Shown here: in pieces, positions 1 through 64,000 of the stretch
Numbering within the stretch: position 1 is the first letter of the stretch
Layout: each line of letters begins with the position of its first letter
Translations under genes and position numbers: made by a program
Notes under the pieces: model-generated
Database searches by the model: none
What the model was told of the DNA's origin: nothing
Seen by the model: only the letters and a program-made list of their open reading frames with translations
From: an uncultured delta proteobacterium
GTDB lineage: Bacteria; Desulfobacterota; Binatia; Bin18
DNA length: 64,000 nt
NCBI GenBank assembly: GCA_963733195.1
Contig: CAVTCR010000009.1
Coordinates: forward strand, 120,255 to 184,254
Reading direction: 5' to 3'

Positions 1-4
1 CGCC

Positions 5-994
5 ATGATCAAACGCTGGCCGACACAATGGGACATGGGCATGGCGACGCGTGAGGCATATGGCCATGCGTTAGCACAACTAGGAGAAGAAAACCCCAAG
101 GTCGTGGTCCTTGATGCCGACCTGTCAAAGTCGACCTACACATCTCTATTCGGCAAAAAATATCCAACTCGCTTCTTTGATGTTGGGATCGCTGAAGCCA
201 ATATGTGCGCCGTCGCCGCCGGGCTTGCCTCCGGTGGCTTCATCCCGTTCGCATCGAGTTTCGCTTCGTTTCTCTTGTGCAAAGGCTATGAACAACTGCG
301 CATTTGTTGTTCATACATGGAAATGAACGTCAACTTTGTCGGCTCGCATGGCGGCATCAGCTTGGGTGAAGACGGCCCATCACAGCAATCGATTGAAGAC
401 ATTACTCTTGCTTGTTGCCTCCCAGGTTTTACCGTAGCTATGCCTGCAGATGAGGTAGCAACGCGCGAATTGGTGCGTGCCGCCGCTGATCACTATGGGC
501 CAGTCTATCTGCGTGTGAGTCGCCCACGCGCTGCGAAAATTTATCCTGCCGGAGAGCGCTTTGCCTTTGGTCGTGCGAAGACGCTTTCAGATGGTGAGGA
601 TGTCACCGTGATCGCCAATGGACTGATGGTTGCCCTGGCCTGCCAAGCAGCGGAATTGGCGGAGCGCAAAGGGATTCATACCCGAGTGATCGATTTACAT
701 ACGGCCAAGCCACTTGATGAAGCCACTATCGAGATTGCGGCACGTGATACTGGAGCGATTGTGATTGTCGAGGAGCATCTGAGCCGACCAGGACTCGGGT
801 CACTCGTCGCTCAAGTCGTTGCCAATCGTTGTCCGGTGCCGATGGAGTTTGTCGGTCTGCCTGACAGTTTCGCTGAGTCTGGAACGCCACAAGAACTCTT
901 TCGCGCGTATGGTCTGACGGTCGAACATGTTCTCGGTGCCATCCAGCAGGTCGTTCGGCGGAAAGATAAACGGCAACCAGTCGTAGTACGCTAG
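5..994 (+). CDS. tkt: Transketolase, C-terminal (pyrimidine-binding + C-terminal) subunit
   Basis: Motifs ATREAYG, VLDADLSKST, DVGIAEANM, GEDGPSQQ, KPLD, VEEH; first gene of a PPP operon. Confidence 0.93.
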   Translation: MIKRWPTQWDMGMATREAYGHALAQLGEENPKVVVLDADLSKSTYTSLFGKKYPTRFFDVGIAEANMCAVAAGLASGGFIPFASSFASFLLCKGYEQLRICCSYMEMNVNFVGSHGGISLGEDGPSQQSIEDITLACCLPGFTVAMPADEVATRELVRAAADHYGPVYLRVSRPRAAKIYPAGERFAFGRAKTLSDGEDVTVIANGLMVALACQAAELAERKGIHTRVIDLHTAKPLDEATIEIAARDTGAIVIVEEHLSRPGLGSLVAQVVANRCPVPMEFVGLPDSFAESGTPQELFRAYGLTVEHVLGAIQQVVRRKDKRQPVVVR

Positions 995-1005
995 GAGGAG
1001 CGACG

Positions 1006-3900
1006 ATGGCAAATCAATTACTCGACCTGCGTCAGTATGGCCAAAGTGTGTGGTATGACTTCATCAGTCGCCAGCTCCTCGCGTCGGGAGAGTTGCTGCG
1101 CATCATCACCCGTGATGGGGTTGCAGGGGTCACCTCCAACCCAACCATTCTTGAGCAGGCAATCAACAAAACCGATGCCTACGACGAAGAAATTGCCATC
1201 CTCGCCCGGCACGGTTTGTCTGCCGAAGACATCTACACCCGCATCGCCGTGCAAGATATCACCGAAGCTGCAGATATTTTGCAGACTGTGTATGCAGCGA
1301 CCAACGGTGGCGATGGTTATGTCAGCCTCGAAGTCTCTCCACGTCTGGCGGATGACACCGAGGGCACCATCGTAGAAGCGCATCGCTTGTGGCAACAGCT
1401 CAAGCGCGACAATGTAATGATTAAAGTCCCTGGTACGCCAGCCGGGTTTAGCGCCGTGCGGAGGCTCATCGGTGACGGCATCAATGTGAACATCACCTTG
1501 CTTTTCTCGCTCGCAGATTATGAGGCTGCCGCACGGGCGTATATCGCTGGGATTTCCGATCGGCTCAATAACGGTGGTGATGTGAGTCGTGTTGCATCAG
1601 TCGCCAGCGTCTTCGTCAGTCGTATTGATACCCTGGCTGACAAAGTGCTTGATCAAACATTGTCGGCAACCCGTGACGGCGAAGCCCGACAAGCAATCGA
1701 CAACTTGAAAGGGAAAGCTGCCGTTGCCAACGCCAAGCTGGTCTACCAGTGTTTCAAAATCCTCTTCTCCAGTAGTGAATGGAAAACCTTAGAGGAACAC
1801 GGAGCGCGTCGTCAGCGCCCGCTGTGGGCATCGACTGGAACCAAAAATCCTAAGTACAGTGATGTCCTCTATATCGAAGAGTTGGTCGGTCCAGATACGG
1901 TGAACACTGTTCCTCCCGGTGCACTCGCAGCGTTTCGTGATCACGGGCGAGCGCGCCCAACGATCGAGTTGAACAGCGTAGAAGCTCAGAACACATTTGA
2001 TCGCCTTGGATCGCTTGGGATCGATATGCCCAAACTCTGTGGGCAGCTCAAAGAAGAAGGACTGCAAGCGTTCGCTGATTCGTTTGACACACTCCTCTTA
2101 GGTGTGGATACCAAGCGCAAAGCCGCACTCCTGAAGGGACGCTATCAGATTGCTGGGGCCAAGCTGGGCGAGGCCCTCGACCGCTACAACATCGAGCTTC
2201 AACTGCAAGACTATGTCGAAGGAATGTGGAGTAAACGAGCTGATCTCTGGTCAGATGATCCCGCCGAGCAGAAGCGCGTAGCCAACCGTCTTGGATGGCT
2301 AGAATCACCCGAAGTGATGGCGAAAGCGCTTCCGCGACTGAAACGTTTTGCTGCAACTGTCCGTCGGGACGGAATCAAGCACGTCGTTTTGCTTGGCATG
2401 GGCGGCTCAAGTCTTGCGCCAGAAGTGATGCGGGCGATTCTTGGCGTCCAGTCTGGAGCACCAACGTTCACGATGCTTGACTCCACCGATCCTGGGACAA
2501 TCAAAGCAGTTGCCGATCGCGTATCGTTGAAAGACACACTCTTTATCATCGCCAGCAAGTCAGGCACGACGATTGAACCCAACGCGCTTTCGTCTTACTT
2601 CTGTCAGCTTCTGAAAAACGCTGGGGTCACTAACCCCACACGTCATCTCGTCGCCATTACCGACGAAGGCACGGCGCTACACGAATTAGCCCAACACGAT
2701 CATTATCGCGAAGTCTTCGTGAACCCGTCTGACATTGGCGGCCGTTACTCTGCCCTCTCTTTCTTCGGGCTTGTGCCCGCAGCCCTCATGGGCATCGATA
2801 TCGTCGACTTACTCGCCTGGGGACGTGGGATGGCGTTGCTGTGTGGTCCGACAAACGCCATCGCCCAGAATCCTGGAGTCGCTTTAGGGATCGCTATGGG
2901 TGCAGCAGCTCGCACTGGTCGAGACAAGCTCACCCTTGTCACTGGCCCACGCCTACGTTCGTTTGGCTTGTGGATTGAGCAACTCATTGCCGAATCCACG
3001 GGGAAGAAAGGGACAGGGATCGTCCCGATCGTCGGCGAACCACTCGGGCTGCCAGAGGTATACGGCGATGACCGACTGTTTGTCCGCCTCCGATTGCATG
3101 GGGGCGACCCGGAAGAACACGATCGGGACGGCAAGATGGAGCAGCTTCGCGCCGCGGGGTTTCCGATCATCACTATCAGTTTACAATCTCCTACTGCAAT
3201 CGGTGCCGAGTTCGTGCGCTGGGAAATCGCAACTGCGACGGCTGGCGCTATTCTCGATATTAATCCATTCGATGAGCCCAACGTACAGCAAGCAAAGGAT
3301 GCAACGAAGGCACTGCTCCAACGGTTTACATCTGAAGGACATCTTCCTATTCCTGCAGCGCAGGTGCAAATCCATGGCACCTCGTTGACCTGTGATCGTG
3401 CCAGTTGGGACAAGATTCAAGCGCGCGGCAGTGATGTATCCCGTCCGCTGAGTGCGCTTGCAGAGTTCCTACGCACTGTGGAGAAAGGCGATTACCTTGG
3501 ACTGCTCGCCTATCTCCCGATCAACGACGCTATTGAGGCATCGCTGCAGCGCGTACGCGCCCAGCTCCGTGATCGTTGTCGGGTGGCAACGATGTTCGGG
3601 TATGGCCCACGGTATCTCCACTCTACAGGGCAGTTACACAAAGGCGGTCCAAACAGTGGTGTGTTTATAATGCTCACCGCAACACCACAGGAAGATCTGG
3701 TCATTCCTGGTGAGCAATTTTCCTTTGGTACGCTAGAACTGGCACAAGCGTTAGGCGACTTTGCCTCACTTGAGGCGACTGGACGCCGCGTCGTACGTTT
3801 GCATCTGGACTCGCCGGAACCAGGGCATGTCGAACGTGTATGTGATTTGATTGCAGGAGCAGCAACCATAAAAAATGAAGAATGCATGAATGATGAATGA
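1006..3900 (+). CDS. tal-pgi: Bifunctional transaldolase / glucose-6-phosphate isomerase
   Basis: N-half GVTSNPTI, NVMIKVPGT, INVNITLLFS, RPLWASTGTKNP; C-half GMGGSSL, ASKSGTTIE, DIGGRYSALS, NPFDEPNV; RBS AGGAGGAG. Confidence 0.95.
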   Translation: MANQLLDLRQYGQSVWYDFISRQLLASGELLRIITRDGVAGVTSNPTILEQAINKTDAYDEEIAILARHGLSAEDIYTRIAVQDITEAADILQTVYAATNGGDGYVSLEVSPRLADDTEGTIVEAHRLWQQLKRDNVMIKVPGTPAGFSAVRRLIGDGINVNITLLFSLADYEAAARAYIAGISDRLNNGGDVSRVASVASVFVSRIDTLADKVLDQTLSATRDGEARQAIDNLKGKAAVANAKLVYQCFKILFSSSEWKTLEEHGARRQRPLWASTGTKNPKYSDVLYIEELVGPDTVNTVPPGALAAFRDHGRARPTIELNSVEAQNTFDRLGSLGIDMPKLCGQLKEEGLQAFADSFDTLLLGVDTKRKAALLKGRYQIAGAKLGEALDRYNIELQLQDYVEGMWSKRADLWSDDPAEQKRVANRLGWLESPEVMAKALPRLKRFAATVRRDGIKHVVLLGMGGSSLAPEVMRAILGVQSGAPTFTMLDSTDPGTIKAVADRVSLKDTLFIIASKSGTTIEPNALSSYFCQLLKNAGVTNPTRHLVAITDEGTALHELAQHDHYREVFVNPSDIGGRYSALSFFGLVPAALMGIDIVDLLAWGRGMALLCGPTNAIAQNPGVALGIAMGAAARTGRDKLTLVTGPRLRSFGLWIEQLIAESTGKKGTGIVPIVGEPLGLPEVYGDDRLFVRLRLHGGDPEEHDRDGKMEQLRAAGFPIITISLQSPTAIGAEFVRWEIATATAGAILDINPFDEPNVQQAKDATKALLQRFTSEGHLPIPAAQVQIHGTSLTCDRASWDKIQARGSDVSRPLSALAEFLRTVEKGDYLGLLAYLPINDAIEASLQRVRAQLRDRCRVATMFGYGPRYLHSTGQLHKGGPNSGVFIMLTATPQEDLVIPGEQFSFGTLELAQALGDFASLEATGRRVVRLHLDSPEPGHVERVCDLIAGAATIKNEECMNDE

Positions 3901-4017
3901 TGAATGAGAGAAGAGAGAACGAAGACATCAGAGCTAAAAGGTCTCTCATCCCCACAGCCTATAGCCTGAAGCCTTCAGCCTCATCTTCATCATTCATCAT
4001 TCTACATTTTGCATTTC
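3872..4017. repeat. Heptamer tandem-repeat inverted element (ATGAATG)n ... (CATTCAT)n with internal (nAGCCTn) heptamers
   Basis: atgaatgatgaatgatgaatg at the tal-pgi 3' end; complementary ttcatcattcatcattc before the gnd RBS. Confidence 0.6.
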
Positions 4018-4033
4018 TTAGAGGAGGCATAGT

Positions 4034-4930
4034 ATGCAACTAGGATTTAGTGGTTTAGGTCGTATGGGTGGAAACATGGTCCGGCGTTTACTGCAAGGTG
4101 GGCATCAGATTGTCGCCTACAACCGTAGTCCGGAACCGACCCGCGAAGTTGAGAAACTTGGGGCAACTGCCACCTACTCACTCGAAGAGCTGGTCAAAAA
4201 GCTCCCTGCCCCTCGCACTGTGTGGGTGATGGTTCCCTCAGGAAAGCCAACGGCTGAAAATATTACCACTTTGTCAAATCTCCTCAGTGCCGGGGACACC
4301 ATTATTGAGGGTGGGAATTCCCACTACAAAGATGATGCCGTCAACGCAGCAATGCTCAAGAAGAAAGGTATTCACTATCTTGATGCTGGCACCAGTGGTG
4401 GCATTTGGGGTCTGAAGATCGGCTACTGTATGATGGTGGGCGGTGACCGCGAGGTGTTTACAAAACACGAGCCAATTTTCAAAACCCTCGCTCCTGAGAA
4501 CGGCTATGGCTACATGGGCGGGCACGGTGCTGGACATTACGTCAAAATGATCCATAACGGCATCGAATACGGCATGATGCAAGCGTATGCTGAGGGGTTC
4601 GAGCTGATGCAGAAAAGTGATTTCAAACTCGATCTGCCTGCCATTGCCAACCTGTGGATGCAAGGAAGCGTCGTACGCTCGTGGCTGTTAGACCTTGCAG
4701 CGAGCGCATTAAGTAAAGACCCGCAACTCGCTCGTATTCAAGGATACGTAGAAGACTCGGGGGAAGGTCGTTGGACGATTCTCGATGCGATCGAGAAAGA
4801 TGTCCCGGCTCCGGTAATCACACAGTCGTTATATACGCGTTTCCGCTCGCGCCAATCTGAATCCTTTGGTGAGAAAGTGCTCGCCGCGTTGCGGAATGAA
4901 TTTGGTGGACATGCGGTGAAGGCGAAGTAA
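4034..4930 (+). CDS. gnd: 6-phosphogluconate dehydrogenase, decarboxylating (short YqeC/GntZ type)
   Basis: GLGRMG, DAGTSGG, GHYVKMIHNGIEYG, DSGEGRW, LRNEFGGH. Confidence 0.95.
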   Translation: MQLGFSGLGRMGGNMVRRLLQGGHQIVAYNRSPEPTREVEKLGATATYSLEELVKKLPAPRTVWVMVPSGKPTAENITTLSNLLSAGDTIIEGGNSHYKDDAVNAAMLKKKGIHYLDAGTSGGIWGLKIGYCMMVGGDREVFTKHEPIFKTLAPENGYGYMGGHGAGHYVKMIHNGIEYGMMQAYAEGFELMQKSDFKLDLPAIANLWMQGSVVRSWLLDLAASALSKDPQLARIQGYVEDSGEGRWTILDAIEKDVPAPVITQSLYTRFRSRQSESFGEKVLAALRNEFGGHAVKAK

Positions 4931-4968
4931 CTCGGACTTTCCGCCCGGCCATAAAGTGACTTTGTTGC

Positions 4969-5079
4969 TAAATCCCCCGAGCCCCCTTTTTCTAAGGAGG
5001 GAATCTGAACGCCCCATTTGGCAAAACCTGTCCTGAGCTTTGTCGAAGGAGGGGCCGCGCGGCGCGCGGGGGGATTTGA
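4969..5079. repeat. REP-like palindromic intergenic repeat with a nested second REP
   Basis: AAATCCCCC...GGGGGATTT termini, internal CCCCCTTTTT/AAGGAGGG hairpin, embedded CCTGTCCTGAGCTTTGTCGAAGG. Confidence 0.6.
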
Positions 5080-5152
5080 GCCGTAATGGTAAGGCACCGG
5101 GGCTTGCAACAGTGTCGTTGCTCGCTGGGAAAAGCGAATCAGAGGATACACT

Positions 5153-6754
5153 ATGGATAGTGCAGGTGAAGTCAAAACTTCCGTTGCCGGTAATCGTGGA
5201 ACAGGAACCGACGTAAGTGACGAATTCTTCCGCGCAAAAGATCCAGTCACAGTTGTGATCTTTGGTGCCTCCGGCGATCTCAGTAAGCGCAAGCTCATCC
5301 CAGCGCTCTATCAACTGCAAATGGCCGGCTATCTACCGGATCGGTATGCCGTTGTGGGGTTCTCGCGCACACCAATGAGCGACGAGGTGTACCGCGAAAG
5401 CATGCGCGCAGTCTTGCAAGAACAACTCGCAAGCGAAGGTCATACAGTGACCGCCGATAATCAGCTTGTGCAAGCCTTGCACTACCACGCTGGGAATAAC
5501 GATGACCTTACCTCGTTCAAAACTCTGAAAGAGAAACTTGAACAACTGGACCGTGAGCGCAATCTCCCAGGAAACAGATTGTTCTACCTGTCCGTCGCAC
5601 CCGAATTCTTCACTGTTATCATCCAGAATCTCTGTAGCGCAGGATTAATTTGCGGACGCCAAGAGAAGACCTGGTCTCGGGTTATTATCGAAAAGCCTTT
5701 TGGGAGGGACCTCACCAGCGCACGGCAACTGAATAATGATGTCACGAGCCTCCTTGATGAGAGCCAAATCTACCGTATCGATCACTATCTCGGAAAAGAA
5801 ACCGTCCAGAATATTTTGAGCTTCCGTTTTGGTAACTCAATCTTTGAACCACTGTTCAACCAAAAATACGTCGATAACGTACAGATCACTGTCGCTGAAA
5901 CCCTCGGCATGGAAGGACGACGGGGTGCCTATTACGACACCGCCGGGGCGATGCGTGACATCGTGCAGAATCACATGCTCCAGTTGCTGTGCTTGATCGC
6001 GATGGAACCACCGGCAGCACTAGAAGCTCAGGCAATTCGCGACGAGAAGGTAAAAGTGTTGCGCGCAGTCTTACCGCTCTCGCGTGAAGAAGTTGCAGCC
6101 AGCACTGTACGCGGGCAGTACGGCGTGGGAGAAATTAATGGCACGATTGTCAAAGGCTACCGCCAAGAAGAAGGGGTGAATCCCAAGTCGATCACCGAAA
6201 CCTATGTCGCTATGCGTCTTAAGATCGACAATTGGCGTTGGGCTGGTGTGCCGTTCTTTTTGCGTACCGGCAAGCGGTTGAGGAAGCGGGTCTCTGAAAT
6301 TGCCGTGGAGTTTAAGCAACCGCCGCTCCATTTGTTTGGGCAGTTAGAACATCATGACGACAGTGAGCCTCCTCGTCCCAAATCTAATATCCTCGTCATG
6401 CGCATTCAGCCGGATGAAGGCATTAATCTGTCGTTTGCCTGTAAGCAGCCGGGCATGCGGGTGCATCTTAAAGATGTTCAGATGGATTTCTTTTACGGCG
6501 AAGCGTTTCAACAACGTTCACCGGAAGCGTACGAGCGACTGTTGCTCGACGCGTTACGTGGTGATGCCTCGCTATTCACCCGCTCAGATGAAGTTGAGTA
6601 TGCATGGCGGTTTATCTCGTCGATTCATGAAGGCTGGGCGAACCTGCCATCACCAACCTTTCCCAATTACTATCCATTCACCGACGGCCCGGATGATGCG
6701 CAACGGCTCCTCGAAGGAACGCAAGCGCAGTGGCGATCAGTGAGCGATATGTAA
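5153..6754 (+). CDS. zwf: Glucose-6-phosphate 1-dehydrogenase
   Basis: GASGDLSKRKLIP, IIEKPFG, RIDHYLGKETVQN, RWAGVPFFLRTGKR. Confidence 0.97.
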   Translation: MDSAGEVKTSVAGNRGTGTDVSDEFFRAKDPVTVVIFGASGDLSKRKLIPALYQLQMAGYLPDRYAVVGFSRTPMSDEVYRESMRAVLQEQLASEGHTVTADNQLVQALHYHAGNNDDLTSFKTLKEKLEQLDRERNLPGNRLFYLSVAPEFFTVIIQNLCSAGLICGRQEKTWSRVIIEKPFGRDLTSARQLNNDVTSLLDESQIYRIDHYLGKETVQNILSFRFGNSIFEPLFNQKYVDNVQITVAETLGMEGRRGAYYDTAGAMRDIVQNHMLQLLCLIAMEPPAALEAQAIRDEKVKVLRAVLPLSREEVAASTVRGQYGVGEINGTIVKGYRQEEGVNPKSITETYVAMRLKIDNWRWAGVPFFLRTGKRLRKRVSEIAVEFKQPPLHLFGQLEHHDDSEPPRPKSNILVMRIQPDEGINLSFACKQPGMRVHLKDVQMDFFYGEAFQQRSPEAYERLLLDALRGDASLFTRSDEVEYAWRFISSIHEGWANLPSPTFPNYYPFTDGPDDAQRLLEGTQAQWRSVSDM

Positions 6755-6787
6755 GTCACCCATAGTGATAAATAATGCGGGACGCCT

Positions 6788-7777
6788 ATGATACAATATA
6801 TTTTGGCCGGTGATATCGGCGGTACCAAAACCAATCTCGCACTTTACGTGGTCGAGCGCTCTACCCATGTCACGCTCCTGCGAGAGTCCTCCTTCGCTAG
6901 CAAGCAATATGATGGGCTGGAAACCGTGATCCGAGAGTTTCTCCAGTCTGATCATGAACAGGTGTCCGCCGCCGCTTTTGGCATCGCGGGACCGGTCCTC
7001 GACGGTGTAGTCCTTGCCACCAACCTGCCGTGGAAAGTCGAGATTGATAGCATCGCCAGTGTCCTCGGGTGTTCGCAGATTCGGATCATGAACGATCTGG
7101 AAACAACGGCCTACGGTTCGCTATTCTTGCTACCGCATGAGATTCAGGTCCTCCAGGAGGGAAAAACGCGCTACGGCCATCGGGTCGTCGTCGCCGCTGG
7201 CACTGGCCTTGGACAAGCATTTTTGATTTGGGATGGCGCCCGCTACCGGCCCGTCGCTACAGAAGGGGGGCATGCCGATTTTGCTCCGACCAACGAAAAA
7301 GAGATTGAACTGTTGCAGTTTCTCAAACGCAAATATCCGCGCGTCTCTTACGAGCGTGTCCTCTCTGGTCCTGGGCTTGTCAACATCTTCAATTTTCTCG
7401 ACCAACATCTGCATCGACCCGTGGCTCCGATCGTTCGCCAACGGATCGTCAATGAAGATCCAGCCGCAGTGATCGGACAAGCGGGTACCGAAGATCTGTG
7501 CCCCACTTGCACTGAAGCCGTAGATATTTTTCTCAGTCTTTATGGCGCCCAGGCTGGCAATCTTGCCCTTGCAATCATGGGGCTGGGCGGTGTGTATATC
7601 GGTGGTGGGATCATTGTGAAAATGTTGCCAAAAGTCACTTCTAGTGCGTTCATGAACAGTTACCTCGCCAAAGGACGCTACACTCAGTTTATGGCCGATA
7701 TTCCTGTTCGCATTATTCTGAACGCCAAGACCTCGCAATTTGGCGCAGCCCACGCGGCTCGTGAATTATTGGCTTAG
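6788..7777 (+). CDS. glk: Glucokinase
   Basis: [46 protein letters not shown]. Confidence 0.95.
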
Positions 7778-7803
7778 CAAGAACAAAAACGGAACCGACC
7801 CTC

Positions 7804-10515
7804 ATGCCAAAGCGAGCGAAAGCAACTCGACGGACACCCACTGCAGAAGCCAAACGGCTCGCTGAGGATGCACATGGTAAAACTGCCTGGAAACGTTGGG
7901 GTCCCTACGTGAGCGAACGCGCCTGGGGGACCGTGCGTGAAGATTATAGTCCGCATGGAACCGCGTGGGATTATTTTCCCCACGATCATGCACGCTCGCG
8001 GGCCTATCGCTGGGGCGAAGATGGTCTCGCCGGAATTTGTGATCGCTATCAACTGCTGGTGTTCGCTGTCGCGTTGTGGAATGGACATGACCCGATTTTG
8101 AAAGAACGTGCGTTTGGCCTCGTTCCTAGCGAAGGAAATCATGGTGAGGATGTTAAAGAATACTTCTTCTATCTTGATTCTACGCCGACGCATTCATACA
8201 TGAAGTATCTCTACAAGTATCCGCAGGCCGCATATCCGTATGTGCAACTAATCGAGGAGAATCGCCGACGACAAGGAAACGGTGAGCCTGAATACGAATT
8301 CCTTGATACCGGGATATTCGACGACAACCGCTATTTCGATGTTTTTGTTGAGTACGCCAAAGCTGGTCCAGAAGATCTCTGCATTCGTATCGAGGTCTGC
8401 AACCGTGGCCCGGAAGCCGCACCGATTCATATTCTTCCTCACCTCTGGTTTCGTAACCGCTGGGCGTGGGAGGCAAATGCCACACCCGAACCATCCATCC
8501 AGGTTGGTCCTCAGGGCAAGGGTTTTCTCAGCCTCACTGCTGACGATTCTCTCGCTGAGCCACTGACGAACTTGTTGTCTCCTTACCACCTTGGATCACG
8601 GTATTTGTACGGTGATGCCGGAGCGCAGCTCCTCTTTACTAATAATGAGACTCACGCCGAACGCGTCTGGGGACCATGGGCACAATCACGCAGTCCGTAT
8701 GTCAAAGATGCCTTTCATCGCCATATCATCAATGGTGAAGAATGCGTGAACCCGAAACAGACCGGTACCAAAGCCTGCTTTCATTATGCCGAGGTAACAG
8801 TCCCGGCCCATGATTCTGTCGTTATCCGCTTACGCTTGACTGACAAGAAACTTACCAATCCGCTTACCGATGTGGACACCACCGTCAGCAAACGACGAGA
8901 GGAAGCAGATGCATTTTACACCTCGATTCACCCACCAAACGCAAGCGAGGACGAACGCCAGGTTCAACGCCAAGCGCTCGCTGGCATGTTATGGAACAAG
9001 CAAAGCTATTTGTATGATGTCAACGTCTGGCTGCACGGTGACAATCCCCACTGGCCACCACCAGAGTCGCGCCACCACGCCCGCAATACCCATTGGCGGC
9101 ATCTGAATTCGCAGCGCATCTTGTCAGTGCCAGACAAATGGGAATTCCCGTGGTTTGCTGCCTGGGATCTCGCGTTTCATTGCATTACCCTTGCTTTAGT
9201 CGACCCCGTCTTCGCTAAAGAGCAGCTCTGGCTATTACTCTTCGAGCAGTTTCAACACCCGAACGGTCAAATTCCCGCCTATGAGTGGGAATTCTCGGAT
9301 TTGAATCCTCCAGTCCAAGCATGGGCTATATGGCGTGTGTACAACATGGACCGTCAGCGCTCCGGCACCGCCGATCGTCAGTTCCTTGAGCAGTGTTTTC
9401 ACAAACTGTTACTCAACTTTACGTGGTGGGTCAATAAAGTTGACAGCGAAGGAAACAATGTCTTTGAAGGTGGTTTTCTCGGCTTAGACAATATCACCGT
9501 GATCGACCGTAGTCATGAGAAACCACATGGTGCCAAGCTCGAGCAGTCTGACGCGACGGGTTGGATGGGGATGTTCTGTCTCAACATGATGCGCATTGCA
9601 CTGGAGCTCGCCAAAGAAAACAAAGTGTACGAGGCGTTAGCAACGAAATTTTTTGAACACTACGTCTACATTGGCGCGGCAATGAAGAAGATGGGAAACC
9701 GTGACTACCAGCTCTGGGATGAAACAGACGGGTTCTTTTACGATGTCTTGCGTTATCCGAACGGTGAGTTTCACAAGTTTCGCCTACGTTCCCTAGTCGG
9801 GTTGATTCCCTTATATGCGATTGAACGTCTCGAAGAAGAATGGATCGCACCATTTGCAGAGTTTCGCGCCAACCTGCACTGGTTTTTACGTAACCGACAA
9901 GATTTGGTGCAGCAGTGTGTCACCACCCTCACGCACGATGGTCAGCAGGTGCACGTCCTCGCCATCATGGATCCCGAACAGATACGACAACTCCTGGAGC
10001 GCGTGTGGAACCCGAACGAGTTTCGTTCGCCCTACGGCGTGCGGAGCCTCTCCAGGTACCACGAACAGCATCCCTTTCTCTTCGGTAACGATGGCGTAGA
10101 GTATGAGCCTGGCGAATCCCGCGCTATGCATAAAGGTGGAAACTCCAATTGGCGTGGGCCAGTATGGCTACCCACGACCTTTCTCCTCATCGAGTCCCTT
10201 CGAAAACTGCGCAAAGCATATGGCGCCACGTTTACTATTGAGGACCCCACAGACCGTACGAACCAGGTCACACTCGATGAGTTAGCCCGTGGTCTGGCCA
10301 ATAGTCAGATCCGCTTGTTTACTCGTAATGAGCACGGGGAACGTCCGGTCCATGGTAACGCCCGGAAGTTTCATGAGGACCCCCACTGGCGCGATTGTCT
10401 GCTATTCTATGAACATTTCCATGCCGATACCGGACGTGGACTGGGTGCATCTCACCAAACTGGATGGACAGGTCTAGTCGCGTCATTGATTGATGAATGG
10501 CGACAGGACAAATAA
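7804..10515 (+). CDS. Glycoside hydrolase family 63-like (MGH1-like) glucosidase
   Basis: [57 protein letters not shown]. Confidence 0.88.
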
Positions 10516-10628
10516 TGATGAATATGCGAGAATTTAGAGTCTTTTTTATTTGGGGTTCCCATAATTTCATCGCATCGACCTCCTGTCTAAAGAACTCTTT
10601 TTCGCCCTTTGATTTTTCTTAATAGCGT

Positions 10629-11381
10629 ATGACAAATCTTCACATCTGTCAGGATTCCCAAGATCTGTATTACCAAGCCGCGACCCTGTTCACGCGTTTG
10701 GCGAACGAAGCTATTGCAAGCCAGGGCCGCTTTACCGTTGCACTCTCTGGTGGCTCAACGCCTAAAGAAGTGTACTCTCTCCTTGCAAACCGAAACCCAC
10801 GCATGCAGCCGATTGCATGGCCATATGTCCACGTGTTTTGGGGTGACGAGCGTTGCGTGCCGCCGGTTCATATGGACAGTAACTATCGCATGGCGAATGA
10901 GGCGTTGCTGGCTCACGTCCCTATTCCACCGGAGAATGTCCACCGTATCCATGCGGATCTGTTGCCGCTCGAGGCCGCGTATAACTACGAACGGGAACTC
11001 CGTGAGACGTTCTCACTTCCGCCTGATGGCACGCCGTGTTTCGACCTCGCTCTCCTTGGTATGGGACCAGACGGGCACACGGCTTCACTCTTCCCTGGAA
11101 CTAGTGGGGTGCAGGAAGAGAATCGCCTCGTCGTCGCCCATTACGTCGAGAAGCTTGCAAGCTGGCGTGTCACACTGACCGCCAAGGTCTTCAATGCTGC
11201 GGCTCAGGTCGCATTTCTCGTTACCGGTGCGGATAAAGCGGTAACGTTGAAAGAGGTGCTTGAAGGTCCGTTTCAACCGGACCGACTTCCCTCGCAATTG
11301 ATCCGACCTGCACCGGAAAATCTCCAATGGTTTGTAGACGAAGCAGCGGCAAGTGCACTGACAAACAAAGATCGACCGTAG
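10629..11381 (+). CDS. pgl: 6-phosphogluconolactonase
   Basis: ALSGGSTP, WGDERCVP, LGMGPDGHTASLFP. Confidence 0.95.
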   Translation: MTNLHICQDSQDLYYQAATLFTRLANEAIASQGRFTVALSGGSTPKEVYSLLANRNPRMQPIAWPYVHVFWGDERCVPPVHMDSNYRMANEALLAHVPIPPENVHRIHADLLPLEAAYNYERELRETFSLPPDGTPCFDLALLGMGPDGHTASLFPGTSGVQEENRLVVAHYVEKLASWRVTLTAKVFNAAAQVAFLVTGADKAVTLKEVLEGPFQPDRLPSQLIRPAPENLQWFVDEAAASALTNKDRP

Positions 11382-11430
11382 AGACAATGCCACACAGAAA
11401 GCTCACGCATCACGCACAGATGAGGAACCC

Positions 11431-12201
11431 ATGCCCAGCAATTACGTTATCGACATGGACGGAGTGATTTATCTCGGCAACGAACTCATTCCTGGAGCCA
11501 AACAGTTTATTGATCGACTCATGAAGGGAAACCACCGGTTTCTCTTTCTCACTAACAGTTCAAACCTCACTCCCGTCGATTTGACACAGAAGCTTAGTAA
11601 GATGGGCATCGAAGTGAGCGAATATCATTTTTTCACTTCAGCGATGGCTACCGCGGATTTCCTCAATCATCAGCTCCCGAACGGTCGGGCATTCATCATC
11701 GGTGGCGAAGGGCTTCGTGAAGCGCTGCTTGCGGTGGGGTACACCATCACCGACGATAAACCAGACTATGTCATCGTTGGTACGACGCGGACGTATGATT
11801 ACGACCGGATGGAGAAGGCTGTCTCTTTGGTGCGCGCTGGGGCACGACTCATCGGCACCAACCCAGATGTGACGGGTCCGTCTGACCATGGTATCATTCC
11901 TGCTTGCGGGGCACTGGTTGCGCCCATCCAACTTGTCACCGGAGCGCATCCCTATTTTGTCGGTAAGCCAAATCCCTTGATGATGCGCACGGCGTTGCGT
12001 CGGTTACGTGCCCATTCAGGAGACACCTTTATGGTGGGGGACCGCATGGATACAGATGTTATCGCCGGGACCGAAGCCGGTATGCGTACAATCCTCGTTT
12101 TGTCAGGTGTCACGAAACGTGAAGACATCGATACCTACGCATTCCGTCCTCATTACGTCTTCGATACGGCAGGTGATATTCCGGTTGATGAGCTGAGTTG
12201 A
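11431..12201 (+). CDS. nagD: HAD-IIA family phosphatase (NagD-like)
   Basis: DMDGV, LTNSS, GKPNP, GDRMDTD. Confidence 0.88.
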   Translation: MPSNYVIDMDGVIYLGNELIPGAKQFIDRLMKGNHRFLFLTNSSNLTPVDLTQKLSKMGIEVSEYHFFTSAMATADFLNHQLPNGRAFIIGGEGLREALLAVGYTITDDKPDYVIVGTTRTYDYDRMEKAVSLVRAGARLIGTNPDVTGPSDHGIIPACGALVAPIQLVTGAHPYFVGKPNPLMMRTALRRLRAHSGDTFMVGDRMDTDVIAGTEAGMRTILVLSGVTKREDIDTYAFRPHYVFDTAGDIPVDELS

Positions 12202-12309
12202 ACAAGCAATTGCGTGGGAAACAATGATTCGGTCTTTTCCGCGCTTGAGCCCACGGTATTCTGTTGTTACGTTTAAGCACCCTCTCTGTTTTCCTCAACG
12301 GTAGAATAT

Positions 12310-13906
12310 ATGCTATTTACTGAGTCTGCTGGTGAACATCGTCCAGTCTTTTATCACCCCAAAGGAGAGACGTCCCGACTCGTGACGTTGTCCGTGCCTG
12401 AGCGGCTCGACTACTTCACTCGTCTGCCGCTCTTTGAGAACATTCTCGATCAACTCTTTGAGAAGCGTCCAGTCGTCGCTGCGGACGGAAAGAAACAGAT
12501 TCGCGACCTGTCCGTGCGCGACGCACTCGTCGAACACGCCGAGTTCTATGAAGTCCCAGCCAACACTGCCGTCTTTCAGGAAGGCAGCTTTGGTGAGCAT
12601 CTCTTCATCGTTCTTAAAGGCACCGTCCGCACCAGCACCCATGTCTCCTTGGATAACGAGCGTAAGGCCGCCGTCAGGCTGGAAGATCTCAAGGATGGGG
12701 CGTTTTTTGGCGAAATGTCGGCACTATCGATGAATGCCCATCTGCTCACTGCCGAAACCGTCACACCGACGTTCTTGTTGCTCGTCCCGCAATTTATCGT
12801 CCAAGAGCTCGCGACACTCCAGGAACCACCTCTTCCTTCGATTCCTCGATTCCCCGATTTTCGCAGTCTGATTATGCAGGAGTACGTGCGGCGAGCCGTG
12901 CAAACCCTGATCCGCCGTATCCCAATGCTTCGCTTCACTTCCGACAACGACATTGCGAAGCTACTGACAAAAGTCGAGCTGAAGACCTTCGAGGCTGGAG
13001 ACATTATCTTTGAAGAAGGCGACCCGGCTGACGACTTGTACGTTATCCATCAAGGATTCATCAAAATCTCCAAACGTGACGAAACCAAGCAACGTATCCT
13101 GAGTTATCTGAGCGAAGGGGATTGTTTTGGTGAGACCGGGGTTCTTGCCAACGCGCCTCGTTCGGCCAGTGCCACGGCTATGAGTCGGACTGAATTACTG
13201 GTTGTGCCCGGCCCACAATTTCAATTGCTCGTGAATGCCAATCCACAAGCGATTCAAGAAAGTCGTGGAGTCGCAAACCTGCGCCGCTTGGACGCTGATA
13301 TGGCACAGGACGTTACCTTTATTGGGGTACGGTTGCAGTTTCAAGCCGAGGTCATGCCTAACCTCGATGTCCTGGCGATCGACGAGACGCTGTGTGTCCG
13401 CTGCGATAACTGTGTGAAAGCCTGCGCTGCCGCCCATGATGATGGGATCTCCCGCTTAATCCGCAAGGGCACTATTTTTCAGGAAATGTTACTGCCCACC
13501 GCCTGCCGCTTCTGCCAAGACCCAGTGTGTCTCTTATGTAAGTCTGGCGGGATCAAGCGTGACAAAGATGGGGATATCTACTTCACTGACAGTTGTATCG
13601 GTTGTAGTGGGTGCGCCCAGCGGTGCCCGTACGGCAACATCATTATGGTCGATACCGAGGAGCTAGAGCATTTGACACGGCCAACTTTAGCTGATCAGCT
13701 CTTTCGCATTGGCGCCCAAAAACGCGAGGAAGAGATCCCCACAGAGCAAACGACCGCGGTTGAAGAAGGTGCCGGTGAAGTGCGACCTCGACAAAGGCCA
13801 TCTCTTTCCCGCATGTGTGAATAACTGCCCGACCCAAGCGATTAGACGTTATCGTGCCGATGAGCTTGATGTCATCATCGCCGGGCAACGTAACAAAAAG
13901 TCCTAA
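12310..13906 (+). CDS. Tandem cNMP-binding domains + DmsB/NrfC-type multi-[4Fe-4S] domain (frameshift near 13720-13760; true C-terminus in ORF 13709-13906)
   Basis: Two cNMP folds (FFGEMSA; CFGETGVLANAPRSASA); Cys groups CVRCDNCVKAC, CRFCQDPVCLLC, CIGCSGCAQRCP; fourth group KCDLDKGHLFPACVNNCP in the +1 frame. Confidence 0.85.
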
Positions 13907-13929
13907 CGCGTGCAGTAGAAGAGGAGTGT

Positions 13930-15003
13930 ATGCGGTCACCCGCACGTTGGTACGTCGTCGCGTCGATACTTGTAGCTCTGTTGAACCTTGCCTATTACTA
14001 CCATTACACCACCCACTTGGTTGGCCCGCCTTCGGGCCGCACGTTTGAAGGGTTGTTGCTGGGGAATCTTGGGTTTGCCGCCATGCTCGGCGCACTCCTC
14101 TACAGCGTACGCCGTCGCTTCTTGAGCCGCGCCATGAACGCGATCCGTGTGGACCCAGACACACGGCGCAAACTCAAGGAAGGGGAACGACATGCACTTG
14201 AGCAGTTACAGAATCTGCAGCGACAGGTCATGCAGAATGCCGCGCTACGCGTGTCTGCCGTCCGTCGCCAAGCCAGCGGCATCCTTCGCCAGACCGGTAT
14301 GAAGCGCTACCTGTATGCTCAGGTTTCCGCTGGACCTGGGGGACGCGGCACACGCCTGTCCATTGGCCGACGCGAATGGGGTGGCCGTCTCCAGACCTGG
14401 TACTACTGGCATCTGATGTTAGGGTGTTTGTCGATTCTGTTGATTCTCACCCACGCCGGGTTTCGTTTCGGTAACCTTGTCGCTGTGCTTGCACTCGTCT
14501 GTCTAATTGGCGTGGTTGCGACGGGGATCTGGGGGTACATCATTTATCAACTCATACCCACCGCACTGACCAAGGTTGAAGAACGGGTCGAAAAGACTCC
14601 CGAAGAGTTGCGCGACGAATTACAGGAAGTGAATCGAAGGTTGGCCACTATCACCCAAAAGAAATCGCAGATCTTTCATGAGATCTATCAACAAGAAGCA
14701 GCGATACCGGGAGTGAGTCTCGAACCCACGTGGCGTTGGTTATGGGCACCGGCAGAAATTGCCCGCGACACGACCCGTCCAGATCGTCTGCGCCTGATTG
14801 TCAAAGAAATCCCCAGCCCCGAACAAGAAGATTTCCGCGAAATGGTCCGGTTACTCTTCCAGAAGGAAAAACTTGAGGTCTCACTCTACCCGCAACTGCG
14901 GTATGATTATCTGCTGAAGATCTGGCTCAGCCTGCATATTCCGCTGACTGCTGGGCTGATGATCTTTTCACTAATCCACATTGTATCGATCCTCCACTAC
15001 TGA
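13930..15003 (+). CDS. Integral membrane protein, putative di-heme b (ferric-reductase-like TM domain)
   Basis: About 5 hydrophobic segments; two H-x13-H pairs (HLMLGCLSILLILTH, HIPLTAGLMIFSLIH). Confidence 0.7.
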   Translation: MRSPARWYVVASILVALLNLAYYYHYTTHLVGPPSGRTFEGLLLGNLGFAAMLGALLYSVRRRFLSRAMNAIRVDPDTRRKLKEGERHALEQLQNLQRQVMQNAALRVSAVRRQASGILRQTGMKRYLYAQVSAGPGGRGTRLSIGRREWGGRLQTWYYWHLMLGCLSILLILTHAGFRFGNLVAVLALVCLIGVVATGIWGYIIYQLIPTALTKVEERVEKTPEELRDELQEVNRRLATITQKKSQIFHEIYQQEAAIPGVSLEPTWRWLWAPAEIARDTTRPDRLRLIVKEIPSPEQEDFREMVRLLFQKEKLEVSLYPQLRYDYLLKIWLSLHIPLTAGLMIFSLIHIVSILHY

Positions 15004-15023
15004 TCGCACAAGGGGCAGAGCCC

Positions 15024-18000
15024 ATGATCAAGCTCACGATACTGACCGGAACAGACGCAGGGAAAGAGATCACGCCAGCAAGTGATCCGATTATCCTTGG
15101 ACGGAGTAGCACCTGCACGATCGTGCTCCATGATGCGGCAGCATCTCGGCGTCATTCCAGTATTGAACGGCGCGGGACCGACTATGTGTTGACCGACTTG
15201 CAAAGCGGCAACGGCACGTTTGTCAACTCACCCGGAACTCGGATTCACGCACCATATACGCTGCAGGATGGTGACGAAATCCTCATCGGGAAAAGTCGTG
15301 TCCGTATCGGATTATTTATACAAGCCGAAGAAGACGAAGCAGCGAAAGTCCCCGTACAGCCATCCTCAGCGGCGATCTCTACAGGTTCCGCACAAGTTGA
15401 CACGACCTCCGGGACAGAACTCGCTCAGCCTGTCCAAATACCTCCACCCGCCGCTGATGCAGGACTCAATGCCGTCCATCAACCGGATGTGCCGATCGTC
15501 GTCACCATCGTCAGTGGTCCAAACCGCGGTATGGTCTACTCTCCAGCCCGCGAGGTATTTTCCATTGGGCGTGCAACTACGTGTGATATTGCACTGACCG
15601 ATTCCACCGCCTCACGTGTGCACGCCACCATCAAACGGGAAGCAGGGAAATATCGCCTTTACGACGAGAATAGCGTCAACGGTGTCTATCTGCGCACTCC
15701 GCAAAATCGTGTCTATCATGCAGATCTGGCTGACGGCGATACGATTTATATTGGCCAGAACCAGTTACGCGTAGAAATTTCTCTGACGCCACCACCCATC
15801 GCGACGGGTAACGAGGATGCCACACGGATCTCCGGTACCATTGGCGGGAAGAGTTTCACGTTCACTCTGAAAGCACTCGGCAGTAACGCGCGAGCAGCAC
15901 AGACGGACGAGGCGACCCACTTGGTTACCGGACAAAGCGGCGCGACTACGCCCGAAGAAGCAACCAGTGACGTCCCCCAGTCTGTCGCGGCCCAGGGGGG
16001 GCCAAAAATTGCACTGCGAGTCATTGCGGGAAAGGATCAAGGAACTGTTTTCACACCTCCTCCAGGGTCAGATCGTTGTACGATTGGCCGCGGCGAACAA
16101 GCAAACTTTCGCTTACAGGACCGTGGGGCGTCGCGTATTCACTGCGCGATTGAGATTTCTCCTGCCGGATTTTTTCTGGTTGATGATGGCAGCCTCAACG
16201 GCACCTTTCTCAACCAGGCTACTGAGCGGGTCACGCGCGTGGCCCTCAAGGGCGGAGAAGAGATTCAGCTTGCCGATACTCGTCTGAAGGTCGAGATAAC
16301 ACCGCCAGAAGGTGCAGCAGCAGCCGAGGGCGTTAGCGAGGAAAAGACAGCACACGTCCCATACCATGCACCACCCGCTCCACCATCTGCAACACCGAGC
16401 GAACCAGCACCGATCGTCCTTGTGCAACCCGCAACTGAGAACGTCAGATCGCGGTCTGCAGCATTCAAAGATCGCCTAGCAACCATCGCCAAACAGAATG
16501 GTGTCACACTCCGACCGTTCACCGTTCCTGGAACACCCCGGCAGTGGGTAGCGCTTGCCTTGATGTTGTTGGCAGCACTCAGTTCGTATGGGTTCGCAGT
16601 GCTCGGTCGACAAGCGTATTTTTCTGGTGGCCCCATTTCGGAAAGTCACGCTAAACTTGAGCAGCAATGCACGTCGTGTCATCCAACGTGGGGTCTCCAG
16701 CCAGTGAATGCCACGTGCGCTGCAACAGACTGTCACGCTGATGTATTGAAGGTTAAAGACAATACTCGCGACGACTGCGTGAGTTGTCATACCGAACACC
16801 GGGGCCGTACCTTCGCGATCAAGGGTGGGGAAGCCCAGTGTTGGAGCTGTCATAAAGCTGGGATGAACGTTCGCGCCTATGCCTCTCGCCCGATGGGCGT
16901 ATACCACACTCAGGTATTCTCTGTAGCTGAACAGCTTGTTCCACAACCAGGCAAGGTTCCTACCCAAGGAATCCAGCCAGCCGCGCTAATGACTGCTCGC
17001 GAGACCTGGCTGAAAGATTTCACCGCTCAACCGACTGGACTCAAATATGCCCATGCAGCACACGCGGCGGATGTTTTAGAAAAGAACAAAAAGCAGGAAC
17101 AGTGTCTGGATTGCCACGTCAAGTTGCTGGATGGGCAGTTCACACCGTTCCCAACTCACGCCCAGTGCATTGACTGTCACAAAGAAGTTGCCAACCAAGA
17201 TCCACAGGTCGCAAAAGCAAGTGCCTCGGAGAAGTGTTTACTGTGCCACACCCAAAAGGACGGCGGTATCACCCGTGTGAAACAGGACGTAAATTTTGTC
17301 GCCTTCCAACATACCGATCATGGGCAAATGCGTTGTGTACAGTGTCATGCTGTAGTGACGGCTGAGACGGAGTATCGTCCGGTGCTGCGCTCCGCAGCCG
17401 CATACCCGATGCCGATGGACGCCTGTTATTCTTGCCATCAAGACAAGAAAGTCACAATCGCATGTTTGGACTGCCATCGCCAACATCACAGCTATCCGTC
17501 AACCACTGACTTAGTCCAAGGATGGTTCGGCAACCTTCCTTTCAGCAGCGTCTTACTCACCTTCGTCGGACTGGTCGGCGCGATGGGCGCATATACGTAT
17601 ATGGATATGCGCCTTGCACGTCGCTGGTTAGCCTCGCTCGAAGAACCTCCAGCTGCCCCTGCCGGCGGTGCAGCAGCAGGCTCCGCTGCTCAGGGTGCTG
17701 CCGGAGTCCCGCCACCACCTCCGCCAGCTGGTGAAGGCGGCGTGCTCCCCTACCCAACTGTTGATGCCGCTACCTGTATTTCATGTAGCAGTTGCTATGA
17801 CTCGTGCCCAACCAACGTCTTGGAAGGTGACCACACAACACACAAGTCTACGGTAGTCAATCCTAATGCGTGCATATCGCTCACCGAAGGTTGCACTATC
17901 TGTCAGGACGGCTGTCCGACCGGCGCGATTCGCGTCACGACCGCACCGTTAGTGAAGGAAGTCGAACGTCCACAGACTGACCAACATAACGAAAGCAACC

Positions 18001-18932
18001 TTCCTGGAGTCTTCTTGGTTGGAGAAGTCATCGGAGCCGCGCTCGTCAAGAAAGCAGTCAACCAAGGTGACCAAACCATTCGTTATATCGGTAACCGCAA
18101 ACCTCGTATTGCCGAAGCGCAGTATGATGTCATCATCGTTGGTGCCGGCCCTGGTGGACTTGCGGCTGGGCTCGAAGCAAAACGGCTGGGGCTGCGGTAC
18201 CTCATTCTCGAGCGTGAGAGCATTGCCAGCACGATTCAGAACTATCCCCGCGATAAAGCTGTGCTAGCCGAACCGGTGTTGTTGTCTATCTACGGCTTGC
18301 TGCCAATGATGGATGCAAAGAAAGAAGCCTTGGTCTCTTTGTGGGAGGAGATTGTTCGCAAAAGCGATCTCCAGGTCAACGTTCGTGAGGAAGTTACCGA
18401 AGTAAAGAAAGTCAGTAATCTGTTTACAGTAACGACGGTTAAAGGATCGTATCAGGGTGCGTATGTTGTTCTGGCGACCGGAACCCGTGGCAACCCGCGC
18501 AAGATTGGAGTTAAAGGCGAGGACAATCCCAAGGTCACCTATAACCTTATCGATGCTGCGGAATGGAAAGGGAAGAACGTGCTTGTAGTCGGTGGCGGTG
18601 ATAGTGCAATTGAAGCTGCGGTCGCTTTGTCGAACGAACCGGGGACGACGGTGACGTTGTCCTATCGGCGCGGAGAATTCAGCCGCGTTAAGCCACGCAA
18701 TGAGCAAGCAATTAAAGAACAAGCAAAAGCAGGGCGACTGACCTTGCTGTTTAACTCCAGCGTCACCGACATTAGCGACAAAACAGTCAAGATCAAAGTC
18801 GGTGATGAAGTACGAGAGCTAGAGAACGACGCCGTCTTTGCACTGATCGGCGCCGATCCGCCGAAGGCTTGGTTAGAAAAGATGGGGGTTAACTTTGTGA
18901 TCGTGAAAGAAACCGTCGGCGGTGGGTGGTAG
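15024..18932 (+). CDS. Fusion: 3x FHA - TM - multiheme cytochrome c - TM - 2x[4Fe-4S] ferredoxin - FAD/NADPH oxidoreductase (TrxR/YpdA/FNR-like)
   Basis: Three GR..SRxH..NG FHA signatures; 9 CxxCH + CAATDCH between two TM helices; CISCSSCYDSCP and CxxxxxxCTICQDGCP; GAGPGG, GGGDSA, SYRR. Confidence 0.9.
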   Translation: MIKLTILTGTDAGKEITPASDPIILGRSSTCTIVLHDAAASRRHSSIERRGTDYVLTDLQSGNGTFVNSPGTRIHAPYTLQDGDEILIGKSRVRIGLFIQAEEDEAAKVPVQPSSAAISTGSAQVDTTSGTELAQPVQIPPPAADAGLNAVHQPDVPIVVTIVSGPNRGMVYSPAREVFSIGRATTCDIALTDSTASRVHATIKREAGKYRLYDENSVNGVYLRTPQNRVYHADLADGDTIYIGQNQLRVEISLTPPPIATGNEDATRISGTIGGKSFTFTLKALGSNARAAQTDEATHLVTGQSGATTPEEATSDVPQSVAAQGGPKIALRVIAGKDQGTVFTPPPGSDRCTIGRGEQANFRLQDRGASRIHCAIEISPAGFFLVDDGSLNGTFLNQATERVTRVALKGGEEIQLADTRLKVEITPPEGAAAAEGVSEEKTAHVPYHAPPAPPSATPSEPAPIVLVQPATENVRSRSAAFKDRLATIAKQNGVTLRPFTVPGTPRQWVALALMLLAALSSYGFAVLGRQAYFSGGPISESHAKLEQQCTSCHPTWGLQPVNATCAATDCHADVLKVKDNTRDDCVSCHTEHRGRTFAIKGGEAQCWSCHKAGMNVRAYASRPMGVYHTQVFSVAEQLVPQPGKVPTQGIQPAALMTARETWLKDFTAQPTGLKYAHAAHAADVLEKNKKQEQCLDCHVKLLDGQFTPFPTHAQCIDCHKEVANQDPQVAKASASEKCLLCHTQKDGGITRVKQDVNFVAFQHTDHGQMRCVQCHAVVTAETEYRPVLRSAAAYPMPMDACYSCHQDKKVTIACLDCHRQHHSYPSTTDLVQGWFGNLPFSSVLLTFVGLVGAMGAYTYMDMRLARRWLASLEEPPAAPAGGAAAGSAAQGAAGVPPPPPPAGEGGVLPYPTVDAATCISCSSCYDSCPTNVLEGDHTTHKSTVVNPNACISLTEGCTICQDGCPTGAIRVTTAPLVKEVERPQTDQHNESNLPGVFLVGEVIGAALVKKAVNQGDQTIRYIGNRKPRIAEAQYDVIIVGAGPGGLAAGLEAKRLGLRYLILERESIASTIQNYPRDKAVLAEPVLLSIYGLLPMMDAKKEALVSLWEEIVRKSDLQVNVREEVTEVKKVSNLFTVTTVKGSYQGAYVVLATGTRGNPRKIGVKGEDNPKVTYNLIDAAEWKGKNVLVVGGGDSAIEAAVALSNEPGTTVTLSYRRGEFSRVKPRNEQAIKEQAKAGRLTLLFNSSVTDISDKTVKIKVGDEVRELENDAVFALIGADPPKAWLEKMGVNFVIVKETVGGGW

Positions 18933-19011
18933 TTCGATCTGTTGTCCCAAACAACGAAAATCAGCGGAGAGAATCGAGGGGAGGATTTTGGCGGTTGTCA
19001 TACGGGAGCCT

Positions 19012-19608
19012 TTATGCAAAGAGATTGCGCACAGGTAATTGCAATTGCGGGAGAACCACAGACGTCAGCGTATCACCCGTGCGGAACAAGAGTGGTGCGC
19101 CATAGCAGCCATTCACTAAACGGAACATCGTGACTTCCCGACGGTCTGTGTCTACTAACCAATATTCGTCGACTCCATTACGTTCGTAGATGGCTTTCTT
19201 CTCAGTGCGATCACGTAACGCAGTTGGTGTTGAAAGGATCTCTACGACTAGGTTCGGAGCAATCTCCAAAAACTTTCCACGGCGTGGAGTAGGGCCCGCC
19301 TGCAGTCGAGCGTAGGAGATAAAAGACACATCTGGTTCAAGAGTATCGCCTGACGGGAGACGATAGCCGGCACTTGACCCAAACACCTCTCCCAACTGAT
19401 ATTGAGAGGCACAGTTGAAGAGCGGAGAAACAATTCGTGCTTCGGTATTGGCATGCGGCCAGCCAGCAGGTGGAGTCATGACAATACTCCCGTTCAGCAG
19501 TTCGTAATGATTCGTATCGGAGTGTGGCAGTTCACTGAGCCACTCTTCAAACTCATCTTGAGTGAATGTTTCGGTAGAAACGAACGCAGTCTGTGGCATA
19601 ATGTACAC
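19012..19608 (-). CDS. Uma2 family (PD-(D/E)xK-like) endonuclease domain protein
   Basis: YELLNG, EPDVSF, PNLVVEILS, KKAIYERNGVDEYWLVD. Confidence 0.9.
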   Translation of the reverse strand: MYIMPQTAFVSTETFTQDEFEEWLSELPHSDTNHYELLNGSIVMTPPAGWPHANTEARIVSPLFNCASQYQLGEVFGSSAGYRLPSGDTLEPDVSFISYARLQAGPTPRRGKFLEIAPNLVVEILSTPTALRDRTEKKAIYERNGVDEYWLVDTDRREVTMFRLVNGCYGAPLLFRTGDTLTSVVLPQLQLPVRNLFA

Positions 19609-19702
19609 CAGCAGGGAAAATTTTCAGACGTTACTGTAGCACGAGAGCCCAAAGGCGGACAGATGCGAGGAATTCACTATCAGCCCTGAGAAGAGGTGCG
19701 AC

Positions 19703-19817
19703 GTCATTCCGGGCGAGCACCGCGAGACCCGGAATCCAGGAGCTTGAAGCAGAGGCCTCCGGTGAGTACGCCTGGATTCCTGGCAGGCACCCCTGGCGGC
19801 TTTGTCCGCCAGGGGTT
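19703..19817. repeat. GTCATTCC-type REP/REPIN-like element plus GC hairpin
   Basis: GTCATTCCGGG..CCCGGAATCCAG..CTGGATTCC; hairpin ACCCCTGGCGG/CCGCCAGGGGT; same family as 32736-32815. Confidence 0.65.
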
Positions 19818-20145
19818 GAAGTGACTTACGGGTAGACAAGCTGACCCACAACTCCCTTAACGACTCCTTCCTGGGCACCACGGGTGACTGGTTCATAAAA
19901 AATGCTGAATGATGAATGGGGCAAAAGAGTTCAGGGTCTAGCGTCTGAGAGTCTGGGAGTCAAAAGAGGAATTAGAAAAGGGGTATTGCGGTTGTTGCAT
20001 CATTCCCCTTCAGTGTTCCCTAAGCCGCAAGAAGGCAGAAGAACCCCTGATCCCGTAGCTAACACGACAGGCGCAAAATAATGGTAGGTATAGCGGTAGG
20101 ATGCGGTACACTGATCTGTAGTGTAGCAACGAAAGAGGTATCCTC

Positions 20146-20643
20146 ATGAACATGCAACGTATCGCTACTTTCTTCATCATGCCGGGGTTGGTTCTTCTAA
20201 CGGCAACGTCACCCTCGTTCGGCGAATCTGTGCGACCGGCAACTGTCACCGCTGCCTCGCCGGAGCAAGCTCAGCAAGAGGCTCCGTTGTTTACCTTCTT
20301 ACAGGCGTATTTCTCTTCGTTAGCGCAAGGTGAGGTCGATAAACTAGCACAGTACCATCCTACGTTGACCACAGAGCAACTCTCCACCCTACAAGACTAT
20401 TTTGCTCACACCGTTCGAGACTTACATATCGACGTTCGGAACGTCCAGGTGCAGCTTACGGCCAATACTGCAACCGTGACATTTTTCCGTACCGATCGCT
20501 TTATTGACCGCCTTACTGAACGGCGCATCGAGAAAAGCATCCAACTTTCTACGGTCCTCGAGTACGGTGCAAATGGTTGGCAGCTCGGTGGACTTGATCT
20601 CGTCGCGTTCGCGCTGGGGAATCGTACTAGTCAAGCTGGGTAG
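20146..20643 (+). CDS. Secreted NTF2/SnoaL-like fold protein
   Basis: Signal peptide; YFSSLAQGEVDKL..., VQVQLTANTATVTFFRTD, GWQL pattern. Confidence 0.65.
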   Translation: MNMQRIATFFIMPGLVLLTATSPSFGESVRPATVTAASPEQAQQEAPLFTFLQAYFSSLAQGEVDKLAQYHPTLTTEQLSTLQDYFAHTVRDLHIDVRNVQVQLTANTATVTFFRTDRFIDRLTERRIEKSIQLSTVLEYGANGWQLGGLDLVAFALGNRTSQAG

Positions 20644-20653
20644 CAAACAGGAA

Positions 20654-21870
20654 CTATCGCCGTCGGGCGATACGACCACCATCGCTTTTTTCTAGTGTCA
20701 CTTCTTTAGGTGGCAATGAGAGAGTCTTGCCGTCGATCGTATCGACTCTGGTAAAACGTACGACCGCTCGGTTGCTTTCGCTACGTACGTTGATGTCTTT
20801 GAACGATACCCTGTAGCTTTTGTAACCATCCAAGATACCCTTGAGCTTCGCAGCATCCTGCGCCGAGACCTCACCAAGCTGTACGAGCACGTCAACATTC
20901 TTATTTTCCCATGCCTGGCGATAGGTCGTTTCAAGCCAGTTCATCGCCTCTTGTTGGCTCAACGTCGCGGTTGGTGACTCGATCTTAGGAGGAGGCAGTG
21001 GTGGTGGTTGAGGTCGGGCTACTTCGATAGCTTTGACTTCAACCGTCCAACGTTTTGCCGCACTCTGCAATCCGTCCGGAGCAACAGCAATAGCAGACAA
21101 CTGATAGGTGCCAGGCCTGGTCTCGGCGAAACGAAACCGTCCACTATCCGTGCGCTGTGGACGAGCATCATTGATACTCCACAAATAACTCAGTTCTTTT
21201 CTCGTGCCTCCAGATACGCCAGTGATCTCTGCTGTTACGGTAAAATCGACCGGTTTCCCGGCGTCGACAGTGAGACTGGTGTCCCCAGGGTCAACATCGA
21301 TAATACGAGGCGGGACAGCCAGAACCTTCGGCGTCACGTTCCACGCCACTTGTACCTTCTTGTCTGCTTTATCAACCACCTCAACTTTCACCGCGTGTGA
21401 CGCATCAGAAATGGATGCCGGGAGTTGCCAACTCCGACTCTCGCCTCGAGCCACCTCTTGGCCATCAAGCGACCAAACATAGACGAGGCGATCATCTTTA
21501 TCGGGGTCGGAGGCCTGTACGGTAAAGCTTTGCTCTTCACCAGCTGTCATTTGAACAGAACCAGCTTTTGGTGAAACACTGGTAATAACCGGCGGACGTG
21601 GGGTGTCCTGCACCCGCACAGTCCAGATCTTCTCAAGCGGAGCATTCTTGCCATCCGAAATTACCGCTTTAACTTCTCGAACTCGGTCCCCACCATCGTC
21701 ATACCCCGGTTGATAGGTCCACTTCTTTCCGTCTGTTTGTTTCTTGCCATCAAGAAGCCAGGCAAACTTGAGTGACTGCGGCTGCGCACTCTCCGCATCT
21801 ACCACGAAAGGCAAGTTGCTTCCCTTCAGCAACTGTCATTTCACCTGTTGTCATCTGGTTTCGCTGGAGT
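20654..21870 (-). CDS. Ig/PKD-like repeats + C-terminal NTF2-like domain; probable extracytoplasmic C-terminus of the upstream kinase
   Basis: Three WxLDG/WSIND beta-sandwich repeats (e.g. ASDPDKDDRLVYVWSLDG); no own signal peptide; directly follows the kinase TM helix and a garbled linker. Confidence 0.65.
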
Positions 21871-21889
21871 CAGCTTTGGCGGCGGCGAT

Positions 21890-22140
21890 ACAATTCGGCT
21901 TCAGCCTGTTCAGGCTTTGCTTGCCGGCTTTGGCTTGTCTATTTAGCTGCTCGGCTTTCGGTCGTTCTAGCTTTCGCTTAGCTTGTCGGCTTAGTGGTTC
22001 GTTGGCTTGCTCGCTTTCGCTGGTCGAGGTTCGGCGGGCTCGGCTTTCGATCGTTCGGCTGGTCAGCCTTGGCTTGTCCGCTTTAGCGTGCGCTAGGTCT
22101 AGCCTGTTCGCTTTACTTGTCGGCGGCTTGGTTCTACTTT
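21890..22140 (-). repeat. Low-complexity ~15-bp coding repeat (KAEQA/KAEQP-like linker), indel-ridden
   Basis: Minus strand shows repeated AAAGCCGAGC/AAGCC units between the kinase TM and the Ig domains. Confidence 0.55.
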
Positions 22141-25100
22141 ACAGTTTGTTATTAGTTCAGAAGATTGAAAAGCCCCGCTGAAATACAGGCCGAGGGCAGC
22201 CGCAACGGCAAGCGCAACCGCACCCGCGACAATCGGCGTGGACTGGCGCGAGGCAGAAGGGGTCGCCACAGAGACAGAGGAAACTTCTGGGCGGTTTTCT
22301 GATTGCGGAACCTGCTCAATAAGCGTCGGCTCATCTTCATCCGTCTTTTGCGGGCGAAGAGCTGATAGGAGGGCCAGCGCTTCTTCATAACTCGCTTGCG
22401 CCTGAGGGTAGCGCTTTTGTTGGAGCAGTTGGTCACCACTAGTGATTGCTTTTTCTGCCTGCTTCTTTTGTTTTCCTTTAGAGCTGCGTGTTTGTTCTCG
22501 CAGCTCGTAGGCTCGTGTTTTAGCAGACTCAGCCTCTTGCTTTTGCTGCGCTACGCTGGCTTCTTGGCGGATCTGCTGCCAGCGGACAACCACTCGGTCA
22601 AACCGATCGAGCGCATCATCGAACTTTTCGTGCGTGAGCGCCTGTTCTGCCTCATGTAACAGAGACATTGCTTCTACGTGTTGACCAGGAAGAAACTCTT
22701 CGCTTTTGGCCGTCTGAGCCTCTGCCTGTGCAGCTACGGCTTTTTCTCGCGCCGCCACCGCCATTTGCTTCGTACGGGTGAGCCGTGCAGTCTCACATGC
22801 ATTACTGAACAGTTCGCTGGCTTGGGCGAAGGCGACAACTGCGTCTTCAAATTTTTCCGTGGCAACCGCAGCCTCGGCCTGTTCTTTCACCGCTTGTGCT
22901 TTGCGGTAAAGCTCTTCAGCGTATTGCAGAGCGTGGGCAGTATCAGCTTCTTTCTGCCGTTCTTTCGTTTCCTGGCTTGCAGCTATAGCACGCTGCCGTC
23001 GCTCTTCTGCCTCAGCCTCGATTCGGGCACGTGCATAGCTCTGAGCGGCGCGTTCATAGTGCTCACGTGCCTGCTCATAGGCATGCGCCTTCCAGGCTCG
23101 TTCACCTTCGGATTCGTGACTTTGCGCTTCTTTCCAGATGGCTGCAGCAAAACTCGGGGCAAGTGTACCCGCCTCTTGTCTCGCTTGTAGCGCTTTTTGC
23201 TTCCCAGTCTCCGCATGCTCTCGCGCAACTTGTTGCTGCACTGCCTGAGCAAGTTTTACCAGCTGCTGCTGTGCCTGCTCGTAGTCACGTCGTGCAGAAG
23301 GAAAATCTTGCCGCTCTTCAGCGGTACGACCTTGCTCCAGGAGTTGTTGGGCTTGCGTCAGATCTTGAGGAAAACGGTGCGCAGCATCAGCCTCCATCAC
23401 TGTGGACAACGCCTCCTCAGCATGTTGACGAGCAGTCACCGCCTGTTGCTTAGCCTGTTCGCGCTGTGCGGTGACTCCAGATTGGATAAAGAGTTCTTCC
23501 GCACGACGATAGACGCCAGTGGCTCCAATAAACTCCTGTTGCTGTTGGTGGCGTCCAGCTTCTGCTATAGCAGCAGTGCCCTGATTGAACTCGGTGGCTG
23601 CGTAGCGCGGGGCTCCCGCCTCTTCGGCTTTCTTTTTCGCGGTAGTGGCTTGTTTCTCCGCCTGTGCGGTCTCTTGGTAGAGTCGCTCATGTTCTCCGAC
23701 CTCGACCACCTGAGCGTATGCCTGACTCGTCTGCGCATACCCGGCAAGCGCCGCTTCATAATCCTGCCCTTTGAACATCCGCTCGGCATCGGCTTCGCGC
23801 TTCTGCGCTCCATCCCATGGAGCTTTTGCCCACTGTTTCAGCGTACTGGCCTTCTCTTTCGCCAGGAGCATCTGTCGGCGAGCAGTATCAGCTTCTTCTC
23901 GTGCCGCCTGTATATCCGCCTCACGCCGTAGCCGTAACAGCTGCTGGAGGGCCTGCTCATAGAAACTCGTAGCCTGGGCAAAATCCTGTTGCGCCTCTGC
24001 TTGTTGTCCTTGCTCCGTCAAGCGTTGCGCGCGGGTGAACTCCTGCGCGAAGCGCGTGTTCGCTTCTGCTTCTTCGGCAGCGGCACGTGCAGCCTCCAAT
24101 CGTTGGCGAATGGCAGCGGCGGCTTGACGGGCTTTTTCCTGTTGTGCGTCATGAGCAGCTTGTGACCACAACGAACGTGCCTGCAAAAACTCCTGACTCG
24201 CTTCACTCCAGCGTTGCGCACGAAGATGTTGTTCCGCCTGTTGCTGAGTTTTAGTCACTTGTTGATACAACGCAGCGGCATACTGTTTTGCTTCAGCTTG
24301 TTCTGCTACGGTGCGAGCGTCCTCAGCCTGTTGACGAGCGTCGAGTGCCCGTTGTCGCAGCCGTTCAATCTCTGCCGCCTTACGGATCTCCTCGGCTTCT
24401 TGCCGTGCTTCTCTATAGAGTTGCGCGGCCCGATCATACACCTCCGCTGCTTCTGTATAGCGTTTGGCACTCCAGGCGCTGTCAGCTTCGCCTTCGCGAC
24501 GCTGCGCCTCTGTATACTTTGCCCCAAACCATTCATCGAGTCCTGAGAGCCTGTTGCGTGCCTCAGCCACACGCCCACGAAAGGCTTCTGCTTTCTCTCG
24601 TTCGGCTTCCTGAAACGCATCACCAGCGAGGCGTTGCCACGTCTGTAGCGCTTGCTGGTATCCATCGACTGCCTGAGAAAAATTCTGACGTGTTTCCTCT
24701 TGTTTTGCGTGCTCAACAAGATGTGAAGCGTGGGCAAAGTCGTCGGCAAAGCGTTGGGCAGCTCCAGCCTTCTCTGCAACCTGACGCACATCTTCTGCTC
24801 GTTGTCGCGCTGCGGCGGCTTCCTGTTTCTGGCGTTCGTGCTGTGCAGCCTCTGCCGCTTTGGTCAACAACTCAGCCGCGCGCCAATAGCGCTGAATCGC
24901 GACACGTAGATCCTTGGCTTGTATTTGCTGTTCTGCGTCTTTTTGCGCTGCAAGCCCTTCTCGCCACAGGTCCGCCGCATAGCGAGCAGCGTCAGCCTTC
25001 TCAGCTTGTGCTTTCGCCGATTGGGCCTGCTCCTGGGCGTCGTGGGTTTCTTGCTGCAGTTGCTCGCGTTCGGCATTGGCCCGGGCTTGGGCATACGCCT

Positions 25101-27384
25101 GCGTTGCCTGCACATAGAGTTCCGCGGCACGACCATACTCTTGTTTTTGGTACGCGAGCTCGGCTTGCTGCGCTCCCTCTTGCGCTTTTGTCCAACTTGC
25201 TTTCGCCCAGGTTTGCAGCGCCTCACTACCCTGAACGACCGCTGTCATCTCCTGCCGTGCGACATCGGCACGTTCACGCGCAACGAGGACAGTCGCTTCA
25301 CGTGCTAATTGCTGAAACCGTTGCGTTGCCTGCGTATAGAAGTCGCGGGCAGCACTATATTGCTGCTGTTTCTCGTTCTCTTGCCCTTGCGCAGTGAGTC
25401 GTTGCACTTCTGCGTACATCGCAGCCGTTCGTTCCTTTGCTCCAGCCTGATCTGCTTGTGCTTGTGCTTGTTGGAGTTGCTGACGAACTGCCGCAATCTC
25501 TTGTTTTTCTTGTTCGAGCTCAGCCTCCTGTGTAGCTCGCTGGTAAAGATCACGTGCTTGCACGTACGCGTGCACGGCTTTTTCATGGGCCTGCGCTTGC
25601 AGGTGCGTATCGCCTTGCTTCTGGAAAATCGCCGCTTGCTGGTATGATGGAGAAGCAAGCTCTCGAGCCCGTGCAGCATCAGCGCGGCCCTGTGCCTCTG
25701 TGGTTTGCCGTTGAACTGCAAACGCTTCCTGTCGCTGTCGTTCGCTCTGGGCCTGTTGCTGGGCACGCTCATACTTCTGCGCCGCAGCGAGAAATAACTC
25801 ACGTGCTTGGGTGAATTCCTCGTGCGCTATCGCCGTATTCGCCCGTTGCTCCTGATCCACAGCCTCCTGGAAGAGGTTCTCAGCAAACTGCGCAGCTCCT
25901 TTTTCTTCTGCCGCAGCCTTCGCTGCAACCACGCGAGTTCGTGCTTTTTCGGCCTCTTCTTTCAAGGTCTCGCGGTAGGCAAGCTCGCGGGCGTCGGCAA
26001 AGAATCTTGCAGCTTCGCCATAGATCTGGGCCGATTGTTGAAAATCTTGTTTCTCTAAGAATTCGTCGGCTTGCGATTGCAGAGTCAGTCCGCGAGTATA
26101 ACGGGTGCGAGCATGGTCACGTGCGCCATAGTGCTCAGCCTCCTCTTTGGCGGCAGCCATATTGTCTCTGGCTTGCTCTGCCTTATGCTTGGCCGCTGCA
26201 GCCTTCGCTTCCGTACCTGCTCGGTCAAATATCTGTATGGCCTCTTCGAACGCTTGCTGGGCGGCAGTGAAATCCCGCTCCCGTAGGCTTTTGGCTCCCT
26301 GTTCTTCAGACGTGCGTCCTTGCTGAAGCAGTGTCGCTGCCCATTCTGCAGCTCCTTCTCGCGTGGCGCGTTCGCGTGCTTCTCGCGCTTGCGTTTGAAA
26401 CGGTAACACACGACGGCGTTGTTGCTCTTCTTGCAGTTCACGGATGCGCTGATCGATGTCCTCGTCTGCCGGGGCCTCTGTGCTTTTCTTCTCTTCCGTT
26501 CCAGGTCTTGGGATAATAAGCGTACCGGTTTCTTCCTCCTCTGGACTTAAATTACGACAGGCATCTAACGCCTGCAGGAGGTCACGCATGCCGGGATAGC
26601 GACGGGTGCGGGTTTTGGCGATTGCGCGCGTCAGCAAGTCGGCAAAAGCGGTGGGCGGTGGACGGTCAAAGTGGGGCTCATTCTCCTTGTTGTCATACAA
26701 GACCCTGCGCAACACCTCATGTTCATCAAGCCCGCCAAAGAATTGCTTACCGGTGTACATTTCGTACATGACCATGCCGAGCGAATAAACATCAGCACTA
26801 CCGTCGAGCGGCTCGTGGCGCAGTTGCTCGGGGGAAGCGTATTTCAGCGTCCCGATCACCATGCCGGTCTTCGTCGAATCTCCATCTCCAAGTTCTTTGG
26901 CAATACCAAAATCCATCACCACGACGCGCGAAGAGCGATCTTCAATCATGATATTGGCAGGCTTGATGTCGCGGTGAATGATGGGAGGAGTGTGGTTATG
27001 CGCGTAGCCGAGCGCATCAGCAACCTGACGGGAGATAGTGAGAAGCTCGGGGAGCGGCAGCGGTCCCTTTTCACGGAGATACTTGCCGAGGGTCACACCC
27101 TCGATGTACTCCATGACAAAGTAGTAGAGGTTCAGACTTTCATCCCGTTCGATATCAAGCACTTTCACGATATTGTCATGCTTCAAACGAGCCATGACGC
27201 GCGCTTCGCGATAGAAGCGGTTCACCATGTCTTCATTTTCCATCAAGTACGCAGGCAGGACCTTGAGGGCAGAGATGGTCTCTAGGCGGGTATGGCGTAC
27301 TTTGTACACCAAGCCCATGCCCCCCTGGCCGAGCGAGCCCACGACCTCGTACTTACGGGAAATCACCATTGCCGGCGTAGCCAT
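22099..27384 (-). CDS. Hanks-type Ser/Thr receptor kinase with ~18 helical repeats and a TM helix (likely extends to 20654)
   Basis: LGQGGMGLVY, ALK, HRDIKPAN, DFGIAK, GTLKYASPEQ; ~77-aa Ala/Gln/Glu repeats; TM IVAGAVALAVAAALGLYF. Confidence 0.92.
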   Translation of the reverse strand: MATPAMVISRKYEVVGSLGQGGMGLVYKVRHTRLETISALKVLPAYLMENEDMVNRFYREARVMARLKHDNIVKVLDIERDESLNLYYFVMEYIEGVTLGKYLREKGPLPLPELLTISRQVADALGYAHNHTPPIIHRDIKPANIMIEDRSSRVVVMDFGIAKELGDGDSTKTGMVIGTLKYASPEQLRHEPLDGSADVYSLGMVMYEMYTGKQFFGGLDEHEVLRRVLYDNKENEPHFDRPPPTAFADLLTRAIAKTRTRRYPGMRDLLQALDACRNLSPEEEETGTLIIPRPGTEEKKSTEAPADEDIDQRIRELQEEQQRRRVLPFQTQAREARERATREGAAEWAATLLQQGRTSEEQGAKSLRERDFTAAQQAFEEAIQIFDRAGTEAKAAAAKHKAEQARDNMAAAKEEAEHYGARDHARTRYTRGLTLQSQADEFLEKQDFQQSAQIYGEAARFFADARELAYRETLKEEAEKARTRVVAAKAAAEEKGAAQFAENLFQEAVDQEQRANTAIAHEEFTQARELFLAAAQKYERAQQQAQSERQRQEAFAVQRQTTEAQGRADAARARELASPSYQQAAIFQKQGDTHLQAQAHEKAVHAYVQARDLYQRATQEAELEQEKQEIAAVRQQLQQAQAQADQAGAKERTAAMYAEVQRLTAQGQENEKQQQYSAARDFYTQATQRFQQLAREATVLVARERADVARQEMTAVVQGSEALQTWAKASWTKAQEGAQQAELAYQKQEYGRAAELYVQATQAYAQARANAEREQLQQETHDAQEQAQSAKAQAEKADAARYAADLWREGLAAQKDAEQQIQAKDLRVAIQRYWRAAELLTKAAEAAQHERQKQEAAAARQRAEDVRQVAEKAGAAQRFADDFAHASHLVEHAKQEETRQNFSQAVDGYQQALQTWQRLAGDAFQEAEREKAEAFRGRVAEARNRLSGLDEWFGAKYTEAQRREGEADSAWSAKRYTEAAEVYDRAAQLYREARQEAEEIRKAAEIERLRQRALDARQQAEDARTVAEQAEAKQYAAALYQQVTKTQQQAEQHLRAQRWSEASQEFLQARSLWSQAAHDAQQEKARQAAAAIRQRLEAARAAAEEAEANTRFAQEFTRAQRLTEQGQQAEAQQDFAQATSFYEQALQQLLRLRREADIQAAREEADTARRQMLLAKEKASTLKQWAKAPWDGAQKREADAERMFKGQDYEAALAGYAQTSQAYAQVVEVGEHERLYQETAQAEKQATTAKKKAEEAGAPRYAATEFNQGTAAIAEAGRHQQQQEFIGATGVYRRAEELFIQSGVTAQREQAKQQAVTARQHAEEALSTVMEADAAHRFPQDLTQAQQLLEQGRTAEERQDFPSARRDYEQAQQQLVKLAQAVQQQVAREHAETGKQKALQARQEAGTLAPSFAAAIWKEAQSHESEGERAWKAHAYEQAREHYERAAQSYARARIEAEAEERRQRAIAASQETKERQKEADTAHALQYAEELYRKAQAVKEQAEAAVATEKFEDAVVAFAQASELFSNACETARLTRTKQMAVAAREKAVAAQAEAQTAKSEEFLPGQHVEAMSLLHEAEQALTHEKFDDALDRFDRVVVRWQQIRQEASVAQQKQEAESAKTRAYELREQTRSSKGKQKKQAEKAITSGDQLLQQKRYPQAQASYEEALALLSALRPQKTDEDEPTLIEQVPQSENRPEVSSVSVATPSASRQSTPIVAGAVALAVAAALGLYFSGAFQSSELITNCKVEPSRRQVKRTG

Positions 27385-27400
27385 AGGTGAAAGTTCCGCG

Positions 27401-28186
27401 TCAGTTGGCTACGGTCGGATCTTCAACGTACGACAGAAGAATAATCGTACTATTGTCGCGACCCCCACGTTCGTTGGCAAGATTCACCAGCGTATCACAG
27501 GCTTTTTCAAGATCTGGAGCCGTCTGTTCAATAATGCGGAGCATGTCCTCATCATCAATTACCCCGTGGATTCCATCGCTGCAGAGGAGATAGATATCTC
27601 CCGACTGCGGCCGTTCGAGGCGGACAGACGGTTGAACGAGCGGGCTAACGCCGACAGCTTGAGTCAGCACATGACGATGCGGGAAAGTTTTGACCTCGGT
27701 CGGTCCGATCTTCCCCTCTTTGAGCAACTGCTGCACCAACGAGTGGTCTTCGGTGAGGCGTTCAATCACCCCTTCTCGAACACGGTAGACACGGGAGTCA
27801 CCAACATGACAAATTCCTGCAACACTCTCTTCTTCATCAAATAAGACCGCTGCCACCGTGGTCCCCATTCCATTGAGGTTCGGGTCCCGCTGGCTCATCT
27901 CAAACACTTTGTTATTTGCTCTCTGGATCGCAAGGAAAAGGCGACGGCCAGCAACCGAAGACCACCCATTCTGGGTAGTGATAGGCGTCAGATCTTCCCC
28001 TTGGGTCTCCTGGAGAACACCATGCATCGTCTCCACAGCTAAAGCACTTGCGCGCTCCCCACCGACGTGCCCGCCCATCCCATCCGCCACGATATAAAAC
28101 GCCGCATCAGGGAAGAATCCTGAAGAATCCTCGTTTTTCGCGCGTACCTTACCCGTGTCTGTTTTTACTGCGCCACAGATGGACAC
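27401..28186 (-). CDS. PP2C/PPM Ser/Thr phosphatase (Stp1/PrpC type)
   Basis: RAKNED, VADGMGGH, GMGTT, HVGDSRVY, LCSDG, GGRDN; 16 bp upstream of the kinase. Confidence 0.95.
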   Translation of the reverse strand: MSICGAVKTDTGKVRAKNEDSSGFFPDAAFYIVADGMGGHVGGERASALAVETMHGVLQETQGEDLTPITTQNGWSSVAGRRLFLAIQRANNKVFEMSQRDPNLNGMGTTVAAVLFDEEESVAGICHVGDSRVYRVREGVIERLTEDHSLVQQLLKEGKIGPTEVKTFPHRHVLTQAVGVSPLVQPSVRLERPQSGDIYLLCSDGIHGVIDDEDMLRIIEQTAPDLEKACDTLVNLANERGGRDNSTIILLSYVEDPTVAN

Positions 28187-28309
28187 GGAACGCTCCTTTC
28201 ACAACAACGCCAGTATTTTGAGGAATCGGCTGTTTCTGGTCTTTTTTTTAGTCCTTTCAATCAGTTTTAGCAAACCCACTTTCCTTTTTGCAAAACAGGG
28301 ATTTTCCTC

Positions 28310-28331
28310 TTATGAAATTTTTATGAAATTT
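28310..28331. promoter_or_regulatory. Perfect 11-bp tandem direct repeat in the divergent promoter region
   Basis: TTATGAAATTT x2 (28310-28320, 28321-28331); TTGACG at 28351 and TATAAT at 28418 downstream. Confidence 0.5.
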
Positions 28332-28476
28332 TTTGCGTGGTTAAATGCTCTTGACGGCAGAATGGCAAGTCGATAGCTACGAGGTGCTCTCACCTGGGGT
28401 GCCATTCGCCTTCACTGTATAATTTTGTTATCATCACACTTTGTCGCGCCGTCTGCCGTTTGGAAGGAGGAGGAGC

Positions 28477-29847
28477 ATGAAGAAAACAATGTTGGTTATA
28501 GGAGTTGTGCTCGGCGCAGTGCTTTTTGTTGCTCCAGCTTTTGCCAGAAGTTTGAAATCCTCGTTGGAGAATACACTTTTTGCCGCTTCGCCAAACGATT
28601 CGATTTTTCTCACCATCCCCAACCCAGCTGCAGGCCAACCCGGATTCTCCTGATTCGTTGGTCTTCTATCAGCCGACTCCAACTCCAAGATCTTTGGCAA
28701 ACCCATTCAGACCGGTGGTCCAGGTGGAATCGCTAGCCAGTTTGTCCGTACGTTGAGCAGTAACATCCTCACTGAAAGTGCTGTGGTTGCGCTGCCCTCC
28801 GGCAGTGCGGGGTTTGAGTATACATTTAACCCGAGTCTGAATGTTTTTGAGCGTAGCTCGATCGGCCTTGGCCCAATTTACAATGACCGGGTCAACACCC
28901 TGGGCAAAGGCGTATTTGCCTTTGGGGTTGCGTATGTACACCAGGATTTTGATACATTTAACGGCCAATCGATCTCTAAGTTATCAACAGCCGACAAAAA
29001 CCTCTTTTCCGGCCAGCAATCCGTATTCATTACAACAGGGATTGTCGATGCCCGGGTCAAGTTAAATATTAAAACCGACACCGCCGCTCTCTACGGCATC
29101 TATGGCCTCACCGACAGGATTGACATCAGCCTACTGTTACCGCTCACCAATATCTCTTACGAGCGAAATCAACTCTTAGACAAGGGAGCCCTACCCTACT
29201 CAGTGATTTTGCCGCTTTTCTTCCTGATTCGCGCTGTGACATCTACGCAGGCTCAAAATGATCAATGCCGGATCTCCGACTTTACCATCCTCAGACAAGG
29301 AACACGCTTTACCTTCCAACAAGGAACGTCAACTTCTACGGTTAATAAGGTCGATAAAAGCCGCTTCGGCACCGGAGATATGGTGATACGAGGGAAGGCT
29401 CGTCTACTTGACAGGTCCTGGGGGAATTTTGGTGGATTGACCGAGTTGACCTTTCCCACTGGTAATGAAGACAATTTCCTAGGGGATGGCGCCTTCAAAG
29501 CACGCTTCTTGTTGTTGTACTCTCAGAGCTTCTTCTCTAACCGCGTGAACTTTCATTTGAATGGCGGGGGAAAGGTTACGACGCAAACAAGTCGCAAGGA
29601 TACTCTGGAGTACGGCTATGCGATTGACTTTATGTTAACCCCACGTCTCTCGTTAGTAACAGAAATGATCGGCTCCTGGCGAGTAGACCCAGAAGGCCTA
29701 CCGCAACACTTCCTAGATAGTGCTTTTGGTTTTAAGGCCAATCTATATCGGGGACTGATCGTTAATGTAAGTTTCCGTCTTCCTGCGACTGATGACGGAC
29801 TACGGTCAGACGTCGTATATCTGGCCGGGTTAGAATACGACTTCTAA
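28477..29847 (+). CDS. Outer-membrane beta-barrel ('transporter'/MetA-like), frameshifted near 28630-28750
   Basis: Strong RBS and signal peptide MKKTMLVIG..AFA at 28477; LTFPTG..FLG motif; C-terminal GLEYDF beta-signal. Confidence 0.65.
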
Positions 29848-29860
29848 AGGAGAAACACTA

Positions 29861-30475
29861 ATGCAAAGGAAATTCTGGGCCATTGCGACGTTCATTGTTG
29901 GCCTGGTCCTCGCAATACGCGTCGAAGCTGTGATGGTCATGCCGTTCAACATCGAAGAACTGGCAAAACGGGCAGACAAAGTCTTTGTCGGCACCTGCAC
30001 AAAAGTCTCTCATAGTGTGAATGCGCAAGGGGTTCCGGTCGTCGAAGTGACATTTGCAGTGACCGAAGCAGTAAAAGGCGAGGTCGGTACCACAGTCACG
30101 TTTCAACAAATTGATCCTCATAGCGCAACAACCGTCGGCATCGGCACCCACCGTGAACGAGCGGCTCAGGGAAAATCCGCTGGGGATTTTTTCTGCCGCC
30201 GCTATCGCGGGTCTCCCGAGTTATACTTCTGGCGAGGAAGTCTTATTGTTCCTGGCTGCGCCTGGAAAGTTGGGATTGACAGCACCGATTGGTTTTACCC
30301 AAGGGAAATTACCGGTCACGACACTCGCTTCAGGAGAGAAAATGATCACCAACACCAGCCTTACAGAAAACCGCACTCAGCTGACGGTGCGTTCCCCGAT
30401 CCAGGCAAAACCGCACAGTACGATCAATTCCTGAAGGTGCTACGTACCTATCACCAGACGCACAATCATAAATAA
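29861..30475 (+). CDS. Secreted TIMP/NTR-like (OB-fold) protein, frameshifted
   Basis: Signal peptide; IEELAKRADKVFVG; alternate frame (30111-30434) gives GLPSYTSGEEVLLFL..GFTQGK. Confidence 0.5.
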   Translation: MQRKFWAIATFIVGLVLAIRVEAVMVMPFNIEELAKRADKVFVGTCTKVSHSVNAQGVPVVEVTFAVTEAVKGEVGTTVTFQQIDPHSATTVGIGTHRERAAQGKSAGDFFCRRYRGSPELYFWRGSLIVPGCAWKVGIDSTDWFYPREITGHDTRFRRENDHQHQPYRKPHSADGAFPDPGKTAQYDQFLKVLRTYHQTHNHK

Positions 30476-30481
30476 GGAGAG

Positions 30482-32625
30482 ATGTATGCACCCAGCGAAC
30501 GTTGCGACGATGGGGGCTGCTGTTGCGCTCGGCCTCTGTGTGCTGGTCGGATCTGGCCTACGCCGGTGCACCATTATTTTTCAATGAAACGACCGGGCAG
30601 CCATTCTTCTGGCCTGATAACCATTCCTTCTATGTAGTGGAAACTGGGCCGATCGGGCCCTTAAGTAACGCAAGCTGCCAAGGGACGGTTGACCGCGCAT
30701 TCCAACGCTGGGCCTGATCTCCCTAGCGTTAATTTACGGATGGATGATCTGGATAAAATTCTACCTACCACCTGAGTCTCGCTCCGTTCAAACGTGACTT
30801 CACAATCGATGATTTCACTACCATGGTGCCATGTCAGGTATTCCCAAGCGATCCTCCCGACACACAGCGCTCGCACTTCGACTGCGATTGCGCCGGGCAT
30901 GTATCGCACAGGATCTGGAGAATTGTCCGAGTCCAATTGTGTTTGACAACGACGGACAGATTATCGATTCGATGTTTGGTCAGAATAGTGGCGTGCTCGG
31001 GGTCTCCGGCCCTGACGTATTCATCCCGTCTCAATAGTATTGTCGCCGGATCATCGGTTATTAACGGTGCATTTTTCACCGCCGAAGCGGAACAGCAAAG
31101 ACAAACCCTCGATCCGAAAGATACCAAATCGCTCCTTTCTTGAAGGAGTGCTGGTCCACGAGATCGGTCATTTTCTCGGGCTCGGACATAGTGCAGTGAA
31201 TGGAGATACTGCTTTACTGAATCCAGCAGTACGAAGCATTGGTGGTAGCGTAGCCTGTAATAATCCTCCAATTGGTCCACCAGTAGACCTTACCGTCTGG
31301 ACCATTAGACTGGGCTCGTCAGTGACCCGGAGACTGTCGAAACAATGTATCCCGACAAGCCTCACGGTACGACGGTCAGCAGAAAGCACCCCCGAACGAG
31401 ACGACGAAAGCTCAATGGCAAAACTGTATCCGTGTACTACAGAAAGCGACTGCAGACTGGGGGATGTTCACGCCCGCTCTCTGCGACTGGGACAATCGCG
31501 GGCGATCTTCATCCCTGACCCAGACAATCCGGGCCAGTTAAACCTGCCCAAGGAGTCTTAGTCATTGCTCGGCGAATTGACGCTATGACTCGACCGAAAG
31601 TTTAAGAGAAGCAGTGTCGCAACTCACTGGCAATACCTTTGCTCCACAACGCTGTAACGGAGTTCTTTTCAGAGAGACAACAGAATAACGGCAAGCCGAT
31701 AGACAAGTCTCGTTTACTGGACTTTTCGGTGCCTGTACACGAAAGCGACGATCCATTCAACGCTGGACAAGCCGAATGTCAGGCATTACTCAATGATAAA
31801 TTTCCTGGCGTCGGGATATCGCTTTCTTGGATTCTGCGGTTCTTTCGCCTGGGGTTTGGTCAGCCACGCCGATTGGACACCGGAAGAAAATCACTTTACT
31901 TACCAATCTTTCTCCCGGAAAGTATCTCGTGCAAGCCTCGCCGCTTTTTCAAGGGGGATTCTCTTCGCCTGTCCGTTCCACCTCAGGGTTTATTGTGGTC
32001 TGTCTGGCAGTTTAAGCCCGTTGATTGTCTACTGATGACAATTCCGCGATTTGCACTCTTTCCCAATCCGCAAACCGGCGAATTCTACAATGGCCCGGCA
32101 ACCGGGTGCGGGGCCGATATCACAACCTGTGGTGAAGAGCGGGCGGCCTCAACAGATAACCCATTTGCGTACACCCAGATCGACGTCACAGCCGGAGGTC
32201 GCGTCGACAATGTGAATATCTTGATGAATACCTCAGAACAAGAATTTTTGTGCGACCCTGGTTTTCAGTTCTGTAGCATCGGCGATGTCAACGCCGATAA
32301 CATCGTCAATGACACGAAGATATATCGAGGTCCTCAAACAAAAAGAGAAATCTGATAAGGGAAAAAATTTAATCAACGCGCAGATCTGAACCAGGATGGA
32401 CAGGTGTCCTTCTTCGATGTTGATCTCATCACCGATATTGTCACGCTCCCACGCCCCTTCACAGTTAATGCGGCACAACAAGAATTGAAACGTGGCATTG
32501 CCTCGTTCGATGCGATTTGCCTTGCGGCTGCGCGTGACGGTTGTACTATTGGAGCGCCTGTCAACGAAACTGACGCAGACCGTGATATGACTTGCGCACA
32601 GCGAAAGAACTTGGGTGTCGAGTGA
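30482..32625 (+). pseudogene. Matrixin (M10/metzincin) metalloprotease + dockerin; many frameshifts (assembly error or decay)
   Basis: HEIGHFLGLGH (~31157-31189); Met-turn ETMYP (~31338); dockerin-like GDVNADNIVND (~32281) and ADLNQDGQVSFFD (~32380). Confidence 0.7.
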
Positions 32626-32735
32626 TTGATTGTCCTTAGGCCGAAATACAAGAAGACAAGGAATCAAGTCATTACGAGTTACCCATAATACGGGGAGCTA
32701 AGCACGAAGGCAGAAACAAAGGCCACAGTTTTGGC

Positions 32736-32815
32736 CGTCATTCCCGCGCAAGCGGGAATCCAGTTTTCTGCCCCTGGATTCCGGGTCGCGGCCTGCGGCC
32801 TTGCCCGGAATGACG
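32736..32815. repeat. GTCATTCC-type REPIN-like inverted doublet
   Basis: CGTCATTCCCGC..GCGGGAATCCAG-spacer-CTGGATTCCGGG..CCCGGAATGACG. Confidence 0.75.
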
Positions 32816-32972
32816 AGTTGCCAAGAGCATCCGGTGCGAGCTGAGAATTTTGTTCCTAAGCAGGAGCCACAGGCGACGAAGCACCCTTGCGTCGCGGATT
32901 GTATTTATGTGACAATTTCTTTTAGGGGGCTGCTCGTCACTTTCTGTGGTCGACTCTGTGCAGTAAGAACGT

Positions 32973-34238
32973 ATGAGACATCTGCTCTTCCTCTTCGTTT
33001 GCGCATGGATGCTTGGCAGTGCCAATCCGGTTACCGCACAGGACGGCAAAGATACTCAGACTGCTCTGTCAGTATCAGCTGCACACGAGTTGTTCGGTAA
33101 GCAGTGCGGCCTATGCCACGAGCCTTTCAAAGGCGCGCCTGAACAGTTATGTCTCAAATGTCACGACGGTCCGCTTCATAACACTGCACAGGCCGTTACT
33201 CCGCCCTGTATTTCCTGTCACGTCGAACACAAAGGGCAAGAGAAACTCGCTCAGGTCTCGAATGAACAATGTGTGACCTGCCATAAAGATCTGCAGGTCA
33301 AAAATAGCGCGCCACTCTTTGCCAAAAAAATTACCGGCTTTGCGCAAGATCACCCTGAGTTTGCCATCTCGCTGAAAAGCGGCATCGGCATTAAACGACT
33401 CCGCCTCAATGAGACAGGTGGAAATCAAAGTGACCGCACGACGTTGACCTTCCCGCATGATGTACACTTAAAAGCTGGCCTCAAGAGTCCCAAAGGACAG
33501 GTACAGCTAGCGTGTAAAGATTGTCATGCGACCGCAGATGACGGCAAACAGATTGCGCCAATTGTGTACGAAAAGCACTGCCAAAGCTGTCACCAACTCG
33601 CGTTTTCGCCTGACACGCCGAACGTTTTTGCCCCGCACGCAGAACCATCGGTCGTGCATGGTTTCTTGGTGGCAACTTTTGCCGAACGTCGTGCTGCGGC
33701 GCCCTCGCCTCCTCCAGCTGCATCGACACCAGAACTTCCGACCGGACGACTGACCCGCCCAGTGCCTTCAGTATCACCAGTTATCACCGCCCCTACCTCC
33801 GGCCAATCGGTCGTTGCTGCGGAAAAGTATCTGTACACCGTCACGTGTAATAAATGTCATGTCGTTCAGAATCCCCAGGCACGAATTCCGACGATCGCCC
33901 GTGTAGCCATTCCTAAAGTGTGGCTTCCACACGGATTATTCTCTCATCGTTCTCACCGACTATTAGAGTGTGCATCGTGCCACGATGATGTCACGAAGAG
34001 TAAAGTCGCTACCGACGTTAATCTTCCGAGTATTAAAGTCTGCCAGCAGTGTCATCGAGCGGCTGTGCAAACCGTGGCAGCGCCAGTGTCGCAACACAGT
34101 GCCACAACCGATTGTGTCTCCTGTCATGTGTACCACGATAAGTCGAAGGATTCGGATTGGTTGGGAACATTTACTGTTCAACGCATTTTGACTGAAGGGG
34201 CTGACAGTAAAGGAGTAGGACAGCCAAAGAAAAAATAA
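32973..34238 (+). CDS. Periplasmic decaheme cytochrome c (c3/c7-like)
   Basis: Signal peptide; 10 CxxCH; FPHDVH and FSHRSH distal-ligand motifs. Confidence 0.9.
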   Translation: MRHLLFLFVCAWMLGSANPVTAQDGKDTQTALSVSAAHELFGKQCGLCHEPFKGAPEQLCLKCHDGPLHNTAQAVTPPCISCHVEHKGQEKLAQVSNEQCVTCHKDLQVKNSAPLFAKKITGFAQDHPEFAISLKSGIGIKRLRLNETGGNQSDRTTLTFPHDVHLKAGLKSPKGQVQLACKDCHATADDGKQIAPIVYEKHCQSCHQLAFSPDTPNVFAPHAEPSVVHGFLVATFAERRAAAPSPPPAASTPELPTGRLTRPVPSVSPVITAPTSGQSVVAAEKYLYTVTCNKCHVVQNPQARIPTIARVAIPKVWLPHGLFSHRSHRLLECASCHDDVTKSKVATDVNLPSIKVCQQCHRAAVQTVAAPVSQHSATTDCVSCHVYHDKSKDSDWLGTFTVQRILTEGADSKGVGQPKKK

Positions 34239-34402
34239 TCGCGAGAACACACGGAGCACCGCATACTTTCTCCAGACAAACCGTCGCACTTCAGGTGATT
34301 CCCTGAGGGCTTCTCATATACAGTGTTTCACTTTGCGCTAGTTCACCAATTGTGCTACGCTGCCTTGACTAGCGTACCGGGTGGGTAGGGAGGAAAACAA
34401 TT

Positions 34403-36063
34403 ATGTTGAGAATACGGCTCATGGCTGGGGCTCTGTTTGCTCTGCTCCTTGCATACGGTTTTAGTCTTCCCTCCTTCGCGGCTGCACAGGCTTGCGACCC
34501 TGCAACCCCTCCACTGTGCGCCAGTGAAGTACAAGCAATAATCAATCGCGCCATCACTATACTTGATCAGCCAATGGTTGTTGCTGTGGTTGATAGAGTC
34601 GGTAACCCTCTTGGGGTATTCCGCAAGACTGGAGCCCCGTTACAAGTGGCGGGGAATTTCTCTGGTGAATCGTTACTCAACAACCCACTCTACGACGCCG
34701 GCGAAGTTGCGGTCTCGCTCGCCCGGACGGCGGCGTTTTTTAGCCATAATCAAGCTCCACTCTCTTCTCGTACGGTGCGGTTTATTAGCGGAGTCCATTT
34801 TCCTCCAGGCGTCTTGTTCACACCGAACGCCGCTTTATATGGCATCGAGAACACCAATCGTGGCTGTGACTTCAATGCCACCTTCAACCCGGGCAAGGAG
34901 GTGCCGCGCGCTAAAGCGCCCTGAATGGTTTGCCATGTAACAGTACCGATCGTCGTGGATGTAGCCTTGGCATCACAACCGGAAAATTGAATTTCTTTGA
35001 TAATGACTCCACTGCCGTGAATCCCGGTGGCATTCCAATATACAAGGGGAATACCGAAGTCGGTGGCGTCGGAGTCGTGGGAAATTTCTCTGGCGCTACT
35101 GCCGAACTGGTAGCGTTGGGTGCAGCGTTTCTTCCCCCTGGCACGAGTGTCCTTCCAGTTCCAGCCTTCTTTACCAAGGATTTGCGCGAACGGGTGTTTA
35201 TCGACGGGATTCGTTTACCCTTTGTGAATCTTGATGTCCCAAAAATCGTGAAGCAGATTCGCAAAGGTAAAGTGCCCAAGGGCCTCAAAATCGACCCGGC
35301 CCCGACAGGAGAGTTTATTCTTCCCCCTCAGGACGGTCAGTGTTTTGATCGCGAGGAGAACAATGGTGTGTGTCGGGCTGCTCCGGAAGGATATCTGATC
35401 GGCCCTAATGCCGGCTCGAAACTCACACAAGCAGAAGTTGATCAGATCGTCCAGAATGCAGTTGAAACCGCTGACGCTACCCGTGCGGTCATTCGTTTCC
35501 CGCGTGGAGTGCGGACAAAAATGATGGTTTCCGTCGCTGATGTAGACGGCACGCTCTTGGCGGTCTATCGCATGCCAGACGCAACAATCTTCAGCATCGA
35601 TGTCGCAACCGCAAAGTCGCGGAACGTTATTTATTTCAGTGGACCGAGAACTAACGTTCGCAATGATCTCCCTCAGGTGCCAGAAGGTACATCGATTAGT
35701 AACCGCACGCTGAGTTTTGGTAGCCAACCCCTCTATCCACCAGGTATCGATACCGGTGGGGAAGGGCCTTTTTTCCGCACCCTCTATATTCCTGACTCCC
35801 TCACTCCCTGCACCCAAGGTACCCAGCCAACCAATCCGAATCAAAGTGGCATTGTCTTTTTCCCTGGCAGTCTTCCGTTGTTCAGAAACGGGGAAGTCAT
35901 TGGCGGCCTTGGGATTAGTGGTGATGGGGTGGAACAAGACGATTTTGTCACTGTTGGTGGAGCGATCGGCTTTGACCCGCCTAATAAGATCCGGGCTGAT
36001 CAGTTCTTTATTCGTGGCGCCCGTCTGGCATATCTCAAGTTTCCCAGAAACGCCGAGCGATAA
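34403..36063 (+). CDS. Secreted tandem GlcG/HbpS heme-binding protein (frameshift ~34920)
   Basis: Signal peptide; VAVVDRVG..PGGIPIYKG..VGGVGV and VSVADVDG..KSR..PGSLPLFRNGEVIGGLGISGD. Confidence 0.8.
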
Positions 36064-36102
36064 TACCGATGTCTCCGGTTGCGGCGAGATGAGGGGGTTG
36101 TG

Positions 36103-38113
36103 ATGCGCGTACGAAAATCAGAGAAGGCAAAGTGGAGAAGAGTAGTGTGTATTATGCTCTCGCTTTTCCCTCTTGTCGCTGCCCACGAGAGCTGGAGCGC
36201 GGAACCCAGCACCCCAACTCTTGTTATTAACCGTGGGTTACCGATTTATACGTCCGACGTCTCACCGCGTCTGCATGGGACCTCAACCGCGGCTAAAGGT
36301 TCGCGCGTCGTTGCCATGATCGGTAAAACGACTGCGTCGACGGTCGTCTTGGCGGGAAACACCTGGATTCTTGATTGGCCTGAGGTCTTACCGGCGGGAA
36401 ATTATAAACTTGATAGTGACCGTCACTGACACCAACGGCACGACCACAAGTGCGACACAAACGATCACCGTCAGTGGTCCAGGTCGCGCAGTTCGCCGCC
36501 CGCTCCTCTCTCCTCCAGATGAATTTAACCCGGTACCGCTCGATGAATCGGCTGAAGCCGACTTTCAAGCCACAACCGATCGCTGGCGTATTATTCCACC
36601 TCCCTACGAAGTCAACGTTAAGGGCAGCCTGTGGGACCCCTATAATCAAAACGTCTTGAAAGGTGATTATCCGGTCTGGGGACAAGATGTTTTCCTAAAC
36701 CTCACTGGTTCATGGGATACGCTTGTCGAGGTGCGCAAGACACCGGTGCCAAGCGGTCCCAGTAGTGAACGGGCAGGCAGCGCTCAGTTTTTAGGGAATG
36801 ATACACAATTTCTGTTGAATCAAAACTTCACGCTATCCGCTGATCTCTTCAAAGGCGATACCGCCTTCAAACCTTTTGACTGGCGTGCAAAATTCACGTT
36901 CATCGGCAACATTAATTATACTCACGTCGAAGAGCGGGGCGTCCTGTTTCCCGATGTTCGTAGAGGGATTGACCGGACCGATGGTACGCCTGCTTTACAA
37001 GAAGCTTTTGTCGAAGCCAAACTTGCAGATCTGAGCCCGAATTATGATTTTGTTTCTATTCGCGCCGGTATTCAGCCATTCAATAGTGACTTCAAAGGAT
37101 TCGTATTCTCCGACCAGACACTTGGTGTTCGTCTGTTCGGCAACTACAACAACAATTTAGACCAGTACAATTTGGTGTACTTCGACCGTTTGGAAAAAGA
37201 TACGAACAGTGGCCTTAATCGCTACCGCTTACGCGATCAAAAACTACTGATCGCCAACTACTATCGACAAGACTTTCTCGTCAAAGGTTACACGACTCAG
37301 TTCAGCATCCATCAACTGTGGGAAGGAAAGACATTTCACTTCGATCAAAATGATTTTCTCGTGCGCCCAGATCCGATTGGCTCGTTTCGTGAGCACGCGA
37401 TTAACGCAACGTATTTAGGCTGGACCAGTTTCGGCCATGTTGAACGGATCAATATCGACTCAGCGTTCTATTACGTTCTTGGCCATGATACGCGGAATCC
37501 AATCGCCGGTCGTAGTATTGATATTGCTGCCTACATGGGTGCCCTCGAATTATCAATCGATCGCGACTGGCTACGCCCGAAAATTTCCTATTTTCACGCC
37601 TCTGGTGATGGTGACCCGCTTGATGGTACAGGTCACGGGTTTGACGCGATCTTTGATAACCCGTTGTTTGCTGGTGGTGGATTTAGTTACTGGAACCGCC
37701 TGGGCGTCAAGCTCACTGGTACTGGGGTGAATCTGGTCAATCGCGGGAGTCTGCTCCCCGATCTGCGCAGCAGCAAAGACGAAGGGCAACCAAATTTCGT
37801 CAACCCAGGTATCCATATTTTCAACGTCGGTCTTGATGCGGAATTCACGCCTAAGGTGAAAGGCATCTTTAATGCGAACTATATGTTCTTTGACACGACC
37901 AGACCGCTGAAGGTCGTTCTCCAGCAGAATCGTGTTGATGGTGAAATCGGTTGGGATCTGAGTGCTGGCATTCGTTATCGGCCCTATCTGAACAACAATG
38001 TGATTATTCTCGTAGGAACGGCGGTGTTTTTTCCTGGCAAAGGATTCAGTGACATCTTCGGTCAGAGGTCAACACAATTCCACAGTTTCAGCAACGTAAT
38101 TTTGACATTCTAG
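36103..38113 (+). CDS. Ig-like domain + outer-membrane beta-barrel (frameshift ~36408)
   Basis: Signal peptide; Ig strand PAGNY-NLIVTVTDTNG joins ORFs 36079 and 36371; amphipathic strands; terminal NVILTF. Confidence 0.7.
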
Positions 38114-38121
38114 GGGGGAGA

Positions 38122-41100
38122 TTGGGGATGCTATCGCCATCACAATCCTGGTTCATCCGGTCAGGAGGAGGTTTAGCTCTCGCTGCAATCCTCATTTCGT
38201 TCGTCACCCTCATCGCCTGGACCCCGTCTTCTGGTGAGCAAGCAACGCGTACAGCAGCAACTCCCCAGAAGCCACCACAACCTGAGTTGATGTTGCAATC
38301 ACAAGCAGAGGTCGATCAGAAAAGTGCAGGTTGTGTCAGCTGTCATCAGGGAATTGAGCCTATGCACGCCTCACCAGCAGTGCGGCTTGGTTGCACCGAT
38401 TGTCATGGCGGCAATAGCCAGGCCGGCGTTGTGGCTGGAAGTTCGCAAGACGCGGCGGCTTATGAACAAGTGAAGAATCAGGCCCATGTCCAACCCCGGC
38501 ATCCTGAATTCTGGCAAAAAGACGGGAAACCAACCTCAGCGAATCCGGAACGGACGTATACACGTCTCCTCAAAGAGTCTGCGGAGTTTATCCGTTTCAT
38601 TAATCCCGGCGACCTGCGGATCGCCGATGAGACCTGCGGCTCGTGTCATCAAGCACAAGTCAACGCCACCAAGAAGAGCCCAATGACCACCTCTTCAATT
38701 TTCTGGGCAGCGGCTGGATACGCGAATGGAATTCTTTCGACCAAGCACGCAATCGTTGGCGAAGCTTATATGCGAGACGGTGAGGCTGCTGCAATTATAC
38801 CGAAGACTCCGCCAACAGAAGAAGAGCTGAAGAAAGGCGTTCTCCCTTCTCTCCTGCCCCTGCCCCGTTGGGAAGCATTGCAACCGGCAGATAATTTTCG
38901 TGCTTTTGAAGATGGCGGATTACTCCAACCCTCCGCATTTCCAGAAATCGGCAACCCGAATCTGACCGATGATTCCGGCAAGCCAGACATTCGCTTGAGT
39001 AGCCGAGGACCAGGCACTGGTCTTCGCGTTAGTATTCCAGTACTGAATCTTCACAAAACACGCCTGAATGATCCGCATTTGTCGCTGTTGGGGACCAATG
39101 ATCATCCAGGTGATTATCGTTCCAGTGGTTGTACGGGGTGTCATGTCGTCTATGCCAACGACCGCGATCCGGTACGATCAGGCCCGTATGCGCAGTTCGG
39201 CCATCTCGGAAAAAGCTTCACCAATGATCCAACTATTCCGAAAGACGAATCTGGTCATCCGATTCGTCACCGCCTCACCCGAGCGATTCCGTCGAGCCAA
39301 TGCATGGTCTGTCACATGCACCAGCCGAATCAGTTCGTCAACACGTATTACGGTTTCAACATGTGGGATTATGAATCTGACGGTGAGTTCCTGTGGCCCA
39401 AGGAGCAGAAGGATCCCACAGAAAAAGAGAAACGGATTAGTTTGGAACACAATCCAGAAGCCGCAGCAGCGCGCGGGTTGTGGACGAACAGAGACTTTCT
39501 CGCCAAAGTCAGCGAGTTAAATCCACAACTGAAGCACACCCAGTTTTCCGACTATCACGGTCACGGCTGGGTATTCAAAGCGGCATACAAACGCGACCGC
39601 AAAGGTAATCTCCTCGACAAGAACGGTAAGATCGTCCCATTCGGAGATCCCCAATGGGCGAAGAAAGCCGTTCACCTCATGGATATCCATTTAGAAAAAG
39701 GCATGCATTGCGTGGATTGCCACTTCACGGTTGATGCCCATGGTGGCGGTGGCAAGCTCTTGGGTGAGTATGCTGATGCAATAGAGATTGGTTGCGAGGA
39801 TTGTCACGGTACCACGAAAGCACGTGCAACCCTGCGAACCAGTGGACCAGCCTCGCCGCTCGGTGGTAATGACTTGTCTGTTGGTACCACCCCCTATGGC
39901 CGTCAACGCTTCGCGTGGCGCGACGGAAAGCTCTTCCAACGTTCGATGGTTAACAAAGATATGGAGTGGGAAGTTCGACAGGTTCTCGATAGTATCACTC
40001 CTGGTAACCCCCACTACAATGAGAAAGCACGCTTGGCCAAAACCATTCAACGCGACAACAAAACCTGGGGGCGCGGTGATATCGAGGAAGCCAAATTGGC
40101 CCACTCGAATGACAAGATGACCTGCTTCACTTGTCACAGCTCGTGGATGACGTCGTGTTTTGGCTGCCACCTGCCGCAGGAAGCCAACGTTAAAGCCGAG
40201 CGACTGCATTATGAAGGTGGTGATACCCGCCAGTATAGCTCGTATAATCCACAAGTCGTACGTGAAGATATTTACATGATCGGTATTCACGGTACCGATA
40301 AGAATCACCGTATCGCACCGGTTCGTTCTTCCAGTGCGCTCATCCTCAGTTCAGTCAACCTCAATCGCCAACGCTTCTATATCCAACAGCCGCCGATCTC
40401 GACCCCAGGTTACAGCAGTCAGGCGTTTAATACCCATTTCCCCCATACTGTTCGCACAACCGAAACAAAAGCCTGTACCGACTGTCACATCTCGCAGCAA
40501 AATGACAACAATGCCTGGATGACGCAGTTGCTCACGCTGGGCACGAACTTCGTCAATTTCATGGGACGCCACGCTTGGGTCGCCATTGGTGAAGAAGGAT
40601 TTGAGGCGATCGGAGTCACGGAGTGGGAAGAGCCGCAAGCAGTGATTGGTAGCTATCTCCACAAACTCGCCTACCCAGCCAACTACAAGGCACATCAGGA
40701 TCATGAACTTGAGCTAAAGGAAGCTCGTCATCATCATGGTCGCAGTCAGGTGCTGCAAATCGAGAAACGTGGAGAATACCTCTACGCTGCACTCGGCTCG
40801 AAAGGAATGGAAGCGTTCGATATTGCCAACGTTGATAACAAGGACTTTTCCGAACGGGTTGTGACAGCGCCGGTCTCACCATTGGGCCAACGTACCTACG
40901 TGCGTACCAAATACGCCACAGCAGTTGCATTGCCGACCAATATGCCGATCGCACCGTATCGTAAGCTTGAGCCGGACAATGAAGAACAGCCCTGGCATCC
41001 GTTGTATCACTACGCGTATGTCAGTGACCGCGAGGAAGGACTGATCCTCGTCAACACTGATACCTTGGCCGACCGCGACCCAGCCAACAATTTCTTCGAG

Positions 41101-41943
41101 CGCAACTTAACCTTCAATCCCGATAATGCCCTCAAAGGAGCGGAAACTCTGACCGTTGCTGGGACCTCGGTCTACATCGGTTGTGATCGTGGCTTAGTGG
41201 TCGTGGACATCAATCAACCACTTACACCACGCATCATTGCTGAAGTGCCGCTGGTCAAACCAAGATCGATCACCGTGCAGTTTCGTTACGCGTTTGTCAT
41301 TGATGCCGAAGGCCTGAAAGTCCTTGACGTAACCAATCCTGCAACTCCCAAAGTCGTTGGGCAAGTAGCAATCCAAGGCGCACGTACGGTGTATGTCGCT
41401 CGTACCTATGCTTACGTTGCCGCCGGATCACAAGGTATCGTCATTGTCGATGTCGAACGTCCTGATAAACCAGTCATTGATCAAGTGTACAACGCTGAGG
41501 GGAAAATCAATGACGCGCACGACGTCAAGGTGGCATCGACGAATGCCAGTTTGTTTGCCTATGTCGCTGACGGTCACAATGGTCTCCGTGTGTTGCAACT
41601 CACCTCACCAGAAACCGTACCTGGATACTTAGGATTTAGTCCGCGCCCGGCTCCACGGCTGATTGCGACCCGTCATACCGACGGCCCAGCCCTTTTTATT
41701 GCCAAGGGTTTAGATCGTGACCGAGCGGTCGATGAGAGTGGTAATCAGGTCAGTGTTTTTAACCGGATTGGGGCGCGGCCGTTCAATCTCCACGAAATGC
41801 AGAGGATGTACCTCCGTGACGGTCAGATCTTCCAGGTCAGCGATACACCACCTGGACCACCGCTACGGATACGGACTGAAACGAAAGAAGACACCGGTAA
41901 ACAAGTTTCTGAGGAAAAGGCAACGATCAAACGCGAGGGTTGA
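38122..41943 (+). CDS. Large decaheme cytochrome c with C-terminal LVIVD-repeat propeller
   Basis: N-terminal hydrophobic anchor; 10 CxxCH; repeats GLVVVDINQP, GLKVLDVTNP, GIVIVDVERP, GLRVLQLTSP. Confidence 0.88.
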   Translation: MGMLSPSQSWFIRSGGGLALAAILISFVTLIAWTPSSGEQATRTAATPQKPPQPELMLQSQAEVDQKSAGCVSCHQGIEPMHASPAVRLGCTDCHGGNSQAGVVAGSSQDAAAYEQVKNQAHVQPRHPEFWQKDGKPTSANPERTYTRLLKESAEFIRFINPGDLRIADETCGSCHQAQVNATKKSPMTTSSIFWAAAGYANGILSTKHAIVGEAYMRDGEAAAIIPKTPPTEEELKKGVLPSLLPLPRWEALQPADNFRAFEDGGLLQPSAFPEIGNPNLTDDSGKPDIRLSSRGPGTGLRVSIPVLNLHKTRLNDPHLSLLGTNDHPGDYRSSGCTGCHVVYANDRDPVRSGPYAQFGHLGKSFTNDPTIPKDESGHPIRHRLTRAIPSSQCMVCHMHQPNQFVNTYYGFNMWDYESDGEFLWPKEQKDPTEKEKRISLEHNPEAAAARGLWTNRDFLAKVSELNPQLKHTQFSDYHGHGWVFKAAYKRDRKGNLLDKNGKIVPFGDPQWAKKAVHLMDIHLEKGMHCVDCHFTVDAHGGGGKLLGEYADAIEIGCEDCHGTTKARATLRTSGPASPLGGNDLSVGTTPYGRQRFAWRDGKLFQRSMVNKDMEWEVRQVLDSITPGNPHYNEKARLAKTIQRDNKTWGRGDIEEAKLAHSNDKMTCFTCHSSWMTSCFGCHLPQEANVKAERLHYEGGDTRQYSSYNPQVVREDIYMIGIHGTDKNHRIAPVRSSSALILSSVNLNRQRFYIQQPPISTPGYSSQAFNTHFPHTVRTTETKACTDCHISQQNDNNAWMTQLLTLGTNFVNFMGRHAWVAIGEEGFEAIGVTEWEEPQAVIGSYLHKLAYPANYKAHQDHELELKEARHHHGRSQVLQIEKRGEYLYAALGSKGMEAFDIANVDNKDFSERVVTAPVSPLGQRTYVRTKYATAVALPTNMPIAPYRKLEPDNEEQPWHPLYHYAYVSDREEGLILVNTDTLADRDPANNFFERNLTFNPDNALKGAETLTVAGTSVYIGCDRGLVVVDINQPLTPRIIAEVPLVKPRSITVQFRYAFVIDAEGLKVLDVTNPATPKVVGQVAIQGARTVYVARTYAYVAAGSQGIVIVDVERPDKPVIDQVYNAEGKINDAHDVKVASTNASLFAYVADGHNGLRVLQLTSPETVPGYLGFSPRPAPRLIATRHTDGPALFIAKGLDRDRAVDESGNQVSVFNRIGARPFNLHEMQRMYLRDGQIFQVSDTPPGPPLRIRTETKEDTGKQVSEEKATIKREG

Positions 41944-43360
41944 GAGTTATGTTGCGAGAAAATCGAGTGGCTCGTTTCAGTACGGTTCTTGCCGTCTATG
42001 TGGTCCTCTCAATGAGCAGCGTGTCGTCGCTCAACGCCCAGGAGGCTGAACAAGTAGCTCCGCCTCCACCTGCCGCAGATACTCCTCCAGCTGCGGCGCT
42101 GGAAACGCCGCCACTGAAAGTTGGGCAATATGTCGGTGCTGCTACCTGCGCGTCTGGTACCTGTCATGGCAGTGTTGAGCCACGCGACCTCTACAAGGTC
42201 AAGCAGAATGAATATTTCATTTGGCTAAAACAAGACCGCCACACCCAAGCATATAACGTCCTGTTGACTGACAAATCCGCGCGTATCATGCGCAACCTGA
42301 AAATCAAAACCAAAGCCAACGAAAGCAAAATCTGTCTCGATTGCCATGCGATGAATGTTCCCAAAAGCGTACAGGCTGTCGCCATCGACTTTGCTGAAGG
42401 CATTTCATGTGAAGCCTGTCACGGGCCAGCCGGCGGCTGGCTTGCACAACATACGGCTGAAGGGTGGACACATGAAAAGTCCGTACAAGCGGGAATGCGA
42501 GATTTACGAGGCTTAGATAATCGAGCGAAAAATTGTTTAGCGTGTCACCTGGGTGATGCGACGAAAACGGTCAATCATGATTTGATTGCAGCTGGCCATC
42601 CGGACATGATTTTTGAACTCGATAATTACACTGCGGTTATGCCACCGCATTGGACACCGAATACCACCAAAAGCAAACAAAGTGGCGATATCGAGCCAAC
42701 CGGCGCTAAAGCGTGGGCAGTGGGGCAAGCAGCCTCGTTCCGTGAAGGTATGCTGCAGATGGCACGGCGCGCACGGTCAAATCATTGGCCTGAATTTGCT
42801 GACATGAATTGTTACGCGTGTCATCATTCCCTGAAAGATTCCGAGTGGCGACAGAATCGTGGCTATCGTCACAAGACTGGTGGTCCACCGTGGAACCCGG
42901 CTCGCTATGCAGTGTTGAAACACCTTGTCGCAACCTTTGCTCCCCGAGTGAAAAAGCGCGGCTTGATTCACAAGTAGATCGTTTAGCGGGACAGATCGCA
43001 GAGCTGAGTACACCACCGGCAACAGTCGCAGCTACAGCTTCGGATCTCGCCAATACCATCGGGCGGGTCATCCCCAGTATCGAGAAAGCAGATTTTGATA
43101 ATGCGGCAGCTAAGCGAATTATCGATCGTATTGCTGGTGACGTGCCATATCTTGTCGAGTCGGAAGTTCACTCAGTTGAGCAGGCGATCATGGCGATCAA
43201 TGCATTGGTTAATGCGATGGCACGCAACAATCCGGCTATTGTACAGACGTCAGTCTCGCAAGCGATTGATCAACTCTATGACGACGTGAAAGACCGAGAG
43301 AACTTTAATCGCGAACAGTTTGGGCGACACGTCGCAGAGTTGCAAAGACAGTTGCGGTAG
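41940..43360 (+). CDS. Cytochrome c554/c552-like multiheme protein (frameshift in C-run ~42945)
   Basis: YVGAATCASGTCH, CLDCH, EGISCEACHGP, CLACH, CYACH; helical tail continues in the frame ending 43360. Confidence 0.82.
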
Positions 43361-43384
43361 GCTTCCACCCTGTACAGCGTGTGA

Positions 43385-43491
43385 TAGGTTCCTGTGGAGG
43401 AAACTTCAATACTAGGATGTGAGGAAAACATCCTCTCAGCAGTAGGACTGCGAAGACGATTCCGGCCACACACAAAGAGGATTCGTTTCAT
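43385..43491 (-). pseudogene. Truncated low-molecular-weight protein tyrosine phosphatase-like gene
   Basis: MKRILFVCGRNRLRSPTAE (CX5RS P-loop)...IEVSSTGT, then similarity is lost just before the cytochrome operon end. Confidence 0.65.
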
Positions 43492-43496
43492 CCTCC

Positions 43497-44261
43497 TCAG
43501 CGTCCCTTCCAGTTGGGCTTCCGCTTCTCCGCAAACGCACGCGGTCCTTCCTGTGCATCCTCACTGCGATACACATGATCAAACAGATGTCGAGCTGCTT
43601 CGAGTCCAGCCATCCGGCCCATATCAGTGGCCATGTATACCATCTCTTTAGCAGCAGCGACTGTGAGTGGTGCGTTCTCGGCAATCGTCTCGGCAATCTG
43701 CATCGCTTTTGCCATCACCTGATCCGCCGGAACGACGTGATTCACAAAGCCGATCTCGTAGGCACGTTGGGCAGTGATCGAATCACCTGTCAGAAGGATC
43801 TCAAGTAGCACCTTCTGCGGAATCATGTGCGTGAGCGGCACCGCCCACGGCATACCACGTCCAACTTTGGCTTCGGTAATCGCAAAACGAGCAGTCTCGG
43901 AGGCAACGACAATGTCACACATCTGCGCTAACGCCCAGCCACCCGCATATGCCACACCATTCACTGCCGCGATCACAGGCTTGGCTAACTGGATGTTCAC
44001 ATTGAGCGTCGGTAAGAAGTTACGAGGAAGTGTACCGAGTTTTCTTAGCGCCATTTCTTTCAAGTCAGCTCCAGCGCAAAAGGCCTTGTCTCCAGCTCCC
44101 GTGAGGATTGCGACACGTGCGTCCTCGTCTTTGGTAAAACGTTCCCAGGCTGCAGCTAACCCTTCACGGACACCACTGTTAATTGCGTTACGCGATTCTG
44201 GACGGTTGATGGTAACGACTACCACGCGTCCGCGATTTTCATAGAGTATGTCTTCTGCCAT
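43497..44261 (-). CDS. Enoyl-CoA hydratase/isomerase (crotonase family)
   Basis: [40 protein letters not shown]; start moved to the RBS-backed ATG. Confidence 0.92.
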
Positions 44262-44435
44262 TGGCACTCCTTCATAGCGAAAGATAAGTACTACGCTTCT
44301 CGCCATCTTGTAGAAACAGTTTCTGCACTATCTCAGCTCACTGCGTCAAGAGCGCTCATCATCCGCTGCCCTGGTCTCCTTTCGCCTGAGATGGTAAGTG
44401 TGACCACTTCATTTTTCTTGTCAGAAGGAGACAGC

Positions 44436-45548
44436 ATGGCTCGCAACAACCGCCGTTCGTATGGTCCGAAGATTGATCCACGTCCGGTGGATCGCTCTAT
44501 TACGGTGACCGAGCTGATTGATCAGACGTTCCAAGCCTATAACGCCGCTCGACTTCGTGAAGCGGCACAGCTCTTTACCCGTAAGATGCTCGAACCTGAT
44601 GTCACTATCGGTGTGAGCGTCACAGGAGCGTTAACGCCAGCTGGCCTTGGTATCTCATGCCTTATTCCCCTCATCGAACATGGCTTCATCGACTGGATGG
44701 TGTCTACTGGAGCAAATCTGTATCACGATACCCATTTCGGTATCGGCCTCACCATGCACCAAGGCTCTCCTCATGTTAGTGATGTCACGTTACGACAAGA
44801 CAAGGTCGTCCGTATTTACGACATCTTCTTTGATTATGACGTGCTTCTGAAGACTGACGCCTTTTTTTATCAGACAATTGCTTCTCCAGAGTTCCAAAAG
44901 CCCATGAGCACGGCGGAGTTTCACTATCGCATGGGACGCTACATTCGTGAGCGGGAAAAAGCACTCGGACAGAAACGTCGCTCATTGTTGTCTGTTGCTG
45001 CAGAGTATGGCGTGCCAATTTATACCTCCTCTCCGGGTGACAGTTCTATCGGAATGAATGTCGCTGCCCAGGCGCTCCAGGGGAACGGTCTGGCGTTCGA
45101 TGTCTCACGCGATGTGAATGAGACCGCCGCCATCGTATACCAGGCTAAGCGCAGTCGGGGCAAAAGCGGTGTTTTTATCCTTGGTGGTGGTTCACCGAAA
45201 AACTTCGCATTACAAACAGAGCCGCAAATTCAGGAAGTCCTGGGTCTAGCTGAGAAAGGGCATGATTATTACATTCAATTCACTGATGCACGCCCAGATA
45301 CCGGTGGACTCTCAGGTGCAACCCCTAGTGAAGGCGTCACCTGGGGGAAAGTTGCCCCAGAGGCACTACCCGATACCGTTGTGTGCTATGTTGATTCTAC
45401 CGTTGCCTTACCATTGTTGAGCGCCTACGCTGTGGCCAACCACGCGAAACGCCCGCATAAGCGGTTGTACGAACAACGGGAGGAGCTGCTCGCCACTTTG
45501 ACGAGGGATTACCAAAAGCAGCTCAAGAAGCAGAAAAATAAACGGTAA
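44436..45548 (+). CDS. Deoxyhypusine synthase-like protein (bacterial, possible homospermidine synthase)
   Basis: [39 protein letters not shown] with the catalytic Lys. Confidence 0.88.
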
Positions 45549-45573
45549 GAAAGGGTGTTTTTCTTCACCTGAT

Positions 45574-46371
45574 ATGACTACTTTTGCTTTTGTCCAAGAA
45601 AAAGATTGTGCCATAGACGCGGCGCGTGCTGCTGGAACGATCATCCGCTCGTTCTACTCAACTCCGTACACAGTTGATTACAAAGACCGGAGCAAAGACA
45701 GCCCGGTCACGGTTGCAGATCGGGACGCAAATCAGAAGATCCACGAAATCCTCCAAGCCTCATTTCCACAGTATGGCTGGCTCTCGGAGGAGACGGTCGA
45801 TTCACCAGACCGGCTCTCGCGTCAACGCGTATGGCTCGTGGATCCTCTGGATGGAACGAAAGAATTCATCGATAAAATTCCGGAGTTTGGCGTCTCGATC
45901 GCGCTGGTTGAAAACAGCCTACCTGTAGTTGCAGTTGTCTATAATCCAATTCACGACGAACTTTTCTGGGCAGTACGCGGCCACGGCACGTGGCATGATC
46001 AGCGACGATTGCGAGTTACACAGACCGAGCGACTCTCTGCCGCTACTATCCTCGCCAGCCGCTCAGAAACGAAACGAGGGGAATGGAAGAATTTCACCTC
46101 GCAGTTTACTACACGTCCAACCGGGAGTGCCGCCTATAAACTCGCGCTGATCGCACGTGGCGATGCCGATGCCACGTTCACGCTGACACCAAAAAACGAG
46201 TGGGATATTTGCGCTGGGGTGCTCTTAATCGAAGAGGGGGGTGGGCAGGTGTCACATCTTGATGGCCGTCCGTTGATATTTAACCAACCCAAAACGCTCT
46301 TGCAGGGACTTGTCGCCAGCAATGGTCTCCTGCATTCTCAACTGCTCCATCTGATTGCCAAACGGCACTAA
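45574..46371 (+). CDS. cysQ: Inositol monophosphatase family / 3'(2'),5'-bisphosphate nucleotidase
   Basis: SPVTVAD, LSEE, WLVDPLDGTKEF, EWDICAG. Confidence 0.8.
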   Translation: MTTFAFVQEKDCAIDAARAAGTIIRSFYSTPYTVDYKDRSKDSPVTVADRDANQKIHEILQASFPQYGWLSEETVDSPDRLSRQRVWLVDPLDGTKEFIDKIPEFGVSIALVENSLPVVAVVYNPIHDELFWAVRGHGTWHDQRRLRVTQTERLSAATILASRSETKRGEWKNFTSQFTTRPTGSAAYKLALIARGDADATFTLTPKNEWDICAGVLLIEEGGGQVSHLDGRPLIFNQPKTLLQGLVASNGLLHSQLLHLIAKRH

Positions 46372-46373
46372 GA

Positions 46374-47801
46374 ATGCGTGCAGTAGAATCCGGGCAACCG
46401 TTCACACCTGACCCTCAAGAAGTAACCGTCCGTAAAGCTCTCTCACTCTCGATCTGGGACGGGATCTTCGCGAATCTCTACGCCAACCTCACGGGTGGTG
46501 TATTTCTCGTCGGTTATGCTCTCGCCCTCAAAGCCACAGAGGTACAGATCGGACTGCTGGCAGCCTTTCCGTTAATCGCCAATGTGGCTCAGTTATTTTT
46601 TACCTATGTGATCGAGCTGATTGGACGCCGTCGGCCGCTTGCACTCTGGGCCGGCACATTCGCGCGGCTGCTCTGGCTAGTGATCATTGGTGCCGCACTG
46701 TGGGGCTTACAGCGTAAACACCTCCTTTATTTGAGTATGTGGGTGATCGGGCTGTCTCAGATCGGAACCGCCATCAATAATCTCGCGTGGATGTCCTGGA
46801 TGGCTGACCTCGTGCATGAAGAGCGTCGTGGTCACTACTTCGGGTTACGCAACGCTGCGATTGGCGTGGCTGCCCTCATCGCCACCTTCGTCGGTGGCCG
46901 CTTTCTCGACATATGGAAAGCCAGTCATCCTACCGGAGAGATGGATGCGCTTCTCGTGCTGTTCGGCATTGGCGTCCTCAGTGGCATGATCAGCCTCCTC
47001 ATCCAGAAACGGATCTATGAGCCACCGTTACACGAGGGAGATGACGACCAACCATTCTGGCAACGTCTGCAACTACCTTTTCGTGATCAGAATTTTCGCA
47101 CCTTTTTGTTTTTTACTTTTCTCTGGAACTTCGCCGTCTATTTCACAGCGCCGTTCTTCGCAGTGTATATGCTGAAGACGCTAAAACTGAGTTACGCAAC
47201 TGTAACAACGTATGCCATATTATCGAGTGTTGCCGATCTTGTCAGCGTTCGCGTATGGGGGCGCCTCTCAGACCGCGAGACCAACAAGCCGATTCTACTA
47301 CTTAGCAGTTTTTTCGCAGCGCTCATCCCGTATGGATGGCTGTTCACCGACCGGGATGCATTCTGGTTATTCGTGCTTTTACATGTCCAAGGAGGACTCT
47401 TCTGGGCTGGCATTCGGCTTTGCACAGGCAATCTCATACTCAAACTCTCTCCACTTACTCATCGGTCGATTTATTTCGCCATGTTTAACGCGGTTGCAGG
47501 GTTAACTGCGGTCATCGCGCCGATCTTAGGAGGTATCGCGCTCAAGCGTCTCCCCCGTATTCTGCAAGAGTACGAACTATCCTGGAGCCCATTTTTGCTT
47601 CTCTTCTTTGTGTCTTCAACGTTACGCCTTATTGCACTACCCTTACTCGTACGCGTACGCGAACCACGCGAGCGAAGTGTCTGGCAGGCTGTACAGATAA
47701 TCCGCAATGTCCGCGCCTTTACCACCACCATGGGTTTCAACCTGAACTATCATTTCTGGTTGTCAGGAAAGCGTCCACCATCGGATGAATCATCTCGGTG
47801 A
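46374..47801 (+). CDS. MFS transporter
   Basis: About 12 TM segments; WMSWMADLV..RGHYFG; WGRLSDR. Confidence 0.85.
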   Translation: MRAVESGQPFTPDPQEVTVRKALSLSIWDGIFANLYANLTGGVFLVGYALALKATEVQIGLLAAFPLIANVAQLFFTYVIELIGRRRPLALWAGTFARLLWLVIIGAALWGLQRKHLLYLSMWVIGLSQIGTAINNLAWMSWMADLVHEERRGHYFGLRNAAIGVAALIATFVGGRFLDIWKASHPTGEMDALLVLFGIGVLSGMISLLIQKRIYEPPLHEGDDDQPFWQRLQLPFRDQNFRTFLFFTFLWNFAVYFTAPFFAVYMLKTLKLSYATVTTYAILSSVADLVSVRVWGRLSDRETNKPILLLSSFFAALIPYGWLFTDRDAFWLFVLLHVQGGLFWAGIRLCTGNLILKLSPLTHRSIYFAMFNAVAGLTAVIAPILGGIALKRLPRILQEYELSWSPFLLLFFVSSTLRLIALPLLVRVREPRERSVWQAVQIIRNVRAFTTTMGFNLNYHFWLSGKRPPSDESSR

Positions 47802-47880
47802 GAAACAGCATCGCGATCGGTAAGCAAACTCTTCATGCTTCTTGACGGACTCCTCGACTGGGGAAAATCACCGTGGTACG

Positions 47881-48132
47881 ATGGAGAAAAGATTTTGGTG
47901 TACGTCTGTGGCACAGCTTTCATCCCTCTTCCGACGACCTCCGAAACCGCGCTGCCCGACATGTCACAAATGGAACCGTGTGTATCTGACGGGTGGCTCA
48001 TATCTATGGAACTGTGTCCGGTGTGGCACAGCATTGGAACTGCGACGCCCGATCGCTTTGTGGAGCATTCTTGCCGTTCTTGGTGTCAGTGTTCTGGCGC
48101 TAGCAGCGGCACTGCCCTTGCTCCATCGGTAG
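47881..48132 (+). CDS. Small Zn-ribbon membrane protein
   Basis: CPTC..CVRC plus a C-terminal TM helix; fits operon spacing. Confidence 0.45.
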   Translation: MEKRFWCTSVAQLSSLFRRPPKPRCPTCHKWNRVYLTGGSYLWNCVRCGTALELRRPIALWSILAVLGVSVLALAAALPLLHR

Positions 48133-48139
48133 AGGCTGT

Positions 48140-48367
48140 ATGGCGCATCAAGGAGTACAACTCGCACAGATTGAGCAGATCTTCGTAATCCTCGATCGAC
48201 TCGGAATTTCGCGCGAGGCAGTCGTCATTCCCCTCCGTCCGCACGGGGTCGGAAATGTCCGCACGTTGCAGAACGGAAAACTTGAAATTGTAGTTCCGGC
48301 GGATACGCCATTCGAGCAATGGTATGCCTCCCTCGAAGGCACCATTCAACAACTTTACACCCCTTAA
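48140..48367 (+). CDS. Small hypothetical protein
   Basis: RBS GAGG; globular-looking 75 aa between co-oriented genes. Confidence 0.55.
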   Translation: MAHQGVQLAQIEQIFVILDRLGISREAVVIPLRPHGVGNVRTLQNGKLEIVVPADTPFEQWYASLEGTIQQLYTP

Positions 48368-49013
48368 GAATTTTCAGCTCGTCTTCTTCCTCCTGTTCGC
48401 TGTGGGCTTCATGGTCCAAGGGTGGGGGGATCGCGCAGGCTTATTGAGTCATCCCGCGCGGACGGGGGTGTTGATCGTTTTCGCACTCAGCACGTTGATC
48501 CTCTTAATCATCCCATTTGAGCTTTTCGCCAGTGGCACGAAAGAGGTCCTTCGGCAGCGGTGGCTCACGTTTCTTGCCCTCGGCACTGTGAGCGGCCTGT
48601 GCTGGTATTTACCGTACGCCGACCGGTGGGCTCTGTTCGTCTGGCCGGAAAGTGATCTCCTCCGCTACATCGGTCTGGCAGCAACCAGTATCGGCATGGC
48701 CATTCGCATCTTTGGTATGGCGCAGTTAGGACAACTCTTTAGTGGGTTCGTCACGCTGCAACCAGAACATCACCTCATCACTACTGGTTGTTACCGCTGG
48801 GTTCGGCATCCTATTTATAGTGGCTCGCTCCTCGCATTCGCGGGATTTTTGTTGGTCTTTCGTAGTAAGCTCGTCCTCATCGCTGTACCAGCGTACCTGA
48901 TCGGCACCCTCTTACGGATCGTCGATGAAGAACGGCTCTTCGCAGAAACGTTCGGAGCAGAATATGAACAGTACCGTGCACGGACGTGGCGGTTAATTCC
49001 GTTTATTTACTGA
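48324..49013 (+). CDS. Isoprenylcysteine carboxyl methyltransferase family membrane protein
   Basis: HHLITTGCYRWVRHPIY, EERL..FGAEYEQY..TWRLIPFIY; start uncertain. Confidence 0.85.
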   Translation: MPPSKAPFNNFTPLKNFQLVFFLLFAVGFMVQGWGDRAGLLSHPARTGVLIVFALSTLILLIIPFELFASGTKEVLRQRWLTFLALGTVSGLCWYLPYADRWALFVWPESDLLRYIGLAATSIGMAIRIFGMAQLGQLFSGFVTLQPEHHLITTGCYRWVRHPIYSGSLLAFAGFLLVFRSKLVLIAVPAYLIGTLLRIVDEERLFAETFGAEYEQYRARTWRLIPFIY

Positions 49014-49068
49014 GCTTTTGGCACTCAGCAGTCAGCATTCAACTGAACATAGGAACTGGTAAGTATAA

Positions 49069-49165
49069 GTGACAAAAAGGGGAAAAGGGAAACAGAGAAG
49101 GAACACAAAACATTCTTCTCCTTTCCTTTTCACCGTTTCACCTTTGTCCCTTTTCCCCCGAATTT
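49069..49165. repeat. Octamer purine-run/pyrimidine-run inverted repeat element
   Basis: GGGGAAAAGGGAAAC... versus CCGTTTCACCTTTGTCCCTTTTCCCC between convergent genes. Confidence 0.55.
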
Positions 49166-50047
49166 CTACAACGTTTGTTCCTCTGACGATGGTGCTGGAG
49201 CAGCAGGAACGCGTGGTGGAGCGGTCACGCCGTCAAGAGGAACGTCCTTCTCGACCGGCTCTTCTCCTTGAATCTCTACCCGATCTATCACAAACGGTTT
49301 TCCTTTACCGGTCGAGTTCTGCACGTAGATATCATACGCGCCCGTATCCAAAGAAAATCGATGTTCAGCTGCTGGTGCGCTGCGAGCAACAGTCTTCTGG
49401 GTCCCAGCTTGATAGATGATCACTTCCGTTGCTGCACTAATATCTTTTCCTCCTAAGAGCGGATGCACTCGGAGTTCTCCCTTGATGCGCTCACGTAGCT
49501 CAAGGCGAGCAAGCGAATTCCCTTGTAATTGGACCTGCCGAAACCACTGCCCCTGTGGCGGAGTCGCCACCTTCACATCTACCATCCCTGGATAGGCAAA
49601 GATCGTTTCTCCACTAAGGAAGTCGCCAAGTTTCTGCCCTGAAGTTGGGTCGTACACTTCAACCCCGAGTCCCAGCTCCTGTCCTTTTTTATCGAGAGCA
49701 CTAATCTGTAGGCCGGCAATTTCGTTGATGATAACCGTGCTCGTACGCCCGGCTTTAACTAACACGTTGTCACGTTTGATCTTGCCGCCAAGGACATCGA
49801 GTTCGAGACGATACGTTCCTGGTGGTAGACTTACAGGAACCCCGACCTTGATCGTCGCAATCGGTGTCTGTGAGTTAAGGGGATACACATGCGCTTGAGT
49901 TGTGCTCGCTTTTCCTCCCTCTCCTAGGGCTTCGACAACAAGGGTGCCCTGCCCTTTGTCTTCAGCGATAGCCTCATAGCCGAATCCGACAAACAGACTC
50001 ACGAGCCAGAGCACAAATCCTACGTTGCGAACGAAGCGATACAACAC
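49166..50047 (-). CDS. Secreted hypothetical protein with repeated beta-sandwich modules
   Basis: Signal peptide; repeated LPPGTYRL / LDTGAYDIYV motifs. Confidence 0.6.
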   Translation of the reverse strand: MLYRFVRNVGFVLWLVSLFVGFGYEAIAEDKGQGTLVVEALGEGGKASTTQAHVYPLNSQTPIATIKVGVPVSLPPGTYRLELDVLGGKIKRDNVLVKAGRTSTVIINEIAGLQISALDKKGQELGLGVEVYDPTSGQKLGDFLSGETIFAYPGMVDVKVATPPQGQWFRQVQLQGNSLARLELRERIKGELRVHPLLGGKDISAATEVIIYQAGTQKTVARSAPAAEHRFSLDTGAYDIYVQNSTGKGKPFVIDRVEIQGEEPVEKDVPLDGVTAPPRVPAAPAPSSEEQTL

Positions 50048-50058
50048 ATCAATTCCTT

Positions 50059-50883
50059 TTATTTCTCTAACGGTAAGTCTTCACGGTTTCCCCACTCACC
50101 CCACGAAGCATCGTAATTGCGTACGTTATCAAAACCGAGCAACCGTAGAGTGAACAATCCGTGCGCCGCACGGATGCCACCTTGTCAATAGGTAATGACT
50201 TCGCGCTCAGGGACAACCCCGATCTTTTGAAACATCGCGCGTAATTCCTCTGCAGGTTTGAACTCCTTAGTCTTGCCATCAACATAGTTAAGCCATTCCA
50301 AGTGAACAGCACTGGGAACGCGACCACCACGTTTGGTACCACGCGCATTGGCACCGGTCCATTCGTCATCAGAGCGAACATCGAGAAGCGTGCGATCAGT
50401 ACGGCCTACGGAATCACGCACATAGTCCCAACGTGCGATCAATTCTTCCTGTGCATGTGGCGTAAATGTTGCCTTCTTTGGCTGCGGTGCCGCGTTGGTG
50501 ACAGGGCGTCCTTCGGCAAGCCATTTGTCCCAACCACCGTTCAGAACTTTTACCTGCGTATGGCCATAGTAGTTCAGCGCCCACCAAAAACGCGTAGCGT
50601 ACAAGCCGCTGAAGCTGTCGTAGGCAATCACCAGAGTGTCATCACCAATCCCTAACGCACCCATGGTTGCGGCAAACTTCTCTGGCCCCATGATGTGCAA
50701 CGCACCTTCTTCTTCCTTCAGATAGTGATGTCCACGAAAGGTAATAGCCCCAGGAATATGGGCACGACGATAGGCATCACGGTTATCGCAATCGACAATA
50801 CAGATATTTACGTCTTGTAAGTGCGCCGCGAGCCAGTCGGTGGTCGTGAGCATTTCTGGTCGTGCATAGCCTTGGTTTGCCAT
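50059..50883 (-). CDS. Tandem rhodanese sulfurtransferase (SseA/TST type) with in-frame UGA at the catalytic position; probable selenoprotein, 274 aa
   Basis: HIPGA, VLNGG, LLDVRS; [34 protein letters not shown] reads through in frame. Confidence 0.88.
50150..50184 (-). promoter_or_regulatory. Putative bacterial SECIS hairpin
   Basis: mRNA stem AUCCGUGC/GCACGGAU (50157-50175), loop GGC starting 17 nt after the UGA. Confidence 0.7.
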
Positions 50884-51061
50884 CGAAGAGCCTCCTTTTC
50901 TGAAAGCCTACAAATTTGACTGTAATCGTCATAGCTCTTGGGAGCAAGAGTGTAAAAGTCTCATTGGTCAACGACCCAAAGCCCTGCATCGCTTTCGGTA
51001 ACAAGGATTTGCTACACTTAAAGAAAATGGACAATGCTAGTGACACGAAAGAAGAAATATC

Positions 51062-51628
51062 ATGAACACTTCAACTTCCTTCTTCCTCCTACTTACCTTC
51101 TGCTGCTTCACTCCCGCGTATGGAGACTCCCTACGAGAAATCGAACTCATCGACGGCAGTACAATCCGCGCGCAAGTGCTCTCGATGGATGGGAAAACAT
51201 ATCGATTACGCTCGGAGACTCTTGGTGAAGTAGAAATTCCCGAGTACCGCGTCAAGGCAATTCGTACGCCAAAAGCCCAGAGCGGGGCTCTTCAACAACA
51301 CAATACCGCAACCTCCACTCCTACTCCGCAATTTCAGCCGGAAACGGAACCGACAGTTGCTGATACCCAGCCGAGCCTACCCAATTCACCTCCAACAGCT
51401 ATTCCTTCCACGGATGATCTTCAGCATGCGTTCTCACAAGACCCAGCTGCGATGAGCAGAATTCTCTCTATGCGCGACGATCCTTTGGTGCAGAACATCT
51501 TGAGTGACGAGCGTCTCATGCAAGCGATCCATTCAGGAAACCTCGGGGAGTTAATCAATGATCCAAAAATCCGTGCGCTGATGAGTCACCCAACGGTACA
51601 GGATTTAGGCGGTCAGTACGGACGGTAA
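51062..51628 (+). CDS. Secreted hypothetical protein (small beta domain, Pro/Thr linker, STI1-like DP repeats)
   Basis: Signal peptide; IELIDGSTIRAQV; DPAA/DPLV/DPKI repeats. Confidence 0.6.
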   Translation: MNTSTSFFLLLTFCCFTPAYGDSLREIELIDGSTIRAQVLSMDGKTYRLRSETLGEVEIPEYRVKAIRTPKAQSGALQQHNTATSTPTPQFQPETEPTVADTQPSLPNSPPTAIPSTDDLQHAFSQDPAAMSRILSMRDDPLVQNILSDERLMQAIHSGNLGELINDPKIRALMSHPTVQDLGGQYGR

Positions 51629-51725
51629 CAAAGGGAACCGGAGAAACGGCGAAACAGAGAAAACGAAACGACCTTCTCTCTCCGAATTACCCATTCTCCC
51701 TTTTGCCGATTCGTTCTCGTTTTCA
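51629..51725. repeat. Octamer inverted repeat element
   Basis: AGGGAACC GGAGAAAC GGCGAAAC AGAGAAAA ... TTACCCAT TCTCCCTT TTGCCGAT. Confidence 0.5.
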
Positions 51726-51731
51726 TCGTAC

Positions 51732-52775
51732 TTAGCGGTAGTGACGAATGATCTCCTGAGAAAATTCGACGATGCTTTCTTCGACATATCCCCATGGTGG
51801 AGAGATGACGAACTGTGAGAGTCCAGTTGCGGAGAGTTTTCTGAGCGCAATAATGACTTCATCACGTGTGCCGGTCAGACTCATAGCCTTGATCGCTTCC
51901 GGAGTGATAAAGGCTTCCTCTCCAGGGTGAAGAAAGCGCGAGTGGGTCGCGTGAATCTCGGCCCAACGTTTATCAAGATACGCGCAGTATTCAGGCGTCA
52001 AGAAAGGTTGCAAATACGCTGGCGCAGGTTTTCCTTGCCGCATGACTTCGTACCCGTAGTGTAAAGCGACCGCAATACGTGGCCCGACACGAGCCAGCAC
52101 TCGTGGTGAGGTTATCTCTTCGCCAGGCCGTAACACACACGCAATCCCTACGGTAACAACAGGAAACTCCGCTTGTTGTGTACGCTGTTGCGCCACTGGG
52201 ACCAGCGTCGTGCGCAGGGCCTCTGGGGACAAGGTACTAATAGTAATAAGCCCATCGCCAAGCGCCCCGGCAATACCAAGCGCTTTTGGCGATGCTGCCG
52301 CAACGTAGATCGGAATCGGATCACGGACATTTATATAGCCATGCTCACGATCGAAAAAGCGAATGAGGCTGTGAGACCCGCGCTCGTGGTACTCGACTTC
52401 TTCCCCACGTAATAATCCCCGACAGACCTCAATCGCATGCCGGAATGTTTGTAAACGTACTGGTTGCATGCCCATCGCCCGCCACGCAGTGTGGCCAGTC
52501 CCAATCCCGAGGATCACACGGCCAGGAGCGAGTTGATTGATAGTCGCAATCGAGTGAGCAATCACTGGTGCGATGCGCGTACCCGCAATAGTGACTGCCG
52601 TACCCAGACGAATCTGAGATGTATGCTCAGCAGCCAACGTCATACAGGCATAGACGTCAGATGCGAGCATCTGCGTGTCGACGAACCAGGCGTTGGTAAA
52701 CCCCATCTGTTCGGCGAGCATGGCGTGCTTCCAGCTATTACCGATGTGCGATTGAAAACTGACTCCGAAATCCAT
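51732..52775 (-). CDS. LLM class flavin-dependent oxidoreductase
   Basis: AEQMGF..WFVD, IRLGTAV, GRVILGIGTG, IPIYVAA, GDG. Confidence 0.88.
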   Translation of the reverse strand: MDFGVSFQSHIGNSWKHAMLAEQMGFTNAWFVDTQMLASDVYACMTLAAEHTSQIRLGTAVTIAGTRIAPVIAHSIATINQLAPGRVILGIGTGHTAWRAMGMQPVRLQTFRHAIEVCRGLLRGEEVEYHERGSHSLIRFFDREHGYINVRDPIPIYVAAASPKALGIAGALGDGLITISTLSPEALRTTLVPVAQQRTQQAEFPVVTVGIACVLRPGEEITSPRVLARVGPRIAVALHYGYEVMRQGKPAPAYLQPFLTPEYCAYLDKRWAEIHATHSRFLHPGEEAFITPEAIKAMSLTGTRDEVIIALRKLSATGLSQFVISPPWGYVEESIVEFSQEIIRHYR

Positions 52776-52814
52776 ACTGTCCCCCAAAACAGGAAGTGCG
52801 CCTCACCACAACCT

Positions 52815-52934
52815 GGGGAAAAGGTGAAAAGGGAAAACGGGTAAAGGGTAGGAAAAGTCTGAGTCAAGCTTTTCTTCTTTTCTCACCGTTTCCCCTTTTA
52901 CCCATTTCGCCATTTCCCCCTTTCCTTTTTCCCC
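52815..52934. repeat. Octamer inverted repeat element
   Basis: TGGGGAAA AGGTGAAA AGGGAAAA CGGGTAAA ... TTTCCCCT TTTACCCA TTTCGCCA TTTCCCCC. Confidence 0.65.
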
Positions 52935-53879
52935 TCATTCTAAGCGCATCCCCTCTCTTCGTCTTACGTCGTTGAGATAGGCAAGGATACCTTCTTCGAC
53001 CGTATACTTAGGAGTAAAGTCCAGTTCCTTTTGCAGTCGGTCAGTCTTTACGAGCGTAGTCATGGTAAACGGTTTCTCACTTACAGAGATCTTTGCTTGA
53101 GGCAAAATCTCACGCAAGTATGTTGTAATCTCGCCGGTATTTCGGCACATACCACTCATATTGAAGATGCGGTGGGTAAGATTCTTCGCATAGTAAGCAC
53201 GACGAAACACCTCAGCAGCATCGAGTACATACATCCAGTCTGAAACTTGCTCGTTTGGTGGCATCACCACCGGTTTTCCCAGAAGCGCTAATTCCGGGGA
53301 GACCATGAAATGGTCTGACTCTGCCCCACGTCGCTGCCCACGTCCCATGCCAAACACCGAGGTTGGTCGAATGCCGATCGTGTCAAGACCATACGCCTGC
53401 GCGTAATAGCTCGCGATATGTTCATTAAACAACTTACAGGCACCATACACCGAGTCCGGCGTAGGTGGATCGTCTTCACTCAGCTCCGGTCCACCAAGGG
53501 TTGTACGCATCGGATACACGGCTACCGAGCTCATATACACTACACGAGGAATTCCTGTGAGTCGTGCTGCTTCGAAAATATTCGTTGTCCCTATACAGTT
53601 CACATTAATCGACGGGAGCGGATTACGAATTCCTCCAGTTCCGAGAAAATATGCGAGATGAATAATCCCTTCGACTTTATACTTCTTGATCGTATCGATC
53701 AGTGCGGTTACTTCCATCACATCGCCAGGCACGACCTTTACCTGCGAGGCAGCGTCGGCAATCGCTGCCATGTTTGGAACCGCATCAAGAACGACTACAT
53801 CTTTTTCGCCGTTCGCTATCAGGTGTCGAGTCAAATGCCGTCCAAGAAAACCAGTTCCCCCAGTGACGAGAATTGCCAT
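52935..53879 (-). CDS. NAD-dependent epimerase/dehydratase (extended SDR)
   Basis: TGGTGFLG, HLAY, SSVAVY, YGACK. Confidence 0.9.
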   Translation of the reverse strand: MAILVTGGTGFLGRHLTRHLIANGEKDVVVLDAVPNMAAIADAASQVKVVPGDVMEVTALIDTIKKYKVEGIIHLAYFLGTGGIRNPLPSINVNCIGTTNIFEAARLTGIPRVVYMSSVAVYPMRTTLGGPELSEDDPPTPDSVYGACKLFNEHIASYYAQAYGLDTIGIRPTSVFGMGRGQRRGAESDHFMVSPELALLGKPVVMPPNEQVSDWMYVLDAAEVFRRAYYAKNLTHRIFNMSGMCRNTGEITTYLREILPQAKISVSEKPFTMTTLVKTDRLQKELDFTPKYTVEEGILAYLNDVRRREGMRLE

Positions 53880-53998
53880 TGCTCACTCCTCCTTTATCTT
53901 CGCTCCTTACCACAGAGGCACTCTGGTTGACAGCCTCAAACGAACCGACTCAGATCCCCCATCTTGCACCTGTTGTCAGAGCCATGTATCGAGAGCGC

Positions 53999-54487
53999 AT
54001 GGTCATTATTCTCATGGGTGTATCAGGTTCAGGCAAAACAACCATTGGACAACTCCTTGCCCAGGACCTTGGTTGGATCTTCTATGATGGCGATGATTTT
54101 CATCCGCAAGTGAACATCGACAAGATGCGACAAGGGATTCCCCTGACCGATGACGACCGCGATTCTTGGCTCACCGCCTTGCAACAGTTGATCGATAATC
54201 TTCTACAAAACAACCAATCTGCCGTGCTGGCATGCTCAGCGCTCAAGCATGTGTATCGCAATCGGCTTCAACGGCACTCAGAAAATATTCGCTTTGTCTA
54301 TTTGAAAGGGGACTACAATCTCCTTCGCCAGCGACTCGCCGCTCGTCAGGGACACTTTATGCGCGCCGATCTTCTTGAGAGCCAGTTTGCTACCCTTGAA
54401 GAGCCGAACGATGCTCTTATTGTCGACATTGCTCAGCCGCCTGAAACGATTGTTGCAGCCATCAAAGGTGCTCTTCTGTTAATGTAA
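53999..54487 (+). CDS. gntK: Gluconokinase
   Basis: MGVSGSGKTT, DGDDFHP..NIDKM, PLTDDDR, ACSALK, HFM..LLESQFATLEEP. Confidence 0.93.
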   Translation: MVIILMGVSGSGKTTIGQLLAQDLGWIFYDGDDFHPQVNIDKMRQGIPLTDDDRDSWLTALQQLIDNLLQNNQSAVLACSALKHVYRNRLQRHSENIRFVYLKGDYNLLRQRLAARQGHFMRADLLESQFATLEEPNDALIVDIAQPPETIVAAIKGALLLM

Positions 54488-54600
54488 ACACCCTATACTC
54501 ACGTACACAGGCATTTGAGCGCGCCGGTTCAGGCAGGGGCCAATTCTGATTGACAACAACCTACGATCGGGAGTAGAGCCCCTCATAAGAGGGATCATGT

Positions 54601-56166
54601 ATGGCTTCTGCTACCCGCTTTCTGCTGGCCAGCTTCGTCAGCCTCCTTGTGTTAGAGGGATGCGGTTCCCCCCGAGTTGCTCGTCCACCAGCGGGACCAG
54701 TCACCCTCGTGGACTTCCTGCAAACGTATAATGCTTATGCCACTGGCCAGTTGTACCTCAAACGCGGCCAGCACGAAGAGGCACTCGTCGAGTATAAACA
54801 AAGTCTGCATCAGTTTACGCGTCTCGACAACGCGGCGCGAACTGTCTTGCGTGACGAGTACGGCCTCACACAGGAACAAGTCGAACGAGAACTTGCCATC
54901 GCCAGTGCGTTAGCTCAGCAGGAAGCAACAGCGAAAGGGGACAACGCCGCGCTGGAGAAGTTCCGGGAACAAGTTCTCGCCGGATTCTATCCGTATGGTC
55001 GAGGAACCCCAACAGTTAGTGATATTCACTCAGGAACACAGATCGCCCAGGGTAACTGGCAAATGGCACAAGACCTTCTGCCCCGGGAGATTCTTGCTGC
55101 GGTTGTCAGTGGACACTTTGCCATTACTCTCCAAGCCACAACGGATCTTCCGCCCAGTGATGAGTATGTCGTCGCTACTATGGGTGGAAATAACGTTCAG
55201 CTCTCTGCTGATGGGGAATTAATAGCTTATGCCGCAGGTCGCCCTTTCCCGACTCTCGAGGCTAACGACGCCCAAGCCGGATTGAAAGCAGCGTGGAACT
55301 TGCGCTATCGCGATGCCGGAGACCGTGTGGAGCAGTGGAGCGATACGATGGTGTTCGATAGTCAAAACCGCAAGCAGTATGGCTTCTCGTCGTATTATGC
55401 ACGTGCCTGTGGAATGTATCGCGCTAAGCAGCAAGACAACGTTCCGGAGTGGGAACAAAGTGGGGTCGTCTGTAAAGAGTTTTCCCATATTTTTGCGCTT
55501 CCTACCGCCACGCAAACCTCTCACCCTTTCGGCAGAGCCAATCCTGGAGAACCAGCTCTCGCTTTACGCTATCGCTATGCGAACGATCATCGACCGGTGA
55601 GCCAATGGATTCTCAGTCCAGCGGGACGGAAGGTGCAAACGCAAGCCTATAACCCCGAAGCCTCAGCACTTGGAGCTGCGGCGATCGTAGAAGACGTTAT
55701 CGGTGGGCAAATCGTTACGCATACATGGAAACTCCTGGCGACAACTCTCGCGCTCGTACCGGGATTCATCCAGAACCAGCAGGTACTCTTTGGCGGGTTC
55801 AACGGCGGATATCCACTTGATCCATGGGAACTCCGCCATGTGTATGTCCTCGAAATGACTCCCCGGAGTCCTCATCATCCGTACCGTCGCAAAGTTCTTT
55901 ATGTCGATCAGCAAACTTTTGTGCCGTTCTATGGGATTATTTTCGGCACAGATAATACTCATTGGCGGACGATATTTTTTGTCTACGGTCAACCGCAATT
56001 CCAGCCAGAAGGGAAGGATATCCAAGTACCGATCTTGCTCGGGCAATCGTGGGTTGACTACCAAACACGGTATGCAACCATCGCCTTAGTGAACAAGGTA
56101 GTGTACAACCACGCACTCTCCCCTGACCTGTTCACGCTGAGTAGTTTGATGAGGCATGGAAAGTAG
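54601..56166 (+). CDS. Lipoprotein with N-terminal TPR-like helix pair and DUF1329 domain
   Basis: Lipobox LEGC; GRPFP..AGLKAAWN; WELRHVYVLE..HPYRRKVLYVD. Confidence 0.75.
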   Translation: MASATRFLLASFVSLLVLEGCGSPRVARPPAGPVTLVDFLQTYNAYATGQLYLKRGQHEEALVEYKQSLHQFTRLDNAARTVLRDEYGLTQEQVERELAIASALAQQEATAKGDNAALEKFREQVLAGFYPYGRGTPTVSDIHSGTQIAQGNWQMAQDLLPREILAAVVSGHFAITLQATTDLPPSDEYVVATMGGNNVQLSADGELIAYAAGRPFPTLEANDAQAGLKAAWNLRYRDAGDRVEQWSDTMVFDSQNRKQYGFSSYYARACGMYRAKQQDNVPEWEQSGVVCKEFSHIFALPTATQTSHPFGRANPGEPALALRYRYANDHRPVSQWILSPAGRKVQTQAYNPEASALGAAAIVEDVIGGQIVTHTWKLLATTLALVPGFIQNQQVLFGGFNGGYPLDPWELRHVYVLEMTPRSPHHPYRRKVLYVDQQTFVPFYGIIFGTDNTHWRTIFFVYGQPQFQPEGKDIQVPILLGQSWVDYQTRYATIALVNKVVYNHALSPDLFTLSSLMRHGK

Positions 56167-56326
56167 GTCACAAGCGGAAACGGGCGGAGGCGTATCAGTA
56201 AGCACCTCTACAAGGCTTCTTCCATTCTTCCGTCGTGCGGTCATGAAGTGCAGCTCTCAAGAAGTGAATGGTGGGTACGTTAACTGCGGCGGTCGTAGAA
56301 GTGACGCTCAGCCCTTGCTCTTTGTA

Positions 56327-57599
56327 TCATTTTGCCAGTACATCTTTCTGCGAGGTTCTTACCGAGCCGTGTTCTGGGTCGAACTCTATCATGCGTACAG
56401 GCACGCAGCACCCGAGAATGATCGCGCCAAGCAGGCATCCCGCAGCAGCAGTGTAGAACGGGAATGACCAGTCATTCGTCTGCGTGACGATATAGCCTGC
56501 CACCATTGGGCTGAAGAAGCCGCCGAAGTTGCCACCGAAGTTCATGATGCTGGCAATCGACCCGGCTAACCTCGCGTTCATTTCTACCGGAATACTCCAG
56601 AACGCCACCAAGCCGAGTGTGGTCAATAACTGAAAAACCGCAAAAGCAAAGACCGCATGCATAGGCGATGCGATCGTCGCTGCCAAAGCTAAGAACGGGG
56701 CAGAACAGGCAATCGCAATCGCAGGAATTCCTTTTCTTGCCCAGGCTTTATTCACTCCCTGTTTTGTCAACCAATCTGACAATACTCCTCCACCAAGCAC
56801 ACCCAACCAATCCCCCAGCAACTGGTAACATGCCCACCCATCCCATTTCCTGAATGGTGAATCCGCGCGCTTTGACCAAATACGTGGGAAGCCACGCAAC
56901 AACCATTGCCAATCCATAGGCCCAGAAGAAATAAGCAAGGGCCAGCGCTATCACCGCCGGGCTTCCGAGTAACAGGCCAATCGGGACTTTCGTTTTGTCG
57001 GCTTTCTCTTCACTCTGTACTACCTGTGAATCTTTTGGTCGGTCAGCTCCCTTCCACAACCACAGGGCAATCCACAAGAAGCCCACCACCGCATTACAAT
57101 AGAATACCGCTCGCCAGGAAAAGTTTTTCACGATCCAGGTTGAGATCGGGTAAGCGATTAATTGCCCGGCATAAATACCGGAGAGGCTGATCATCTGTGC
57201 GACCCCAAGTTCATGCTTTGGCACCCATCGTGAATTGATCACTGTCGCAGCGGGCAAACTGATCGCTTCAAATGCGCCAACAAGAAACCGGAGTGTCAGC
57301 ATCAGCAAAAACGAGTGCTGCCCCAGTGGTGTTAGGAACGTAAAGAACGACCAGCCAAAACAGGCAACCGCCAGGAGCATTTTCGGGCTCTGCGTATCAG
57401 CCAACAATCCGCTGGGAATCATGAACGCGGCGTAACCGAAGACAAACGCAGAAAACACAACCCCAAACCACGCGGTGTCCCATCCTAACTCGGGCATCAT
57501 CACTGGTGCCGTGATGGAGATGTTCACGCGGTCAATGTAATTCACCAGCGAGAGCAAGAAGAGCAGCAGGAGAATTGAATAGCGTGGAGGCCAGTGCAT
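56327..57599 (-). CDS. MFS transporter, anion:cation symporter-like (frameshift in G-run ~56803)
   Basis: NYIDRVNISI, IPSGLLAD, WVPKHE, WLPTYL; joins ORFs 56748-57632 and 56327-56938. Confidence 0.82.
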
Positions 57600-57630
57600 A
57601 GCAAAGTGTCCCTTTTCGTCGTCGATGCCC

Positions 57631-57745
57631 AAAGAGGGGAAAAGGCAAAAAGGGGAACCAGCGAAAGGGAAAAGGAGTAAAGGTTGTCTCTGAGAGTTCC
57701 TTTTCTCCTTTTACCCATTTCTCATTTCGCCATTTTCCCCCGCAC
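57631..57745. repeat. Octamer inverted repeat element
   Basis: GGGGAAAA GGCAAAAA GGGGAACC ... TCTCCTTT TACCCATT TCTCATTT CGCCATTT. Confidence 0.6.
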
Positions 57746-57746
57746 C

Positions 57747-58964
57747 CTAGATCACTTCCTGTTCTTTCAGCTTGGTTACCTCGTCCCACGAATACCCGAG
57801 TGTATCAATGAGGATCTGTTCAGTGTGTTCGCCAAATTCCGGAGCTGGGGCTTTAGGATCGGCAGGAGTCTCGCTTAGAATAACGGGGTGGCCCATCACT
57901 TGAATCGGCCCCCACGCTGGGTGATCATAGTCGACAACGTAGTTATTAGCGACCATTTGCGAATCGGTCGGCAGGTCGTTCACACTATTGACGATCGTGT
58001 AAATAAAATCACCGCCTGCTTTGAGGATCTTCATCCATTCTTCGCGCGGTTTCGAAGCAAAAATCTTGTCGAGTATCGCGATGAGTTCTTCGCAGTTTTT
58101 TCCGCGTACCTTCATCGTGGCAAAACGTGGATCTTTTTCCAGTTCGGCAATCCCCAACGCTTTACAGAAGTCCGGCCAATAGCGATCCGCCTGAGGCATC
58201 GCGAAACAAATCCACTTGTCATCTTGACACCTGTAGTGATTCCACAGTGGATTGACCGCCTGGGTACGATAAAATCGCTTGAACTCTTTGCCGAGGGTGA
58301 GACGGCAGGCAAGGTTCAGCCCTTGCAGCGCCATCATGCTGCCAAGATGCGAGGTGTTCACTTCTTGTCCAACGCCGAGCCGTTCGCGTGCCAAGAGCGC
58401 GACGACAATACCGTGGGCCAGCATAATCGCACCCATCTGATCAGCAATACCGCCAGTGATATTTTGCGGGACCATGTCGGGCTCACCAACGGCGGTCATG
58501 ATGCCCGAACGCGCCAGCCCCATGTAGTCGAATGACGGCTCACCGGAATCTGGCCCTTGTGGACCGTAGCCAGTAGCGCTGGCGTAAATCAATTTCGGAT
58601 TGCAGCGTGAAAGTGTCTGGTAATCTAAGCCCAGTTTGCCAGCGACACCTTTGCGAAAGTTCTGGACAAAGACATCTGACTTTTCGATGAGCTTATAGAT
58701 AATCGCTTTGCCTTCAGGCTTTTTCAGATCGAGAGCGATGCTGCGCTTGTGGCGGTTATTGGCTTCAAAGTAGTAGTTGCGTTTGCCTTCACCGCCGGTC
58801 GCGGTGCCACCGATGCTCATCACTCCACGCCCGGGGTCACCGCCGATGCGTTCCTCGATCTTGATGACTTCTGCTCCCAGATCGCCCAGCATCATGGTGG
58901 CGACTGGACCTTGTTGCCAAATCGTCCAATCAAGCACGCGAATACCATCGAGTGGTCTGGCCAT
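57747..58964 (-). CDS. Family III CoA-transferase (CaiB/BaiF)
   Basis: PLDGIRVLD, LGAEVIKIE, DVFVQNFR, GYG..GP, APEFGEHT. Confidence 0.93.
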   Translation of the reverse strand: MARPLDGIRVLDWTIWQQGPVATMMLGDLGAEVIKIEERIGGDPGRGVMSIGGTATGGEGKRNYYFEANNRHKRSIALDLKKPEGKAIIYKLIEKSDVFVQNFRKGVAGKLGLDYQTLSRCNPKLIYASATGYGPQGPDSGEPSFDYMGLARSGIMTAVGEPDMVPQNITGGIADQMGAIMLAHGIVVALLARERLGVGQEVNTSHLGSMMALQGLNLACRLTLGKEFKRFYRTQAVNPLWNHYRCQDDKWICFAMPQADRYWPDFCKALGIAELEKDPRFATMKVRGKNCEELIAILDKIFASKPREEWMKILKAGGDFIYTIVNSVNDLPTDSQMVANNYVVDYDHPAWGPIQVMGHPVILSETPADPKAPAPEFGEHTEQILIDTLGYSWDEVTKLKEQEVI

Positions 58965-59134
58965 CGTGGATCCCTCCTTATGTGATCTGCCGTGATGTTA
59001 TGGGCGGACTCTAGCACAGGGTACAGGAGAAAAAAAAGCGAGGCATCGAACAAACGAAAGAGAACTAGTTCCGAGAGGTGATGTGACTAAACTGTACGGC
59101 TCACGTCCAGAATTTGTGCAGACCAGGCCAGTAT

Positions 59135-59237
59135 CCGTTCGTCCTGAGCCCTTCGATTCCACTTCGTTCCGCTCACCTGTGCCTGCGGCACTGGCGCAGG
59201 CAGGACAGGCTACGCGCAGCGAAGTCGAAGGATGAAC
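59135..59237. repeat. REP-like element CCGTTCGTCCTGAG..GTCGAAGGATGAACG with a nested mini-element
   Basis: Terminal CGTTCGTCCT/AGGATGAACG inverted repeats; internal CCTGTGCC..GGCGCAGG insertion. Confidence 0.6.
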
Positions 59238-59352
59238 GACATTGAGCACCCAGTTTGTAGAGGTAGAAACTCTGCGGTCTGTAGATATGGGAACGTGTTT
59301 ATAGTAATGGCAACATGTTGCTACTAATGGAAATAGGCTGTGCTGTTCAATG

Positions 59353-59381
59353 TTGCTTGTCTGTATAGTGCTGTCTATCAT
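59353..59381 (+). promoter_or_regulatory. Sigma70-like promoter for a leaderless TA operon
   Basis: TTGCTT-17bp-TATCAT, 6 nt before GTG 59388; no RBS. Confidence 0.45.
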
Positions 59382-59387
59382 ACTTCC

Positions 59388-59816
59388 GTGGCCATACCGC
59401 AGATTGTGATTGATACCAACGTTCTTGTGACCGCCCAGCGCTCCAAACGAGGTGCTTCTGCAAGGCTAATCTCTCTGGTTGGCACAGGACGGTTTGACAT
59501 TCATGTGTCCGTTCCCCTCGTATTGGAGTATGAAGCTGTGCTGTTGCGATACAAAGCAGAACTGGGGCTAACCCAAGAGGATGTCGCTGACGTAATCGAT
59601 GCGCTCTGCGCCTTGGCCAAGCACCAGAAGATTTACTTTCTGTGGAGACCCTACTTACGAGATCGGAACGATGAAATGGTGTTAGAGCTGGCCGTTGCAG
59701 CGCGCTGCGACTCCATCGTTACGTATAACCAACGAGATTTCAGCGGCGCCGACAAATTCGGCATCCGCGTGATGGACGCACGGACGTTCCTGCAAGAGAT
59801 TGGAGAGCTACCATGA
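59388..59816 (+). CDS. PIN-domain toxin (PIN_3 type)
   Basis: IVIDTNVLV, LVLEYEAVL, DRNDEMVLELAV, IVTYNQRDF. Confidence 0.9.
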   Translation: MAIPQIVIDTNVLVTAQRSKRGASARLISLVGTGRFDIHVSVPLVLEYEAVLLRYKAELGLTQEDVADVIDALCALAKHQKIYFLWRPYLRDRNDEMVLELAVAARCDSIVTYNQRDFSGADKFGIRVMDARTFLQEIGELP

Positions 59817-60049
59817 ATACTGTCAGTCTTACCCTTCCTCAGTCCCTCCAAGAGCAGGTGGAAGCCCTTGCTCAAAAAGAGGGAATCTCGGTTACGGAGT
59901 TTATTACGCTCGCGGTTGCTGAGAAGCTGGCGACGCTGGCAACGGCAGACTATCTCGCAGAGCGAGCCAAACGCGGAAGCCGAGACAAACTCTTGGCGGT
60001 GCTCGCCAAAGCGCCGGATGTAGAGCCGGAAGAGTATGACAAGCTGTAA
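59813..60049 (+). CDS. Ribbon-helix-helix antitoxin
   Basis: SLTLPQSL..LAQKEGISVTEFITLAVAEK; ATGA overlap with the toxin. Confidence 0.85.
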   Translation: MNTVSLTLPQSLQEQVEALAQKEGISVTEFITLAVAEKLATLATADYLAERAKRGSRDKLLAVLAKAPDVEPEEYDKL

Positions 60050-60080
60050 GAGAAGCCTTCTAGCCTGTCCGCGAGGCGAC

Positions 60081-60180
60081 GCCTAACTATCGCCTCCAGC
60101 GAGACGCGGCCCCGCTTGCGGTCTGAGTGAGTCTGAGCGGCTGCGGTTTAGGGCCTTGCCGCTGAGGGCGAACGTTCGGC
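60081..60180 (+). mobile_element. Integron attC-like recombination site (100 bp)
   Basis: R'' GCCTAAC; L'' CGCCTCCAGCG pairs with L' CGCTGAGGGCG; inner GGCCC/GGGCC; R' GTTCGGC; 31 bp after the antitoxin stop. Confidence 0.72.
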
Positions 60181-60286
60181 TTCACAGCAGGAGCATTAAG
60201 TAAGAGCAAACGGATATCGGGAAGTTCTTGTGTCTGAGGTCCTTTGCTGAATGCCTCAGTGTAGCGCGCTGTACGTATGAAGCGGG

Positions 60287-60389
60287 TGGCCTCAGTCTCC
60301 ACAGGGTGAGACCGAGGCCAATTTCGGTCTCTTGATCAAGAGACTTTCCATTGACGAACCATATCACCAAGCGTTAGTATTCTGGTGAT
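60287..60389 (+). promoter_or_regulatory. WYL gene promoter with candidate operators
   Basis: GTCTC-N8-GAGAC at 60295-60312 and 60327-60344; TTGACG (60351)-18bp-TAGTAT (60375); ATCACCA-N13-TGGTGAT around the -10. Confidence 0.6.
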
Positions 60390-61391
60390 GGCAACACCCA
60401 AATCCTTACGCTTCCTGCAACTCGCTGCGACCGGTCAAAACCGATCCGGCCAGACGCCAGAGCAACTCTGGAAGAACCTGGGGATCAAAAAGGCCCAGTT
60501 CAATCGCGACAAAAAGGCTCTGGAGAAGATCGGCTTTATCTTCAAGTACGACCGCAAGCAGAAGGCGGTACGTAATTACCAAAGATCCGTTTCTTCCTGT
60601 CTACGATTTGACGTTGACAGAGACGTTTGCCTTGACGATGGCCGTGCGACAGCTTTCGGCAGCAGGAGATTATCTGCTGACCTTCGGTGCCATTGACGCG
60701 ATCAAGAAAATCATCGCCAACGCTCCTGGTCCCGCAACGAGAGATGCTGAGCGACAGCCTGCGCGAATTTGTCTTACAGCAAGGATTTGGCTGTCAAGAG
60801 CGTATCTTGACAGGATCTGCAAAAGGCACTACTCGATCAAACTCGCGTCATCATTCAGTACCAGCCGCCACCTGCCGACAAGCCCAGGAATACACGGTCG
60901 ATCCGTATCAGCTCTATTTCAAGCGTCGCGCCTTGTATCTCGATGCCTACTGTCCAGAGACGCAGGATTATCGCGTGTTTCGCCTCAATCGTGTCTCCGA
61001 TGTACGGTTCACAGCGATGGCATTCCCCCGCCATGCGGACTACAACTTCACAGAGAGACACAAACACTCGTTCAGCGTCTTTGTTGGGAACACTGTGCAG
61101 TGGGTGCGAGTCCGCTTCAGCAAAGCAAGTGCGCCGTACATCCGCGAAGCCTGCTGGCATCGCTCGCAACAACTCACGCCCCAACCAGACGGCAGTTTGC
61201 TGTTTGAAGTCGAAGTCAACGACCCACGCGAAGTCGGCTGGTGGGTGTTGCAATGGGGCGCGGATGCGGAAGTGTTAGAGCCCGAGAGTTTACGGCAAGA
61301 GTTGCGGGAGACGGCGGAGCGGTTGGTGGAGTTGTACGGAAAGAAGCAGCGAGTGAAGAACAAACGCAGGGATGATGCTATGGAGAAATGA
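60388..61391 (+). CDS. HTH-WYL-WCX transcriptional regulator (PafC/BrxR-like), several frameshifts
   Basis: HTH LGIKKAQFNRDKKALE; VDPYQLYF..LYLDAYC..RVFRLNRV; WVLQWGADAEVLEPESLR. Confidence 0.85.
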
Positions 61392-61403
61392 GGAGCGCAT
61401 CTC

Positions 61404-61694
61404 ATGGAAAAGAAGAAAAATGTCCGACGAGTGCAGACGGCGAGAGCACCTGGAATAGAGCGATCAGTGCGAAGGCCCTCTCACCAAGTGTTCGAGAAGT
61501 TGCGAGGGTGGGAACCACGACACAAAGGAAAGATTGCCGCGATTGATATGGAGTCAGAGGAAATCTTTTTGGGCAAAGATGTCGTCGAAGCCACGCTCAC
61601 CGGGTGGAAGAAATATCCTGGCCGGCCCTTCTACTTCGTGCGTATTGGCTATCCGACGGTCCATCGTCGTCACGGAGGGTTACGGAAGCGATGA
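61404..61694 (+). CDS. DUF5678-like small protein
   Basis: HKGKIAAID.ES.E.FLG..KYPGRPFYFVRIG; RBS GAGGAG. Confidence 0.65.
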   Translation: MEKKKNVRRVQTARAPGIERSVRRPSHQVFEKLRGWEPRHKGKIAAIDMESEEIFLGKDVVEATLTGWKKYPGRPFYFVRIGYPTVHRRHGGLRKR

Positions 61695-61708
61695 GGAGGC
61701 AGAGAGCC

Positions 61709-61963
61709 GTGAAACGCACGTATCATCAATGCCACTTCTGTGGTACGCGTATCAGAGCACAGAAAGTTACAGTCGATTATCGTTGGGGCGAGGAGCTGAT
61801 TACCGTAACGAAAAACGTCCCCGCTGGAGTCTGCGAGGTGTGCAGAGAGAAATACTTCAAGGCTGCTGTTGTCAGAAGGCTATGACGAAAAGACGCTCAG
61901 TCCCGAGAGCAAACCGAAGGAAGTGGCTTCAGGTTCCCAGTGCGGAAGTTGAAGGTGACGTAG
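61709..61963 (+). CDS. YgiT-type Zn-finger (MqsA N-domain-like) protein, frameshifted near 61880
   Basis: CHFCG..KNVPAGVCEVCREKYF; RBS GAGGAGG before the GTG. Confidence 0.75.
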
Positions 61964-61986
61964 GGGGTAAGGGGAGTAGAAACGAT

Positions 61987-62014
61987 GGAGGGGCGCGGCG
62001 TGCCGCGCCCTGTA
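61987..62014. repeat. GTAG-family-like REP / GC hairpin between convergent genes
   Basis: GGAG-GGGCGCGGC-GT-GCCGCGCCC. Confidence 0.5.
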
Positions 62015-62020
62015 GGGAGG

Positions 62021-62472
62021 TCAAGGGTGATCGTTGGGATTGTCTGTCGGGAAGCGCTCGAGTCGTGCGATTGCTATCAAGCGATCGTCGGCAGACACAA
62101 AAGTAAGGGGTGAGGCGTCTGGCGGAAAAGTGCTTTGCAAAGTGAGCGCTGCGGCGAGTTGGATACGTCCAGGGTACGCAGTGGATGGCGAGCGATCAAT
62201 GAAGCAGCCAGAGTCATAAGACTGTTGGAATGGAGAATCGTAGCGTAGCGATCTTGCGTGTGAGCCGTGTAAGCGTTAGAGTCAACAAGTTCCTGATTCG
62301 AGAGAAGCCCACCTCTGTGCCGACGATACAGAGCGGATGTCATTTCGAGAGGAGTGAGGAAACTCTGATGAAAGCTCAAATCGGGTCGCGTAAGCAACTG
62401 GCGGATATATTCAGAACCTTCTTCCTCGACGTAGCGTTTCAGGAGTGCGCTCGTATCGAGGAAATAAATCAT
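62021..62472 (-). CDS. vapC: VapC PIN toxin, frameshifted
   Basis: YFLDTSALLKRYVEEEGS, LRTLD; C-terminus ADDRL..NP in another frame ending 62021. Confidence 0.78.
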
Positions 62473-62849
62473 ACGCGATCCTCACGGTCATCGATGATTT
62501 GCTGGCTGAGTCCCTTCAGTTTCTATTACCGATCTCCAACACTCTTCGCCATATCGACCGGCGCCTATCGTTGGCCCAAGCAATGCCTCTAACTCGGGAC
62601 AGCCGCGTCGGATCACTCCTTTGTCCAAGAGAAACTGCTCCAATTTTTCTTTGGTCCATTTCTGTGCGTGGCGAGCAGTTCGCGGGGAAGCTGCATTAGG
62701 TGGACGCGTTGAAGCTTCCTCTGGTTGGCTCAAATATCGTCTGGCAGCTTCACGCAACAGCTCGCTCCGTGAACGGTGTTCACGCTTAGCTAAGCGATCA
62801 GAACTTTTGTGAGCAGCTCGTCGGGGATTGAGACCGTGAGACGAGGCAT
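62469..62849 (-). CDS. CopG/RHH antitoxin, frameshifted
   Basis: ATG 62849 gives MPRLTVSIPDELL; other frame RSRSELLREAARRYL; ends SQQIIDDREDRV with ATGA overlap to vapC. Confidence 0.7.
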
Positions 62850-63004
62850 AAAAATGTCCTTTGTGTGAGATAGGATAGATCAAGCCCCTACGGGGTAAGC
62901 TTCTTAAAACACTTAGATTTTTTGAATTCCCTACGGATTGTTGCATGTAAGTCGTGGTGGACGAACTATAGCAGATGGGGAAGGCGAGTAAAACGGATGG
63001 CGAC

Positions 63005-64000
63005 TTGACAAACAGGAATGTAGCAAGTAAAAAACTCCTCGTTCTGTGAAAACACTAGATTGACGAGAGAAAATATATTTCCAGCGCGATTGATATCTCG
63101 CTTAACAGAAACCGAGCAACTCATTTGATCGAGAGAGAAGTATAGAAGGAATCATTTCGCATCTTCGATAAATTCAAGCCGATTTCAATCTTCTATTTTG
63201 ATGAACTTAATATCGAACCTGAGGACTCGCGTTCAAAGATTGATTGAGCGTTTTGAAAAGACAAATTGCGTACGAAGAGCAAGAATCTAAACGATCTGGA
63301 ACGATGAAGAGGAATCATAGCAGATCATGCAAGGTCTGAACCATGAAACAGGTTTACAGAGCAGCAACTACAGCCGCGACCGCTCTAGCCGACGAAAGGC
63401 AACCTGAAGACCTGGTTTCACGCGATCGCCTGGCAACTTGAAGCAAGGTGATCTCGTCGAGCGAAAAGGCTTTTAGAGTCCTTCTTACGTGGCTTTGAAC
63501 AGCCCAGGCTTGCTCCGGGTCATCGAGGAGAGTCCAAGACGGGACAGACAAGACTTTATCCTTTCCCGATCCTCCAGGAAAACGGTCACTCTTTCAAACT
63601 CCTCTTGCTAGGAGAAACTCAAGCTCGCTTAGCTTACGAAGGCTTCTTGATGGTTTCTTGGCGTACTTCCAGCGAAGAACGCGCGATTGCTCGTCTTCTG
63701 AAGATTCGCTGCTCACATTACCCTCCTTTTTATTCCGCAGGGCAGGCCGTTCGACCTAGAGACAACCTGGCGACGATACGTTCAAGACGAAGCCTTTTCG
63801 CGTCGTGGGCTAACAGGGAGTTTTGTTCTCCTCTTAAACTCTGTCCAACTTGCTGGGCGCGGGTTTGGCGTTCTTGATGTCCCTATTGTCTCTGAGGATC
63901 AGAAACAGATTCTAGCTGGGTTCTATTTGGCCGCCATCCAGCAAGTTAAAGGACGTTTGCGTTGGCGAACAGATCGGATTCGTGAAGTCGAAAGAGGTCT
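63005..64000 (+). other. Degraded or indel-rich coding-like region, unidentified, running off the window
   Basis: TTGACA at 63005, AT-richer start, short protein-like stretches in shifting frames (e.g. QILAGFYLAAIQQVKGRLRWRTDRIREVER). Confidence 0.3.

Follow-up and report, generated by a model that had tools for sequence, protein, structure and literature searches.

The window, by which we mean the whole 64,000-nucleotide stretch of DNA that was analysed, comes from a soil bacterium. ORF and domain analysis of positions 12310-43360 recovered all the parts that an initial annotation had listed there, among them a cyclic nucleotide (cNMP)-binding Fe-S protein, a membrane protein with paired histidines, a flavoprotein with a ferredoxin, multihaem cytochromes and a kinase/PP2C pair, and its estimate of about 35 haems was confirmed by a count of 35 haem motifs alongside two H-x13-H pairs. 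The region is a variant, specific to its lineage, of the PCC4/Ptd-type multihaem cluster, a type that was named from genomes and whose function is putative. Directly upstream and co-directional with it is a pentose-phosphate operon (5-12201), in which Pfam matches mark the genes for 6-phosphogluconate dehydrogenase (6PGD) and glucose-6-phosphate dehydrogenase (G6PD) on the forward strand (4034-6754).

The inner module

The first gene of the cluster (12310-13824, forward strand) encodes a cytoplasmic, PtdE-like protein with two cNMP_binding domains, Fer4 motifs and three Cys clusters. One canonical cNMP phosphate-binding cassette is intact in this protein, and the second cNMP domain has the cassette FGE...PRSA. 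In four relatives (G206, G108, G100 and G028) the counterpart is fused to a Pyr_redox_3 flavoprotein. The next gene (13930-15003, forward strand) encodes a PtdF-like inner-membrane protein of about five TM helices. TM3 and TM5 bear its two W-x3-H-x13-H motifs, which supply the pairs H161-x13-H175 and H336-x13-H350. The protein belongs to a family of 1204 matches; among 45 sequences of it H161, H175 and H336 never vary, and H350 is kept in at least 90%. These four histidines most likely ligate two b haems, which would make the protein the putative di-haem b 'IMP' of PCC3/PCC4. Its AF2 model (pLDDT 89.4) returned no significant structural relative, and its Pfam matches to cytochrome b561/DUF4405 are sub-threshold only.

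The third gene (15024-18932, forward strand) is a single ORF of 1302 aa that encodes three FHA domains, a TM helix (508-526), a haem region of nine CXXCH motifs and one CX4CH (549-818), a second TM helix (838-856), a Fer4 domain (909-970) and a Pyr_redox_3 domain (1032-1291). This order places the FHA domains in the cytoplasm, the ten c haems in the periplasm, and a 2[4Fe-4S] ferredoxin with a thioredoxin reductase (TrxR)-like NAD(P)H flavoprotein back in the cytoplasm. The fusion has 19 full-length homologue clusters, and 18 full-length homologues keep the 10 haem motifs, the 8 Fe-S cysteines, the G-R/S-x-x-H/N-G residues of the FHA domains and both GxGxxG motifs. A Y-R-R motif suggests a preference of the flavoprotein for NADPH, the second Arg of the motif being not conserved. 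The predicted complex of the membrane protein with residues 495-870 of the fusion shared at least 80% of contacts between runs, with partner pLDDT of at least 65. It scored 0.57 (the best of 3 controls scored 0.30) against a mark passed by 58/80 solved complexes and 2/110 mismatched pairs; since scores of 0.60 or less among the passes came from only 7 of the 80 solved complexes and from both passing mismatches, the model weakly supports such a contact.

The outer module and its barrel

The outer block begins with a gene for a secreted, PtdG-like decahaem cytochrome c (32973-34238, forward strand, 10 CXXCH), a paralogue of the haem domain in FHA-TM-decahaem proteins. It is followed, on the same strand, by a gene for a secreted HbpS/GlcG-like protein (34403-36063), for which the PDB relatives found were EfgA and GlcG. 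This gene is frame-split by a +2 nt indel near 34914 that is missing from contigs of runs X1 and X2; relatives have it as one ORF of about 560 aa. The PtdB-like Ig-barrel gene (36079-38113, forward strand; signal peptide, Ig-like (Big_13) domain and barrel) is likewise split by a +1 nt indel near 36410, and contigs of runs X1, X2 and X15 lack the extra base. Then come a 1273-aa decahaem cytochrome with a C-terminal LVIVD beta-propeller (38122-41943, forward strand, 10 CXXCH), in whose N-terminus we saw no lipobox cysteine, and a c554-like, PtdD-like tetra/pentahaem cytochrome (41940-43360, forward strand). The latter gene is split here into 41940-42977, which holds four CXXCH motifs and one CX4CH, and 42809-43360, whereas G002, G010 and G007 have it undivided, as an ORF of 460-477 aa. 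In all, five genes are frame-disrupted in the window assembly. All five are intact in relatives, and for three of them near-identical contigs elsewhere are without the indel; were the disruptions real, the system would be decaying in this organism.

The initial annotation had counted two beta-barrels and, citing porin-cytochrome conduits such as Mtr and Pcc, had placed a barrel between the periplasmic decahaems and the LVIVD decahaem. One barrel stands: the predicted fold of 36371-38113 has 18 long strands (pLDDT 74.8), with AlgE as its top PDB match (E 5.9e-18). The other, at 28477-29847 (forward strand, signal peptide, in-frame TGA at 28651), is a lead only, a probable outer-membrane barrel of the Phenol_MetA_deg type. 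Its 28753-29847 portion scores 0.97-0.98 in the atlas to Phenol_MetA_deg clusters and has a homologue in G234 (25% identical) that matches PF13557 (E 3.2e-6), and homologues of the gene adjoin core genes in G234, G005, G007 and G014. The modelled barrel at 36371-38113 is an 18-strand AlgE-like channel and not an Mtr-like sheath; it is narrower than MtrB-type sheaths and may therefore be a solute channel, so that the step from the barrel to the LVIVD decahaem is no more than postulated. The cluster resembles MtrCAB/Pcc in having periplasmic decahaems beside an outer-membrane barrel, but matches to the DmsE/MtrA and MtrC domain families are weak and sub-threshold, with none at family cut-off, and the input appears to be NAD(P)H/Fe-S rather than a quinol dehydrogenase.

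The predicted channel type speaks for an alternative in which there is no trans-envelope conduit and the periplasm is where electrons from NAD(P)H finish, at a decahaem-LVIVD propeller that acts as an enzyme on a soluble substrate admitted through the AlgE-like channel (an oxyanion, metalloid, N-oxide or peroxide, for example), with the HbpS-like protein as accessory or sensor. For a protein that did no more than conduct electrons, the LVIVD decahaem is unusually well conserved: it has at least 8000 homologues (E ≤ 1e-20), of which the best 120 are 61-86% identical, and Nitrospirota and Thermoanaerobaculia are named as sources. ExtM, from an operon for selenite/tellurite reduction, is its best NCBIfam match, although far below cut-off, and a secretion system is not encoded within the cluster. 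However, the propeller is without an identified catalytic cofactor motif, and the protein is without a solved relative by sequence. Small barrels, of which Cyc2 is an example, can still pass electrons, and the N-terminal Ig-like domain of the barrel could dock a cytochrome. We regard a periplasmic reductase as unlikely, though as an alternative to be taken seriously.

Linkage of the modules and relation to known clusters

The window itself might suggest two or three unrelated systems that happen to be neighbours in this lineage: its two blocks are 14 kb apart, with a Uma2 gene and ORFs of poor conservation in between. Comparison with other genomes makes this hardly credible. The initial annotation had made co-occurrence or fusion of the blocks in other genomes the test of a single system, and the outcome is positive: in a survey of 251 genomes of the class (the counts take in the unpublished genome G197), the cNMP/Fe-S gene was present in 26/39 barrel-positive but only 15/212 barrel-negative genomes, and in 17 of the 26 genomes with both genes the two lie on one contig within 25 kb. 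The triad of cNMP-FeS protein, membrane protein and fusion is contiguous in all eight other genomes with enough flank (G002, G010, G005, G007, G003, G066, G234 and G224). The outer block adjoins it in G002, G010, G007 and G066, and the decahaem-LVIVD gene always adjoins the barrel gene in the loci retrieved. This adjacency survives inversion in G007 and compaction into one co-directional string in G066, where the outer block directly follows the triad on the same strand, and in G206, where the string reads flavoprotein-cNMP-FeS, membrane protein, FHA-TM-decahaem, barrel and LVIVD decahaem.

The linkage also survives domain reshuffling across at least 10 families. Rosetta-stone fusions connect the flavoprotein/ferredoxin, di-His membrane, Fe-S and multihaem parts: proteins of about 745 aa combine ferredoxin, flavoprotein and membrane domain (hhalign probability 98.7-98.9%, E 4e-16 and 4e-17), P0220 joins Fe-S and membrane domains, and P0188 joins a membrane domain to a multihaem one. 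Some families carry the flavoprotein on the Fe-S protein, while other families have it attached to the cytochrome. Conserved synteny, together with co-occurrence and fusions, makes the grouping more than chance.

That no such architecture is known proved an overstatement. The same gene set has been described bioinformatically as PCC4, a putative porin-cytochrome cluster with a conserved 'IMP' (He, Barco, Emerson & Roden 2017, PMC5566968), and as ptdABCDEFG (bioRxiv 10.1101/2023.11.21.568154), the function of which its authors call 'completely unknown'. In the PCC4 sections available to us, a porin, tetrahaem and decahaem cytochromes and further redox genes accompany an Fe-S (pfam13247) gene upstream of a five-TM IMP with two W-x3-H-x13-H motifs and (S/T)GxxG on TM4, motifs that the 13930-15003 protein shows exactly. 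The third PCC4 cytochrome is a pentahaem, whereas the window has the decahaem-LVIVD propeller beside its barrel, and FHA, kinase/PP2C and HbpS-like genes are not among the PCC4 features described there. By the parts of the Ptd description available, the window has counterparts of PtdB (porin), PtdC (FAD/NAD(P) oxidoreductase), PtdD (tetrahaem), PtdE (cNMP-binding protein with 4Fe-4S clusters), PtdF (ferric-reductase-like membrane protein) and PtdG (decahaem), and none was found in it for PtdA, a pentahaem with a beta-sandwich. Unlike Ptd as described, the window has its flavoprotein in one chain with a ferredoxin, three FHA domains and a TM-anchored decahaem, and adds the kinase/PP2C, HbpS-like and LVIVD parts. 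Novelty is further undercut by a trio noted in Ferrigenium straubiae (bioRxiv 10.64898/2026.01.22.701106): a cytoplasmic FHA on a TM-anchored nonahaem cytochrome, for which the authors propose a role in Fe(II) oxidation, a five-TM protein without InterPro match and a cytosolic 4Fe-4S protein. Compared by description rather than by sequence, this trio equals the window core and the short paralogues of relatives, with one FHA and, in the account available, without flavoprotein, cNMP domain, barrel or LVIVD protein. New here are the triple-FHA fusion, a Ser/Thr kinase and PP2C that recur as a pair, the decahaem with its LVIVD propeller, the HbpS-like protein, and an oxidative pentose-phosphate operon as recurrent neighbour. 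As a whole, then, the initial interpretation is supported in part, by the linked and fused blocks, the intact FHA and cNMP residues and the recurring kinase/PP2C.

Proposed direction of electron flow and its proposed control

In NADPH oxidases and ferric reductases (NOX, FRE) electrons cross a membrane from a cytoplasmic NAD(P)H flavoprotein by way of two bis-His b haems, which two helices hold through one H-x13-H pair each, under control by phosphorylation. The logic of the cluster is the same, and single-chain ferredoxin-flavoprotein-membrane fusions exist. The differences are that the flavoprotein is TrxR-like (Pyr_redox_3) rather than FNR-like, that Fe-S clusters are interposed, that the membrane domain has five helices with neither a PF01794 (FRD) match nor a structural match, and that the acceptor would be a multihaem chain rather than O2. 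The conserved gene set appears to wire cytoplasmic NAD(P)H through Fe-S centres and two membrane haems to about 35 c haems and an outer-membrane channel, and to stand under protein-phosphorylation and cyclic-nucleotide control. We infer haem b binding, electron flow, its direction and its substrate from the parts encoded, and hold with moderate confidence that this is an outward, NAD(P)H-driven multihaem chain gated by phosphorylation and cyclic nucleotide. With the C-terminal flavoprotein and 2[4Fe-4S] region of the fusion in the cytoplasm, its ten-haem domain in the periplasm and the inner membrane between them, the path would most likely start from NAD(P)H and run via FAD, Fe-S, the inner and then the outer haem b to the ten c haems of the fusion. 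It would continue through the periplasmic cytochromes, skipping the quinone pool, and arrive at the decahaem-propeller protein, located at the outer-membrane channel or close to it.

The opposite direction is proposed for PCC3/PCC4, modelled as running from an extracellular donor to quinone (PMC5566968), and for the Ferrigenium nonahaem cytochrome, and PCC4 was, by the same account, originally found in genomes of Fe(II)-oxidisers. The outer module would then oxidise a donor outside the cell or in the periplasm, for example Fe(II), Mn(II) or humics, and the electrons would travel over the c haems and the di-haem membrane protein until they reach either the quinone pool or Fe-S/NAD(P)+ in the cytoplasm. 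The membrane protein is weakly similar to quinone-reactive cytochrome b561/HydC-type proteins, as such uptake to quinone would suggest, but the fusions of its domain to ferredoxin-flavoprotein and polyferredoxin point to a cytoplasmic NAD(P)H/Fe-S partner instead. For Fe(II)-type donors to reduce NAD(P)+ (-0.32 V), electrons would have to go strongly uphill, with an inside-negative membrane potential opposing them, and no energy-coupling subunit is encoded, which argues against that branch. The neighbouring G6PD/6PGD genes make NADPH, which fits its consumption rather than its production. We consider inward uptake improbable.

G6PD/6PGD operons adjoin the cluster in five genomes of four families (G002, G010, G066, G206 and G152), with no pentose-phosphate genes adjoining it in several others, and it is possible that the operon supplies NADPH to the cluster. 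On the outward reading, flow would be downhill, with the membrane potential, and would drain NADPH and proton-motive force, which fits heavy gating. On the reverse strand of the window are genes for a Ser/Thr protein kinase (22099-27384, Pkinase), whose N-terminal kinase domain precedes helical repeats spanning about 1400 aa and, at 1715-1733, a TM helix, and for a PP2C-type phosphatase (27401-28186, PP2C domain). The PKD-like ectodomain of the kinase (20654-21832, reverse strand) is a separate ORF here, out of frame with it, so that this gene too is frame-disrupted; the two are one ORF in G010, G005 and G007.

The signalling domains are unusually dense (three FHA, two cNMP, a receptor kinase with PKD ectodomain and PP2C), as would suit a device that reports the periplasmic or extracellular redox state to the cytoplasm through the haem chain and converts it to a signal through these domains. 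HbpS acts with SenS, and HbpS-like proteins are redox or ligand sensors. Against this, about 35 haems, a flavoprotein with conserved NAD(P)H/FAD motifs and up to five Fe-S clusters far exceed the needs of a sensor, and versions without FHA or kinase exist; a redox-sensing role in place of a bulk path is very improbable.

For the gated outward chain, the proposed FHA/kinase control is in keeping with the sequences. No more than 10 kb separates kinase and PP2C from the fusion gene in the window, G002, G010, G005, G007 and G234; the pair recurs beside FHA-bearing versions and were not found in the retrieved stretches of G108, G100, G028, G121, G086 and G106; FHA is also carried on the decahaem in G206, G100 and G028. 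The phosphothreonine-binding residues of the FHA domains are intact, and the chain could be switched by phosphorylation and by cyclic nucleotide: the adjacent receptor kinase would place phosphothreonine marks that PP2C would remove, the three FHA domains would recognise these marks, and the Fe-S subunit would read cyclic nucleotide. The linkers of the fusion itself offer candidate sites for such marks, in conserved [DE][DE]AT-x-x-hydrophobic motifs, and [DE][DE]AT is repeated there.

Components of the cluster and their integrity in the assembly

The source genome is a 6.9-Mb assembly in 87 contigs. Every component listed in the initial annotation was recovered by ORF listing, Pfam and NCBIfam searches and motif counts, the last giving 35 haem motifs in total. 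The inner triad begins with a cNMP-FeS protein (12310-13824) that has two cNMP-binding domains (cNMP_binding, 1.1e-37 in Pfam) and three cysteine clusters. The FGE...PRSA cassette is kept in its second cNMP domain and missing from the first, and its Fer4_11 score of 23.4 bits is under the 26.2 cut-off, against 39.7 bits for the homologue in genome G206. Next comes a membrane protein (13930-15003; IMP hereafter) that matches no Pfam family, has about five TM helices and carries two histidine pairs, H161-x13-H175 and H336-x13-H350. The third gene is a single ORF encoding a 1302-aa fusion (15024-18932), whose N-terminal part comprises, in order, three FHA domains, a TM helix (508-526) and nine CXXCH motifs plus one CX4CH. 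After the haems follow a TM helix (838-856), a 2[4Fe-4S] ferredoxin and a TrxR/YpdA-like flavoprotein without the redox CxxC (Pyr_redox_3, 5.5e-50 over residues 1037-1289). This order implies periplasmic haems, with the FHA domains and the ferredoxin-flavoprotein both on the cytoplasmic side.

Beyond the triad, a kinase (22099-27384) and a PP2C protein (27401-28186) are encoded on the minus strand, followed by a probable barrel (28477-29847). The outer block consists of a secreted decahaem protein with 10 motifs and a signal peptide (32973-34238), an HbpS-like protein (34403-36063), a protein with an Ig-like domain and a barrel (36079-38113), a decahaem-LVIVD protein (38122-41943) and a c554-like protein with 4+1 haem motifs and a signal peptide (41940-43360). 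Past 43.4 kb the genes are unrelated housekeeping genes. The fusion gene is separated from the kinase block by a gene for a Uma2-family endonuclease (19012-19608), probably inserted locally, since the loci fetched from G002, G010, G005 and G007 showed no homologue at the corresponding position. Three ORFs at 29861-32355, one bearing a matrixin-like HExxH fragment, share 41-49% identity with their counterparts in G002 and G010, where neighbouring genes share 65-90%, and are missing from the clusters of G007, G066 and G234; they lie outside the core and either evolve fast or are decaying. Two GC-rich hairpins, ATTCCC-N8-GGGAAT and ATTCCGGG...CCCGGAAT, are located at 32736-32815, upstream of the decahaem gene. 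A search of the whole window, hairpins included, matched no Rfam family; contig depth at this site peaks at 186-484 with many loose ends in three DNA runs, and the hairpins look like a widespread REP-like repeat.

Five genes are broken in the window assembly and whole in relatives. The disruptions (21832-22099, 28651, 34914, 36410 and 42809-42977) are confined to 21 kb of outer and regulatory genes; no such defect affects the decahaem gene, the LVIVD gene or the inner triad of 6.6 kb. The kinase with its PKD ectodomain forms two out-of-frame ORFs in the window and one ORF in G010, G005 and G007, and the tetrahaem gene, split in the window, is a single 460-477-aa ORF in G002, G010 and G007. The barrel gene at 28477 has an in-frame TGA at 28651 resulting from two close indels, the HbpS-like gene has gained 2 nt near 34914, and the Ig-barrel gene 1 nt near 36410. 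We compared these sites with contigs from independent soil and rhizosphere sequencing runs that are 90-99% alike to the region. The 2 nt at 34914 are missing from contigs of runs X1 and X2, the extra base at 36410 from those of X1, X2 and the RNA library X15, and a contig of X5 is without 2 nt at 28660. Since near-identical contigs of other runs are free of the indel at three of the five disrupted sites, the disruptions are either assembly errors or private to the window strain. The X15 contigs, from a soil metatranscriptome, match pieces of 34712-40014; as contigs they cannot show transcription or co-expression, DNA carry-over is possible, and the parts they leave uncovered are uninformative.

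Linkage of the inner and outer blocks

The initial annotation treated the two blocks as one system, to be abandoned if they did not co-occur elsewhere. Co-occurrence is what we found. Synteny was assessed by tblastn of window proteins against fetched loci, and the inner triad is contiguous and co-directional in all eight other genomes whose loci have sufficient flank (G002, G010, G005, G007, G003, G066, G234 and G224). The contigs of G001 and G008 carry the fusion gene alone of the triad; a contig search with the fusion protein alone gave two loci, one of them the G001 contig. The outer block adjoins the triad with the gene order of the window in G002 and G010, is inverted yet still adjoining in G007, and directly follows the fusion gene on the same strand in G066, which belongs to a different family (42% identity). 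It was not found within 20 kb on either side in G234, which has a decahaem gene directly upstream and other multihaems instead, or on the G005 contig, which bears other multihaems.

The association extends across a class sample of 251 genomes, in which the barrel was detected in 39 (E<=1e-10) and the cNMP-FeS protein in 41 (E<=1e-25). The cNMP-FeS gene is present in 26 of the 39 barrel-positive genomes versus 15 of the 212 barrel-negative ones (25/38 versus 15/212 without the unpublished G197), counts in which relatives are not independent; 17 of the 26 genomes having both genes encode them on one contig within 25 kb. Ten further genomes were fetched, six since their search matches shared a contig (G121, G108, G206, G039, G028 and G100) and four picked for long contigs alone (G086, G106, G156 and G147). 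All ten have the barrel, and in all ten the outer genes adjoin a cNMP/Fe-S gene, a Pyr_redox_3 gene or both. HbpS-like matches occur in nine (the exception is G206), as does the LVIVD gene (the exception is G100, whose contig ends inside the barrel gene), and an IMP homologue in four (G206, G086, G156 and G147). A compact arrangement occurs in G206, as a string of a 799-aa Pyr_redox_3 - cNMP x2 - Fer4 protein, the IMP, an FHA - TM - decahaem protein, the barrel and the LVIVD decahaem protein.

Relation to described gene clusters

The earlier view that no characterised system of this architecture was known needs revision, as the architecture has already been described bioinformatically. As defined by He et al. 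(2017; PMC5566968), PCC4 has a porin together with cytochromes of 4, 5 and 10 haems, a pfam13247 Fe-S gene and a five-TM IMP that carries SGxxG and two copies of W-x3-H-x13-H; the same paper defines PCC3 and proposes that electrons flow inward to quinone. The ptdABCDEFG cluster encodes a pentahaem, a tetrahaem and a decahaem alongside a porin, an FAD/NAD(P) oxidoreductase, a cNMP-binding 4Fe-4S protein and a membrane protein resembling ferric reductases, and the authors call Ptd function 'completely unknown' (bioRxiv 10.1101/2023.11.21.568154). A third report places 5-TM and 4Fe-4S neighbours beside an FHA-nonahaem cytochrome and states that FHA was previously unseen with multihaem cytochromes (bioRxiv 10.64898/2026.01.22.701106). 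A literature search joining cNMP, thioredoxin-reductase-like and 4Fe-4S returned nothing. In light of these three reports, the window system is a variant of a kind described from genomes.

The window IMP reproduces the PCC3/PCC4 signature with W157-H161-H175 on TM3, W332-H336-H350 on TM5 and T198-G199-I-W-G202 as the SGxxG motif on TM4. As in PCC4/Ptd, there is a porin counterpart (the 18-strand barrel), a cNMP/pfam13247 Fe-S protein beside the IMP, and periplasmic tetrahaem and decahaem cytochromes (the 4+1- and 10-motif proteins). The FAD/NAD(P) oxidoreductase is also present, but is fused in the window instead of free-standing. The pentahaem has no five-haem ORF as its equivalent in the window, where a decahaem-LVIVD protein lies beside the barrel (PtdA being compared by description). 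With NOX/FRE only the His spacing is common: the FRD domain PF01794 has no Pfam match and no specific Foldseek or VIA-align match, and the flavoprotein is of the Pyr_redox_3/YpdA/TrxR type, not FNR-like. Relative to MtrCAB, the MtrA/DmsE decahaem is lacking (decahem_SO, 20.9-32.3 bits versus a cut-off of 192), and the AlgE-like 18-strand barrel is not an MtrB-type large porin.

The IMP has 1204 relatives among 1.84 billion representatives (phmmer). Five positions (H161, H175, H336, G199 and G202) do not vary across 45 aligned sequences; conservation is at least 90% at H350 and extends to W157 and W332. Its AF2 model (pLDDT 89.4) gave nothing at E<=1e-3 in Foldseek against the PDB and only generic long-helix matches in a wide VIA-align search (Z<=8.8), from which no fold assignment follows. 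The initial annotation had suggested modelling pairs of these proteins; the one pair folded, the IMP with fusion residues 495-870, scored 0.57 against 0.30 for the best control, and its runs share at least 80% of contacts with partner pLDDT of at least 65. Of 80 solved complexes used for calibration 58 attain the mark, as do 2 of 110 mismatched pairs; scores of 0.60 or under include just 7 of those 80 plus both mismatches that pass it. The predicted contact is weakly supported.

Domain fusions connect the same parts in other ways. The flavoprotein is attached to the cytochrome in the window's family and to the cNMP-FeS protein in G206, G108, G100 and G028. In proteins of ~745 aa, one of them with its source given as Engelhardtia mirabilis, a ferredoxin and a flavoprotein precede a C-terminal IMP domain that has the His motifs (hhalign probability 98.7-98.9%); homologue P0220 joins a polyferredoxin to an IMP domain, and P0188 an IMP domain to a NapC/c554-type multihaem. 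A precomputed domain list assigned PF01794 to homologue P0068, which was not reproduced at E<=1e-6; its C-terminal domain belongs to the IMP family. A metagenome scan that used flavoprotein patterns alone yielded free-standing Fd-flavoprotein genes, not full-length fusions. These genes are TM-anchored and adjoin IMP genes and 11-35-haem cytochromes, an arrangement that fits PCC3 as described by He et al. (2017; PMC5566968). Five PCC3-like contigs (L044, L048, L042, L057 and L039) encode 15-35-haem cytochromes and an IMP, together with secreted ~600- and ~300-aa proteins without Pfam families; outer-block proteins had no phmmer match among the metagenome-locus ORFs, and the outer components differ there. 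All five have a TM-anchored ferredoxin-flavoprotein gene beside the IMP, which suggests that PCC3 likewise connects to NAD(P)H and not to quinone.

Proposed electron path, control and fuel supply

The best-supported reading is that electrons would pass from NAD(P)H to FAD, Fe-S centres, two b haems held by the IMP and a chain of c haems to the outer module, with phosphothreonine/FHA recognition and cyclic nucleotide gating the chain. The sequences show the domain content, the motifs, the logic of the topology, the linkage and the fusions; how the IMP is loaded with cofactor, which way electrons run, the preference for NADPH, the gating, what the barrel does and the terminal substrate are inferred. 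Outward flow is favoured on three grounds: thermodynamics and the membrane potential, the cytoplasmic Fd-flavoprotein fusions, which point to a cytoplasmic partner, and neighbouring genes that make NADPH, the presumed donor. The outer barrel has 18 strands with AlgE as best match (AF2 model), and the LVIVD protein has at least 8000 homologue clusters at E<=1e-20, no match to PDB sequences and no report in a literature search on LVIVD and heme. The AlgE-like barrel, and the extreme degree to which the LVIVD protein is conserved, would also suit a less probable reading in which the electrons may end at a periplasmic enzyme.

With respect to control, all three FHA domains retain the Gly-Arg, Ser-x-x-His and Asn-Gly phosphothreonine-binding residues, which are invariant or nearly so in 18 homologues; by their residues, the domains would qualify as phosphothreonine readers. 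In the linkers the motif [DE][DE]AT-x-x-hydrophobic occurs two to five times; by analogy with FHA targets, its copies are candidate phospho-acceptor or docking sites. The window and the loci of G002, G010, G005, G007 and G234 have a kinase and PP2C less than 10 kb from the fusion gene, and G066 has a kinase-like gene ~5 kb past the LVIVD gene; six of the ten further loci fetched showed no such pair.

A complete oxidative and non-oxidative pentose-phosphate set (5-12201) lies directly upstream of the cluster and co-directional with it, comprising by Pfam a transketolase, a transaldolase-PGI fusion, 6PGD, G6PD, glucokinase, a GH63-like hydrolase, 6-phosphogluconolactonase and a HAD phosphatase. 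Such genes also adjoin the cluster in G002 and G010 and flank it at both ends in G066; in G206 they form a divergent operon at a distance of 3.4 kb, next to GH63, and G152 has G6PD 3 kb from the flavoprotein. G6PD is 38-39 kb away in G093 and G156, more than 100 kb in G121 and G183, and on another contig in several others among the genomes listed. The neighbourhood recurs in four families with differing arrangements, and the association is recurrent but not universal.

A bolder proposal, which we consider rather unlikely, is that the system realises the principle of the phagocyte NADPH oxidase from unrelated parts, releasing electrons of NADPH over the entire envelope on demand and independently of quinone. 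The neighbouring glucose-6-phosphate/6-phosphogluconate dehydrogenase operon would supply the fuel, the discharge would be switched on or off by a receptor Ser/Thr kinase through the FHA domains and by a cyclic nucleotide through the Fe-S subunit, and aerobic soil bacteria would thereby reduce an external target such as a metal, an oxidant or a competitor's molecule.

Among uncharacterised multihaem proteins in environmental data, those of the outer module are some of the most conserved, and we know of no member of the module that has been studied at the bench. No wiring diagram of the module has so far been as explicit as that of the window: its fusions link the membrane cytochrome with an NAD(P)H flavoprotein and not with quinone, and control by Ser/Thr phosphorylation is added, as is a possible supply of fuel from the oxidative pentose-phosphate pathway. 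If the chain is confirmed, it would be a new bacterial route for moving reducing power out of the cytoplasm, with a bearing on soil metal and redox cycling, and a rare case of FHA/kinase control over an electron-transfer chain.

A paralogous short system was also observed at three loci (L035 in G010, L036 in G020 and L037 in G014). Its proteins, of 660-790 aa and without flavoprotein, consist of three FHA domains (two in some), a TM helix, 8-9 haems and a TM helix, and are preceded by a 154-184-aa 4-TM protein resembling TM3-4 of the IMP. The short paralogue adjoins kinase/PP2C genes in G020 and a Phenol_MetA_deg-like barrel in G014.

Follow-up and report, generated by a model that had tools for sequence, protein, structure and literature searches.

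A recurrent FHA-decaheme-ferredoxin-flavoprotein fusion beside a candidate transmembrane di-heme b protein

In the Hmc, Tmc and Nhc systems of sulfate reducers and the Cbc systems of Geobacter, electrons cross the membrane by way of a multiheme cytochrome c in the periplasm, a cytochrome b in the membrane and an Fe-S protein in the cytoplasm, a route like the one proposed here. PF01794 di-heme b systems of the NADPH oxidase and ferric reductase type were reportedly treated by Zhang et al. in 2013. In NADPH oxidases, ferric reductases and bacterial MsrQ-like systems, NAD(P)H supplies the electrons for a PF01794 di-heme b protein (Meheust et al. 2021, PMC8238504). His-pair inner-membrane proteins with five helices and two W-x3-H-x13-H motifs occur beside multiheme cytochromes in PCC3, PCC4 and "other MHC" gene clusters (He et al. 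2017, PMC5566968). The ptdABCDEFG genes form a putative porin-cytochrome operon, whose function the authors call completely unknown (Elbon, Stewart, Glass, 10.1101/2023.11.21.568154). The NHC cluster of Ferrigenium straubiae encodes an FHA-TM-nonaheme cytochrome c and a 5-TM protein, which in the available text its authors did not recognize as a heme protein (bioRxiv 10.64898/2026.01.22.701106). Parts of the present system are already in print at the gene-cluster level, namely the His-pair protein type (2017) and, in two preprints, the ptdEFG/ptdC set and the FHA-nonaheme cytochrome. No published description of a single-polypeptide FHA-decaheme-ferredoxin-flavoprotein fusion was found in the literature.

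We analyzed a window of 64,000 nucleotides (CAVTCR010000009.1, 120,255 to 184,254, forward strand), in which all positions below are given. The initial annotation proposed that 15024-18932 encodes one polypeptide, and this plus-strand ORF (P0001) is a single frame of 1302 residues without an internal stop. Three FHA domains, a TM helix, a decaheme domain, a second TM helix, a 2x[4Fe-4S] ferredoxin and a YpdA/TrxR-like flavoprotein follow one another, all encoded on the plus strand. Pfam detects FHA in three stretches (166 bits, cut-off 20.7). The key residues GR...SxxH...NG, previously described as intact, are complete in domain 1 (aa 24-89, 15093-15290, the best Pfam stretch; GR26...SRRH...NG), domain 2 (about aa 159-248, 15498-15767, from the NCBIfam OdhI-model stretch 159-248; GR182...SRVH...NG) and domain 3 (about aa 333-423, 16020-16292; GR355...SRIH...NG). 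In an alignment of 20 sequences, G182, R183, S197 and H200 of domain 2 and G355, R356, S370, H373, N392 and G393 of domain 3 are invariant.

Two hydrophobic stretches correspond to the TM helices noted earlier. TM helix 1 (aa 508-529, 16545-16610; Kyte-Doolittle mean 2.19 over 19 residues), a predicted signal-anchor running from inside to outside, is also helical in an AF2 model of P0001, the overall confidence of which is low. The predicted periplasmic decaheme cytochrome c domain (16668-17477) contains nine CxxCH motifs and one CxxxxCH motif in a motif scan, exactly the counts and limits claimed before, and 2000 shuffles of P0001 yielded a mean of 0.02 and a maximum of 2 CxxCH against the nine observed. 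Pfam matches this domain to Paired_CXXCH_1 (29.9, cut-off 20.6) and Cytochrom_CIII (30.2, cut-off 22.9). All heme-motif Cys and His residues are invariant in the 20 sequences except C771, which is conserved at 90% or more, and candidates for the distal ligands are eight further invariant His residues, H766 (90% or more) and the invariant M798. TM helix 2 (aa 838-856, 17535-17591; Kyte-Doolittle mean 1.78) is predicted to run from outside to inside; the 15 positions that precede it hold neither Lys nor Arg, and the 15 that follow hold three Arg residues. c-type hemes require an extracytoplasmic location, and the proposed in-out-in topology of P0001 fits this location, the charge bias of TM helix 2, and the Omp85 and cytochrome c maturation genes present in the source genome. 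His is absent from both helices, in agreement with the earlier view that P0001 itself holds no TM cofactor.

The predicted 2x[4Fe-4S] ferredoxin domain (aa 911-970, 17754-17933) matches Fer4_7 of Pfam at aa 917-968 (28.9 bits, cut-off 27), and its eight Cys residues, which make up the two expected Fe-S motifs at aa 918-964 (C918, C921, C924, C928, C950, C957, C960 and C964), are invariant in the 20-sequence alignment. The flavoprotein (aa 1034-1291, 18123-18896), of the FAD/NAD(P)H-dependent YpdA/low-Mr TrxR type, matches Pyr_redox_3 of Pfam at aa 1037-1289 (E 5.5e-50). The claimed FAD and NADPH motifs are GxGxxG at aa 1040, located by a motif script, and GGGDS at aa 1190-1194, located by invariant alignment columns; their residues and Y1214, R1215 and R1221 are invariant. 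Heme motifs, Fe-S Cys residues and both dinucleotide motifs are thus invariant or nearly so across the 20 sequences. P0001 contains no Cys past aa 964, and the flavoprotein is hence Cys-free and without a redox-active CxxC.

Both dinucleotide motifs are also found in YpdA/Bdr and in TrxR-type ferredoxin-NADP+ reductases (7a7b, 7a76, 5ygq, 3lzw and others), and the latter reductases likewise lack the CxxC disulfide. Among solved structures, Bdr (PDB 7a7b, E 1.2e-41) is the best match to aa 1035-1290, and the YpdA model scores 191 bits, below its cut-off of 339.9. Unlike YpdA/Bdr, the window flavoprotein has a ferredoxin as a fusion partner and a tether to the membrane, and it carries Gly in place of Cys14 of YpdA; the relatives P0006-P0010 carry Cys at the equivalent position (GAGPCG). 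The closest characterized relative, YpdA/Bdr, is a disulfide reductase and not a ferredoxin reductase, which counts against the route proposed below.

Nineteen other full-length proteins from four source collections match P0001 with 97% or more coverage and 42-85% identity, and the number of FHA copies across the family varies from 0 to 4. The source genome is an assembly of 87 contigs, and contigs of other runs leave 15364-16350 uncovered, as might be expected if a chimeric assembly or frame artifact had fused separate genes. However, six of six independent metagenome contigs keep the open frame and the same motifs without an internal stop, and contigs of other runs span the TM1-heme-TM2, TM2-ferredoxin and ferredoxin-flavoprotein junctions. 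The nineteen relatives and six stop-free contigs in practice refute an assembly chimera, which we regard as scarcely credible. P0001 is a conserved, real single polypeptide.

The initial annotation suggested that the upstream His-pair membrane protein could supply the missing wire. This 5-TM protein (P0002, 13930-15003, plus strand) is a candidate di-heme b wire in view of its His-pair motifs, AF2 model, neighborhood and fusions. Its AF2 model contains five helices (pLDDT 90.7, pTM 0.83), with W-x3-H-x13-H on TM3 (H161/H175) and TM5 (H336/H350) and TGxxG on TM4. Among 64 aligned sequences, H161, H175, H336, G199 and G202 are invariant, and H350, W157 and W332 are conserved at 90% or more. At E<=0.1, these 64 relatives show weak matches to PF01292 (23), DUF4405 (20) and PF01794 (9), and one member, P0145, reaches 32.4 bits against a cut-off of 30.1 in the heme-b family comparison. 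P0002 itself has no heme-family match at E<=0.01 in Pfam or NCBIfam and lies below the Pfam threshold for PF01794; a fold search with its AF2 model returned no informative match, and its profile found nothing relevant among PDB sequences.

An HMM built from P0002 relatives was applied to 17 distant loci containing the ferredoxin-flavoprotein genes closest to that of the window. It detects a homolog in all 17, and 15 of them also encode a cytochrome in which CxxCH occurs at least 13 times. In distant phyla, the ferredoxin-flavoprotein is membrane-anchored beside a P0002-like protein, and in 21 of 119 homologs one protein combines the ferredoxin-flavoprotein with a P0002-like domain at its C-terminus (E 1e-14 to 1e-34). 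Since the P0002-type protein is present in every such locus and is naturally fused in these homologs, the suggested partner role is supported, also by the four conserved His residues, and we consider P0002 a candidate transmembrane di-heme b wire for P0001. When P0002, two hemes and aa 495-985 of P0001 were predicted as a complex, the runs had at least 53% of contacts in common and a partner pLDDT of at least 64. The median ipSAE was 0.56 (best control 0.00), a verdict of "weak support". Of 157 solved complexes, 116 attain the ipSAE mark, as do 2 of 215 mismatches; just 18 of these complexes, and both of these mismatches, attain it at 0.60 or under.

P0003 (12310-13824, plus strand), a soluble protein that is PtdE-like by architecture, matches cNMP_binding (1.1e-37, two stretches) and Fer4 families in Pfam, and its three 4-Cys groups at aa 362, 399 and 429 are predicted to bind up to three [4Fe-4S] clusters. 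P0003, P0002 and P0001 are co-directional over 12310-18932. The P0003-P0002-fusion order is kept in the four of four relatives' loci that extend far enough (L108, L110, L111 and L113); L112 has the P0002-fusion order, and L109 begins within the fusion gene. Oxidative pentose phosphate genes, which are NADPH-making, lie immediately upstream on the same strand, likewise in L108 and L111, and are replaced by phosphoglucomutase in L113. On the minus strand, 3-9 kb downstream of the fusion gene, a Ser/Thr protein kinase of 1761 residues (22099-27384; Pkinase 6e-50), a candidate FHA writer, adjoins a PP2C-type phosphatase (27401-28186; PP2C_2 4.5e-12). In L111 and L113 a homolog of the kinase gene likewise lies downstream of the fusion gene, whereas L108 has none there. 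Because the pentose phosphate genes are absent in L113 and the kinase in L108, both links may be inherited synteny among close kin. It is plausible that the FHA domains tie phosphothreonine signaling to electron transfer.

We consider it the most likely reading, with about even confidence, that the trio is a quinone-independent conduit from NAD(P)H to the periplasm, gated by phosphothreonine and cyclic nucleotide. P0003, P0002 and P0001 would form one inner-membrane redox complex, in which NAD(P)H reduces the FAD of the C-terminal flavoprotein and electrons pass to the two [4Fe-4S] clusters of P0001, possibly also via the clusters of P0003. Two b-type hemes on the four conserved His residues of P0002, H161/H336 near the cytoplasm and H175/H350 near the periplasm, would carry them across the membrane to the ten c-type hemes of P0001 and on to periplasmic or outer acceptors. 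In its logic, such a conduit would be akin to an NADPH oxidase or ferric reductase whose output is a multiheme wire. Because electrons flowing outward would run down the membrane potential, gating is expected. The likely gates are the cNMP domains of P0003 and the three FHA domains, which are phosphothreonine readers; the kinase and phosphatase encoded nearby may serve the latter. Domains, motifs, topology signals, conservation, neighborhood and natural fusions are computed results; cofactor binding, complex formation, NADPH preference and gating we infer, and the outward direction we infer solely from thermodynamic reasoning.

PF01292-type cytochromes b are usually quinone-reactive, which counts against a quinone-independent route, and members of this family (prokaryotic cytochrome b561 / hydrogenase cytochrome b), matched by 23 of the 64 P0002 relatives at E<=0.1, are known to bind quinones. 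For membrane proteins of this type, He et al. (2017, PMC5566968) also propose a quinone-active cytochrome b. The decaheme domain might then trade electrons with the quinone pool through P0002, as in CbcL/Cbc-type complexes, and the ferredoxin-flavoprotein, as a side entry, would turn the complex into a hub of the NAD(P)H:quinone or quinol:cytochrome c kind. However, the 21 fusions and the membrane anchoring beside P0002-like proteins point to a direct hand-over from Fe-S to heme b, and a quinone-coupled complex seems to us rather unlikely.

Electrons might also enter from outside, from Fe(II), reduced cytochromes or cathodic surfaces. They would pass from the decaheme domain over the b hemes and then the Fe-S clusters, and at FAD would serve to reduce either NAD(P)+ or a disulfide of low molecular weight. 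Hmc/Tmc would be a parallel, and a role of this kind has been suggested for the nonaheme cytochrome of Ferrigenium. That FHA-nonaheme cytochrome is set in an Fe(II)-oxidation context (10.64898/2026.01.22.701106), PCC3/PCC4 clusters are found in Fe(II) oxidizers (PMC5566968), and YpdA, to which the flavoprotein is similar, is a disulfide reductase whose Cys14 has an equivalent in P0006-P0010. On the other hand, the window flavoprotein is entirely without Cys, NADPH-making genes lie directly upstream, and reaching NAD(P)+ (about -320 mV) against an inside-negative potential would by bioenergetic reasoning demand very low-potential donors; an inward conduit is unlikely. The signaling modules, FHA and cNMP domains, and the large kinase and phosphatase nearby would suit a periplasmic sensor, in which the heme domain would inform the cytoplasmic domains of the redox state, for signaling and not for bulk electron transfer. 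However, the ten hemes make a full wire together with the two Fe-S clusters, FAD and the conserved di-heme partner, and in many phyla this core is found with neither FHA nor cNMP domains, which makes a sensor very improbable.

Compared by architecture, Hmc, Tmc, Nhc and Cbc differ from the window trio: they are not known to include an NAD(P)H flavoprotein or any domain of the FHA or cNMP type, and their b and Fe-S subunits belong to other families. By motif and layout, P0002 shares five helices, W157-x3-H161-x13-H175 on TM3, W332-x3-H336-x13-H350 on TM5 and [S/T]GxxG on TM4 with the PCC3/PCC4-type membrane protein, which is likewise adjoined by a multiheme cytochrome and "another redox protein", and in PCC4 subgroup II an Fe-S (pfam13247) gene lies upstream of the membrane protein gene, as in the window (PMC5566968). 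In contrast to PCC3/PCC4 clusters, the P0003-P0002-P0001 operon has no porin gene, and the fusion of its cytochrome to FHA, ferredoxin and flavoprotein is not described in the available text of PMC5566968, where "FHA" occurs 0 times. By architecture, PtdE (cNMP-binding, 4Fe-4S), PtdF (ferric-reductase-like membrane protein) and PtdG (decaheme) correspond to the window proteins in parts and order, and the FAD/NAD(P) oxidoreductase PtdC to its flavoprotein; in the window, however, the PtdC-like flavoprotein and ferredoxin are fused behind the decaheme domain with three FHA domains in front, and genes for pentaheme PtdA, porin PtdB and tetraheme PtdD are absent beside the trio. As described, NHC shares the cytoplasmic FHA domain, TM helix and periplasmic multiheme domain of P0001, and its neighbors, a 5-TM protein without an InterPro match and a [4Fe-4S] protein, resemble the window locus, but it has one FHA domain, nine hemes and one TM helix and lacks a fused ferredoxin or flavoprotein. 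P0279, with an NHC-like layout (FHA, TM, 10 CxxCH), matches P0001 with E 1.1e-9. The path from NAD(P)H via flavin and two stacked b hemes to an extracytoplasmic acceptor would be common to NADPH oxidases, ferric reductases and the proposed conduit, whereas the window dehydrogenase is a TrxR/YpdA-type two-Rossmann protein with a ferredoxin and not PF08022/PF08030 (FNR-like) or PF00175, and its acceptor would be a covalent ten-heme wire instead of O2, Fe(III) chelates or a flavinylated protein.

The fusion gene (15024–18932, + strand) is a single open reading frame of 1302 codons with no internal stop. In its product, hereafter P0001, the FHA family (PF00498) scores 166.3 bits in Pfam against a curated cut-off of 20.7, over three stretches. 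The Gly-Arg, Ser-x-x-His and Asn-Gly residues predicted to contact phosphothreonine are complete in each of the three domains according to a motif script. In an alignment of 20 relatives, this contact set is wholly invariant in FHA3 and almost so in FHA2, and the Ser and Asn of FHA1 are variable. Nine CxxCH motifs and one CxxxxCH motif, at nt 16668–17477, are conserved and flanked by two hydrophobic helices located by the same script (TM1, aa 508–529; TM2, aa 838–856). Since 2000 shuffles of P0001 averaged 0.02 CxxCH motifs and never had more than 2, the nine observed are not due to chance; Paired_CXXCH_1 and Cytochrom_CIII match this protein in Pfam with weak scores above their cut-offs. The AF2 model of the heme domain (aa 493–865, 26 sequences) had a mean pLDDT of 50.7, too low to use. 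A dicluster ferredoxin domain (PF12838, aa 917–968, 28.9 bits against a cut-off of 27) carries two Cys groups of the CxxCxxCxxxCP type, and a Pyr_redox_3 flavoprotein (aa 1037–1289, E 5.5e-50, Pfam) completes the chain. GxGxxG was found by the motif script, and GGGDS was taken from invariant alignment columns. In the 20-sequence alignment the heme motifs, all eight Fe-S Cys residues and both dinucleotide motifs vary little or not at all, the eight Cys being strictly invariant. Every domain and motif that the initial annotation had listed for P0001 was reproduced in place by the motif script.

That these modules form one polypeptide is borne out by six open contigs, 19 full-length relatives and three bridged junctions, with neither a stop between the modules nor a chimeric join. 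Among 5.8 billion proteins (NCBI, JGI, ENA and Logan assemblies), 19 further proteins match P0001 with coverage of at least 97% and identity of 42–85%. Some of these full-length relatives bear only the labels 'NAD(P)-binding domain-containing protein' or 'FHA domain-containing protein', and the labelled ones belong to Candidatus Binatia or Methylomirabilota MAGs. The fusion gene is an open frame on six independent JGI metagenome contigs (L108–L113), the lone '*' in the L111 frame being the natural stop. Contigs of other public runs span the TM1-heme-TM2, TM2-ferredoxin and ferredoxin-flavoprotein junctions, the second with a 6-nt in-frame gap within the linker; they give no cover at 15364–16350, where absence carries no weight. 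Two RNA-library contigs match 17346–17638 exactly, which is not proof of transcription.

Across 201 genomes of the same phylum, 29 match P0001 at E ≤ 1e-20; beyond the ferredoxin-flavoprotein part only the genome of the window does so, and the full fusion was not found in the other genomes searched at this threshold. A scan of genome contigs with generic flavoprotein patterns gave no full-length relative among the matches listed. Family variants have zero, one, two, three or four FHA domains and seven to ten hemes, with the ferredoxin-flavoprotein part present or absent. On L110, L111 and L112, a CTICH or CTVCH sequence sits in the cytoplasmic ferredoxin domain; since it is an Fe-S motif and no heme site, plain CxxCH counting gives one heme too many in these three.

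FHA, ferredoxin and flavoprotein domains are types found in the cytoplasm, and c-heme attachment takes place outside it. The 15 residues preceding TM2 contain no Lys or Arg, and three Arg residues follow the helix (motif script). In the genome, Omp85 is matched five times and cytochrome c assembly (PF01578) three times. Because of this charge pattern, the domain types, the site of heme attachment and the Omp85 and maturation genes, the in-out-in topology initially proposed is the consistent reading of P0001, and the decaheme would be periplasmic. Neither TM1 nor TM2 contains a His residue, in agreement with the earlier view that P0001 holds no transmembrane cofactor of its own.

The same annotation had suggested the His-pair membrane protein encoded upstream as a partner wire, and conserved His pairs, a kept neighbourhood, natural fusions and a complex prediction support this suggestion. 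The gene of this protein (P0002; 13930–15003, + strand) lies 21 nt upstream of the fusion gene. Its AF2 model (pLDDT 90.7) has five helices at residues 5–28, 39–74, 154–176, 183–217 and 296–356. The motif W-x3-H-x13-H occurs twice, on TM3 (Trp157/His161/His175) and TM5 (Trp332/His336/His350), and TM4 carries TGxxG, for which the family consensus is SGxxG. P0002 has 1204 representative relatives at E ≤ 0.001; in 64 aligned relatives, His161, His175, His336, Gly199 and Gly202 are invariant, and His350, Trp157 and Trp332 are kept in at least 90%. By positive-inside reasoning, His161 and His336 would lie at the cytoplasmic level and His175 and His350 at the periplasmic level. Prediction of a complex of P0002, two hemes and P0001 aa 495–985 gave an ipSAE of 0.56 (controls, 0.00), graded as weak support.

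P0002 has no assigned family in Pfam or NCBIfam. Compared with PF01292, PF14358 and PF01794, it matches DUF4405 alone and weakly (E 0.099). Its 64 relatives give weak matches at E ≤ 0.1 to PF01292 (23), DUF4405 (20) and PF01794 (9), and the curated cut-off of PF01292 is passed by 1 of 62. Foldseek found no PDB entry at E ≤ 0.001 for the P0002 model, and a wide VIA-align search returned generic helical hairpins alone (Z ≤ 8.9), which do not tell the fold. The 64-relative profile matched only coiled-coil or designed proteins among PDB sequences, and the ESM Atlas held nothing beyond 'hypothetical protein' clusters.

The gene order of a cNMP-binding/Fe-S protein (P0003 type; 12310–13824, + strand, in the window), P0002 and the fusion is kept wherever contigs reach (L108, L110, L111 and L113), and L112 holds the end of the P0002 gene before the fusion gene. 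In other phyla, a P0002-like ORF is present in all 17 loci with the closest ferredoxin-flavoprotein genes among the matches listed, from Bacteroidota (including the isolate Thermobacterium salinum), Planctomycetota, Acidobacteriota, Gemmatimonadota, Omnitrophota and Alphaproteobacteria; a cytochrome with at least 13 CxxCH motifs is co-located in 15 of these listed loci. Seven loci of the same phylum as the window (L089–L095, up to about 4 kb) showed no P0002-like ORF, their flanks being too small to decide. L122–L128 show a third, divergent arrangement of these genes. In 21 of 119 homologs, the ferredoxin-flavoprotein and a C-terminal P0002-like domain form one protein. Such single proteins, of about 740–960 aa, occur in Planctomycetota and others (P0044–P0074), with genes at 6809–9082 of L011, 6851–9097 of L021 and 5345–7675 of L023. 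One of them, P0052 of Engelhardtia mirabilis, is labelled 'Ferredoxin--NADP reductase' in UniRef, and two others (P0069 and P0070) carry PF01794.

The solved structure closest to the P0001 flavoprotein is YpdA/Bdr (PDB 7a7b, E 1.2e-41). P0001 scores 191.2 bits with the bacillithiol disulfide reductase model TIGR04018 (cut-off 339.9) and 95.1 bits with the thioredoxin reductase model TIGR01292 (cut-off 343.45), and it has no CxxC and no Cys past aa 964. Since the scores are below the cut-offs and Cys is lacking, the flavoprotein can be classed neither as a thioredoxin reductase nor as a YpdA equivalog. Ferredoxin-NAD(P)+ reductase chains of the thioredoxin reductase type match much worse than YpdA (5ygq, 5.9e-12). 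In the flavoprotein, the dinucleotide motifs for FAD and NAD(P)H both occur and do not vary; with the ferredoxin fused ahead of it, this module most plausibly acts as an NAD(P)H:Fe-S oxidoreductase. Five relatives (P0006–P0010) have GAGPCG at the alignment column of aa 1044, where the protein of the window has GAGPGG, and their Cys occupies the position of Cys14 in YpdA. A thiol has therefore been gained or lost inside the family.

The initial observation is thus confirmed and its interpretation supported, and the best-supported route for electrons through the trio of P0003, P0002 and P0001 would run from NAD(P)H to FAD and the two [4Fe-4S] clusters of P0001, perhaps together with the clusters of P0003. 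Electrons would then cross the membrane through an inner and an outer heme b of P0002 and leave to the ten periplasmic c hemes. To exchange electrons with minerals, electrodes or partner cells, bacteria need a path through the inner membrane, and the inner-membrane routes known to us for such exchange begin at quinones; quinone coupling of the trio is possible. The present family suggests a second, widespread route directly from NAD(P)H. Inward electron flow is likewise possible. Outward flow is favoured by reasoning from thermodynamics and the membrane potential, and the co-directional block immediately 5' of the trio (5–12201, + strand), an NADPH-producing pathway, also fits this direction. 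It encodes the C-terminal part of a transketolase, a 964-aa transaldolase-PGI fusion, 6-phosphogluconate dehydrogenase, glucose-6-phosphate dehydrogenase, glucokinase, a GH63/MGH-like hydrolase, 6-phosphogluconolactonase and a HAD phosphatase. The pentose phosphate block recurs on L108 and L111 and not on L113.

Three further multiheme cytochromes of the window (32973–34238, 38122–41943 and 41940–42977, + strand, with 10, 10 and 4 CxxCH motifs) are possible downstream acceptors; multiheme genes other than the fusion lie 14–23 kb from the trio. In the 1273-aa cytochrome there are also LVIVD repeats and a weak match of the MtrC/MtrF-like kind, and an HbpS-like heme-degrading/binding protein (34930–36063, + strand) is encoded between the cytochrome genes. 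The downstream flank of the trio consists of a convergent Uma2-family putative endonuclease gene directly 3' of the fusion gene (19012–19608, − strand; missing in the loci of relatives), a small ORF and a PKD-like protein. A promoter and terminator scan of 11300–19700 gave counts no higher than in shuffles.

Besides its redox centers, the trio carries signalling parts, namely the three FHA domains of P0001 and the two cNMP domains of P0003; a sensor role is also possible. At 22099–28186 (− strand), 3–9 kb downstream of the fusion gene, lie genes for a Ser/Thr kinase of 1761 aa, which has a weak MIT-like match, and then for a PP2C phosphatase; L111 and L113 also have a kinase homolog on the downstream side of the fusion, and L108 does not. 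About 1 kb before the window start there is an FHA-like match (E 1.1e-4; G000:C9:118917–119201, locus L007). An outward valve would waste energy, which would account for the FHA, cNMP and kinase/phosphatase parts. The linker between FHA2 and FHA3 contains two E-A-T-x-x-V motifs, at 15909–15926 (aa 296–301, Thr298) and 15957–15974 (aa 312–317, Thr314), and many FHA domains prefer pT-x-x-[ILV], which these motifs fit. E-A-T-x-x-[VILM] occurs twice in P0001 against 0.29 expected; it is a lead only, because just 11 of 22 relatives have it, 8 of them in this linker, and the linker motifs with Val recur in closer relatives only. GarA and OdhI fold back onto their own phosphothreonine, and by analogy the linker may work likewise, so that Thr298 and Thr314 could be a phospho-switch.

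We tentatively consider, as a rather doubtful reading, that the trio works without quinones and in the manner of a NOX, as an 'electron release valve' in which NADPH discharge is gated by an FHA-read kinase signal and a cyclic nucleotide. NADPH, perhaps supplied by the adjoining oxidative pentose phosphate genes, would discharge by way of FAD, the Fe-S clusters, the two b hemes and the ten c hemes, and so reach acceptors in the periplasm or outside the cell. It would do so only when permitted both by a Ser/Thr kinase signal, which the three FHA domains would read, and by a cyclic nucleotide bound to the Fe-S subunit. If the FHA and cNMP domains gate electron flow, this would be a rare case of kinase and second-messenger signals acting on an electron-transfer complex itself rather than on its transcription, and the valve, if true, would be the first example of a respiratory-type electron wire that phosphothreonine gates directly.

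The trio resembles the NOX/FRE enzymes in its working only. Membership needs PF01794 and an FNR-like dehydrogenase, and the P0001 flavoprotein is of the Pyr_redox_3/thioredoxin reductase type; the trio is therefore no member. The closest functional analogy, going by the available text, is with MsrQ-like NAD(P)H-fed systems (PMC8238504). He et al. 2017 (PMC5566968), in the text available, describe membrane proteins of five helices that carry SGxxG and W-x3-H-x13-H twice and stand beside multiheme cytochromes; two b hemes are proposed as their cofactors. P0002 has the features described there for the membrane proteins of the PCC3 and PCC4 cytochrome gene clusters: it has five TM helices, of which TM3 and TM5 bear W-x3-H-x13-H and TM4 bears [S/T]GxxG. 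Elbon et al. named the ptdABCDEFG operon and, in the available portion, stated its function as unknown (bioRxiv 10.1101/2023.11.21.568154). The parts of the trio match PtdE, PtdF, PtdG and PtdC by description and domain architecture only, and the ptd order of cNMP/4Fe-4S protein, ferric-reductase-like membrane protein and decaheme corresponds by architecture to P0003, P0002 and P0001. Unlike ptd as described there, no gene for a pentaheme PtdA, porin PtdB or tetraheme PtdD adjoins the trio. A 2026 preprint on Ferrigenium describes, in its accessible part, an FHA-nonaheme cytochrome adjoining a 5-TM protein and a [4Fe-4S] protein, and calls FHA domains with multiheme cytochromes previously unreported (bioRxiv 10.64898/2026.01.22.701106). 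In the literature searched, this preprint alone was relevant to the fusion, PMC3543383 and PMC13490349 having no bearing on the matter, and neither the single-polypeptide fusion nor the ferredoxin-flavoprotein/His-pair fusions were described. The decaheme/ferredoxin-flavoprotein and ferredoxin-flavoprotein/His-pair fusions would give a testable function to three systems, namely the His-pair proteins with five helices that are labelled 'hypothetical' in PCC3/PCC4, the ptd operon and the Ferrigenium nonaheme cluster. On its domain architecture, P0001 is a new architectural variant of this predicted gene system.
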